From Isurus oxyrinchus (lineage: Eukaryota): a DNA stretch of 64,000 bases. The stretch covers positions 6,014,001 through 6,078,000 of the forward strand of contig JANJGN010000026.1 of assembly GCA_026770705.1 (NCBI GenBank), read 5' to 3'. Below are positions 1 through 64,000 of this stretch, piece after piece (the stretch's first letter is position 1; every line of letters begins with the position of its first letter). Under the pieces are notes generated by a model, which made no database searches, was not told where the DNA came from, and saw only the letters and a program-made list of their open reading frames with translations. A program made the translations under genes and the position numbers.

Positions 1-99
1 ATCTCCCCTTTGGCAGGCAGCAAAGTGGCTCCTTTTTGGTCACTGCAATCAGGCTTGTCTTGAATCGACTCATGATCAGAGCACCCCGAGGTCCATTTC

Positions 100-960
100 A
101 CCCGGCCCAATATCAGTAATAACTGCATTTTCCCCCATCCCATGTTATATTCACTAAGGCTCTTAGTCAGTAATTTCTTCACTAGGTACTGTCTCAGTTT
201 AGGTTAATCTCAAAACAGCAACTGCACTTGGCCCTGTCCGAGTTTATGTCACGTTAGATCCTATATCAGTAATGACTGCAATTGCCCCGGTCCCAGTTTA
301 TATTAACCAAAACTCTTAATCAATAATTCCTTCCCTCCGCACTCTCTCAGTTTAGATTTATCTAGGCACAGTATGAGTCATCACTGAAGCATGCACTTTC
401 CCAGTTTATATCAATCGACATCCTGCATGAGTAATCACTGCACTTGACAATGCCTCAATGAATTTAAATGTATATCCTGTAACACAAATCACTGCCTCAG
501 TTAATATTCACCAAGACTCTTAATCAGTAATCCCTTCACTGGGCCCTGCCATAGCTTATACCAATAGAGCTTTACATCGTCAATCACTTTTCTTGGCCCT
601 GTCGCAGTTGATATTAATAAAACCCTGTATTATCAGCGACTGCACTTGACCCTGTCTCAATTTATATTGAGCAAACCCTGTATGAAGATACTATAGTGCA
701 TATATTTTATACGCAATGGCTGCACTAGATTCTGTCTTATCACTGCATTAGATATTGTTACTGTTATTATTAGAGCTGAAGCTGCCTCACCTACTATTGC
801 AAAAGTCTATATCTCTATTGCTATTAAATTAGCCCCTGTCTCATTTATCACCTTAGAGCCCAAGTCTATTAAAACTACACTAGGCTCTCCCTTGGTTAGA
901 CTGGTCAAAAATGCTGGCTTTGTTACATCACGCTAGGCCTCAGCTCATTTAAGACTACGT
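100..960. repeat. Degenerate ~27-bp satellite array 1 (54-bp dimer periodicity)
   Basis: Recurrent CAGTAATCACTGCACTTGGCCCTGTCTCAGTTTATATT-like units. CAGTAAT-like words at ~114, 168, 267, 321, 376, 429, 525 and 579, mostly ~54 bp apart. Confidence 0.75.
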
Positions 961-976
961 TAAACACCACCTTATA

Positions 977-1049
977 GACAGACAGAGAGAGACAGATAGA
1001 TAGGTAGATAGATAGATAGATAAATAGATAGATAGATAGATAGATAGAT
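977..1049 (+). repeat. (GATA)n/(GACA)n microsatellite
   Basis: Direct reading of gacagacagagagagacagatagatag...tagat. Confidence 0.95.
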
Positions 1050-2412
1050 TGAGAGTGAGGGCGAAAGGCGAACAATTATTCACTCTGCTCATTGAAAAAC
1101 TGTGTTGTATTAAAGTTTACACATTCGCACTTGTCTTGTACTGTGCAAAGTTACCCCCTTCCTTGAAGCTTCACAGAACTCACTTAACCTCTCTCTCCCT
1201 ATCACTCTCTCTCTCTCTCACTCTCCATCTCTACCTCACCCGCCATCCCTTTCTTTCTCTGAGACACCAGCTCCCCTAATGGTCCTCTTTTTCTTTCCAA
1301 GACAGCAACTCACTCACTTAAAGTTTGTCCCGCAAAACATTGATTATTTAACCCCGCTCTCACACAGAGGCCATTTAATCTCTTAAACTCTCTACTCCCG
1401 CCCTCAGACAACATATGATTCATTTAAAACATTCTTTATCCAAATACTCATCCGGGAGGGATTTTTTATTTTTATTTTCTCTCATTTCTCCAATTGGTAA
1501 CCCTCACTCCACCTCGACGTTCAATCAATATGTTAAAACGAAAAGAAGCCCATACGTTTCTTTCTTTGACATGAGAAAGAAGTTGAATGCAATGTTAAAA
1601 GTAGGAACAATCTATGACGTGCTTCTTGATGCAGTCAGAGTGAGCCCACCCTCAGAAGCAGGAAGACTGTTCATGGTGATAACATGAAACTGACGCTTGC
1701 TGTTCCATTCTCAGGTAACACAACTTCCTGTTTCTCTGCTGCCGGTTCCTAACCGCACAACTAACTTCTGAGCACAGAAGTAAATCCAGGGGCCATAATC
1801 TGTTGGAAACATCTGTCAAGGCGGCCTATGTCTGGCCACAGAGTCAGTGCAGAGTCTCACATATCACAGTCTGGTGAGATTTACAAATAAAACCGCTGAG
1901 ATCTGGTTCGAGCTTCCATTCCAGGACATAGCTGGATGTGTCTTTGGATCAGTCACTGATTTTTCCCTGTTCTCTAACGCCGGGAAATGACCGTTTTCTC
2001 CCTTGTATTTTGGCCATTTTCATTGTGTTACTTGTTTGGTTTATTGCTGAACTTTTCTCTCTCACCGCCTCTTCCTTTTTTCCCTTTCCCCTCGCTCACT
2101 TTTATGCTCTGTCTCTCAGTTCCAGTATCTCTCTCTCTCTCTCTGCTTCTACCTGTTTAATACACATGCTCAAAAACATTAAGAGTTTAATGCAGTAAAA
2201 AAAAAAGAGCTCATTTCAACTGGCGCAACAATCAGTGATCAGAGGGGTTAGATTCAGATTAATTGAACTGGATGGTGAGATGAGGAAAACTGTTTTTTTT
2301 TAACACTGAGTTATCATGAGCTGCAATGCACAGGGCGAAATGGAGGAAGGAGCAAATTCAACTTTGGAAAGGGGTAAATACTTTCGTGCTTAAAATCGGC
2401 CGGATAATATAA

Positions 2413-3520
2413 TTATAGAGGCATAGAAAAGTTATGGTGCAGAAAGAGGCCATTCAGCCTGTCGTGCGTGCGCCGGTTAAAAAGATAAATGAAGAGAAAT
2501 TGCAGCTGATTTGAATCGCGATGTCCAGCACCTGGCCCGTAGCCTTGCAAGTTACAGCATTTCGTTTGCGGTTCCAGGTATCTTTTAGATGGGTTGAGTG
2601 TTGCAGCCTCACCCACCAATTTAGGCAGTGACCTCCAGATATCCACCACCCCCTGGGTGAACAATTTTTGATCATGTCCCCTCTAATACCACAACCAATC
2701 GCCTTAAATCTATGCCGTCCTGGTAAGTGACCGTTCAGTTACAAGAAACAGGTCTTTACCGTCGACCCTATCTAGACCCCTCTTATTTTGAAAACCTGAA
2801 TTATTCACCCCTTAGCCTTCCCTGTTCTTTAGATAACCACCCTAGTCTGTCCAATCTCTCCTCATCAGTGCAATTTCCAAGCCCTGACAAAATTCTTGTC
2901 AATCTCCTCTGCACTGCCTGCAGAGCAATTATGTCCTTCATGTAAGGTGATCACCAGAGCTGTACCTGAACCACAATTCCATCTTTAAATCTCTGCTTTT
3001 GTATTCAATACCTCGCCTAATAAAGGACAACCATCACTTTGCTTTCTTGACGACCTTGTCTACCTGTTCTTCCACCATAAAGGACAGGTGGACATGCAAC
3101 CCAAGGTCTCGCCTATCAACCTCTCCCAATAACTTCCAATTAATTGAGTAGTCCTTTGCTTTGTTTGCCCTCACAATTGTCTGGATTCACTTCCATTTGC
3201 CATTTCGACGCCCAATCAACAAAGCAGTGATATCATTCTTGTCGCCAGCTATCCTCTTCACTTTGAACTTCACGGCCATGTTTGCATCATCTGCAAATTT
3301 CCCAATCATGTCTCCCACATTTAACTCTAAGTTATTAATATATACAACAAACAGCAAGGGGCCCAGCACTGAGCCCTGTGGTACACCACTGGGAACCGTT
3401 TACCTTTCGTAAATGCATGCATTGACGATTACCGTTTGTTTCCTGTTACTGTGACAAATTTGGATTCAAACTGTTACCTTCCTCCGTATCCCATGAGTTC
3501 TCACTTTCCTGACCATTATG
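2413..3520 (-). mobile_element. CR1-clade LINE, 5'-truncated and degenerate
   Basis: Minus-strand RT remnant LGPLLFVVYINNL...IGKFADD (3187-3369). ORF2 C-terminus FTQGVVDIWRSLP and a typical shark CR1 3' end near 2420-2460. Confidence 0.85.
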
Positions 3521-4659
3521 GGGAATGTCACTAATTGGACAGACTTTTGAAAGAGTAGACGTATGCACCGTGTGCTGACTGGACTTTTCCAATTATGTTA
3601 TGCCTTTATTACTGTTTCCTTTTCTGTATTTATGTATCGTCTTGTTGCAGCATCATTTCGGCACCTACCTCTGTACTTTACTGGGCCCAAATAAAATATA
3701 ATAATCACATGGTTTGCATCGTGGGCTCATCCTGTCGCCTGAAAGTGCCTGCACATATAATGCTGATAATTGTCAGGCAGCTGTCAAGAGTTTATTCATA
3801 AACTTTAAAGTGAATGTCACTGGATTGAAATCTTATCAGAGAATTACAAACTCCTTGAAACTTTGTGACACAGAATTTTTCCCTGGGGCGATTTCGTTAC
3901 TTGATCTTTTCAGTGACAATGAGCATCAGGCAGAAGATTGAAAATGTTGGTTTCTTTGCGTGGCCAGACTCGGCCCGTGTGCCTCTGTCCAACACCTAAA
4001 CTGCAAGAAAAGCTGTGAAGCAACAGATCCGTTTCTGTTCCACTGACAGATGTGTCACTGTCACCTCAGGTATCAGAAACCTCTGCAGTCGCCACGCCCT
4101 CATTTTCTCACCCTTGGGTACAGCCATCCTTAGTCACTCTCAGTCACGGGCCTCAGTCAATACTTCTCCATTACTATCTTATCACAGAGCACCCTGCTCC
4201 ACTCATCATTACATAGGGCCCTGCAATATGCACAAAACACAATGGCGTTCCACCTGTTTGCCTGACAATTAAAATCGAATGTTCTTCGCTCATCTACCTC
4301 GCTCAATGTAAGACTACAAGCGGTAACAATGGCCTCTGTCACTGATATATTTCAGTCGGCCTCTGTGACCATTATCATTCCGGGATCCAGTCTGCTCCAG
4401 GCCCTGTAATCGCCACTTGCTTGGTAAATCAAAATGGAAGAGTTTTCTTTTTTATTGAACACAAATGTCAATCTCATGATTATGTCGCAGGAACCGCTGC
4501 CTGGCTGGATAGGGAAGCTGCAGAATTGCTCTGACTGCTATATTCCCTCGCCGATTCTAAATGTAAGAAAATACTAGGAAAAAGGACGTAAAAGCAAATG
4601 AAGTTGAATTTATACTGACACCTGGAGAATCCATCCAGATTCTATGGTGCAGTCTTTTT

Positions 4660-4860
4660 TTTAATTCATTGTTGGCATTGGGGATCCCTGGCTGGGCCAG
4701 AATTTATTGTCCATCCCATATTGCCCTTGAGATGATGGTGGTGAGCTGACTTGTTGAACAACTGCAGTCCATATGGTGTAGCTAACCCGACAGTGTTGTT
4801 AGGGAGAGAGTTCCATGATTTTAACTGGACGAAGACTTGAACCCATAAACTTTGACCCTG
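4660..4860 (-). mobile_element. 3' end of second LINE family (CR1/L2 superfamily)
   Basis: Reverse-complement match to the 3' end at 19830-19995 (SWNSLPNNTVG...GLQLF...HHHLKGN, GGGCAATAAAT-like tail). Confidence 0.75.
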
Positions 4861-4999
4861 GAGTGAGAGTGCTGTCAATTATTGAATATGGGCATGTTCT
4901 GTTCACAGTTCCGATCACACAAGCCCGTGTCTGTGTTGTTAAATAATTCTTATTCCATTCAAAGTTCAATGGTCCTTGATTCCGTTATTCTGCAAAAAA

Positions 5000-5640
5000 A
5001 ATTACAGTGTTTCTGGAATCACACGCCCTAACTTCGGTTTTGGTGCACTGGATACCGTCTATGCTATCAGCACACTTTATGCAGTGATGTGTTCAGTAAT
5101 ACATAGCATCCTGCGGCTGTTATTATTGGGTCGAACACTGTCTTGGTTACACCAAGTTTAAACGTGCCTTTGCTATAATCACACTGGACTCTGAATGCAT
5201 TATTATTGGATTGCCTCCTATTTTGATAATTATTAAACTTTACTCCCGCCCTGGTCCAGTCAGAAAATAATCTGCTTCTTGTTCCAATTCTTGCACACGC
5301 CTCTTATGGGATCAGCAATCCCGTCAATTTTCAAGAGTAATGTGCTTCTAACATTAATGAATTTGACAGTCCTCACTTAGTGATACACTGTTACCTATTT
5401 CCGGTATTATTGTACAAAGTATTGCATCCACTATCATTAAACATAGACTTCTTTCTTCTATTTTTACACTAAGTCCTGCCTTTGCTATTCATGTCGTAGC
5501 CCAGATCTTTGTTTGCACCGCGCCCTGTCTCTGCTTTAACTGCACTAGATTATCTCTGTGTCTATTACGTCAGGTCGTATCTTTGTTATTGCTGCACTAG
5601 CCCATATCTCTGTTTATAACACATAGACCCTGTCTCTACT
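5000..5640. repeat. Degenerate ~27-bp satellite array 2
   Basis: Units such as GTTATTGCTGCACTAGCCCATATCTC and ACATAGACCCTGTCTC; same orientation as array 1. Confidence 0.65.
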
Positions 5641-5938
5641 TATGGTACAAAGGGCCTGATTCTTTATATAGAATATAGAGCATAGGAGCAGAATATTCAA
5701 AGCAAAAAGGATTACTGCAGTTATAGTCGAAACAGTGGAAGTAACTTTCAAAGGTTCTAGAAACAAAAGAGTGAAAATTCCTTGGAGATAAAGGAATGTT
5801 TCAAGCCTTTCCATCGCATGGATTAAGAATTTAGAGAAGTACAGTTGTATTAACATCACAGAAAGGTACAATTTCAATTTGTCCAGTTTACTTCCACAAA
5901 TAATAAAAGCCTCGTGGTATAGACAGGAGTTTCAGTAA

Positions 5939-6080
5939 CTCTTTCGAGTACAAACACGTTTCCATCTGTTCCTATTCAGATGAAGTCACATTGTTTCATA
6001 AGTTGCCATTGTGAGATTTGAACTCTTGATCTTGGGATTACAAGCCCAGTACCATAAACACTTGGCTACTTAGGCCAAGC
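5939..6080 (-). mobile_element. Short tRNA-derived SINE with 15-bp target-site duplication
   Basis: Minus-strand head has A-box TAGCCAAGTG, anticodon-like arm GGG-CTTGTAA-TCCC and B-box GTTCAAATC. Flanked by CAGGAGTTTCAGTAA (5924-5938) and CAGGAGCTTCAGTAA (6081-6095). Confidence 0.8.
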
Positions 6081-6819
6081 CAGGAGCTTCAGTAAGTTGC
6101 TGCTGTGATCATTTGTTGATAAACTGCCCTTATTCTCGAGGTAATTTAATCCACTTTCCATCTAATCACCAGAGAGATATATCTACCCTGGAAATGACAT
6201 AATCAGTCTGAAATCACTTTATAAACAAGAGCCCGCAGCAGAATGGTTATTAATAAATATTTACAATCTTAAACGAACTTCAGGTAAAATACATGAGTTG
6301 TTCTTTTTGAGGTTTGAACACACTTACTGAAGGTGCTGACAGACTGAGAGGTGTGTGTGGTTCGAGAGAGAGAGAGAGAGAAGCAGACAGACAGTGAGTT
6401 AGGCGCTGCACCAGGTATAGAGGAGAGCAAGAGATTGGTGATAGACACCTTCATCTTATAACGAAATGGCCAACATGACAAGAATTTGGACATAAGGGTA
6501 CATAAGAGAAAAATGTTATGATTTTTCTTTCTGCATTCAAAGGTCTGCTGCCTCAATTTGAATAATGGGAAATGAAATTCCAACGAAAAATATGGCGAAG
6601 GTAAATCATTTCTCTGTGAGGAATTACACCACAAGTATGATACATGATTGCAAGCATATTGGACAGGCGGTGTCTGATACATGACACTGTCGAGTATAAC
6701 GAAACTGAATATCAGGCGCTGCGCTGTATTGGCGGTCGATCTCCTGTCGCCCATTTCTGGCCAAGGCCAGGGACCATTTTCTTACTCCATGCCTTTATTT
6801 ATATAATCTCTCCATTTCA

Positions 6820-7620
6820 CATAGACAAAGACTAGTGCAGTAATAACTGAGATTGGGTCTAGCTTAAGTTAAGCTGAGACATTGTCTTCTGAAGTAGTAA
6901 TAGAGATCGGGGCTGCTGCAATATACATAGAAAATGGGTCCAGTTTAGCATTAAAAAATGCAGTGTCTAGTTCAATAATAACTGCGACTGCATCTTCTGT
7001 GATGTGAGACATGGTCTGGTAGAGTGTAAAGAGATAGTGCTAATGTAATATAAGCAGAGACATGGAGCAGTACAGCAGCAATTAAAACGGGGCTTAGTGG
7101 TGTGTATACAGACCCTGAATCCAGCGCAGTAAAAACTGGGACTTTGTCGTATGTAATACAAAAAGAGACATGGAATAGCTCCAGAAAAACAGAACTGGGG
7201 CCAAGTACTGATATAAATGAGGCAGGATCTGGTGTGATATTATGATATGGTACAGTTGGATATAAACTAAGAAAGGGTCAGGTGTAGTAATGCTGAGACA
7301 TGGCGGAGTGCACCAATTATCGATACATCTTCAATAATATAAAGAGAAACTGGACCTAGTTCAATCATTACTGAGACAAGATCCAGCGTATTAGTTATAG
7401 ACGTGGCCTTGAGTAATATAATCATACGCATGTACAGTAAATACAAAGACTGGGTCAATATCAATATAAACAGATGCAAGGAAAAGCCCCTCGGAATGTA
7501 AGCTGAAAAATGATCTAGTTTGATATAAACAGAGAAATGATCTGGTGTAGCGTAAACAGAAATGTGATCTAGTGGATTATAATGTGAGACCGTGAAGGGA
7601 GCAGCAATAATTGAGACAAT
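6820..7620. repeat. Degenerate ~27-bp satellite array 3 (opposite orientation to arrays 1 and 2)
   Basis: Eyeballed consensus GAGACAGGGTCTAGTGCAGTAATAACT, recurring with heavy divergence. Confidence 0.75.
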
Positions 7621-7899
7621 GCCTGGTTAAAGTAAAGCAACCTCGGCTACACTGTCATCTGCCGGACAAACGTTGCTATTGTCAATGCCGTGTAAATGCC
7701 AATTTCAGCGAAAGATTGTGATAATAATTATAGAACTATGGAATGCTTGCAGCACAGGAGGAGGCCTCTTAAGCTTAGGAGATTTTGAGAGATAAAACCA
7801 TTTAAAAAAAATATATCTAAGTTCCGAATTCTTGGTTTATAATAATGGAGTATTCAATTGTGGCTGACCTGACAAGTTCTAAATAAGCATTATTTATGG

Positions 7900-10800
7900 A
7901 TCAAGTAGACCTTATTAAACAAGATTTCCAGGAAGAGAACTGCAAAGACTCACGGCCCTCTGAGAGAAATAAAAGTCGCCTAATCTCAGTTTCAAATGGG
8001 CAGGCCCTTATATTTAAACAGTGACCCCTAATGTTAGATTCTCTCACATGAGGAAACACCCTCGCCACATCCACCCTGTCAAGACCCCTCTGCATCTCAT
8101 ACTTTTCAATCAAGTGGCCTCTTATTCTCCTAAACTCCAGTGGATGCAAGCCTAGTCTGTCTAACCTTTCCTCATGAAACAACCCGCCCATTCCAGGTAT
8201 GAGTCTGATAAAACTTCTCTAAACAGACTCTAAAGCATTTATATCATCCCATAAATAAGGTAACCAATATTGCACACAGTATTCCAGGTGTACTCCCACT
8301 AGTCCTCTGTATACCCGGAGCATGACATCCCTACTTTTTTAATTCAATTCTTCTTGCAATAAATGTTAACTTTGTATTAGCTTTCCTAATTACTTGCTGT
8401 ACCTTCACACTAGCTTTTTGTGAATCATACATTAAGACACCAGATCACTGTATCTCAGAGCTCTGCAATATCTCTCTATTTAGATAGTACGCTACTCCTT
8501 TTTCCGTCCTGCCACAATAGGCAATTTGAAATTTCCGATATTGTACTCCATTCGCCAGAAATTTTCCCACTCATTTTACATATCTATGCCTTTTTGTAAC
8601 CTCATTATGTCCTCCTCACAACTTACTTCCCTACCTATTTTTGTGTCATCAGCAAATTTGGCAACCATCCCTTCCATCCCTTCATGCAATCATTTATATA
8701 AATTGTAGGCAGTTGAGTTCCAGACTGAGTCCTCGGGCACACTTCTCTTCACAGCTTTCCAACCTGAAAAATCTCATTTATGCCTACTGTCTTCTTCTTG
8801 TTAGCCAGCCAATCATCTATCCCTGCCAATAAGTTACCCCCTTATACTTTAAGCTTTTATTTTCCACAATAACCTTTCCTGTGGCCCTTTATCAAATGCC
8901 CTCTGCAGTATATCCACCGGTTCCCCTTTGTCCACAGCCCATGTAGCTTCCTCAAAATCATGCTCGTTCTGCCTGATTCCCTTGGTTTTATCGAAGTTAT
9001 CTGCGACAGCTTCTTTCATAGCAGCTTCTAACATTTTCCCTGTAACAGATATCAAGCTAACTGATCTGTAGTTTCCCGTTTTCTGTCTCCTTCCCTTTTT
9101 GTATATTGGAGTTACATTTACTTTATTCCAATGCAAAGGGACCTTCTCTGAAACTAGGGAGCTTGGAAAAACATAAAACCAAGGCATCAAGTTCCTCACT
9201 AGCCACTTCTCGTAAGACACCAGTGTGAAGTCCATCAGTACCCAAGCACTTGTCAGCCTGCAACTCCAACAATTTACTCAGCACCACTTATCTGGTGATT
9301 GCAATTTTCCTGAGTTCCTCCCTATCTTCTATTTCCTGATATAAAGCTGCCTTTGGAATATTGTACTCTCTGTAGTAAAGACTGAGGAAAATGCCTGGTT
9401 GACTCACCTGCCAATTCCTTGGTTCCCATTATCAGTTCTTCAGACTGCAATTCTCTTGTTCCAACGCTCAGTTTGATAACTCGTTTGTCTGTTAAAAACA
9501 TATTCCTGGAACCACTTACTACCTGTTTTTATATTTGTGGCTAACGTTCTCTCGTACTCTATTTTATTCCCTTCCTCATTAATTTTTTATTCAAAATTTG
9601 CTGTTCCTTCTCTTCTGCCCAATCTTCCGGTATTCCATCTATCTTCAAACAAACATATAATTGTTTTCTTTAAGTTTGGTGCCATCTTTCACCTTCCTAG
9701 TTAACCAGGGATGGTGTGTCATCCCTTGGACTTTTTTTTTTACTCGTTGGAATGTATATATCCTCTTAATTTTGATATATCCCCGAAAATGTTTTCCACT
9801 TCATCTCTATTGACCTATCCCTTAACTTAATTTGCCAATTCACTTTAGCCAGTTCTGGTTTCATGCCCTCATAATTGCCCTAATTTAATTTTAAAAAAAC
9901 TAGTCTCAGACCCACTCCTCTCTCCCTCAAACAGAATGTAAAATTCAAACATACGATGGTTACTACTACCGAGGGGCGCCTTCACCATGAGGTCAATAAT
10001 TAATCCCGTCTCGCTGCACAATACAAGGTCTGGTATAGCCTGCTCTCTAGTTGGCTCTAAAACTAAGAAACTATCCTGGAAGCATTCTTTCAGTTCCTCA
10101 TCTGGGCTACTACTGTTATTATTAATAGTGCGGCTGAATATCTTGGGGTACAGCAAGATATACACGGGTTGGTCAAATGGGAAGATAAGTGGCAGATCGA
10201 ATTTAACGCTGAAAAGTGTGAGGTGATACACTTTGGAAGGAATAATTTGACAAGCAAGTATTCAATGAACAGCATGACACTATGAAGCTCTGAGGAACAA
10301 TGGGCCCTTGGCGTGAGCATCCATAGATCTCTGAAGGTGGAGGGGCATGTTAGTGGGGTGGTGAAAAAAGCATACTGGACACTTGCCTTTATCAATCGAG
10401 GCATTGATTACAAAAGTAGGGAGGTCATGTTGGAGTTGTATAGAACCTTGGCGATGCTAAAGCTGGAGTACTGTGTGCAGTTCTGTTCGCCACATTATAG
10501 GAATGATGTCATTGCACTGGAAGGAGTGCAGAGGAGTTTCACCAGGATATTGCCTGGGATGAAACATTTAAGTTATGAAGAGTGATTGGATAGACTTGGG
10601 TTGTGTTCGTTTGAGCAGAGAAGAATTAGGGGTGACCTGATCGTGGTGTACAATATTATGAGGGCCATGGAGAAGGTGCACAGGGAGCATCTGTTCCCTT
10701 TAGTTGAAGGGTCGGTCACTAAGGTGAGGGGCATGGGGTTTAGGGGGGAGTAGAGGAAAAACTTTTTTACTCAGACGGTGGCGATGGCCTGGAATGCGCT

Positions 10801-11380
10801 GCCTGGGAGGGTGGTGGAGGCAGTTTTCCTCACATCCTTTAAAAAGTACCTGGATGAGCAATTGGCACGTCATAACATTCAAGGCTATAGGCGAAATGCT
10901 GGTGAATGGGGTTAGGTAGTTAAGTCAAGTGTTTCTCACTGTCGTTGCAGACTTGATGGGCCGAAAGGCCTCTTCTGCACTGCGTGATTCTGTGTGATTC
11001 TGTGCTTTTGTGATACTTTTTCCCACCTAACTTTTCCAGTCTATCCATAGATTGAAACCCCCCGTGATTATGGTCCTGCCTTTCCGACAAGTTCCTATTC
11101 TTTCTTCCTTCATGTTCCATCCTCCCTTTTGGTTACTATTAGGAGAAGGATGACGCCTTCAAACGATTTGTTTTCTTTCCCATTGTTCATCTTTATCCAA
11201 ACAGTTTCCACATCCTTGTTTCAAGAGCTGGGTCATCCTTCTCTAATCTGCTAAACTATCATTAACTAGCAGGGCCAATCCCACCGTTTCTTCTCTTCAT
11301 GTCCTTCCAAAATCCCTTTGATATTCCAGTCCCAATCCATGTCGTCCTGCACCTATCAAATCGTACTTCTTTATTTATAG
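7900..11380 (-). mobile_element. Degenerate CR1 LINE (EN-RT remnants) interrupted by a nested insertion
   Basis: Minus-strand remnants: EERLDRLGLHPLEFRR (7901-8191), NVTPIYKKGRRQKTGNYRSVSL (8849-9235), DEELKECFQDSFL..PTREQAIPDLVL (9869-10105). The endonuclease continues (GDFN-like/IDW) at ~11015-11080. Confidence 0.85.
10106..11014 (+). mobile_element. 5'-truncated CR1 LINE nested in the older CR1
   Basis: Plus-strand ORF2 C-terminus KKAYWTLAFINRGIDYKSREVMLELYRTL..LEYCVQF (10313-10585); tail GTGATTCTGTGTGATTCTGTG. Confidence 0.85.
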
Positions 11381-12099
11381 ATGTGCATTTATTTGCAAAG
11401 AATCAAAATTAACCTCTTTCGTTGGCTTGCTGTGAGAGTCATTTAGTGTCACCACATGACTGTACGTAAAGGCATGAACACTGACGACAAACCTGCATCT
11501 CTTATTCCCTAGGCCCCCGGATGTACATTCAATTGTGAGCAAATAACACACCATTTTAAATACAAAACTATTGCAAACAACTTTAGATCCTCTTATCAAT
11601 AATACAACTTATCGTATACAATCACATCAACACTTAATTCAACACCATAACAGAGCTACGAAAGCCACTAATAGTAAATGGTGATAACACTTCCTACACT
11701 GATGCCAAGAGGAAGGCTGTCCTCCAATACAGATCTTCACCTCTACGGATATGATTAATCAATTCAACCAAACCATACATCGTAAAATTTTAAGATGAGC
11801 CGACAAGTAAAGTTAAAACTGCTGAATTCACTTTTTTTTCCTTTATCCCTTTGAAGCTGACATAGAATCCACAATTGCACAGTTCAATTCAAACAAATGC
11901 AATTCATTGCAACTGGACTTCTCGGTACCTTAAAGTATTTAAGACAATAGAACTGGTTCCTCGCAAAGAGCTGTTATCCTATCCCCACACTTAAAACTAA
12001 ATTGCCTCAGGAGCAGAAACTCAGCCTGAGCTGTAAGGATAACATAAATATTACTTCAGAACAACATAAACCCCTGTAATATTCGAAGTAATATTGCTA

Positions 12100-12720
12100 T
12101 TTACAGGTCATTCCATCCGACTTCACTGTTTCTGTCCTGTGAATCAATAATTCATCTCCCGCCACCCCCCTGACTGTTCCCCATCGTTCAGAAGTTTCCC
12201 TCCTGTTCATATAATTATGCAAGTTTATTTTGAATGACTCGATTGTCACGGCCTCCAGCACACTCTGAGGCAGTCCATTCAAGTTCCTAACCACTCTCTG
12301 CATGAGCTAAAGCGTTTCCTCGTGTCGCTAATGCTTCGTTTGCCAATTACATTTAATCTGTGCATTTTGGTTCCCAACCCATGCACCAATCGAACAGTTT
12401 TCTAATTTCTACTCTGTACAGACCCATCTAAATTTTGAATACGTCTATAAATTCTGCTCTCAACCCTCTATTCTCTATGGAAATCAGTCCCAAATTCTCA
12501 AATTTATCTGTGTGACTGAAGACCCCGGTCCCTGGAACTACTCTCATGAATCTTTCCTGCTCTCTCAATGATACCTTCACACTTTTATTAAAATCTGGTC
12601 CCCAGAACTGGACGCAAATACTCCTGTTGAGACTTTAACAGTGTTTAAAGACTTCTTTGTTTTTGAACTCTATGCCCCTATTTAAAAAGCCTCAGACACC
12701 ATCTGCTTCATTAACCAATC
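12100..12720 (-). mobile_element. CR1 LINE 3' fragment
   Basis: QRVVRNLNGLPQSVLEAVTIESFK remnant; VQFW-type segment near 12600. Confidence 0.7.
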
Positions 12721-12729
12721 TGTCACTCG

Positions 12730-13145
12730 TAACAACAGAGGCAGGGCACCGTGTTATATAAACAGAAGATGGACTGGTGCAGAATGAACTGGGACATCCT
12801 CTAGCTTAATATAAACATGGCATACCCCTGTAATAACCAAAGCAATGATTCGTGCAATGCAAACAGGAACATGATTTAGTTTACTACATGGAGAGCCAGG
12901 GTACCATGAGGTAACAATTGAGACAGGACATTTCGTCATACTTGGTTCAGTGCAGTCATAACTTAGAGTGCCTCACAGAACATAAAGAGGAACTTGGTAG
13001 AGAATGCTAACAGCAGAGATTGGTCTGAATACAAAAATAAGTGAGACATGACCTGCTCTAATATGATCAGAGATACGACCTAATGTTATATAACAGACAT
13101 GGGGTCTAGTGGAGACTGGGTCTGTTGGAGTAACCATTAAGACAA
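12730..13145. repeat. Degenerate ~27-bp satellite array 4
   Basis: Units such as GAGACAGGACA..., GGTTCAGTGCAGTCATAACT and ACAGACATGGGGTCTAGT; same orientation as array 3. Confidence 0.7.
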
Positions 13146-13259
13146 TGCTGCTTTCACGCAATTTGAACAATCACGGTTTCCTTTCCTTCCGCTGGACAAA
13201 CCTTGCTGTTGCAGATGCTGTGAAAATGTGGATTTAAATTACTGTTTCTGATATCAATC

Positions 13260-15720
13260 ACAGAATCGAAGAATTCTTATAGAATAGTAGGAGGCGATTT
13301 GTCTGCTTCAAGCTTACCCTCTAAAGGAGCGATTGGCCTAGTTCCATTCTTTTACCACTCGTCCAGCATTTTTCTTCCCTTTCCCGAAAATGATCCAATT
13401 CATCTTTGAAAGCATCAGTTGAATCTGCCTCCATCACACTCGCAGGCTGTCTACTCCAAATCTCAACCACACACTTCGCGAAAAGTTTGTTTTTTTAAAA
13501 AAATGTCGCCGTTGCTTCTTTCCCTCATTATCTTAAATCTATGCTCTCGTGTTCTCGAATCTTGCACCAGTGGGAACACTTTCTCCATGCCTACTCTGAC
13601 CGGACCGTCATCATTCTGGATATCTCTACCAAATCTACTTTCAAATCGAGTATGGCAAGAGAATAGAACTTAATATGGTTTTGTTGTTGTTACAAGAAAA
13701 TAACATAGTTGGAGTGCGAAAATATATTCGAATGAGTGCAACACAACTGATGCTCGCCGGGCTATAATTCGGTTAAATATGCATTTGTGTTTCATTTTCT
13801 ATGAAAGAGGCAGCAGTTAATATATCTATTTGGTCCTCAACTGAGACCATAAGACTTTAAGTAGTAAATTGCTACATGTATTACATTGCCACCGGCATGT
13901 TTGAAGAAGAGTTGTGGAAATTTAGCTGAATCAGTCCACGGCCCAGATATCATGCGTCCGAGGATTTTTTATGGAAATAAGCGAGAAATCAGCAGGTTCT
14001 CATTCATAAATCTGTGAAAAATGGTTGAATTCTTGAGACGTGCCTGGCGAGCAGATAAAATAAAATGCAGCATTTATTGTTTTTTAGGTAAAACGTTCTC
14101 AAAAGTGAGTTAGGAAACAACAGACCCTGAGTTACATCTGGTTTACCTGTGAGAATGAAAAGATTATGGGGCATGCGGAGCGAAGGAGAACATTTCATTG
14201 TAGCCAGTAAGTGCCCATGAAGGAGAGGACTTGGTTATCCAGTTGGCTGGTCAATTTGAAAGTGATTAAAACGAGATTCATAGTGCTAAGACAGACAGTG
14301 GATGTGATGCATTTGGATTCCTGTTGGCTTTCTAAACAGTTCCGCTGGAAAGGATGAAACTCTGGGAGAAATTTCGCCACAATCACATTGGGAATGCAAG
14401 GGAATCTGAATTAGTTGACTGATAGATTCCAGATTGTAATGATACAGGGATTGTATTCGGACTGGAAGAAAGTTAACGGTGGGATCCCACATTGTTCTGT
14501 TTCATTCCTCATTTGTTTAACGTGGTAATAAACGACCCGGTAGTAGAAGCCAGAAGAACAATGCTTACACCTGCAGGGTGAGAAAAGGCAAATGAAGATG
14601 ATCGGTTCACAGCTGATCAGGATAAGTTATGGGCGGATTTCAATGCTTGAAAAATGGGCAGAAAGGCAATGGACAGCAATCCTCGGTAAGGAATTTAAAG
14701 TTTGTCATGTGAAGATAAGGAATTAAGGAAGGAAATATCACATATGGAAAAAAATAACCTGCATGGAAAACGAAAAAATAAACTGGTTGCTGACTGACAA
14801 GAGTTGAATGTATTTCAACAATGAGCAAAGCAAATGAGGCCCTGGGACAGACACAGATTTCCTCTCTCAACGCTTCCTGACGCCTTCCCTGGCATAGTGC
14901 CAGCCTTGCCACCTTCCAGCCTGCTTCAAATGGATCTGGAAATTTCAGGTTAATATTCCACTTGGTGTTCAATCTATGGAGTACACTCTCGAAAACGTGG
15001 AAAAATTTAATATTGATTCTTACAGGAACACAAGATTAGGAGCAGGAGTAAGCGCCATGGCCCGTCAAGCTGCTCTGACTTTCTGAACTTGGGCTCCAAC
15101 TCCATGCTCCCGCCCTTTGCCCATACCCCTTAAATCCCCGAGACACTGTAACTCTGCCTATCCCGTCATTAAGTGGATGGAGAATCCAGAAGCCTCTGGG
15201 GTAGAGAATCCCAAAGGTTCACGACCCTTTGATGGAATCAATTTCTTCCTATTTCAGACCATTATGATCCACCGCTTATCCTCTGACGTTCCCGGTGTTT
15301 TCGGTTCTCCGACCAGCGGAAACAATCTCTCAGCCACCCTATCAAGCCGTTTCAGGATTGTATATGTTACTGGGTAGAGCCTTTCCTTCTTCAAAACCCC
15401 AGAGAATATGTGGGCAATTTACTCAGCCGCTCATCATATGTCAGCCCCCTTATCCCAGGGACCAATTTAGCGAACGTTCTCTGCACTGTTTCGAATGCAA
15501 TTGTTTACGACCTTTAATATGGAGATCAAAACTGGACACAGCACTTCCAGATGTGGTCTCATCAAAATAATTACAGGAAGAGCGTTTCACTCCTGTCACC
15601 TAATCTCCTTGCAATATAGGTCAACATGTCATTTGCTTTCCTAATTTTTATTGTACCTGCTAACTTCCTGCGTTCTTTTTACAAGCAAAACCAAGTCTTT
15701 TTGCGCATCAATATTTACGA
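13260..15720. mobile_element. Patchwork of decayed CR1 fragments (both strands)
   Basis: Minus-strand 3' ends at ~13260-13650 and ~15020-15720; plus-strand RT-like remnants at ~13930-14760. Confidence 0.6.
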
Positions 15721-16724
15721 CATTTGAATCTTTTAAAAATGTTCTTTTTTATTCTTCGGACAAAATTAGTTTTTTTTCTGCTCTTACAACCATATTTACA
15801 AAGAAAATAAAACAGCTTTAATTCATGGGATTCATTTTTGAGATACAACTTTTGAGTGACTTTATATATGGTGAGTTGGTATTGGTTGATATTTCCTTGG
15901 ACACTCCACAGCTGGAGTTCTGTAATTTGATATCTGGTTTGCTGTAGACTGGTTAAACGCGATATATTGCGGCAATTTGTCAAACCCTCCATTATCATGT
16001 CTCATTGGAATACAGGATAGTGGAAAGTGAACGAGACCGGAGTGCAGAGTCGAGACTGAAGGCGATTTGTTGCAATAATTTGAAAAATTATTTTTTTTAA
16101 ACAATTTTAGTGTATATTCTGCACATCCATTTAAAAAGAGGGGTATTTTGTTACGTTGATTCGAATTTGTTGGCTGACAATAGTAGTGTCGTTCTAATTG
16201 GTCTATGAAAACATTAGATTGTGAACTTGAAGCCGTTTTTTTTTACTTTTCTCCGGCAATTCCATTGTTCCGATATTTCTGGACACGGTGCCACGTGATT
16301 GCACAAAAATTGATGGGTGAAGTATCTGTTTCCATTTCAGAGCATACCCTACCTTTAAAGATCCGAAACATTCCCAATAAGGATATTAATGTTCCATCAT
16401 TATTTAGGTAAACTCTGATATCCAATAATGGGTTAGAGATCGGATATAATGACTTCTGCATGAATCTGGGCCCTTGGAGCTGATAGGGATCTACCAGGCT
16501 TGAGTTAGCACAGGGAGGGTAACCGCAAACTAGCTCAGAACTGATTACAACACTGAAATGTGCTGCGATTCGGGTCTCTTGAAACATTATAAAATTCCGA
16601 GGGTGGGTAAGGAACTCAAAGCGAGTGACTACGCATATATGAGGGTTCGGGGTGTATAAGATGGGCAAGAACAGAAAAAAATGTGGAAGGAAGTGTGGAA
16701 TTCTTATTGGATTCTGCTGTTTTT

Positions 16725-17626
16725 TTATAATTTAAAAATCTTAACCATTAGACTCAATGGGTATTTTGCTGCAATCTTTAACTCTTCTCTGAATTTACTT
16801 TGGGTCCCTGCATAAATAAACGGGTTGGTGCAGGAAGTCAATAACTGAAGCCTGAATCCACTTTCGTCGAGAATAAAATTTGATTCCTTGAAGTTTGACC
16901 CTGAGAAGTAACTAACACTCGCGATTCACACATAGAGGAACGTTATAAGAACTAAGGCATATAAGAAACTGCCTGAGATGGCAAAGAGTAAAACCGTGGA
17001 CATCCTCCGCTTCTCCATCTCTGGGTCACTCTGATTCTACCCATCGCTCTGGGCCCGAAATCTCCTGCGGACTCTACTGGCCGCGAAAATGTGTCTGACT
17101 GTCAGAGCATTCAGCAACAAGATCAGAATGAATGGGAGACAAGGAGCTATAATGTGCTGAATCCAGTCAAATGCAGCGCATGCAGCTGACGTATAAAATA
17201 TTAATTTTATGTTGCAGAACCAGGGTATTTTGTTAACTGTATTCAAAGTATCATATATAAAATGTAAGTAGGTATTTTTGACAAAGCTCAGTAAACAAAC
17301 TATCACGACAACCCGGTCCGCCGTCTTCACAGTGCAATGTTTTACTTTCAGCCTCTGGCAATAAATGGCCACAAATCTATCAAAGGTGAAAGCGACCATG
17401 AAACAAACTGAACAGTCCATGATTACATAATTTAGGGGAGACCTGAAACTGCACACCGGTGTGATGCTCAGGAAGCTAACAGGGAAATAAATCCCAGCAA
17501 TCCGGTTTAATACCATGGAGGTAACCGTGACAAGGAAATCCATCACCATGGACACCAGGTAGTAAATGATACATCAGGATAGGCCACATCTTCCGTGAGA
17601 CAGGATCACAGCCACTGACCAGTTAG
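16725..17626 (-). pseudogene. GPR139-like orphan GPCR pseudogene (exon 2)
   Basis: Acceptor TTACAG|CTAAC is identical to that of the intact gene. Translation ANWSVAVILSHGRCGLS*CIIYYLV...FTFDRFVAI...DPEMEKRR...CTNPFIYAGTQSKFREEL. In-frame stops at 17574-76, 17037-39 and 16926-28. Exon 1 not found. Confidence 0.92.
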
Positions 17627-18237
17627 CTGTAACAGAGAGACAGGAAGAGAAAATGGGAGAGGGAAAGAGGGTGAATGCGTGTAAGAGGGCTAGAAAAGGA
17701 ATGGTACTGATCTGCGCCGCAGGAAATTTGTCTATTTTTCAGGTTTTTATTAACCTTACACCTTTGGCATGCGATGCCTAGCATATTGCCTAAGCTACGG
17801 GCACTTGTTTCTGTGTTTGTAGTAACCATCCACATTATAAATAATAAGTATCAATCACTTCGGGCTGTGTAATATTACAATGAAACATAAAGAGACCAGA
17901 AAAACAACAAAAACCCAATGATACGAACACGGAATATACAATAGAAGCGAAAAATAACATTTTAACACAATATGGGAGATATTGAAGAGATATTAATGAT
18001 ACAACAACCGATGACAACAGTGGAACCTTACACGACAATAGCAAAATTATTTGAATATGGAACGAATTATATCATTCTGAAGATCTAAAACGCTTTCCCC
18101 AAGTTATTTGCTGTTAAACATTTCACTGCTGGAAAAATTGGCTATCAACTTGGTTGAAAAGATTCCCAAAGGGAGGAAACTAATGGGCAATGAGCTATTT
18201 AGGACTGTGCAGATGATGCTTTGGTGATGACACAGTC

Positions 18238-18310
18238 TTAACTCCTGGGTGTTAACTCCTGGGATGTTAACTCCTGGGGTGTTAACGCCTGGGGTGTTAA
18301 CGCCTGGGTC
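18238..18310 (+). repeat. 15-bp tandem repeat x5 (TTAACTCCTGGGGTG)
   Basis: Direct reading. Confidence 0.9.
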
Positions 18311-18559
18311 TTCTCCTGATAGTTATCTGGGATTTTCGTTTTGCAGCTGAACCATCGGATCTTACAGTGGCTGATATTTCATTCTGGGGCAGGGCCCTCC
18401 GAGAATACAAAACTCTCTCAGGACTGCGCTGTCTGGCGGGATAAACGATCAATATAGTTCTATAGTGAATATTGAACTGAAAAAGACAGTAGCACTCCGA
18501 TTCAAGGATTGCCAAAAGGAATGCAGCTTAACACAAATGTGTGTGTGTGTTTTATTTTG

Positions 18560-20090
18560 GATCTGCATTTCGCTGGTAGCCAATTATTTATTGATCATCA
18601 TTACATTCCTTTGAGCAGGCAGTGTTAGCCGCTGCCTTATTCAATTAAATGGCGTGTTCAGCCATTTCAAAGGTCAATTTCCAGGACTGTAATGCCTTCA
18701 TTATTTTCTGCTCTGTTACTGGAACAGTAATCCAGAAGCCTGGAGTAATGTAGCAATGCTCCAGATACATTACTTCATCAATTCTTTGACAAATGCTGGG
18801 GAAATTAAAAGTTCAAGTAATTAATAAGTGCCAGAAAATTACCAAATCCTATTATAGAGATTCCAACTGACCAAAGTCCCTGTGACATTCAATGCATTAC
18901 CATCGCTGAATCCTAAACTATCAACATTCTGGGGTTTACAATTGAACAGAAACTGAAATACTCTACCAATACTGTGGCTATAAGAGGAAGTCAGAGGCCG
19001 AGGATTCTGAGGCACCCCAAAACCTGCCGACAATCTGCAATCCACAAGTCAGGAGTGTGATGGAATACTCTTCAATTGCCTGGATAAGTGCAGCTGCAAC
19101 AACACTCAAGAAGCTCTACGCCAGCGGAGTTAAGTCAGCCAGCTTGATCGGCATCACATTCATCAAATTTAATGCTCATTCCATCTAACAGCGACGCACA
19201 GAGTCAATAGTGTCTACTACTTACAAAATGCACTGCAAACCTCCTTCGACAACATCCTGCGACCTCTACCACCTAGGAGGGGAAGAGCAGCGGATGCATG
19301 GGAAAACCAGCACCTGGAGGTTCCATTCCAACCACACACCACATTTACATGGAAATACATTACTGTTCCTTCGCTGTCGGTGAATCAAAATGCTGTAGCT
19401 CTTTTCCAAACAGTTTAGCGGCTAGGAATGGTGCGGCAAATAACCCACCTCCTGACTCCCTAAAACCTGTCCAACATCTACAAGGCACAAGTCAGGAGGG
19501 TGATGGAATACTTCCCATTTGCCTGGATGAGTGTAGCTCCCACAACACCCAAGAAGCTTGACACCAAAAAAAAACAAAGCAGCCCGCTTGCTTGACACCA
19601 CATCCACAAACATTCACTCCCTCCATCTTCAACGCACTGTAGCAACAGTGTGTGCCATCTACATAATGCCCTGCTGGAATTCGCCAAGGCACCTTCGACA
19701 GCACCTTCCAAGCTCACGACCACAACCATTTAGAAGGACAATGGCTGCAGATAGGTGGGAACACCACCAACTGGAAGTTCCCTTCCAAGTGACTTACCAT
19801 CCTGACTCGGAAATACATCGCCGTTCCTTCACTGCTGCTGGGTCAAAATCCTTGAATTCCCTTCCTCACAGCACAAGGGGGTATCTACAACACATGGGCT
19901 GCAGTGGTTCAAGGAGGCAGCTCACCGTCACCATCTCAAGTGCAACTAGGGCAATAAATTTTGGCCTGGCAGTGAAGCCCACATTCCATGAATGAATAAC
20001 GAATATTAGGATCTGTGGGTTTACTTACAGCACGAGGTCTGCAGCGGTTTGAGAAGGTGGCTCACCGCCAATAAATCCATGCCATTATCC
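18560..20090 (+). mobile_element. Cluster of LINE (second family) 3' ends in tandem plus a SINE remnant
   Basis: Two successive copies of CAAGTCAGGAG.GTGATGGAATACT...AACAC.CAAGAAGCT (~19045 and ~19488), matching 63790-63870. SINE-like CAGTAATCCAGAAGCCTGG at ~18725. Confidence 0.75.
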
Positions 20091-20585
20091 TAGACTTCCC
20101 CAGTAATTAAAATTCAGGTGACACTCTCTGTGGAAACGGGTGTTGTAATCCCACCACAGCCATTTTTTTTTCTTTATTTGCATTTCAGTAAACGACGTTT
20201 CAAAGAGAAGTACCAGGTTCAATTTCAATGCAGTGAAGTTATTTATATTTTATTTCGATAGGAAGAACGAGGAGAGGCAATAAAAATATGAATTGCTGTC
20301 GTGGGGTTGGAAGGAGCTGAATTGCCCTTCTCGAGAGCTTGAATGGACACGGCGCTGGCCGAGTGTCTGGCTTCTCTTCTGTAGACATCTTTGATTTTAT
20401 TCCAAGGACATCAAAGCAAGTATGTTGTTAAATGCATGCATGTTACTAAGCGGAAAATGATTGAAGTTCTCACATGAACTTCTTAAAAGTTGATGAGAAT
20501 GCACGAGGGTTGAATGGTCATTCTTGATTTTTTCTTTAATGTTCTAATTCAGCACCAAGACAATGGGTGCTTTCAAGCTGACTGT

Positions 20586-20666
20586 GGTGACGTGGCCGAG
20601 TGGGTTAAGGTGCTGTTTCAGGCTTTAGTCTCTGTGGTGATGGCAGCTCGACTGCCACCATTGTCA
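20586..20666 (+). pseudogene. Decayed tRNA-Leu gene
   Basis: GGTGACGTGGCCGAGTGGGTTAAGGTGCTG..CAGGCTTTAGTCTCT..CTCGACTGCCACCATTGTCA is collinear with vertebrate tRNA-Leu (GGTAGCGTGGCCGAGCGGTCTAAGGCGCTG...). B-box and stems are broken. Confidence 0.75.
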
Positions 20667-20876
20667 AATTTTGGGGTATTTTGTTACTATGAAACTCAAA
20701 GGGTCAACGTGAGCACAAGGTGCAGTTGACTTGCGTGGTCTTGTACTTCGGTTCAAAGAATGAGGAAAGGCAATTTTAATTACTGGGGAAGTCTGGGGTA
20801 ATGGCATCGATTCAAATTTGTTATTTCCTCATATCCAGTATATTGTTTTATACAAACAGTATGGGGTAAGCATCAA

Positions 20877-20958
20877 TTAGGCATGGTCAAGTGGTGAAGG
20901 TAATGAATTTGAAAGCAGTAATGGTTTTCTCATGCAGGTTCGAATGTTGCATCACCTG
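20877..20958 (+). pseudogene. Decayed tRNA-Ser(TGA) gene
   Basis: CATGGTCAAGTGGTGAAGGTAATGAATTTGAAA...TGCAGGTTCGAATGTTGC matches the tRNA-Ser layout, with a long variable arm. Confidence 0.75.
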
Positions 20959-22105
20959 TTACATCATTCGTGATTTTAACAAACTCTCTGCGGAATTAGA
21001 TGTCGATCAAATGGAATAAAACACATCCAAACCTGCTCCTGTTTCTTATTTCCGCTCGTCTGCGAAAATTCATTCAATTGTTGGGAATGTAAGAAGAGTT
21101 ATCCAAGTTGGTGGCATCGTTGCTTTTAGAGCGTTTCTCTCTACTTCGGCCTCAGTCTGTGTCGGTGTATAAGTCTGTGTCATTTTGGGTCAGTTCCCCA
21201 AGGGATTGAACTCATATTTTCAGCCCAGCTCTTCGTGTCATTGGGTCAGGGAAACTTTGTTAATTTGTGTACACTGTGAGCGGGCACCTCCACCTGTTTC
21301 AATATTGTTTTTGTAACTCAGTTTTCGGAAGAGAATTGGACAATGACGTGAGAGATGAAAACTCAGGGCTATGGAGAAAGAAAAAGATATTGAGTAGAAC
21401 TGGACAGCTTTTTGAGAGAAACTGGCATAGATACGGTGGGGCGAATGGCTTCCTAATGTGCTGTGCTATTTTACCATTCCATTTCTATGTCAATTTCTCT
21501 GCAGCATTCCAGGAAATACCACCCCAATTCTATTTCTGCAAATCAAGACCTTAAGTGCAACATTATTACACAGATTGAATTTCGATAACAATCTCTTTGG
21601 CAATCTTGCCTTTTAAGCTACATAACCTAGCAGCAAAAGTGTTCAAAAAATGTCCACAGAATGAGAAGCAGGAAAAGTTTATGACACACAGAACAATTAA
21701 AGTGATGAAAGTGTTGATTGTCACTCGATAGGCTGATCAGCGTTTCTCACAGTCTGCAGCAACAGTGAATGTGTTTATTTAATCAGATTAACATCATTAT
21801 TCACCGACTCACAGGGTGACTGAGGGCAATATGGGCTCCTTAAAGATAATGAAACCAGTATTAAAATATTACTTTTAAACATTAAACCTTGAAATAAGCC
21901 CTGCAAATAGATTGCAATGTTTGAAAGGAGGTGCAGCTAAGAGGTGGAAGATATGAATGGTGTTATTGAAGATTGAAAGGAATGCATTGCCATCTTTGGG
22001 CTTTTGAAGATCAATAAACTTTGAAATTCAGAACAAGCTGAGGCTTCAGGTGGAAAACAATATTTATCTCCATGCACTTTAGGATGGATTTCGTTTTTCA
22101 TGCAT

Positions 22106-22178
22106 TCCCGGCTTGCTGAGTTGGTCACGCGTGCGACATTTAAAATTATGTCCGTGGATTCGAGCCTTGTGTTCGGCA
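22106..22178 (+). pseudogene. Decayed tRNA-Lys gene
   Basis: 73 nt: TCCCGGCTTGCTGAGTTGGT...GACATTTAA...CGTGGATTCGAGCC..GTTCGGCA, versus GCCCGGCTAGCTCAGTCGGT...CGTGGGTTCGAGCC..GTTGGGCG. Confidence 0.7.
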
Positions 22179-22719
22179 CTGTTGAGGTTTAAGCACTCCT
22201 GCTTCCATGGGTGAACACCAGTTTTCCATCCTCCGGCGGTGTCACCGCTTAAAGTGAGACTTTCCACATCCTGGAGTTAATGCAGCTCCGTTCACTGGAA
22301 ATGTGAAAGACATGTTTGACGACGCGGCTCAATGTACAATGAGTGATGACACTTTAAAAGCAGCTGCAGTTCTACTCAAGCCCGTGTACCAGCAAAGCTG
22401 CTCAGTGTCCCAGAATTAGAAGGGTGACTTCCTGTGGGAATAATAGAGGCATGTCCACGTTAAACAGGTTCTAGCAGAGAATGATCTGATGCATGAGATC
22501 AGAGGAGAGAAATTTGGAACTCCCTCTGAATGTTATCCAAGATAAAATGGAGATTTTTTTTCCTGTGTGACTTGTGTGGGTTTGATCAATGAAATGTTAA
22601 TTCTCGATAACAGGGGGAAAGAGTTGAGAGTTTTCAGTTTGGGACAGAAGTCATCTGGGTTAACGGGGAATCAAAGCATTCACCAAGCAGAGACAGCTGA
22701 CTAATACAGAATGGCTCTC

Positions 22720-22995
22720 CCATCTTTTGTTCCTTTACTTGTTCCATATACATCTCCTTTTGTATTTCCCCATCATCCCTTCTCTTATTGAATCTCTCCT
22801 GCCTTCCATCCTATTCCAGACCTTCCCTTTTGTTGTTTCCTCCACTCCCCCTTTCACTCTGGATTTGTTTCAAACCTGTTACATCTCAAACCTTTCTCCA
22901 GTTCTGATTGAAGATCACCGACCTGAAACGTTAACCCTGTTTCTCTCTCCTGCGTTGCCATCTGACCTGTTGAGTATTTCCAACATTTTCTGATT
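22720..22995 (+). mobile_element. Non-autonomous Penelope-like terminal fragment with degenerate hammerhead motif
   Basis: AGTT-CTGATTG-AAGATCACCGACCT-GAAACGTT-AAC (22900-22935), followed by TGTTTCTCTCTCC...GACCTGTTGAGTATTTCCAACATT, the PLE terminus also seen at 52215-52316. Confidence 0.7.
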
Positions 22996-23108
22996 GTAAA
23001 ATCAGCAGTCACTCAGTAAAAAGAAAAAGGGAAGGCCTGTAAAGGAGATCAAGGCAGGATGGTTTAACTGACACAGGGTATAATGGACATTGAGCTGGTG
23101 ATTCTGGA

Positions 23109-23180
23109 GCCCGGGTGGTCTAGTGGTTCATAGCCAACACGTTCACCGCCATGACCTGGCCTCGATGACGGGTGACAAAT
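23109..23180 (+). pseudogene. Decayed tRNA-Glu(TTC) gene
   Basis: GGTGGTCTAGTGGTT....GTTCACCGCCATGACCTGGCCTCGAT, versus tRNA-Glu GGTGGTCTAGTGGTTAGG...TCACCGCCGCGGCCCGGGTTCGAT. Confidence 0.7.
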
Positions 23181-23384
23181 GGTTAACTAAACCGGCAATG
23201 TTGTTGGAGAAACTTGTCTGTGGTGCAAGTGACCTGAGGGAAGCAATGGTTAAAGTGATGGTTTTCAGCTAATTGGCAGCCGCCATTTTTGGCATGCTTG
23301 TTGGTCTAATGTATAGGATTTAGCGCTGTCAATGCTAAGGCCTGAATTCGATTAACAGCCTTCTTCCACTGTGTAAATTGTCAC

Positions 23385-23625
23385 AATTAAAAAGAAATCC
23401 TTAGCGAATGAAGCCAGGTCTGGCAGCGTCTGTGGAGTGAGAAACAGCGTTAATTTTCCAGCTGGATGATCTTTCATCAGAGCTGGAAAAGTCAGAGATG
23501 TAACAGGTGGAAAACAAGCCCAGAGGCGGAGAGAGGGAAGTGAAAGGACAAAAGTGAAGGACTGTGATGGGTTACAAGGCATGAGAAAGAAACGGACTAA
23601 AGGGATGATTGTGCAAAATGTGCGT
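23385..23625 (-). mobile_element. Non-autonomous Penelope-like terminal fragment
   Basis: Minus strand CTGATGA-AAGATCATCCAGCT-GGAAAATT-AAC...CCACAGACGCTGCCAGACCTG; inverted relative to 22720-22995. Confidence 0.7.
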
Positions 23626-23947
23626 GGGAATGTTGTAGATTTTTCTTCCTGCTGTTCAAACTGGGACAAATATCACTCCTTGTCAACCAATCACAATTGC
23701 TCTTTGAAGTAGTACGCTGGGCCGAATGGCCGATTTCTGTGTTGTAACTTTCTATAATTGTTTCATTTCCACCCTCACTGCTACTGCCTTCACTGTCATT
23801 CTATCACCAAACAACCAGGTCCAGCAAAATCCACCTTCTTCCCTTCTGCTCAGCTCCTTTGACGTCATGGGACTGAATAAATTCAGCGAGAAGTTCTTTT
23901 TGTCATTTAGCATGAGTTTCGGAATCAGATCTGCGAGATATTTGTGT

Positions 23948-24118
23948 CGGTGAAAACAGTAAAACCTCCCCCACTACCGCTAGATTTTGCCTTGAAACAT
24001 CATCGCTATAGTCAGTGCTATACCGCCCATCACAGCCCTTCACGCAATCCGTATCTTCACCTCGGCATTTGTCCTGGACCTGTTCGAACTGTGACATTTC
24101 CAGCTCTCAGGCGAAACG
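23948..24118 (-). ncRNA. Possible highly decayed U1 snRNA pseudogene
   Basis: Minus strand GCAAAATCTAGCGGTAGTGGGGGA versus U1 GCATAATTTGTGGTAGTGGGGGA. Weaker collinear matches (TTCGCCTGAGAG, GCCGAGG, ATTGC) over ~170 nt. Confidence 0.3.
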
Positions 24119-26129
24119 TCAAATCTCACTGCTCCGATTCTGGTTGAACTGATATGACTTTTCTGTTTTTAATCAGGAAATAATCCACGCTCCAGGTGCT
24201 GAGAATCCAAATTCAAAACAGAGGATTTTGTCCGCAGTCTCTCCGAATCATTTCCAGTGCTTTTGCTGCCTAGCGTGTCAGATGGAACACAAGATTTGTG
24301 CTCGATGAGATTTATGTGCCAGATGTACTCCAGTACCTAAGACGCACCCCATGGCTTGTGCCAACTGTCCAAGATTTGTTATATATCTGCTCGGTGAAGT
24401 CTCTACCTTGCGTGAGTTTAATAGGTCAAAGTAGAGGGAACTTTGCTCTTTATCTAACCCGTGATCTACAAACCGGGAAATTGTTTAACGGGGTAGGTAA
24501 AAGAAGTGTCCTTCCTCTATATACAGTCCTGCATCGTCCTGCGATGAAGCATTTCCATTGTTAATTTGAATCACCTGTTCTGTAACTGCGAGGGGCCAGA
24601 GAACGAGTGAAATCACCGAGGTTCTCCAAGCTGCATGTTACGATAAAAAGGCTAAGTTAAACTTTTTTATGCTGATGGCCTCGGGTTTAAACACATCCAT
24701 GACAGGACTGGAGAAAAATGCCTGTCTGGGAAATGGAGAGAAACTGCATTCGGGAAAGTGGAGCGATGTCGATGGGACTCGGAGAAAGGGATTAAGCAAA
24801 GTCATAGTTTGCCAATTTTCATTTATTAACAATTTCACAGAACATCTTACAGGATAAGCCTATTTTAAAGATAACAGAAATGAATATAATGATTGAGCCT
24901 CACATTGGGAACAGAACACCTGTGCTCTAACCAACCAACGATATGAAATACTGTAACAGACCCCAGAAAGAGGGAACAACGCTCAACCTAAAGGAAAGGG
25001 AACGATAATAAATAAAGAATGAGAACATTTACTTATTTACAAATGGAAATCTAACTGAAAGGAAATTATTGGATACAATTACATTAAAGCCAGAAATTAT
25101 CTCATGCATTTCAAATAGGGAAAATTAAATGTCCCCGTGATTGTCTCAGTTACAAATTCGGAATAATAAACTGAAGGCATTCCGTTGTTAGAGCCACCAA
25201 GAGGACATATTTTAAACTCGGAACACGGACATCTTCATAGACAGCTGAGGAAAATGACTGCTTCCGAATTTCAGCCAATCACTTGACCTGTAAAAGAGTG
25301 AGAAAATAGTGAAGCACAGGTCACTAATCAGGAACATTCACGTTAGAGGTTTTCATCACTGAAACATTTAAAAATGTTTTAAATCGCTTCTATCAGATTG
25401 ATGTGTGAGTGGATTGAATCTTCTCACCTTTAGCAAAGTGACGGCAGCGCTTTAGGCCGCGCTCAAGACGAACAGGACAATGATTGTGGAAGCGTTGTCC
25501 AGATGTTGCCCTTATCGTCCTCACAGTCGTCAATCCAGATGCGGTCTGTGCAATATACAGGGTTATAACCGAGGAAATATATACAATATGTTCTATACAT
25601 ATATACATGACATGAAGACAATGTATTTACATTGTCTTTTTCTCTTCATTAAACTATTCGTTTATTCAGTAATTTAAGTGAAAATAAATAACATTTGCTA
25701 AGTTCGTGACGCTCACCAAACTATCTTTGTCACTAACTCCACAGTTGTTCTTCATTTACATTCTTCATGCTGCCCGTGTTTGAATATGTAGCCATTTTAA
25801 TCCAACTTCGGGATATTGTCAATCAATTTCGCAAAATTGGCGAATATGATAATGGATTTCGAGCGAGATTCACTGGCCAGTGAAGATTGTTTTAACTTAT
25901 TTGGAAATTGTGAATGTTATCGTCTAAGAGCTCTAATGTAAGTTCTCATCTTGTTTGTTGATTTGTGATGGAAATGTGTGGAACATCAATAACTTAAAAA
26001 CATTTCTAAATAAAACATTACTTCAGTGTGTTTGTTGGGTCTGTTTGCTTTAGGAACAATTATTGGAGGATATGTTCGTTGAAAACAGTACTTTGAATCG
26101 TACCTTTATCTTAAGCCTGCGTTTGAGTT

Positions 26130-26970
26130 TATGCTTTAGGGCTTTCCTCTGTGTGTATGAATATCTAGTGTTTTGCATTACTGTGAGAATGCCTGTCGGT
26201 GTCTGTTTATAAGTGTCAATCTATGTGTGCATGTGCCAATGAGTGCTGATATGTGCATTCATATCTCCACATCTGCGTTTGAACGTTTTGTTTATCTGTA
26301 AATGTGTATGCATGAATCTGTCAATCTGCCTGTTTTATGTTGTAACGTCTATGCCTCTGAATCAATGTCTGTGTCAATATGTCCAGTTCTGTTAACATAT
26401 ATATTTACGCGTCCTTTTGTGCTCCATGTATGTTAATGTTTGTGTTTCAATGAGTGTGTTTGATTGTGCTAATGAATGCATGTGTGCGATAATAGATGTT
26501 GGCATCCATGTGTTGATCTATGTGTGTGTCCAAATTGCATTGCGGTGTTTATGTCTGTGTTTGTGTTCTTGTGTGTGCGAGCGTGTTGACGATTGTGTCT
26601 CCGCGTGTGTCTGTGAATGTGTTAACATCTGTAAAGAAAAAAACAAAGTGCTGGAGGGACATAGATGTTGAGTATTTCCAACATTTACTTCTTGTCATTT
26701 CAGATTTCCATCATCCGCAACATTTTGTTTTTGTGTCGTTGTGGGTCTGTTAATGTGCGTGTATGTGTGCCATTTATGTTCGTTAATGTATACGATAGTG
26801 TATGTGATAATGTCCGTATTCCTCTGATCGTCAAAGTGTGCTGTTGAGTCTGTTAATGTTCACGTTTATGTTTGCGCTTACTTGTATGAGCCCGCTAATG
26901 GGTAATATATGTCTGTGCTTGTTTCTATGTATATATGAGTATGTGGGTGCGTTCATATGTACGTCTGTGT
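26130..26970 (+). repeat. Degenerate (TG)n low-complexity tract containing a small PLE-end remnant (~26660-26730)
   Basis: TG/GT-rich text throughout. Confidence 0.8.
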
Positions 26971-27242
26971 CAGTTTCTGAGCATTTTAATTTTTATTCCA
27001 TATTTCACCGAATACGAATAACCAGATCTGGCCCTTCTGATACGAATTATGGAGGCGATTTTTCGTCTTTCGGCAAGTAAACGTGCTTTCTCGAAGATGC
27101 AAAATGACATCAAGCAACAAATCTGCTGCTGTGCCTCGGAATCATGGGGGACACAACTCTGATAAAACCAGAGGAAATGAGGCACTCGTTGAAATTTGGA
27201 CTTTTGGTATTCAACATCTGGGTGGAAACCTTGCTGCTGACA

Positions 27243-27333
27243 GTTGTTAGCCAATCAAATTCTGGCAGCTCTTGCTGTCAGCCAATCAGAGGCTGGCAGT
27301 TTTTACTGTCAGCCAATCAAAGGCTGGCAGCTC
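27243..27333 (+). promoter_or_regulatory. 3 x 31-bp tandem repeat, each with AGCCAATCA (CCAAT/NF-Y consensus)
   Basis: CCAAT at 27251, 27282 and 27313. The repeat is certain; regulatory function is only inferred. Confidence 0.55.
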
Positions 27334-27789
27334 TCCATTACTGGAAACGCCACCAGGTACATATGGATACGGTTAAACGAATTAGGAATGTCAAAATGAA
27401 ATTTTGAAATATCATGTCGCTTAAATACATGCTTTGCAAGAGGATAATCATGAGGGAAGTTTAAAATCTTCGGACAAGAAGCTAGTATTGTTGGCAGCTG
27501 CGTCCTATAACGGAGAAATTTCCCCTTCTAAACTTTCTGCTCAAATTTTGGGATTTCATGTTTGCCCTTTCCCCTCTCTCTGGTCGGCGAATAGGAGGTG
27601 CACTGGTTAACACGTTGCCTTTTGGCCCACGCTTCTCTTCTGAATGGGTGTGATGCTGCAACTTAAAATCGACCTTAATTTTGAAGGGAAGACAACACGA
27701 CAGGCGGAGCTATCGGGATGTAACTGTGCTAACTTTGTTGGAAATACAACATTGTCGGAATCACAAAACATTGTGATGCCGGTACAGCA

Positions 27790-28285
27790 AGTGAATAGGT
27801 AGGCAACTGGATTGTCGGCCATTACTGCAAGGGGAATGGAATATAAAAGTAGGGAAAGCTCACTTCAGCTGTATCCACTGGAGTTTAGAAATGAGAAGTG
27901 ATCTTATTGAAACAAAAGATCCTGAGAGAAGTTGATGGGTTGGAGACTGGAAGGAGTCTCTCCTTGTGTTGAAAGACGAGAGGACGTTGCTTCAAATGAA
28001 ATATCTCCCTCTTAAGACGGTGATGAGGAGATTTTATTCTTTTCCCAGAGGGGCGTTATTCTGTGGAACCACTTTCCCCAGGAAGCTGAGTCATTGAATT
28101 TGTTCAAGGCAGCGTGAGACAACTTTTTGTTACAAAGGAATTAATGGTTCATTGTGGCAGACAGAAAAGGGCAGTTTAGATCACAATCACATTAATCATG
28201 ATCATATCAAATGGTGGAGTAGGCTTGAGAGGCCGAATGGCCTACTCCTGCTCCTGAATCCTATGTACCTCTGTTCCTATGATCT
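27790..28285 (+). mobile_element. CR1 LINE 3' fragment
   Basis: GGAATGGAATATAAAAGTAGGGAA... and terminal GGCCGAATGGCCTACTCCTGCTCCT. Confidence 0.8.
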
Positions 28286-28490
28286 TGGGTTTCGCCAAAG
28301 CAGAAGGAGAGTTTCTGAAGTAACTGTGGGGAATTTTGAGATTAAAGAACTTTAGTCCGTCTCTAACTTCTGCTCAGCTGCGGGCACTACTTGTACAACA
28401 CTGTGTCCGACATCTGTAATGATCTGAAACAACAATTGATTAAGCAGTTGTGTATTTAAATCATGAATGGAGGAAAAGGCCTGCATTACA

Positions 28491-28496
28491 TTTATT
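28491..28496 (-). terminator. Secretory-form poly(A) signal AATAAA
   Basis: AATAAA on the minus strand ~30 nt after the relic tailpiece stop. Confidence 0.7.
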
Positions 28497-28523
28497 GAAG
28501 TTCGAAACATACGCGATAGATTC

Positions 28524-28871
28524 TCATTGAAATGAATTAACTGCTGGATCTATCAACTGTTCTGTTGATGATCTTCAAGGGAATCGCTTGATGTCCCACC
28601 ACACACGAGTAAGAAGCGCCGCTGGCCCACTCCTCCGTTGCAATGGATAACAGGCTGTACATGAAGAAGGAGTTATTGCAGTTCTCTGCCATCACCTCGC
28701 TGTTCTTGTAGTTCCCCGGATTGACCGGCTTGTCATTAACGGTCCACTTGAAGAATATCTCTCCGGGTGAGAAACCTCTCACTTAGCAGCTGAGGGAGAT
28801 GAATCTCTGAGCGGAGATTACTTCAGCTGGGGGCAGGAGGACAGCGGCAGACGGTTTCCATGGATATTTAA
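28524..28871 (-). pseudogene. IGHM: Ig mu heavy chain CH4 + secretory exon, pseudogene
   Basis: Acceptor ATGCAG| at 28872. Translation [46 protein letters not shown]...[31 protein letters not shown] matches shark IgM CH4. Premature TAA at 28783-85. Tailpiece reduced to out-of-frame VNSFQ*. Confidence 0.93.
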
Positions 28872-29357
28872 CTGCATAAAATTTTACAAAACTGTTTAAG
28901 AAACTGGACAATTCCAGGGACAATGCAACCGGTGGTAAGATGTGAGTGAAACGTGATTTGCCATGAATTTTAAAGGTTTCCCTCCCAGGCTCCGTTTGAT
29001 TTTCTAACCAGGAGCAAATGTATACGCTAACCTTCTCTATGAGAACTTAAACTGCTGAACTGTAAAGTTAGAGTTCTGAGCACAGTTAAAGTCCATTCGG
29101 CCCAACTTGTTTGTGCTGGTGTTTCAGCTTTACTCATCTACACCTCATGCCATATCTTTCAATTCCTCTTTCATTGATCCATTTATCCATCTTCGCCTTA
29201 GCCGAATGATCTATGGCTCCAGGGAGTTTATCTGCGGAATGACCAGTTGAGTAATCCGAGTAGTCGATTAATGGATGGTACAGTTCAAAAGTAACCCATA
29301 CACTTCCACAGGAAATAGACACAATGGTTCTCTCATTGCTTCAATCTGAGCAATCAC

Positions 29358-29666
29358 CTGGTTCCTTGTGGGCGGAATGTCTTAAAGAGGTTGGCAGAAC
29401 CTGCTGGCTCAGCACGCAGTAGAACTGAGCCCCACTCAGCCAGGCTTGTGTTGAAATGTTCACGTTGCTCACCACGCTGTTAGGGCTGTCACCCGTTTGG
29501 ACAGAAACCTCTGATTTCAAAGGCTCCTGTTCCTCGTTCCAGGAAACGTCGTCTCCATAAGGGGCATTAGTTACGATTAAGATTAAGGTCGCTGTCGCCT
29601 CCAGTAAGATCAGCTCTCTTCGTGGTTGTAGTAGTGTAATTTCTGGATTGTGGAATGAGGGGGGAA
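29358..29666 (-). pseudogene. IGHM: Ig mu heavy chain CH3 exon, pseudogene
   Basis: 309-nt exon, TTTCACAG| ... CCAG|GTGATT. Open frame [42 protein letters not shown]...[27 protein letters not shown] matches shark IgM CH3. B-strand Cys lost (TLTCVV to TLILIV). Missing from the ORF track in this frame. Confidence 0.92.
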
Positions 29667-29729
29667 CTGTGAAACAGACGTGAGAGTCAAGCAGAACTTC
29701 ACCTTCGGAACGAGAACGCCAGTAGCCAA

Positions 29730-32240
29730 GAAGACTAGAGTGGTGATTTGAGGAGGCAAAAATTGCCCAAGCATGGAATAGGCTAAGGTTAGGGACAAGG
29801 GAAAGGATGGGAAGGAATTTCTGAAATGTGTTCAGGAGATCTTAATTGTTACGTACGACTCGGCCAAACTAAAAAGGGCAAAGTACTGAAGTTGGTGCTG
29901 CGAAATGATGTGGGTCAACTAGACCATGGTTGTGTGGGGTAACATTTGGGTAAGGCTGATCATCAAGTGATATGGTTTAGATTATCCCTGGAGAAAAGCA
30001 AGGAACGATATAAAGTAAGGGATTAAATTGGAAAAGGGATGATTTTAATGTGATGTGAAGTATTCTGGTCAGTTTAAAATGGAACAAAAGACTGACGGGA
30101 AGAATTTGAAATGAATGATGGGGAATTTTAGAAGGAGGGGTTCTTTCGGTACAGGCTAACCAAAAGTTAGAGGGCTAAAACAGAGCTCACTGAATGACAA
30201 GGGGGATAGAGATTATGTTGAAACAAAATGAGTGGGTGCATGCCAGGTGCATGGGTCAAGTGAAATGCAATAGTTTTGGCGTAGGGGACCAGGGCGTTGT
30301 GGGTTGGTGAAGAGGTCGATAACTTTTGCAAAGAGAGAATATGAATTTCGGATGCTAGTCAACATGAAACGGAATTCAAAACTCTTCCACTGGAATGCAA
30401 ATTGTCAGCGGTTACTAAGAGGTGAGTCGGTTCTTTTATGAACACAAATGATAATATATGCTTAGAGGGGCAGTACAAGGCAGGAGTATGTAAAACGTTC
30501 TTTGTCTCGAAGTTTGCTATAAGAACATACATGATGAAACGGTGGTAAAAGGAGGAGCAGGACCGATTGGTGACCTAAAAGGGGATTTACATCCTAAGGC
30601 ACAGGGGAATTTCATGAATATTTTGCATTGGTCTTCACAACAGAAGAAGATACGAATCACGCCATGGTGAAAGTGGAGATAATTTAGACAATAGAATGGT
30701 TGATAACAGATAAGTGGTTTTGTTGGGGGGGGGGGGGGGGTGGTATTGAGATGTTGGGCGGTGTTGATGGGAATAGGATGTCTGTATTGAATTTGGTACA
30801 GCAACAGTAGTGGATGACCTGCATCCAAGGGTATTCGGCGAACTGCAATTTGAAATTGTGGAGGCATTGGCCATTATTTCTTACTCTTCCACAGACTCAG
30901 GGGTGGTTTCACAGGATTGCAGAATTGCAAACTATACATTTACAATCGATACTTGTTCAATGAACGAGTGAAAATATAAATGCCAAAAACAATTTATCCG
31001 TCAATTTAACTTCGGTGCTTGGGAAAATTTAGAATGGTATTTGAGACAAAATAAACAATCATATGTACAAATGCGTGTTAACTAAGAAAAGCCAGCATGG
31101 ATTTCCTAAGGGAAGTTCATATTTAAATCACTTGCTGGAGTATTTTTAGGAAGTAACTTAGATGTATGATGGAGCCAAAGCTTTTTATGTGGTGGTCATA
31201 GGCTTACCAAAGGACAATTAATACAAAGCTGCACAACAGAATTGTGAGCCATGTTATAGCCCATGGACAAAATGCAAAAGTAGCAACATGGATACGAAAT
31301 CGGCTGACCGATGGTGGTAGGAAATAGAGGTTCTTCGTTTTATTTTGAGGGCTGGAGGAAGGTTTTGAGTGTTGTTCTCCAGGTGTCAGTGAGGATGGCT
31401 TAGAATTCCAAAAATACATTACACTTGTAGCAGGGATGGGAAGGCCGGTGACAAATGGAGTTCAATACGGACAAATTCGAAGTTATTCTTTTCGATATGA
31501 CCACCATGGACAGACTATATAAAATAAAAGGCATAAATTAAAGGTTTCCCTGGAGCTGAGGGACCTGGCTGTATAAGTACATGAGTCACTTAATGTTGAT
31601 TGATACTATGAGACAGCGTTTAATAAAAGATACAGTGCCCTAGGCTTTATGAGTAGGGGCACTGATTACACGAGCAAGGAGGTTATGCTGATTTCATACA
31701 AGATAGTAGCTGTGCTTTAGCAGATGTGTTGTGTCCAGTTCTGGGCGTCCGCAATTCAGGAAGCTTGTGAAGGCATTGGAGAGGGTGTAAAAATAATTTC
31801 TGAGAATGGTTACAGGGATGAAAAACTTCAGCTAGTGAGATGGTCGGAGAAGCTACGACTGTTTTCCTTAGAGAAAGCAAGGCTAAGAAGACTATTGAAA
31901 GAACAGTTTAATCATGAAGGATCTGGGTGGAGTAAATATGGCCAACTATTGTTACTCATGAAATAATCAAGAACGACGGGGTACAGGTTTAAAGGAAAAG
32001 ATAAGCAAAAGTAGAAAAGACAGTTTCATGCAGCAGTGCTTAAGATCTGGAAAGCTGTGCCTGAGAGTTTCATGCAGAGAAGTTCAATAGGGGCAATTTA
32101 AGGGAATTAGATTGGTATCTGAAAAGGGAGAAGGATACATGGAGTGGATGGGAGAATGAAGCTGGTAAATTGCTTATTGAAAAGTTGATGCAGACAGGTT
32201 GGGACAAAATGCTTCCTTCTACGCTCTGGCAATTCTGTGA
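29730..32240 (+). mobile_element. Long decayed CR1 LINE immediately upstream of CH3
   Basis: EN-like segment (~29800-30000), SQHGF-like AGCCAGCATGGATTT (~31090), CVQFW remnant (31724-) and a 3' end near 32200. Confidence 0.8.
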
Positions 32241-33460
32241 GTATGTGGAACATAAACGGAAAGTATCAAATGTCATAGAAACTCATATTAATTGTGTTGC
32301 ATGAACACTCCTAGAACACATTAACTAAGGTGCCGATAGGTCCACGAAAAAGAGAAGCAACATAACCACATAGATTGGAATGACAGTCTTATTGATATGT
32401 ATTTTGCCCCAATTTTCGCCGAATAACAAGGAATAACGAATTCAATTTCTAACTTCCTTTTGCAGTTGGTATTGAAAGAAACGCAAAATAGCGCATTCTT
32501 GAGGGAGGAAAAATCCGATTCCAGACGCATTGCATCCGCAGGTGCTCATGAAAATTATGAAATGGACTGAGAACTGCTGGTATGCATGTATGAAAGAGTA
32601 ATATTTCCAAAGTGCAAATGCTATTCTATGGTGAAAACTGTGTTTCCAATTTGGTCGATGTGATGCGTCGAGTGTGTGGGTGAAGGCAGTTAGCATGCTT
32701 TGCGCTTGATCTTTGCATTTTATTTTTAGCCCTGGTCGTTGGCTAGCAGCGATGTGAAAACGAGAGCCAAATATATAAATCTCTCCCCGCCAGCAAACAG
32801 CCTCTACATTGGTAAGTCTTCAGTTGTGCCTCTTCGTGACAATACTCCAGAGCTTGGACCTTGGCGACCCCAGGCTAAAGCTGCAGTGGAATTCGGAGTA
32901 GGGTTGGCCCCTCACCTGCATTCACGAGGAAAACTGCTAAATACAGTGAAATGGCTTCACTGCATTGAGGATACGGGAGAGTTGAAGGCTAAGGGGGTAA
33001 AAGTTGACAAAACCCAATCAAGGAAATCGATTCGGGACCCAAAGTATGACTGGTGTCCAAACATTAGATCTTCCCCACTGTTGCACCCTTGAAAGCAGAA
33101 GCCAATTTGACTGCCGATCCTTAATACAACACAGCTGTAAAAGATCGAATTAAGTAATCCTAAAAACTATAAGCTAGTTTCTGAATGTCATTGTAAAAAG
33201 GCAGCATACAATTTCAAACATGAGCCGATCATCAAAGGGAAATCTGGCGGCTGGAGGGAGAATGGATACAGTTGGCTTCATTGGGCAGCAAATTAAAAAA
33301 CTGTTATAAGATATTGATGCTCCCGTGTTGCTGTTGAATCAAATCAAAAATCAAACCAAATCTAATATCCCCAATTTCTGACAGCTTCTATCCTTATCCA
33401 CTCCAGAAGAGATCGAGTGTCACGCATTTCCCAGCTGCCTCCGCTCCCTGCCCGTTCCCT

Positions 33461-34079
33461 TGAAGTTTCCTGGTCCTTGAACACAGTGCTACTGTCTCCA
33501 GCCTCCACATTTGTCAATCTGCGGCAGTTTCCAGGTCCTTGCACAGAGCGTTATTGACTCCAGCCTCCACATTTGACAATCTGCTGAAGTTTCCAGGTCC
33601 TTGCACACAGTGTTACTGTCTCCAGCCTCCACATTTGACAATCTGCTGAAGTTTCCAGGTCCTTGCGCACAGCGTTATTGACTCCAGCCTCCACATTTGA
33701 CAATCTGCTGAAGTTTCCAGGTCCTTGAACACAGTGCTACTGTCTCCAGCTTCCACATTTGACAATCTGCTGAAGTTTTCCTGTCCTTGCACACAGTGTT
33801 ACTGTCTCCAGCCTCCACATTTGACAATCTGCTGCAGTTTCCATGTCCTTGCACACAGCGTTATGGATGCCAGCCTCCACATTTGACAATCTGCTGCAGT
33901 TTCCAGGTCCTTGCACACAGTGTTACTGTCTCCAGCCTCCACATTTGACAATCTGCTGATGTTTCCAGGTCCTTGCACACAGTGTTACTGTCTCCAGCCA
34001 CCATTTTGGACAATCTGCTGAAGTTTCCAGGTCCTTGCACACAGCATTATCGCCTCTAGCCTCCACATTTGACAATCTA
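33461..34079 (+). repeat. 62-bp minisatellite, ~10 copies
   Basis: Unit AGTTTCCAGGTCCTTGCACACAGTGTTACTGTCTCCAGCCTCCACATTTGACAATCTGCTGA; GTTTCC at 33527, 33589 and 33651. Confidence 0.97.
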
Positions 34080-36487
34080 TTCAAATTACGGCCACCTTCA
34101 GCGTGATGACCTCACAAAGGCATCGACCCCTGACCTTTCAGAATCTCGAAGTGACCGTTCTCTCCGTTGCCCCCTGCTCCATTATTTAAGTAGCCTCCAC
34201 AGCTTCTCCAATTTCCGCATCGCGTTAATGATGTGCAACACCTTCCCATTTACACACATTCTGTTCCAACTGATATTCCCCCATGCTTTCCGTGTATACC
34301 CAGCCATTTGCTTGAACCTTTTTCAGTGTATTGCATTCTATTTGCTGATCGTGACGCTGTATCCACGACACACAGGGAAGCAAAAGCAGATTCTTATATT
34401 TTATTCCTTTTGTATTTGCCATTGGAACTGACTACTGTTATATCCTAACTGATGAGATGAGAGGCGAGTCATGCTAAAATTTTGCATTTGATCAGAAGCA
34501 CACAGGCAACTGCGCACAAACTGTTCTGGGAGGCAGTGGCAGGAACAAATTTGACTGCGGCAGTGCTGCAGGGAAGAGTATAATGGGCGTGTCCTAATGT
34601 CAGCGAAATGATGAAGAAACCTTCCCTGATCAGACCGTGAAAAGATCCTTTGATGGTGACTCAGTAAAAATGCAGACCACCTAATTGATGCTTCCCAATC
34701 TTCCTGACCCATCTGCGTTATGAGAAGGATGTGTCAGAAAAGCTATAAAAGTTCTGGTGGGAACTTTGGCGAAATGCGCATGTGAACCTGCAATTTCATC
34801 CAGCTGCAGTTATAATTCTGCTTCCCATTCCGACTGATGCCCCTCTGCCCTGCACCTTGTCTACTCTTCTGCTAAAAATCAACGTAAGCAAAGAAACAAA
34901 AGTTCAATTTAGTTTTAGGAATTGTCCAGCCATCTGGCTCAAAACTGAATTTAACCATTTCAGATCATACGCCTTCCTTTTTTTTTTCTGGACAACAGCC
35001 GTAGGCAATTATTCCAGCAAGACTGATTCCGATTCCTCTTGACCCATTTATGTTTTTTTAATTGTCCTATTGCTATCCCACCTGCATTTCAAGAATCCGT
35101 TCTGTCATTTAACTCACCTGCCATCTCCCCTCTAGACCCCTAAACAGGCACAAAGAGAAATTGGATCCAGTATAGGAAAATCTGTAAGAAGTGAAAGAAC
35201 ACAACGTGCTGATTGCAAATAGGCTTACATTAAATAGGGTAACATTGGCGTGGAATATGGCCTTTAAAATGAATGCAGAAGATTTTGAAGCGAATTCATA
35301 AGGGAATTGGATTGCTACCTGAAAGGAGAAAATGTGCATGATTACGAGGATAATTCAGGGAGTGGGACAAGGTGGAATGCTCTTTCAGACAGTCAGTGCA
35401 CACTCGCTTGTTCGAAAGGCCTCATTCTGCACTGTAAAGGCACTGAGACACTTTACTAAGATGGTTCAATACGAAAGGTGGGTTTGGAATGGCTGCCATT
35501 GGCCTTAGTTGCACAGAATGAAACTGCAATCGTCGAGGGGTTAGCAGTTGCGCCAGACGTTAGTGGAAATAGTTATGATTCAGTTAGTTTTAGGGTAGCT
35601 TGTTTGTTTTGCACGTGTTGGTCGTACCCACGATTTTCATTGTGTGAACACTGTTGCCTTATTGATATAAGAAAACGATAAGGCAGTGGCCTGATATGAA
35701 ATATAAAGAGGTTGAAGTGAAAATGCACCATGGCAATGCACAACATAATATCTTAGATGTAGGGAAGATGGGTTTAAATAGAGTAGAACCATCTGACAGA
35801 GCTAACACCTAAGTTTAAACTATAATTTATTCCACTGTAAGTGGTAAGAAACAGGAAGCAATGCCTTAGCTGTGGTAAAAGGCACTTGAACTGATAACAT
35901 AATGGTATAATGTAAAACGTACAGCATTATAAGTGTTGATACAGGCGTTTAAAATAGAATATGATATTTCGAAGGGATGAGACAAAGTTTAAAGTGCAAC
36001 ATAACCTATATGAAATGATCAGAAGGGCAGTGATCCTAAAGCCAACCTATGTGGAACACCAATGCTAACTTCCTCCGGTCTGAAACAAAACATAAAACAG
36101 TTAATTCCTGTTCCATGCTTCCTGAATTTTGAAGCACTAAGGGCGCCACACTGCACCTATCCCTTTACTTCTGTACAGTTTAGATTTGCAATCAAAACAT
36201 TTTTATGACGCTTTATCAAAAGTTAATTGAGACGTCATAGGAAGTGAACCAACTACAGGTTCCTCACGAAGCATTTCATTTACTTTTAGCTTAAAAGCAT
36301 TTCATGTCAGCTAGGTAAATTTTGTTGCAACTATGTATAAATATAGTTATATATTTTTAAATCTGCATTAGAAAGTAGTCGTTTTGGTTCGAGTGCATTA
36401 TGTTGTTTTAATTAGCATAAGCATGAAAATGGATTAATTTGTTTGTTCAGCTGACTGTAACTAACTTCTTTGATGTTGCAAGTTAAT

Positions 36488-36518
36488 TGCCCCTCTGGCG
36501 GTGGGCATAGGATATAAA
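36488..36518 (+). promoter_or_regulatory. GPCR core promoter: CTCF-like site plus TATA box
   Basis: TGCCCCTCTGGCGG (36488-36501; reverse CCGCCAGAGGGGCA) and TATAAA (36513-36518), 62 nt before the ATG. Confidence 0.55.
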
Positions 36519-36579
36519 TGAGTGTGCCATGCAGCTTAAATCAGAGGGGCGAGGACACAAGCATATTAACCTATAAAAA

Positions 36580-36649
36580 ATGCATGCTCCAGGAAATGTA
36601 CCAGCATTTGCCATTTATTATTCTGTACTTGCAGCTTTCGGTGTTCCAG
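36580..36649 (+). CDS. Orphan GPR139-like GPCR, coding exon 1
   Basis: AAAATGCAT... encodes MHAPGNVPAFAIYYSVLAAFGVP + G|GTAAAC. Phase-1 donor joins exon 2 to complete TM1 GVPAN. Confidence 0.88.
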
Positions 36650-38368
36650 GTAAACTTCTGCTGAAAATGAATAACTGGAGAAATCAGTCCTTAACTGTGC
36701 TATCTAAGAGTTGCTGATTGCTTACAACAGAATTCACGCTTTTTCTCTCAACTGCCTTATGAACATTGTCTTCCATTGCTGCAATACCAATACTCTTCAC
36801 TGCGTGCCTTCTGCGTCTCGATAATTAGGAATCCAGTTTGGATATAATTTTTCTGTGTATTATAGCAAGTAAATTGTGTTTTGAAACATGCTGTTGCATG
36901 TTCAAGACGTGTTAAAATACATCCACGTCTTCAAACTGCTCTGGAGCTGCATAATTATATTTACTCCTCACAATTCCATGGATATTCCTCTTGATTTGGC
37001 GATTTTTTATGCTACTGTCCTTAAATGTGAATGGTACAGATAGCTATAGATGATAGAAATGCAGCAAGAAATATTTAAAGCCATGGTATTAATACTTTTG
37101 ACAATGTAATGCAGTATGTGTACAGGGGTTTTAAACTAGGTTTGAATTTCAGGACCTGGCTGATATGAGTATTTCCTTTCTGTTATTGCTTCCATCTTGA
37201 AAGAATCTCCTTTTAAAATGTTGAGCATTTGCAGAATTTTTTATTTACACTTCTCATTTTTGTAGTTGCTAATATTGCATGGAGCGACGTTATATTACCA
37301 TTATAATCAATGAGCTTTTCTGAAGACAATGAATAGACCCTGATATCCTCGATTATCATTAACTGCTACAGCAACTCTACCGATAAATGTAAGCTATTTT
37401 CCAGGCTGTATGCGATCTTTCAGAGGCGAAACTCATTCCTCACATACTCAGTCACTTTGTTTCCCTGAAAAGTATGGGCAAATTCTGCAACCTCATCACA
37501 GGGCCGTAAGTTTGAGCTCCGTTCCAGATACCGAGTCTGTAATCAAGCTCCGTACTCCCGGTGCATTGCTGGAGAACTGCAAGACCGTCAGGCCGGCCGT
37601 CCGTCTGAGGAAAAGTTGTCTGAGGATGTCGTTCTCTTTTTCGATTACAGGAAACTGGTATCACTGTTAGAAGATCAGATGTTTCTGTCTGTAACCCATA
37701 ACCAACAATCTACCAGCGTACATATCAGAATTAAATACGGAGAAATCTCTAATCTCCCTCCCCACTGTAGCAGGATCTCGCTGCCGATAACAGCTCCCAT
37801 TAATGTACATTAGCGTACTGCAAAGAAACCGCCGATCCTCCTTGACTTCTTTCCACAGGAGTAGAATCCTCATTCAATCAATATTATTGGTGAAAGGTTT
37901 TCATGTCCTCAACCTTGAACCTTAACGATATTTATTAAAACCTTCTTATTAACCATATATTGCTTCATATCATTCGCTTCATTCTACTTTTATTCCTGTT
38001 CTTCTGCAGGTCTTATTGTGATCATTTACTATGATTTATTATAAATCCACGCGTTGTATTTTATTATAATTACTTCTATGTTAACGTTGTTATTTCGTCC
38101 ATTAACACCTATATGAATTATGTTCCTTCTACTTCTCTAATATATAAAATGTGCATGAATCAAAAAGAAAGAAATGCTACGTTTCCTTTATGCTTCGCAT
38201 TCCAGTTTTATTTGAAACAGTCATCTGCTTTGTTGAATAAAGAGCAATGCATTGATAAAACAATCAGTTTCAGTGTTGATTAGTGCAAATATCATACCAT
38301 CCTGCCGGCAAAGTGATGTTGTAACTGTGTGTCTGATTACGAACTGCGACCTTCTCTATGTCTTACAG

Positions 38369-39279
38369 CTAACCTATTGACGATTGTGATCCTACCCCGA
38401 GGAAGGTGCGGTCTGTCCAGATGTACCACTTATTACCTGGTATCCATGGCGGTGACGGATCTCTTTGTCATTATCAATGCTGTGATATTAAGCCGGCTTC
38501 GCGCTATCTATTTCCCACTGAGTTTCCTTTCCACTACCCCTGCCTGCAGCCTGATAATTGTCCTCAGCTGTACTTCCAGAGACAGTTCTGTCTGGTTAAC
38601 GGTTGCGTTCACCTTCGATCGCTTCATGGCCATTTGCTCCAAGAAGCTGAAATGGAAATACTGCACTCATGAAACAGCAGCTGTGGTTAGTGGAATGGTC
38701 TGTGTGCTGTTCTGCTTTAAAAACGCCCCTTTTTACTTCATATATGAACCTATGTATGTCATCAATAATGTACCGTGGCACTGCAGAATTAGGGAAATCA
38801 CTCATATTTCCGTCCCATGGACGGTGTTTGACTGTCTGGACCGTATTCTAACTCCATGTCTCCCTTTCATCCTGATTTTTCTGCTCAATGTACTGACTGC
38901 CAGACATATTCTATCAGCCAGTCGAGCCCGGGGGAGACTCCGAGCCCAAAACAATGGACATAATCAGAGCGACCCAGAGATGGAGAACCGCAGAAAGTCC
39001 ATCATTTTACTCTTCACCATTTCTGGTAGTTTCCTTCTGCTTTGGTTGACATATGTTGTAAATTTCCTATTTGTACAAATTACAGTCAATAACTATCCAA
39101 TAGGTTCTAATTCCAATGACCCGAAATTTATTCTGCAGGAAAGCGGGTACATGCTTCAACTCTTGAGTTCCTGCACCAATCCGTGTATTTATGCAGGGAC
39201 CCAGAGTAAATTCAGGGGAGAGTTGAAGGACACAGTTAAATATGCTATAAATCTAATTAAGAAATGGCGTAAACAGTGA
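38369..39279 (+). CDS. Orphan GPR139-like class-A GPCR, coding exon 2 (gene total 326 aa, intact)
   Basis: Acceptor TCTTACAG|CT. 7TM motifs: TM2 MAVTD, C3.25 (PACS), FTFDRF, ECL2 PWHC, TM5 CLPF, TM6 FLLLWLT, TM7 NPCIY, helix 8 KFRGEL. 70+911 = 981 nt in frame. AATAAA at 39329. Confidence 0.95.
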
Positions 39280-40479
39280 ATATAGCTGTATGAATTATTA
39301 CAATAATTCTGCTGCTGTTTCTAATTACAATAAAGAAGAACATAAAGTTTAGTCAGCATTCGGCCGATGTGTACACTGCTTGTTCAATTCTATTTTCCCT
39401 CTTTACGTTCATGAATTTAATTGTGCCTGACCAGCGTGTATTGTGATCTTTTGGTATGATACTGGGATCACTACAAAGATTTCCGATGCCACAGTAGGGA
39501 GTTGTGAATTTGAATGTAATTAAATTCTGCTTATTTTTGAGTGCCAGCCAGCACATCCCTGAAGACTCACCGCGGTTCTGCATGAACCCGCCTAATTTCT
39601 TCCTGTCATTCAGGTAATTGAATTTTCCAACTGTCCCTAGCCCAGTCTACTTATAAATCCAATCCCACACCTTCGTATTGATTCTGAATTCCCTCAGGAA
39701 AACTGGGTGGGACCAATGGGCACATTTACTTTTTCATCCCGGAAATTTTGGCCTTGCTGATTGGCAGGCCGGTCCAGGAAGAGTCTGAAGTTAATTTTTA
39801 TAGGTTTTCTTTGAGTGCACAGTTGATATCTTCTATAAAGATTAAACACTGCGTTCGTTCATTTTTGACCTAATGGTGATAAACTGCCTAGAGTAGTGCT
39901 TCCCATAGTTACATTTTTTTTTATTTGATGCGTTCACTTTGGGATTGCAAGACTGAAATGGATGACTTTTTATAACTAACTGCCGGCCAAGTTATATAAT
40001 CCAATTTGCTCATAGTATTGATGGTCATATCTAGTTTTGACAAATCTTTCAGGACTCCAGGAGCATTAATGCAACTAATGTTTCGTCGTAGTCTTTTTTT
40101 CCGCAACCAATATTCTTTCTAGCTAGCCGCACCTGACTTTTTGTGTTTAGGAATTCCACTCTTTTACGCCAGTGACATACGGGCTAAATTGCTGGCCAAT
40201 AAAATTCTCAAACGTTGTTCAGTTCCTTTAACCATTTCCTTTATATTTCTCCTTCAAAGTGTTTCTCTCTCCATTTGAAGCTCTCTCTCTCTCTCTCTCT
40301 CCCTCTCACTTTCTCCATTGCCCCTTTTTTTCTTCTTCAATTCTGCAACTTCCAACTTTCTGTTCATTTCAAGTTGACAGAAACTTTATTCGCAGCTTCA
40401 TTATTTATAAGCATCAACTTTTTCCAAATTGCTACAAATTGATTATATTTATAGGCCATGACTTAGTTGCAGGTGAAGC

Positions 40480-43360
40480 AGTTCAGAGTATGGGCTGTAA
40501 TGTAATAAGTCATTACACAGGAGAAAAAGAACATACTCATGGATGCTCTAAATTTGGGAAGGGCAGGTTAAACGTATTAAAGAGGTCGGACATGCAGATA
40601 AAAATGGGTGAGGCACTATATTAGTGACTGAGGATCTTAGGTCAGATGAACAAGATGTCGTATCCGTCTGGGTCGCGATAATAGACAGCAAGGACCGAAA
40701 CTTGAAGTATGCGTTGTTTATAGGTAAGCAAATGGTTTTAGGACGCTGTGAAAATCAAAAAAGAAGAGGGAGATTTAAATCAATTTATCGACTGGGTTAT
40801 CCCAATGAACACTATTGCTTTGGAAGATTCACTGTAGCGAGTACGAGAGCAGGGTGTTGAGGAAGCAATCAATGAACAGGTAAATTTAGGTGCAGCTTTG
40901 TCCAATGAGAGAGGGATAATTAATAACTTTGTTGTAAAAGAGCCCTAAGGAAAGAGTGACTATTGTATGAAGATTGTTCATTACGTTTGACAACAACCAT
41001 GTTTAATCTAAAACAAGAATATTATTCTAATCAAAGGAAACAATCATGGTATTGGGGACACCTTTCCTGTGATGGATGAGGACAACACATTAGAAGGTAA
41101 ATGACAGTAGGCAAGCAATGTCTATTATTTAAATGCCTAACACATACTTTACAAAGCAAAACAATCCCCAAAGGCGCAAAAAACCTAAAACAAAATGTGA
41201 ATCATCTATGACTAACAGTGGAAGTTATGAAAGTATGAGATGAAAGAAGGACTTATATATCTGCCAAAAAAAAGCAGCAAGGCACTGAGTTTGGAGCATT
41301 TTAGAATTCACCAAAAGAGGACCAATAAACTGGTCAAGGATGGGAGAATAGAATATGAATACTAACCAAAGAGAAAAATAAGAATGGACTAACAGTTTCT
41401 ATAGGTCTGATAAGATTTAATGTTTCACAAGGACTAATGCGGTTGCATTACAGGCAGTCAGGAAAATGTATCATGCAGCACATGGAAATGGTAGAGGAGA
41501 TAAATAATTACATTATCAATGTCGTCACAGCTGAAGTCACAAGAAATCCCTCAGGAGTAATAGGGAACCAAATGGCCTGTCAGAATCAGGAACTGAAGGA
41601 AGTAACTATTTGTGAAAGAATATTATTTGATGATCTAGTGGGATAGAATGTCTACAAATCCCCGGGACCTAACGATCTACATCCCAGGGTGTTAAAAGAA
41701 GCAGCTGTAGAGATAGTGGATGCATTGGTACTGACACTTTCACTTCTATACATTCTCGAACTGTATTTGCAGATAAGATGTTTCCTTGTGTAACCCCAGT
41801 ATTGAAGAAAGGAAGGAGAGAGAAAGTTTGGGAGTTCAGACCTGGAATCTAGTAAAAAGGGATGCGATATTCAAAGACACTGCCTCGACCCCTGTTCAGG
41901 GAAGTCAGTTCCAAAGGCTTCTGACTCTCTGAGGGAAAACTCTCCTCATCTCCCTCTTAAAATAGAGACCCATTAAATGTAATCGGTGTTCCCTATCCCT
42001 ATGTTGTAAAACGGAGGGTGGGGAGTTAGCTGGGAGAGGGGGACATCCTTCCAGCATTCAGCCTGTGAAGTCAAATCAGCATCATATGTGTTTCAATAAG
42101 AACTCCTCTAATTAGTTTCTCCGGTGGATACATTCCCAAACTATCCAAACTTTCCTCATAAATTTACAATTCCCCACCCCCACATACACACACACACCCC
42201 AAACCGCCCTCAGAAAAGGTGTCAATAACTTTAAAACACACCCCTAATAGAGGGGGTCACATCCTGGCGTGGATTGAGGATTGGTTCATGGAATGAAAAC
42301 AATAGGAATATATGTGTCATTCTCAGACTGGCAGGTTGTGAAATGTGTTTGAATGCAGGGGTCAGTACTTGGTCCCATCTGTTCACAATATATACCAATG
42401 ATTTGCATGTGAGGACTAAATGCATAATTTCAATGTCTGCAGATGGATCAAAATTAGGTAGGATTCCGAGTTGTGAGAAGGTTGCAAAGAAGCTTGAAGC
42501 GTGTTTCAACAGCCACAAGTGACTTGGGCAAACACCAAGAATATTGAATATAATACCCATACATGTTGGATTAACCAATTTGGTTGGAGAAACAGATGTA
42601 CAGGGTACTTCATAAATGGTGAGAGATTTGGAAGTGGTGATGTCCATAGGGCCCTCTGTGTCCTTGTCCATAAGCCACTGAAAGCTAACGTGCAGCAATC
42701 AATTAGGGAAAAAAAGGATATGTTGGCCTTCATCGCAAAAGGGCTTGCACATGCAAAAGTAAAAAAGTTTTGCTTCCATTTTGCATAACTTTGTTTAGCC
42801 AAAGCTGGAGTATTGTGTACAGCTTTCGTATCCTTACCTATGGAAGAATACGCTTGCCATAGAGAGAGAAGAGCGGAGGTTTACCAGGTTCATTTGTGGG
42901 ATGGCGGGACTGGTCTCTGAAAAGATATCCAGGAGACTGGTTCTCTCTTCTCATAAGATTAGAAGAAAGAGAATTGATGTCATTGAAACCAACAGAATTC
43001 TCAAGGCGCTAAAAAATATTTGGATGTGGAAAGGAAGATACCCATAGTGGTGGGATCAAGAACCAGTGAACATGGTCTCAGAACAAGGGGCGAATCATTT
43101 AGGACTCAGATAAAGAGGATCTTCTTCATTCAGAGGGTTTGGAATCTTTAGAATTCGCTGTCCAAGACGGCCATGGAAGCTCAGTCACTGCAATGTTCAA
43201 AACAGGTATCGATAGATTTCTGGACATTGATTACACCATGGGTTTAAGGGAATAGAGAGCGAAAATGGTTTTGAGGCAGATGTTCAGCCATGACCTAGGT
43301 TTATAGCAGAGCAGGCTCGCGGGGGTTGCATGGCCTATACTTGATCCCATGTACCTATGT
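40480..43360 (+). mobile_element. Decayed CR1 LINE with internal inverted fragment (~41860-42160)
   Basis: KSPGP..LHPRVLKE-like segment (~41655), LFTIYTNDL..ADGSKLG (42274-42522), 3' end GCATGGCCTATACTTGATCC. Confidence 0.8.
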
Positions 43361-44989
43361 CCCTCTGCTAGATCTGAAATGCAATATACTCTGTATATGT
43401 GTGGCCTCCTATATGTACTGTGATTCTTTAATACCTGTTCAGGGGTTATGTAGGAGCCTATTAGGGACAGTTTAGAATTCAAGTGAAATTCGAAAACCCT
43501 TCGTACTTTAAAGAACTATTCCACTAAAATCCACGTTCATAAACATGAAAACACACTTTGTTCAATATGAAACTTAACAAATTAAGTCCCACTAACTCAA
43601 TACTCTAATTTATAAAGAATTTCGCTGAAACACAGGTTTACTTGTTACTTCCCAAGAAGAGTTTTATTTTTAACTGACGAAATCTTCAAGGCCATTCATT
43701 TATGAGAGTGGTTACTCACGGTAAGCCACAGCCATCCGGAATTCACTTTCGTTATCCTCAGTTTTCCTGAAATTCTCTGAGGTATGAAAATTCTTCTGGA
43801 ATCCTCCATGAAATTTTGCCCAGGCGATTTTCCAATTTTATTTAAATACTTCATGATTGTGGTCTCGGCAGTTTTAACTTCTTTTTAACTGCCTTCTTGC
43901 TTCGGGGTTTAAACTTCAGGTACACCTCCCCGCCCGAATAACTTCCATTCTCCCGAAGCTTCTGTGCAGCTGCTCATTTCACAGCTGATTTACTGCTCAT
44001 GGAACATGCTTTCTATATGCCTGTTGGAAGCTGTCTGATTGCTCCATGGATCTTTCTATGAACAAACGCACACACACGGATAAATTAAGCACAGGAATCA
44101 CACACACATCACTGTGCTAATGTGGCACACTGCTGGATCTCTCCAACATAAGCGTTCACTAATAATTTTACCTTCAACACAACTCGTTGGTTATGAAACG
44201 CAGATGAATAGGTTTTGTCTTCAAATGATATAACTTCCCTCTCTCCAGATGTGCTGGTTCCAATTCCAGGGATGGGTCACACTTCTAATAAGTAAAACCA
44301 TCTCTGACCGTGTATGTGTAAGATAAACATATGTTAAATTTCCCTCTAATCATACATTGAACAAATTAATTCCTGAGACTAAAAGTTATATTCTAAAACA
44401 TTGGAATTGTGAAATATACATTTGCAACTGGAATAGGGCCAATAATCTGTTGTAGGCAACTATGGGTGGGAAGTAACTTTGGTTTTATGATCTATATATG
44501 GGCTTTATGCATATGGGCATCGGGTCAGCATGTTTGGAATCACACCAGTATATTTTGGGTATAATGTCAGTACATGTATTATAATCGGTATTTTGAGAAG
44601 AAGCACAGGGTGTTCATTATAGGGCAAACATATAGCGGATCCCAGATCAGCCGGACCATAAGCCTGGTGAATAGAGCGTTCAGCCTGTTGTGTCATAGCT
44701 TCAGTATTACGAATAAATGGTCATGTGTGCACCATCGATTCAGTAATGCGGCTGTAAAATCAACAAATCTCTTATAGGGCAATAGAGGGGGTGGAAGGTC
44801 CGTACATGTATTGAAGAGACAGTTGTGAGGATCTGTGGATTGAAGGGAAAAGAAAGAGGGAAGCCAGTTTGCTAAAAGTGGTTTCGGAAGAAAATGAAAA
44901 ACGAATCTTCCATTCAGCTCATCGACGCTGTCATGCTATTCATCGTGATCATGATCGACCTGTATCCTCATTCCATCTTTCACTGTTGT

Positions 44990-47100
44990 CCCTGCACTGT
45001 CGCTGATGTAAACTTCTGGAACTCCCCCTCCATCAGCACTCTGGGTGCACCTCCACTACAGGGATTGCAACTGTTCGGGAAGTAGCTAACCGTCACCTCC
45101 AAAGGGCAATTAGGGATGGGCAATCAATGCTGGCCCACTTGCCTCAACTAGATATATTTCTCCCCCTCCCCCTCTCTCCAAAGCTCTGTCCATCTCATGT
45201 TAAAAAAAGAGATAAATCGTTTTTTTTTTGCATTGTTGATCCGTTTACACTCTTGCCACTCTGCATGAATAATTATTTCCCTCATTCTGTTATCAATCTC
45301 TGGCTGAAACATTAAGTATATGTTGCTGCATGTCTAAGGATCTCTCATCAAAGGAACACGGTTCCTCTAAACTTCATTTCCTTTAAAATTCCTGACAGTC
45401 ACAATCAATTTCCGCTTAAAACCTTCATGTTCAATCGTTAGGGAGTCTGTTGTGTGTTCTCGTTTCTCATATTTTCACATTTGGAATACTGTTAACATCC
45501 TTGGAATTCACCCACGGCCTATATATTATTTCTTAACATGCAGTGCTGAGAAATGCACCCAATAATCTGAAGTTGTATCTCCAGAGTTTTTTTTCTTTTT
45601 TTATTAAATAAATGTAGCAAACGTCATCCCATCCTTCCCTGTTTATTTAATCTTTCTGGTTATAAGTAATAAACCTTGTTGTGCGTGTTTATATCAGACT
45701 TTTTATTGTGTTGTCAAAAATATTAATGCTGATAATGAATTGGTGAAGCTTCAGCAATGAGCCCTCTGGCCATCAATCTTCTCTCCGTTTGTGTTCCATG
45801 CCCGTTACCCCAACACTCTACCTTCTATCCGCTGCCATTTTTTGCTGTTTTGGTCTGCATTGATTCCCTGAGCTTTAATTATAGCTATTAGCCACATATG
45901 AAAAACATTATTGAGTATCCCCGGAGGTCATTTAAACAATTTCCATTCTCACGCTACAGCCCACAAACATAGCTTTTTCCTTATAAATTTCAAAGATGTT
46001 CGGTAGACATGATATTCAAATTTAAAATCCTCTTGAGGAATCCCTAAGCGCATACCAACTTCTTCTTAATTATAATTCCAATGAGTCCTGAACGACAGAT
46101 GTCATACTAACAAAATAGTATTACTGCACTATATGTGATATCAGCAACCAATGAATTGCAGAGATGCAACAAATCTGAGAAATATTAAGCAGAGGTGCAA
46201 AAGCTAGATTTCTAATTGTAATTTTTCCCTAGCTGCAGTGTCTAGAATGAGGGGCACAGTGTCAGAATAAGGGACGGGCCATTTAGGACTCAGATGAAGA
46301 AGAATATATTCACTCAGTTGGGGATGAATCTTTGGAACTCTCTACCCCAGAGGGATGTGGAGGCTCAGTCCTCGTGTATGTTCAAACCTGATATTGATAA
46401 ATGTCTACATTTTACAAACATCGAAGGATACGGGGATAGTGCAAGGAAATAGTGCTGAGGTAGAAGATAAGCCATGATCTCATTGATTGATGGAGTGGAG
46501 ACTGAAGGCTTGATGGTCCACTCTAGTTTCTACTCATTACGTTCTTATGCTGTTATGGTGACAATTGGGGAATTTTATTGTTGTAATTTCTATCACATTC
46601 AGCAGATCCTACAGCTTTATAACTAAAATGACAAATGACTAACAGGCGGTTAAATTGAAGACAAAGAGGGTGGACTGGACGAAGAATTAAATGTAGCAGA
46701 CTGGGTAGATCAACCTAAAAGTGAAGATGATGGAAGAAGGTAGTTGATTAACTGATAGAGGCAGCGTGGATACAGTGGAATAATTGGAAGATGTAGGGGT
46801 GGACATGTTGAGTAAATAGAAGAAGAGGGGATCCATAATGATTAAATAGAGGATGCCGACGGGATTTAATTCGATAAAATGAAATGGCAGAGGTGTGGCA
46901 AGATGAATAATGGAAGAGGCAGAGTGGAGCAAAGAGCGGAAATGAAAGCGTCCGAGTGGAGATAGCAGGCTAAACAGAATATACAGAACTCAAACAGTGG
47001 ACTAAATAGCAGAATTTCAGATTGTTGCGTATTGGCTTGTGCTATCCCCATGATATGAAGTGGGCCAGAAATAATTTCCCCAATGTAATGATAAAGGTGT
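44990..47100. mobile_element. Patchwork of old LINE fragments (second-family 3' end, CR1 both strands, probable L2 remnant ~46660-47100)
   Basis: AAGGGCAATTAGGGATGGGCAATCAATGCTGG at ~45102; CR1 3' end at 46230-46550; DPLFF-like RT remnant on the minus strand. Confidence 0.55.
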
Positions 47101-48159
47101 TTCTTTCATGATGCGATGTTGGCAGCGTCACAATTTGTGAAGAGGGATGGCAAAATTACAAGAGAATAAAGAAACCCCAAAAAGCAGCAATTCCGGGAGT
47201 TGTAGGACATCTGATAGCTACAGATGTCCTGATTCTATGTGTGTCTGGGGATGGGGGGCGGAGCGCTGGGGGGTGGATGTTGGTATTGGGGGCGCGGTAA
47301 TTGATAAATTGATGATGGTGAATGTCTTTATGCGAACATGCAACTTGGCCTCAGGATTTTATAAGGAAAATAGGATCCAACATGTATGGACAGTTTGGTG
47401 GATTGATACGAAACATTTGGGTTGGGGGTGGGGGAATACCAAACTTCAAAAACTGCTTACTGTTCAGGACATAACAGTGGGAGATATGGAGTAGTGTCAC
47501 AAGAGCATGTCGTGTAGAAGGTATTGCAAGTACAATGTCAGAACGGTTATCCACTTATCAGCTGAAAACTGCCGTTAATGCTGCCTATCAACTGATGGCC
47601 CCACTACAGGCACTGCAATCCTCGCCTGTGAAGTATGGAGAGAAGCAGTCCAAGTAATAAATCGTCAGCAACAAAGGCACTAGGGAATGACAATGGATGT
47701 TCGGCTATCAATAGGAAAAGAAGCAGGTGTAGAGGGTATATTTCCACGAGGAGGAATATAAGAAGTCGCTTGATAATAACGAACTTGAGCCTTGTTGAGA
47801 AAAGAGTCGAGTTGTTGAAACTTTATGCTGTTCAAACATCCGGACAAATGCAAGAATGTCGAATTTCAAAGGGAGCATCAATGTTTATTGCTTGAACTAA
47901 GGAGTGTGGCAAGTAGTTCTGAGTTTTCACACGTTGTCATGGTTGCCAAGCAAAATGGCAGAATCAAGCAGCATCTTTTCCTCAAACTCTCCCGCATTGT
48001 TCAAAACCAAAAACTGTGGATGCTGGAAATGTGAAAGAAAAAAAGTAGAAGTGCCTGGCAACGCATGTGGAGTGCGAGAAATGGAGATAAATTTTCGGAC
48101 CTCAGGGACATTTAGCGATGGACAGTAAATGCCTCCCCTATCAGCGAAGCCCGCATTCC

Positions 48160-48413
48160 ATGGTCTAAATGTGAAAATGAAAGACATTGAACATTCCAAC
48201 ACATGCCTTAGTTCCTTTCGGAACTTCCTCTGTGTTAATCCAGAATTAGACATGTTGTTGCAGTGGCTCAGGAGAAGCAACATGCCCCTGCTTCCTTTAG
48301 CATTAAACTTGGTGTCATTTAATTATAACGTGTGAGATATGAACCACGGCAGTTATTTCATCTACAACGCTTACAATCATACTGCTCACAGCAGGATGGG
48401 GCTGTCTGAAGGT
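48160..48413 (-). pseudogene. Third GPR139-like GPCR pseudogene, 3' part (TM6-helix 8)
   Basis: SDSPILL* (cf. SGSFLLLW), then NDTKFNAKGSRGMLLLLSHCNNMSNSGLTQRKFRKELRHVL (cf. NDPKFILQESGYMLQLLSSCTNPCIYAGTQSKFRGELKDTV). Confidence 0.8.
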
Positions 48414-51400
48414 TAAAAACAAAAAACTATGGATGCTGGAAATCCAAAACAAAAACAGAATCACCTGGAAAAACTCAGCAGGTCTGGCATCATCGGCGAA
48501 GAAGAAAAGACTTGATGTTTCGAGTCCTCATGACCCTTCAACAGAACTGAGTGAATCTTAGGAAAGGGCTGAAATATAAGCTGGTTTAAGGTAGGGGGGG
48601 TGGGGCGGGTGGAGAGAAGTGGAGGGGGGTGGTGTGGTTGCAGGGACAAGCAAGCAATGATAGGAGCCGATAATCAAAAGATGTCACAGACAAAAGAACA
48701 AAAGAACACAGAGGTGTTAAAGTTGGTGATATTATCTAAATGAATGTGCTAATTAAGAATGGATGGTAGGGCACTCAAGGTACAGCTCTAGTGGGGATGG
48801 GGGCGGCGTAAAAGATTTAAAAATAATGGAAATAGGTGGGAAAAGAAAAATCTATATAAATTATTGGAAAAAAAACAAAAGGAAGGGGGATGGAACAGAA
48901 ACGGGGTGGGGATGGAGGAGGGAGCTCAAGACCTAAAGTTGTTGAATTCAATATTCATTCCAGAAGGCTGTAAAGTGCCTAGTCGGAAGATGAGGTGCTG
49001 TTCCTCCAGTTTGTGTTGGGCTTCACTGGAACAATGCAGCAAGCCAAGGACAGACATGTGGGCAAGAGAGCTGGGTTGAGTGTTAACATGGCAGGCGACA
49101 GGGAGGTTTGGGTCATTCTTTCAGACAGACCGCAGGTATTCTGCAAAGCGGTCACCCAGTTTACGTTTGGTCTCTCCAATGTAGAGGAGACCGCATTGGG
49201 AGCAATGAATGCAGTGGACTAAATTGTGGGAAATGCAAGTGAAATGCTGCTTCACTTGAAAGGAGTGTTTGGGCCCTTGGACGGTGAGGAGAGAGGAAGT
49301 GAAGGGGCAGCTGTTACATCTTTTGTGTAGGCATGGGGAGGTGCCATATGTGGGGGTTGAGGAGTAGGGGATGATGGATGAGTGGACCAGGGAGTCCCGG
49401 AGGGAATGATCCCTACGGAATGCCGCTGGAGGTGGGGGGGGGGAGGTGAAGGGAAGATGTGTTTGGTGGTGGCATCATGCTGGAGTTGGCGGAAATGGTG
49501 GAGGATGATCTTTTGAATGCAGAGGCTGGTGGGGTGACAAGTGAGGACAAGGGGGACCCTATCATGTGCCTGGGAGGGAGGAGAAGGCATGAGGGTGGAT
49601 GCACGGGAGATGGGCTGGACACGGTTGAGGGCCCTGTCAAAGACCATGGGTGGAAAACCTAGGTTAAGGAAGAAGGAGGACTTGTCAGAGGAACTGTTTT
49701 TGAAGGTAGCATCATCGGAACAGATGCGACGGAGGCGAAGGAACTGAGAGAATGGAATGGGGTCCTTACAGGAAGTAGGGTGTGAGGAGCTGGAGTCGAG
49801 GTAGCTTTGGGATTCGGTAGGCTTGTAATGGATATTGGTGGACAGTTTATCACCAGAGATTGAGACAGAGAGGTCAAGGAAGGGAAGGGAAGTGTCAGAG
49901 ATGGACCATGTGAAAATGATGGAGGGGTGGAGATTGGAAACAGAATTAATAAAATTTTTCTAAGTCCCGACGAGAGCATGAAGCAGCACTGAAGTAAACA
50001 GAGATGTACCGGAGAAAAAGTTGGGGAAGAGGGCCGGAGTAGGACTGGAACAAGGAATGTTCCACATACCCCATAAAGAGACAGGCATAGCTGGTGCCCA
50101 TGCTGGTACCCAAAGCCACACCTTTTATTTGGAAGAAGTGAGAGGAGTTGAAGGAGAAATTGTTAAGTGTGAGAACAGGTTCAGCCAGATGAAGGAGAGT
50201 AGCGGTGGATGGGGATTGTTTGGGCCTCTGTTCGAGGAAGAAGCTAAGGGCCTTCAGACTATCCTGGTGGGGGATGGAGGTGTAGAGGGATTGGACGTCC
50301 ATGGTGAAGAAGAAGCAATTGGGACCAGGGAACTGGAAATTCTTGATGTGACATAAGATGTCAGAGGAATCACGGATGTAGGTGGAAAGGGAATGGACAA
50401 GGGGAGAGAGAAGGGAGTCAAGATAATGAGAAATGAGTTCTGTGGGGCAGGAGCAAGCTGACATGATCGGTCTACCAGGACAGTTCTGTTTGTGGATTTT
50501 GGGCAGTAGGTAGAAGTCCGAGGTTGGGCAACTATCAGGTTCGAAGCTGTGGGAGGAAGATCTCCAGAGGAGCTGAGGTCAGTGACAATCCTGGAAACAA
50601 TGGCTTGATGTTCAATGGTGGGGTCATGGTCCAGGGAGAGGTAGGAGGAAGTGTCTGCAAGTTGACACTCAGCCTCCACGAGGTAGAGGTCAGTGCGCCA
50701 GACAACAACAGCACCACCCTTGTCAGCAGGTTTGATGACAATGTCAGGGTTGGACCTGAGAGAACAGAGTGCAGTAAGTTCAGAGAGAGACAGATTAGAA
50801 TGGGTGAGAGGAGCAGAGAAATTGAGACGACTAATGTCGCGCCGACAGTTCCTAATGAAAAGGTCAAGAGAAGGTAAGACTCCAGAGGGAGGGGTCCAGG
50901 TGGAGGGAGAATATTGGAGGTGGGTAAAAGGATCCGTTAAACGGGGCGAGGAGTCCAGCCCAAAAAAGTGAGCATGGAGACGAAGTCGGCAGAAGAAGAG
51001 TTCAGCATCGTGCCGAGCCCTAAATTCATTGAGATGAGGGTGTAAGGGTATGAAATTAAGTGCTTTGCTGAGCACTGAACGTTCATCATCGGAGATGGGA
51101 AGGTCAGGGGCTATATGAATACACGCCCAGGGCTGGGATTGGAAGATGGGGTGGGGACGGAGGGACAGGCAAGGGTGGAGAGTCCTGGATGGGTGTTGGT
51201 GTCGATGTGTTGTTGGAGCTTGTGTTCCTTAGCACTTGAGAGAAAGAGAAAAAGTTTCTTGTTGAGGTGTCAGATGAGAAAACTCCAGCATGATGCCCAC
51301 CAAACACATCTTCTCTTCACCGACACTGGCGGCATTCCGTAGGGATCGTTCCCTCCGGGACACCCTGGTCCACTCATCCATCACCCCCTACTCCTCAACC

Positions 51401-52316
51401 CTCACCTATGGCACCTCCCCATGCCCACGCAAAAGATGCAACACCTGCCCCTTCACTTCCTCTCTCCTCACCGTCCAAGGGCCCCAACCATCCTTTCAAG
51501 TGAAGCAGCATTGCCCCCAACTTAGTCTACTGTATTCGTTGCTCCCAACGCGGTCTCCTCTACATTGGAGAGACCAAACCTAAATTGGGTGACCGCTTTG
51601 CAGAACACCTGAGGTCTCTCTGCTAGAATGACTCAATCTCGCTGTTGCTTGCCATTTTAACACTCCACTCTGCTCTCTTGCCCACATGTCTGTCCTTGGC
51701 TTGCAGCATTGTTCCAGTGAAGCCCAACGCAAACTGGAGGAACAGCACCTCATCTTCCGACTAGGCACTCTACAGCCTTCTGGACTGACTATTGAATTCA
51801 ACAACTTTAGATCTTGAACTCCCTCCTCCATCCCCACCCCCTTTCTCTTTCTTCCCCCTTCCTTTTGTTTTTTCCAATAATTTATATAGATTTTTCTTTT
51901 CCCACCTATTGCCATTATTTTTAAATCTTTTATGCCCTGCTAGCCTTTCCACCCCACCTCAACTAGAGCTGTACCTTGAGTGTCCTACCATCCATTCTCA
52001 ATTATGACATTCGTTTAGATAATATCACCACCTTCAAAGCCTCTGTGTTCTTTTGTCTGTGACATCTTTTGATTATCGGCTCCTATCACTGCTTGCTTGT
52101 CCATAAACCACACCCACCACCCCCCCACCACTTCTCTGCTTCACCCCACACCCCGCCCCCCACCCCTGCGACCTTAAACCAGCTTATATTTCAGCCCTTT
52201 CCTAAGATTCACTCAGTTCTGTTGTAGGGCCATGAGGACTTGAAATGTCAACTCTTTTCATCTCCGCCGATGCTGCCAGACCTGCTGAGTTTTCCGGTTA
52301 TTCTGTTTTTGTTTTG
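48414..52316 (-). mobile_element. Penelope-like retroelement (RT + GIY-YIG), frameshifted, with inverted ~1-kb terminal copy
   Basis: IVIKPADKGGAVVVW, FFTMDVQSLYTSIP, QIKGVALGT, FLRYI RT motifs in different frames (49946-51075). GETKRKLGDRFAE GIY-YIG remnant near 49130-49180. 51281-52316 is an inverted copy of ~48440-49487. Confidence 0.93.
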
Positions 52317-52960
52317 AATTTATCTGGTTCTCTGTCTCTGGCTCCCTTTCGTTCTCCCCATTGCCTTTTTTGCCAGAGAATCCTGCAGGTTTCACTGTCA
52401 GCAAATTGAATGCATGGAACGATTAAATCCTTGAGATAAATAATCCGAGAAATGGAAATAAGTGGCTAAAACATGATTGATCCAGTCGGTTCTTTTTCCT
52501 GCAAATGAAACGTAAAAGTCTAATTCTATTCTTCCAAATGAGGCACTTTGTTGTTGACCTCCAGTATTCCTGTACAATTTATCTCTGATTTTTGTTTTCA
52601 TTTTCTTAATGGACGCAACGAACATATGGGCACTTCTCCGAGAGAAATATCACCACTTCATATTCGAGCAACAAACACAGATGTACTCATCGAAGGTGAA
52701 AGTGATGGATAGCCAGACAGAACAACCCTCTGGATGCATATTGAAAGCCGTGCTGACGTCACTGACTTGCCTGGTGAACGCCAAACTAACCCACAAATAA
52801 ATGTCAGACATTGAATACAAGCAGCAGCGAAAACACCATTCCTTTGTTCATTGCCATGAATGCGCAGTGATGCAACTGGAAAGAATACCGCCCCCTCGAG
52901 AAAGGATCGCAAAGGACAATAATCATCCTTTTTTTGCGGACCAGAAAATAGCAGGATAAC
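52317..52960 (-). pseudogene. Third GPR139-like GPCR pseudogene, 5' part (TM1-ICL3)
   Basis: LLSFAILSRGGGILSSCIT; GCSVWLSITFTFDEYICVCCSNMKW*Y; IELDFYVSFAGKRTDWINHVLATYFHF; GNGENEREPETENQINS. All collinear with the intact receptor, with stops and frameshifts. Confidence 0.85.
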
Positions 52961-53447
52961 TGCTATTCAGACCGAGAATAACAACATTAGAATAGAAGCA
53001 TTTAGCTCGTTGTTTGGAGATTTCTTATATCGATATGTAAAGTTACGTGGTCATTCTTGGAGTAAGTTGTGATTATTGACTGGATTTATCTTCTGCAGGT
53101 GAAGTTACTATTCATGTATTTCGAACGTCACTTGCATAAATGGAGTGTTTGATTTGAAAGGAGTCAAATCTGTGCTGAACTTGCTAAGTGGCAACAGATT
53201 ACTGCAAAATGCAATGGAACGAATTTCCAACTCAAGAATATTGAGTTATTTGGCCAGGACAGTGAGAGAAATGTTCCCTCCCGTAGAAATCAACCTTGAA
53301 CATTCTCTATTCGTTTAATTTCCCTTTGTTTCTTGCGGGACCGATCACACCGACCAATATGCATTACATCCTGGCTCCTGTCTTCCGACGAATCCCATCC
53401 TAATTTCCATCACTGCTCCATTCAAATATATCACAATTCCTCGAATA

Positions 53448-53625
53448 TAAAATAAAAAGTGGAAGTGCTGTTAAAAAAAAACTCAACAGGTCTGTCAGCA
53501 TCAGTGGAGAGAGAAAAATAGTTAATGGTTCGTGCCCAACTGGTTCCAAAGAAGAGTCGTATCACTATCAAAACATTAACTCAGTTTCTCTTCCAAAAAC
53601 ATTGCTTCATCTGCTGAGTTAATAC
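53448..53625. mobile_element. Tiny element made of two inverted Penelope termini
   Basis: ACTCAACAGGTCTGTCAGCATCAGTGGAGAGAGAAA... facing ...AAACATTAACTCAGTTTCTC...CTGCTGAGTT. Confidence 0.6.
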
Positions 53626-54784
53626 TCAAGAACATAATGCTTTTAATTCATGTATTGAAGGATGGATGATCAGATGGACGAATGGATGGACAAAGATATT
53701 TTAATGGAATGTTGTTTGCTATGCCTTATTCTGTAGTTAGAATATTGTGCCATTTTCGTCTCAGTGCTCCATCAACAAATGACATGAAGATGGGTGGGCC
53801 GAGGGCATAAAACCAGAATAATCTTCAATAATGTCCCTAGGCTGTGCTAACTGGCCTCCAAATGCCATGTCCATAGTCCTTTTTCCTTTCCTCAGATACG
53901 TCTCCAGCCAATGGAGATATACCCAACGATCAGATTGACTGTTTGAGTACTGTTCTTTGTTTTAATAGGGGTTCCTAAATTGCTACTGTGGGGACATTTC
54001 AAAATTATCAAATTGCCCTGAAATCAATTTAATTTTGCCGATGGGGAAGCAATAATTTGGGACAAAATGAACAGTCACATGAAAAATGCGGGTTAATCAA
54101 CAAGATAAAGCATGCACTCATTAGGGGAAGCTACTGTTAAAGTTACTAGTTGAAGCTTTTTTATCCAAATAATTGAAGCTACGTCTCCGAGGAACCACAC
54201 TTGTGAAACTTTACTGTATCTCCTCGAATGCTTTTACGCCTTTCTTAAGGTTAATGCCAAGAACTAGAGACAGTGTTCAGCGTGAGGCCTAAGTCATGTT
54301 TTATACATGTTTAACGTCATTTCAACGCATTTGATGGCTCTACTTATGGAGCCCAGGATATACTGTGCTTGGTTTATCTTTCTTCACAAGACATACTAAC
54401 CTCAATTAATTTGGCACTTGGGCACCCTGTTCCTTCTGCCCTTGCATCCATGTGGGGTTTTGCATTTTATGCTCCCTTCTATTTCCCCTTTTATTCAGAC
54501 CAAAATGAACAACTTCACTGCATTAATTTCAGCTCTTCGTTCCCGACTGAAGATATTGTTCTGGGGAAACTGAAAGGAAAACGTCTCAAATACACCAGCG
54601 CTGAGATTCAGGCACTTTTATTTTTAGATGCTTGAACCTAAATTCATCATTTTAGCCCAGTCGGCCAGGATAATGCAACTGGTTTATTTAGCATCCCATT
54701 CTTCATTTAAGCATCTACCAAGTTCACCACAGGAGCACAGTGGCAGCAGTGTGTGCGTTCAAACAGGTGCATTGCAGCAAGATT

Positions 54785-54980
54785 GTGGTGAAGTAGTAAT
54801 CTCACTAGATTAATAATCCAGGGACCCAGGCTAATGTTGTGGATATGTCACCTGATCCCACCATGCCAGCTGGAAGAACTTAATCACAATTAATAAGTTC
54901 AGCAAGTTATTAAATAAAATTTGAAATGAAATGCAGCTCCAGTGATAGCGATCACAACACCATTCGTCGATTCTCATAAA
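54785..54980 (+). mobile_element. Decayed tRNA-derived shark SINE
   Basis: GTAGTAATCTCACTAGATTAATAATCCAGGGACCCAGGCTAATG...ATCCCACCATGCCAGCTGG, a head recalled as common in shark genomes. Confidence 0.55.
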
Positions 54981-55837
54981 CTAAACATCATATATCATAG
55001 CCAGGTTGGCCTGCCGGTAGATCCAAATCTCCAACAGGCAATTCAGCACAATGGCCTTTCTGGTCAACTTAATATACAGTAGAATATTTAGGTAGATATA
55101 AATTTAAACAATGCTGTTTTGTTGCACCGGCACTTGAAACAATGAGCCCACAATGAGGATCCACGTTCCTGTTCTCCTTGTTGGCTTTCAGAAGTTGTAG
55201 GAAGCTCGCAATATCTTTGAATATGAGATTGAGTTCCCCACAGTTCAGAAAATGAACTAGGCAATGAACTGTTGCAGCTTGAAATTAGCACCAGTCAGGC
55301 AACGTTACCCCCACGAATGTCAAAAACACCAACAGGCTATTTTGTTATCTTCTTCACTGTTGCTCTCACAATATTGAGCTTGAGTGTTGCTTCATGCCAG
55401 TGTGGAATGTGCTTTCTTCAATGCATTAACGTTAGGCCTGAGCCTTCGGGCTTCCCAAAAATCACAGGTTATTTTAAACATTGTTTGGCATTAAAACGAC
55501 AACAGATTTGAAATCTACCTGAAAGCAAAGCAGAAATGAAGCGAACAGCATGTTCAATAGACCGATACGAGGTCAGGTAATTCGTTAAACACAACGTGTT
55601 GTTCCAATATATAGTAATGGCAGCCCCAATTGCCAATACGGAAATACCAGTTAGGGAGAATTCTGGAAACACTTAGCAGCTAAGGCTTTATCAATTGGTA
55701 GAGAAGAGCTGAAGTGTCAGGTCAATTACTTTAAATCAGAACATTTAAACTTCCAACAACTACAGTTATTTATTTATGTATTTGTATATGTGCCTGTCTA
55801 ACCACCTGCCTACATAGTTATCCATGTATAGAACATT

Positions 55838-55838
<1 letters not shown>

Positions 55839-55871
<33 letters not shown>

Positions 55872-55884
55872 GCCTATCTATCTA
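55839..55884 (+). repeat. (TATC)n microsatellite
   Basis: Direct reading. Confidence 0.95.
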
Positions 55885-58800
55885 ACCACATATCGTTTTG
55901 TATGGCCAGTTGCTGTTTGGCTGTCTGAGTGCCTGTCTAATATATCACTGTCATTCATTTGCATGGGAATAAAAATTGCAATATTCAATTGTAATATAGC
56001 AGCAGCAAAATTGAAAGCATATAGAGCATTAACAACACAGATGGAGTTTATTTTACCAACTGAAATTAGTGCCCAATTTTTCCGACTTCTGTCCTTTTGC
56101 CATGATTTATTTTTCCTTTTCATGTGTTTATAGAATTCGCCTTTTAAGTTTATTGTTGCTGATCCTGCGTCCACCAGGTTACATGTTTCTGCTTATCCAG
56201 ATCATAACAGCCAACTTAATAACAATAACATTTCCACCGTGTCTTTTCTGTGCAGTCAAAACAGTAAACAGACAGTCATGGTCAAGATAGATTAGTCAGG
56301 CTGGTGGAAAGCAGATGTTACATTACACTGTGTTTAGTATTGGGACCATTGTTTTGCCATCACTGACATACTCGGTTCTGTCTGGGATTTAAATTGTGTG
56401 CATCATGTTAACTTGGGAGGGGTTCTGCTATTGGTAAGATGGAACAGGTCCGCCGCAAATAGAAGTGATTTAGAGGCACTCCTGGAGAAATGGGGAATCA
56501 ACTCCTTGGTGGGTTACTGCGAAATTATGTGTGCAGTCTTGAGAATCAGAAGGATTATTGCCACCCAGCCCGTGGAATACATGAATTTGAATGGGGTACA
56601 ACCCTAAAGTCAATTACCATTCAGTGGGCAATGATTCACCAATCAATGGAGGTAATGCGATTAGTGTTAAAGCACACAGTATGGAAAATGAAGCTAAATT
56701 TTCCAATGGTGGCCAAATATCAGGTTATCAGATGTTACAGGAGCAATTTCCTCAAATACGTCACAGTTGAATTAACGACAGTGATGTTGACTGGGAGCCC
56801 AATCAGAAATTCCGACTGACATTGTAACCGAGCATCACTTCCAAGAAACATTCCAAACACTTCACTGTTCTAATAAAAGTTTATCAACCTGAAAGAGATG
56901 TTGTCCGGACTGCTCAACATTTCAAATATTTTTCAGGTTTTGTTTCGTTCACTCCAGACCCGGAGGAAACTACGAAGTATTGCTGGTCTTGACGTTATTT
57001 CAAGTTGGGTATGGGGAGAAGTTTCCAATAAACCAATGTGCCATGGTTAAAACTCTTCAGCCACAATTCTGACACTATGCAAAGCAATTAAATTACTTCC
57101 GCCACATGGAGGTCTATCTGAAGAATACTGATAACACTTGTAGCGAGGAAAATTAACTGCTTTCCGCACTTTCCGAACTATCATTTGGATTGATTTTATC
57201 AATTATATCTTTTATACTGAAAGTAAATCAGAGATTGATTTTTTTTCATGTTTCAGCCAGAATGGGAAAATGCAATGGACAGCATTGTGGATGTGGATAT
57301 GTTAACTTAAGCCGTCTTGCAAATTGGAACAATCTACTCGTTGCAGTGAGCATTTGTCGGACCTGCTGACAGAATAGGTTGGAGGGCTACTTTAACCTAA
57401 ACTCACAATGCACACATGGGCAATGTTGTAGACGCTATATATAATTATATTCAATCACTTGGCACAGCATGAAGTCGTTGTTCATTGCACCCAATCCTGA
57501 CAGGGTGAGGGACAGTCAGCTATTCGCAGGGTGAAGAAAGTTTCATACTTCATCATAACACATTGGTCAATAATGGACAGGACAGCTCTGATGAATAATG
57601 CACCACATTTGAAGGTGATGCTGAGTACTTACAGCAGTTTTTTGATTTAAAAAATCCGAATTGAACATTTGTAGATTTACTCTTGACATGTCTGTAGTCC
57701 ACATGATTCATCTTTAAAATAATTCATGTAATGAGGAGGCCAAGTGAGTTAATTATGATCTAACTTTTTACTTTCATTACATATATTCAAATGTATCGCG
57801 TGGAGGACAATAAACAATATATTATTTAAAGGGCATCAATAGAATAAAATGAGGTATGTCCTCGTGCATTGACATAAAATATCGCACTTTTATTTATTGT
57901 TTGTTTAACCTCTGTGTGCCTCTCTACCAGTGATTTCCAACTGCTCGTTTGCAGATTCCAGCCTAACATTAAAAAAACAATAATCTGTAGCTTTACCTCA
58001 TCGCTGTTCATGAACATATTGATTTTATGTCCTTATCTCAGTTAATCCAAATGAGGATATTATGAAAAAAATAAGATTAAATGGCAGTCAGTCTGTATCC
58101 TACCTTAACTCGATGTTCTGAACTTTCCTTAACCCGTATTCTCAAAGCTGGAGAAATATGGCAGCAGCTGCGTCCGAACATGGCCTATATGTCTAAAACC
58201 ACAGATTTAAATGCATAAATATAATTAAAAGGATATATGTAACTGCTTGTAAATGTCAGGCTCCAGTTCGTTGGCTGCCGTGTTTTTTTTTACATGATAT
58301 ATTGTACTTGCAATAAAGTGTGACTTCTGGTTTGTGATGTCTCGCCTCCAGTATTTGTGCATTGACTGAGAGTTTTTAAGTATGTTGCAGAATGACAAGA
58401 CAAATTCAATGATAGAATGTTATTAAATGCTCATGATGAATTACCCTTTAATGAGGTCACACCACAAAGTTAGCCCTCACAAGCACTTTCAGCTGTCCCA
58501 GAGTTCCACAGCTGGCCAGGTCACGTTTTTTCCCTGATAAGAGTTTCCTTCCCTTTATTCAAGAAGGGTTAAATCTGGAGTCATAACGCACAACAATTTT
58601 ATGACACTGAAGTTCAGGGATACAATATTTGCTCAACAGGCACTCTTTTCGGTTCTGCACAATTCTTGCTCCTAGATTCACCATGTTTGTCCTCCTCCAG
58701 TGGTTGTGCAACGAATTCCCACGTCAGCTGCCTTACAACCCCAGTGCCATGGCCCCAGTCCTGTTCCTATTCCGGCTGCAAAACCAAATATCTCGCACGG

Positions 58801-60219
58801 GCCCATTTCGCAGCCTGTCTGAAATGTTTTTTTTCTTAGACAACTCTGATTCTCACCAGGAGGACTGCTTTTGTGCTCTGTAACAGCGTTACTCTCTCAG
58901 CTGAAGCAGAAGAGGCTGTAACTCGATATCTAAAATGAACTTTGATTTGTGGTTTCCATTCCCAGTTATCATCTCTAAAGCAGTCCAGATCACACGGGCA
59001 CTTATCAGAAATGAAGTATTTGCGTGAAATCCATTAACATCTTTCCCAACTATATATGTTTCACTTGGGTTCAAAGCGGATTTAAAAAAAATAAGCTTCT
59101 TGAACGAGCTCTCTGCCATTGCCTCAATAGAAAACGGAAAAGAGCCCATTTCTCATCGCGGAAATTACTCTTTACTTTAGACTACAGGCTGCACAAGTCC
59201 AGAATCACTATAGGATTGTGGAACCGCATCTGTCCACGTTAATTGTTTTTATCCACTTCTATTCTTTGTGGGATATGAGCGGTGCAGACAAGGTCAACAT
59301 TTATTGTCCATCCTTATTTACCCTTGAATAGAAGGCAATTTTTGACAGTTTCAGAGAAGTTCAGTTACTGCATGGCTGCATCCAAAAACATATCAATGAA
59401 GCCTAAATATTGAACAATACTGTAAGGGATTGAAGTTCACAGCAGGGTGCAAAGTTCGCTCAGGTGGTGTATTCACTCTTTTACCCCGTGACCCTGCACA
59501 TGAACTCCCTCCTCATTCCCCATTTGAGTTATTGGCTGGAGCTGGTTGTGCGGAGTTATTTCAGACTGCAATGTGCACATTTGGTAGTTATCAGACTCTA
59601 ATCTCATTCAGAATGGGGAGTAGTTAAACTTTGCTGTACCCTGTAATTCCTCTGCAATACATTGTCAATGTTCAACCCCACACATTGGATCTTGTTATAG
59701 CTTCTTGATTACTTATGACTCCAAGATTATTTTTTCAATTCCTCACATTCTTTGTCCTAGGGGGAAAATACATAGCAAACACAAAGAATATATGGGAGAG
59801 AATTTATTTTCAGAAATTTACAGCCTTTATTCACATTGTGTCCATGCTGGCCCAGAAGTGAAGAGCTCTGCAACCTATTCCCATTTTGCAGCGCTTGGTC
59901 TGCACTCTTCAGGTTATGGCAATACAGAGGGAGAGCAACTGTGCTGGAATCCAAATGCACCACCTCCACTCTTGCCCCTTATTTACCCTGCCAGTCACAA
60001 ACATCAAAAAATCTCGAACACAGTTGTCAAGGAAATTGTGCCTTTCATAAATCAACGTGGACTCTGGTGAAACTGGTGACCCTTCCCCAAAGCACAATAA
60101 ACACACAGAGGCTGAATGATATCTCAGTTATTTCTGGAAACTGTTAACATCAACATGAAACAGGGTGGCTAAAGTGATTCTGTTCCAAAGGTGATATGTG
60201 TTGCTTTATAATATCAATC

Positions 60220-60380
60220 TCACACTCACTCACACATACACACACACACACTCACCCACATTCATAGACACACACACACACAGACCTACATATTCACACC
60301 AACTCACCCACATATAAAAACACACACACATTCACAAACACACAGACACACAGTGACACAGACAGGCAGAGAGAAGAGAG
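60220..60380 (+). repeat. Imperfect (CA)n tract
   Basis: Direct reading. Confidence 0.9.
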
Positions 60381-60769
60381 ATTTAATGTCAATCTCACGC
60401 CACTCAACCAGTTAATTTATGCGAAGAGTAACACAAGCAAAGTTGAATCTCTCTGTGGGTTTTATTCTGAAATTAGACAACACAATTGTATCCCTATTGT
60501 ACATGGTGGAAATGTAATTGATGATGTGACTGATGCCTGAGCCCAAAACTAATATTAAATGTGACCCAGGAGCAGGTTTGCTGTAAATATCCCAGGGTGT
60601 AAAGTATCTGGGAGCACAGTTGCTGTGTCAAAGTTGGAATACGGGGTGGGAATGGGTTGTGAACCTGCTCTGCACAGGGAATGGTTCGTGTTGGTGGTGA
60701 ATTTGGAAGTTGAAGTTTATATTTGAAGAGGTTCCCAGAGCCTCCAACAACTGAACTGGAGCCTTTGCG

Positions 60770-61200
60770 CAGAGACTGTTCCTGCTGCTGTTTGCCCTCC
60801 TGGCCGCTAGAGGCTGTTCTCACTGTTGTCGGGACCTCCTATTCTACCCGCTGCTCCCCCCAGCCACCCCAGGGGCCAGCCGCTTCTCTTTGTCCAACTG
60901 CCGGATGCAGCGGCCGCCATGTTTCCGTGACGTCACTGCCAGCTCGTCCGCCGTTTATTTGACAAAGGCGAAAAGGAAGAAGCGACTCTTCGGACTGAGC
61001 GGGGAACTGGGATTCTGAGCCGGCAGCTGGTGCGGGTGGGGAGTGGAGCTGCGCATGTGCGCTGGGCTCCCTCTCAGAGTGCAGCGCGGCCAGTGTCACT
61101 GATACAGGACTTTTCCGGCCGCGAGGGATTGTGGGGAAAGGAGCCGCCATCGCTCCAGAAACAACTGAGACACTGGATTGTCGCCTGCAAGGGGGAGGGC
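60770..61200. promoter_or_regulatory. CpG-rich promoter-like island (YY1, CRE, NRF1-like motifs)
   Basis: GCCGCCATGTT at 60913-23, palindromic GTGACGTCAC at 60927-36, TGCGCATGTGC at 61050-60, second GCCGCCAT at ~61143. CpG-dense against an AT-rich, CpG-poor background. Confidence 0.65.
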
Positions 61201-61995
61201 ATGAATGACAGAAATGAGAACATCAGGAGGACATTCGGCCCTTCGAGCCTGTCTGCCCTTCAACAAGATCATGGGTGATATTATAGCTCGACACACACAC
61301 AAACTATCCCTCACTCTCTCACACTCACTATCCATGAGCCAGCACCCCATCCCTTTCACTGCTAATGCCACAACTATTTATCGTCTCAGACAGGGATGAA
61401 GGTAACGAGTCTCCAGATTTGAAGACAATATATGGTTAGGCAGGAAAGTAAGTTGTGAGCAAGAGAGCCTGCAAAGTGGTGTGGACAAGTTAACCGAGTG
61501 GGTATAGGCATGTTGGATGCAACATCATTTGGGATTCCCAACATTCCCTTTGGGATGAACAATAGAGAAACAGAAATGTTTTTCTTCATGGTGAAAAGCT
61601 ATTTCTATCCGGATGATTTGAGTTTTCTGGTACACAAATCACAGAAAGTTAACGTGCTGGGGCAGCCAACAACTAGCCATAGAAAGGATGTGTTGCCATT
61701 TTTTGCAAGAGGTCTGGAGGACAAAAGTAAGGAAGGCTTACTGTGAATAAGCAGGGCTTTGGGGAGAAAATGGCCATCCTAAACATCTACCCAGTCACAT
61801 CGTATAAGAATTTTCTAAGCTTCAATGAGATCACCTCTCATTCTTCGAATACAGGCCCAGTTTCCTCAATCTCTCCTCATAAGACAATCCCACCATCCCA
61901 GGGATGTGTCTGGTGAACTTTCACTGCACTCCCTCAATGCCAAGTATATACTTCCTTAGGTAAGGAGACCAAAACTGCTCACAATACTCCAGGTG
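61200..61995. mobile_element. CR1 fragments, both strands
   Basis: PHLEYCEQFWSPYLRK on the minus strand (61921-62000); plus-strand remnant at ~61440-61760. Confidence 0.7.
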
Positions 61996-64000
61996 AGGGC
62001 TCAAAAGGATATGGCTACTAGACGAGGTCTGCAGCAGGTGGTGAGGGAACCAACAAGAGGGAAAAACATACTTGACCTCATTCTCACTAACCTGCCTGCC
62101 ACAGACACATCTGTCCATGACAGGATCGGTAGGAGTGACCACTGCACAGTCACTGTGGAGACTAAGTACCTCCTTCACATTAAGGATACCCCCCCATCAT
62201 GTTGTGTGGCACTACTACCATGCTAAATGGGCTCAATTTCAAAAATCTCTAGCAACTCAAGATTAGGCATCCATGAGGCGCTGTGGGCCGTCAGCAGCAG
62301 CAGAATTGTACTCAACCACAATCTGTAACTTCATGCCCGGCATATCCTTCACCCTATCATTGCCATCAAGCCAGGGAATCCACCCTGCTTCAATGAAGAG
62401 AACAGGAGGAGGAGCACACCAGGCATACCTAAACAATGAGGTGTCAACTTGGTGAAGCAACAATACAGGACTATTTGCGTGTCAAATGGCATAAGCAGCA
62501 AGTGATAGACAAAGCTAAACGATCCCACAACAAATAGATCAGATCTAAGCTCTGCAATCCTGCAACACCCAGTCGTGAATGGTGGTGGACAATTAAACAA
62601 CTCACAAGGCTCCACAAATATCCCCATCCTCAATGATGGGGGAGCCCAGCACATCAGTGCAAAAGATAAGGCTGAAGCATTTGCTATAACCTTCAGCCAG
62701 AAATGTCGAGTGGATGACCCATTTCGGCCTCCTCTGCAGATCCCCAGCATCATAGATTACAGTCTTCAGCCAATTCAATTCTCTCCCCATGATGTCAAGA
62801 AACGGCTGAAGGCACTGGATAGTACAAAGACTGACAATAGTCCAGCAATGGTACTGAAGGCTTGTGCTCCAGAACTTGCCGTACTCCTAGCCAAGCTGTT
62901 CCAGTACAGCTATAACATTAGTATCTAGCTGGCTATGTGGAAAATTGCCCTGTACACAAAAAGCAGGACAAATCTAACCTGGCCAATTATTGCCCCATCA
63001 GTCTACTCTCGATGATCAGGAAAGTAATGGAAGAGGTCATCAACAGTGCTTTCAAGCAGCATTTGCTTAGCTATAATCTGCTCACTGATGCCCAGTTTGG
63101 CTTCCGCCAGGGTGACTTAGCTCCTCACCTCATTACAGCCTTGGTTAAAATCTGGACAAAAGATCGAAACTCCAGAGGTGAGGTGAGAGTGGCTGTCCTT
63201 GACATCAAGGTGACATTTGACCAAGTGTGGCAACAAGGAGCTCCAGCACAACTGGAGTCAGTGGGAATCAGGGGAAAAACTCCACTGGATGGAGTCATAC
63301 CTCGCACAAAGGATGAAGGTAGTGGTTGTTGGATGTCAGTCACCTGAGCTCCAGGACATCACTGCAGGAGTTCCTCAGTGTAGTGTCCTCGGCCCAACCA
63401 TCATCCATTGCTTCATTAATGACCTTCCTTCCATAATAAGGTCAGACGGGTTGTTTGGGCTACAAAAGCACCATTTGTAACTCTCAGATACTGAAGCAGT
63501 GCATGTCCAAATGCAGCAAGACCTGGACAATATCCAGGCTTGGGCTGACAAGTAGCAAGTGCCGGGCAATGACCATCTCTAACAAGAGAGAATCTAACCA
63601 GCGCCCCTGATGTTCAATGTCATTACCATCACTGAATCCCCCACTATCAGCATCCTGGGGGGTTACCGTTGACCAGAAACTGAGCTGGACTAGCCATATA
63701 AATACTGTGGCTACAAGAGCAGGTCAGAGGCTAGGAATCCTGCAAAGAGTAGCTCAGCTCCTGACCCCCCCAAAGCCTATCCACCATCTACAAGGCAAAA
63801 GTCAGAATTGTGGTGGAATACTTCCCACTTGCCTGGATGAGAGCAGCTCCCACAACACTCAAGAAGCTTGACACCATCCAGGACAGAGCAGCCCGCTTGA
63901 TTGTCCCCACACCCACAAACATTCACTCCCCTCACCACCGCCGCACAGTAGCAGCAGTGTGTACCATCCACAAGATGCACTGCAGGAATTCACCAAGTCT
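61996..64000 (+). mobile_element. LINE (second family, CR1/L2 superfamily) ORF2, frameshifted, runs off window end
   Basis: QVVREPTRGKNILDLILTN, VHKKQDKSNLANYCPISLLS, QFGFRQG and AGVPQCSVLGPTIIHCFINDLP in successive frames. Confidence 0.9.

Follow-up and report, generated by a model that had tools for sequence, protein, structure and literature searches.

Receptor copies among immunoglobulin and tRNA relics

A stretch of 64,000 nucleotides of the Isurus oxyrinchus genome (the window; C26:6014001-6078000, C26 being the contig that carries it in an assembly of 4.98 Gb in 5,558 contigs) holds copies of one receptor gene beside the remains of antibody and tRNA genes, which raises the questions of what these receptors are and whether their proximity to immunoglobulin (Ig) loci has a meaning. 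Alignments of all three copies confirmed three receptor paralogs within 16725-52960, one intact, one with three stops, and one eroded, so that the original prediction of three paralogs in both orientations and at three stages of decay is borne out (Table 1). The intact gene consists of two exons separated by a phase-1 GT-AG intron (36650-38368), and its product has 326 aa. The protein scores 73.7 bits against the Pfam family 7tm_1, with no other Pfam family assigned, and its predicted structure is a helical bundle (pLDDT 72) whose Foldseek neighbours are class A GPCRs. The class A motifs D2.50, D-R3.50, W6.48, and N-P7.50-x-x-Y were all located in it. Judged by its sequence and structural model, the window protein is a class A (rhodopsin-like) GPCR. 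Peptide and chemokine receptors are closest in fold, yet all class A matches score alike and no ligand class is singled out. The ESM Atlas returned a 'probable GPR139' label and FMRFamide-receptor-like clusters, and nothing else.

Analysis of the two decayed copies revealed different histories. The alignment of copy 1 with the intact receptor (53% identity) contains exactly three in-frame stops and zero frameshifts, and its exon 1 was not found in the 9 kb searched upstream. In a separate comparison, copy 1 shares 75% identity with a gene 290 kb off, at C26:5740587, and only 67% with the intact window gene; copies 1 and 2 are therefore not sister duplicates. Copy 3 is split by a 3.9-kb insertion with inverted ends of about 1 kb that are 86% alike, a retroelement which we take to be Penelope-like. 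The phase-1 intron in TM1 (TTACAG/CTAAC) had been read as a shared mark of the two younger copies that pointed to duplication at the DNA level. Such duplication is supported, but the intron is not special to these copies, as its position is common to the whole family and to true GPR139.

Table 1. Positions of the annotated features in the window
Feature	Position	Strand	Remark
GPCR pseudogene copy 1, exon 2 only	16725..17626	-	3 in-frame stops
Decayed tRNA-Leu-like gene	20587..20666	+	54 vs 41.5-46 for shuffled queries; weakest margin of the three
Decayed tRNA-Ser gene	20878..20959	+	67-73.5 vs 39-51 for shuffled queries
Decayed tRNA, best match tRNA-Glu	23295..23358	+	51-52 vs 36-39 for shuffled queries; Rfam tRNA 17 bits, below cut-off
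Segmental-duplication block with IgM relic and intact GPCR	23471..45000		Inverted twin C26:5857977-5877911
IgM transmembrane exon relic	25427..25546 (ends approximate)	-	Frameshift and stop
IgM CH4 exon relic	28540..28860	-	One in-frame stop; Pfam C1-set
IgM CH3 exon relic	29344..29661	-	Pfam C1-set
Promoter composite of intact gene	36483..36519	+	TAATTG homeodomain-type site abutting O/E (Ebf)-like site, ~30 nt above TATA box
Intact GPCR exon 1	36580-36649	+	ATG at 36580; short N-terminus and first half of TM1
Intact GPCR exon 2	38369-39279	+	End of TM1 to TM7, helix 8
Eroded GPCR copy 3, 3' part	48168..48425	-	Alignment
Reverse-transcriptase retroelement inside copy 3	48440..52321		RVT_1 E=1.6e-4, below Pfam cut-off
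Eroded GPCR copy 3, 5' part of exon 2	about 52315..52960	-	Alignment

The receptors are distinct from GPR139

A motif search of the genome led to three places: GPR139 on contig C15, a gene on C22 called GPR142-like from its similarity, and, on C46, a divergent member of the family. The C15 gene scores 525 bits against human GPR139 and the window protein 28 bits; the window protein is 26% identical (local) to the shark GPR139 ortholog, and the family is 26-30% identical to GPR139/GPR142. In a tree of 65 rows, obtained by a quick search as a careful search did not finish, 63 family rows split from GPR139/142 at a support of 100, and the window gene falls in a group with genes of skates and rays, also at 100. 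Four residues of GPR139 are described as needed for activation by Trp/Phe, namely F3x33, H5x43, W6x48, and N7x38 (PMC5430874). The window protein has C, D, W, and Y at these positions, keeping one of the four (W), and R6.51 is changed to Y. GPR139 orthology was rejected on the bit scores, the tree, the differing pocket residues, and the separate orthologs on C15 and C22. The original prediction, which had denied such orthology and proposed a tree with true GPR139/GPR142, was correct on this point.

These data bear on the possibility that the receptors extend the GPR139/GPR142 role and serve internal or non-olfactory sensing of amino acids or peptides in gut, gill, skin, ampullae, gonad, or brain. 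The kinship to Trp/Phe receptors (PMC5430874) and the reported expression of catshark OR and V2R-like genes in such organs (PMC11979771) argue for it. The retention of one of four activation residues argues against it, and thousands of copies would exceed the need, which leaves this explanation quite improbable.

Related proteins in the protein database number 1,910, and the 118 named among the top 120 are all elasmobranch. RefSeq names family members 'probable GPR139'. The nearest outside relatives are salamander, coelacanth (34% identity), and teleost proteins (profile search; 20 of its 150 matches named). In a quick tree, which has neither a bootstrap nor a true root, they join the family at a support of 99, and the salamander genes fall within its base. 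Bony-fish orphans related to GPR139/142 are named GPR210 in Rinne et al. 2019 (PMC6504862), and the shark family is probably the elasmobranch arm of these orphans, as matched by grouping and not by Ensembl ids.

IgM and tRNA relics and the duplicated block

The predicted relic of an IgM constant region lies between the receptors and comprises CH3 and CH4 exons, both recognised by Pfam, together with a transmembrane (TM) exon. The broken TM exon was absent from the original list. No V, CH1, or CH2 match was found across the window. The unbroken V-D-D-J-CH1-4-TM order of a functional IgM is thus lacking from the sequence, in which only CH3, CH4 (with a stop), and TM (with a frameshift and a stop) are left.

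Fossil tRNA genes between the receptors had also been proposed, and three relics were verified by alignment. The queries were ten intact tRNAs that adjoin other IgM loci of the same genome, with shuffled controls; six of the ten align at three places in the window above the controls, and four have no convincing match. ARAGORN found 0 tRNAs in the window and, when relaxed, did as well on its shuffles; Rfam gave no tRNA above the cut-off, and a profile built from 22 tRNAs of four types had no match in the window. Further candidate relics near 22110 and 23110 were judged by eye alone. Intact tRNAs lie on the 3' side of four of the six stop-free IgM C regions examined (8, 8, 2, and 1), with just 11 and 17 kb of flank covered for the other two, while none was found in 20 stretches around near-type receptors; the tRNAs are therefore components of the IgM cassette. 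In its 3' part, the window IgM relic is colinear with other IgM loci, their tRNA region included, and the tRNA relics are part of that cassette. A receptor unit with tRNAs as a component was rejected, as 0/20 receptor stretches carry them.

The IgM relic and the intact receptor share a copied block of 21 kb, whose inverted twin lies about 180 kb away and has no match to about 25135-26410. Comparison of block and twin revealed substitutions of 1.3-3.9% in most non-coding parts and 8.3% downstream, 4.6-4.9% in the Ig exons, 3.9% in the receptor intron, and 0.77% in receptor exon 2. Seven codons of exon 2 are changed, five of them non-synonymously, which fits conversion as well as selection. The CH4 stop is present in block and twin alike; therefore, the IgM was dead before the duplication, and the receptor was co-duplicated with an already dead IgM at least once.

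Size and turnover of the family

Protein search with the window receptor yielded 7,638 candidates, and the best 130, which were scored, are all at least 58% identical; for the second subfamily, of the C46 type, the best 132 of 7,960 candidates are all at least 86% identical to the query. Two exact DNA motifs have 905 and 1,058 genome matches, against 8 and 0 for their controls. Among the first 100 matches of motif 1, 26 are unclustered and probably mostly a repeat. Motif 2 recovers 18 of the 74 clustered motif-1 matches, 7/30 near loci, and 11/30 C46-type loci. The implied union of motif-bearing loci is about 1,700, and with a motif recall of 0.23-0.37 we estimate the family at about 2,900-4,400 loci, a number that haplotigs may inflate. 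Further clusters lie on C2, C7, C19, C21, C23, C29, C31, C32, and C33.

Analysis of 464 contiguous kb identified 18 family loci, 6 intact and 12 broken. Taken with the motif-based total, this local ratio would give, as a rough figure, about 1,000-1,500 intact genes, which uncollapsed haplotypes could inflate. Identity among 43 sampled intact genes spans 42-100% (median 55%), and many family lineages are common to sharks and rays in the tree. A lineage-expanded family evolving by birth and death, with a count of intact and broken copies as its check, had been predicted; the motif counts and the local ratio agree with it, pointing to a family of probably thousands of loci and not to a handful genome-wide.

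This is a very large and apparently undescribed elasmobranch receptor family. No description of the expansion was found in searches of open-access literature; closed journals, figures, and supplements may hold one. GPR91 is the sole GPCR named in the text available of a tandem-gene survey (10.1101/2025.06.08.657570), sharks are not mentioned in the accessible parts of PMC12208981, and the expansion is not described in those of PMC10529500 (with one small supplement), PMC8455134, PMC11979771, or PMC10116579.

Constraint on the receptors

Omega across 43 genes is 0.37 overall. In the inner TM halves it drops to 0.21, and the value for 32 pocket sites, 0.32, falls inside the range of ten random 32-codon sets (0.26-0.48). 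Pocket omega in coarse site classes of these 43 genes gave no sign of positive selection. Entropy (28 genes) at the 32 pocket sites is 1.66 bits, which exceeds the 0.75 at inner TM sites (p=2e-7) but is not significantly above the 1.41 at other outward TM sites (p=0.10). The family is under purifying selection, and its receptors are constrained and diverse on the outer side.

Largely neutral amplification has to be weighed here, in which a small functional core would have been carried along to many copies in duplication-prone regions and most intact copies would be young, redundant, or homogenised by gene conversion. It agrees with the 12 broken loci among 18, the copying of whole blocks with dead IgM and satellites, the subfamily of at least 132 copies at at least 86% identity, the low divergence of exon 2 from its twin relative to the intron, and the lack of an omega excess in the pocket. 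It is at odds with the many lineages common to sharks and rays, and passengers would not keep the diversity of the 43 intact genes, an omega of 0.37, and conserved promoters. On balance, we consider this explanation unlikely.

A shared promoter motif

In the family, the promoter composite of the intact gene recurs as TAATT(G/A) directly next to an O/E site of the CCC-x-GG type, about 30 nt upstream of TATA. A strict regular expression located it in 13 of 33 genes whose exon 1 was accepted, at most 150 nt from that exon; the count includes near-copies, and the background in all DNA sampled is 0.013 per kb. In a leave-one-out analysis, 13 of 15 distinct sites scored above the 99th percentile of the background with a matrix that was built from these same promoters, whose paralogs share ancestry. 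The matrix detects more sites than the regular expression, and promoter sites also occur in the non-Ig branches C46, C31, C33, and C21; the matrix found no motif near exon 1 in four genes of the C110/C51/C72/C85 clade. The presence of a homeodomain and an O/E-like site suggests that the genes may be expressed in chemosensory neurons. Ebf1 is also the master factor of B cells. Adjacent Lhx2 and Ebf sites are reported to mark mouse odorant-receptor enhancers, not promoters (PMC5608512), and the shark motif is likened to the mouse composite by description, not by the letters of the logo.

Association with immunoglobulin loci

Ig loci were collected by a CH4 search, in which the best 150 of 459 candidates were scored and gave 132 rows; 131 were used, the second piece of one locus being dropped. 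Among the nearest paralogs of the window receptor (the best 130), contigs with an Ig C match account for 123, and 35 are no more than 100 kb from an Ig C exon, with at most 0.5% expected genome-wide. Only two are as close as 25 kb, and the median receptor-Ig distance, 223 kb, is matched by that after shuffling inside contigs, 218 kb (p=0.56). No Ig match was found on the 30 contigs of the C46 subfamily (0/30), and no receptor match in 80 kb around C38:7.96 Mb. A fixed cassette of Ig and GPCR was rejected on the scarcity of close pairs, the shuffling, and the C38 stretch. The predicted proximity, for which a permutation had been suggested, thus holds at the level of contigs but not inside them, where receptors lie no nearer to Ig than by chance. 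Predicted co-duplication with Ig clusters stands for at least the 21-kb block that copied both; it concerns one branch only, is regional, and involved an IgM already dead. The link with Ig loci is real but regional, at the megabase scale, confined to one branch, and likely passive.

A leukocyte repertoire would give the link a function. Cells of the B lineage, or other cells of the immune system, would express the Ig-region branch under the control of Ebf1 and IgH enhancers and use it, as with FPR or MRGPR, to sense peptides of microbes or of the host. The concentration of the nearest paralogs on IgH-bearing contigs and within 100 kb of Ig C exons is consistent with this, as are the Ebf-type promoter site and a fold closest to peptide and chemokine receptors, though class A matches all score alike. 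The random distances within contigs, the Ig-free contigs of the C46 subfamily, and the promoter motif in non-Ig branches point the other way. So do the available parts of the bamboo shark single-cell marker tables (PMC11372145), which have no GPR139-named row while other GPR names are present, although sparse genes would be missed there. Such a repertoire therefore appears rather unlikely.

The space between IgM loci is occupied by GPCR arrays, tRNA clusters, and C2H2 zinc-finger ORFs, and a stray V-set exon lies at C26:35372666.

Proposed function

We propose, with a probability of roughly one half, that the family is a repertoire of chemical sensors in sensory neurons, with one old branch interleaved with IgH miniclusters and copied along with them, likely passively. 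Homeodomain (Lhx2-like) and O/E (Ebf) factors would recognise the promoter motif and activate individual genes in cells of the olfactory or another chemosensory system. The ligand of each receptor would be small and polar or peptide-like and would sit in an outer pocket that is variable and often acidic, with signalling through a G protein at the inner face, which is conserved. Gains in copy number would come from unequal crossing-over and segmental duplication, in regions that are rich in repeats and also hold Ig, tRNA, and zinc-finger clusters.

Several observations count against a chemosensory role, namely the lack of a pocket omega excess, a pocket entropy no higher than at other outward TM sites, the motif missing in one four-gene clade, the place of the mouse composite in enhancers, and the role of Ebf1 in B cells, as well as the description of catshark olfactory neurons as microvillous and V2R-dominated (PMC10116579). 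In three runs presumed to be RNA (X1, X16, and X10; tissue unlabelled), receptor exon 2 appears at low summed depth and IgM exons are deep; one example exon 2 contig of 246 nt has six differences, intron bins are mostly uncovered, and no exon 1-2 joint is listed. A TRPC2-like exon, named by elimination among seven TRP_2 matches, has no cover in any of four unlabelled runs. Coverage in these runs weighs neither for nor against a sensory role. OMP was searched for in the genome and not found, which is uninformative as to olfactory use.

A narrower form of this proposal, which we advance only tentatively, is that sharks and rays possess a fifth olfactory family, of class A, with about a thousand or more functional genes, Lhx2/Ebf-type promoters, and one ancient branch among IgH miniclusters. 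If true, this family would outnumber the four known shark olfactory families combined and would have been hidden under 'probable GPR139'. Cartilaginous fishes are described as GPCR-poor (PMC8455134), a view flatly at odds with a class A family whose intact genes number in the range of a thousand. Their sense of smell is described as relying on a few dozen V2Rs and a small set of other receptors (PMC10116579, PMC11979771), and with the present family this picture can be tested on olfactory and immune RNA-seq data that already exist. Between the IgM miniclusters of this shark lie zinc-finger genes, receptor arrays, and tRNA clusters that go with the 3' end of IgM, and antibody loci and receptors have one duplication engine in common there.

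Comparison with known systems

The elasmobranch AgRC (Flajnik et al. 2025, PMC12227049) is described with concentrated IgM miniclusters and stray V exons between them, as on C26. GPCRs and tRNAs are unmentioned in the main text and two supplements of that paper. We infer that C26 is this AgRC; TCR and PSMB5 were not located on it.

The GPR210 sets of coelacanth, gar, and other fishes (PMC6504862) form a third lineage related to GPR139/142, to which the nearest outside relatives of the shark family probably belong; that paper lists few genes, and its main text is silent on sharks. GPR139 and GPR142 (PDB 7VUG, 9M42) share with the family the class A 7TM fold, the short N-terminus, and a phase-1 intron at the same TM1 position, and differ in sequence (26-30% identity), in pocket residues, and in having one copy versus thousands.

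The OR, TAAR, V1R/ORA, and V2R repertoires resemble the shark family as clustered multigene families with many pseudogenes, a short N-terminus, a variable outer half, and homeodomain and O/E-like promoter sites. The shark family differs from them as an unrelated lineage (Pfam 7tm_1 only) with a TM1 intron and no positive-selection signal. Odorant-receptor clusters flank the TCR and MHC loci of mammals, an arrangement to which the receptor branch among IgH miniclusters can be likened.

Receptor paralogs

Comparison of the intact receptor gene with its twin, the inverted segmental-duplication copy, revealed that exon 2 (window 38369-39279 versus C26:5863665-5864575) diverges by 0.77% and the intron by 3.9%. 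Exon 2 is thus five times nearer to the twin than the intron is, and this holds with synonymous sites included, suggesting possible gene conversion among the receptor paralogs. Upstream of the adjacent homeodomain-type and O/E (Ebf)-like sites, the receptor promoter carries the element TGTTTGTT (window ~36410-36450), which recurs at this position in many paralog promoters and which we take to be forkhead-like.

A second subfamily, the C46-type one, comprises at least 132 copies with at least 86% identity, spread over 30 contigs without Ig hits (C46, C51, C63, C70, C72, C85, C93, C99, C110, and others). This is a very recent burst.

Genomic surroundings

The tRNA clusters on contigs C42 and C38 share the order Ser, Glu, Val, Ile, Glu, Asn, Ser, followed by Ser or Pro, with the first tRNA ~10 kb 3' of IgM CH4; on C42, C2H2 zinc-finger ORFs come after the cluster. 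In the window, a weak tRNA-like match (6004-6075, minus strand; Rfam 25.5 bits) lies outside the receptor-relic span (16725-52960), and an intact tRNA-Tyr is located 5 kb beyond the window end (C26:6083436-6083508). The large arrays on C26, the contig of the window, sit within a direct duplication of 92-99% identity, and this may partly be an assembly effect.

Locations of tRNA clusters, Ig features and tandem repeats
Feature	Location	Details
Intact tRNA cluster	C42:3917203-3944185	n=8; 3' of IgM
Intact tRNA cluster	C38:7920291-7947285	n=8; 3' of IgM
Isolated Ig V-set exon	C26:35372666-35373286	IgM locus on either side; Pfam V-set E=8.5e-14
Third, older IgM CH3/CH4 relic	C26:5916805-5917898	Neighbouring 400 kb
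Weak C1-domain match	C26:5759740-5760003	26%; neighbouring 400 kb
Large degenerate tandem arrays	C26:5614001-5660000 and 5773000-5847000	Tens of kb; ~75% self-identity
Tandem repeat	Window 33461-34078	62-bp unit x10; 88% match
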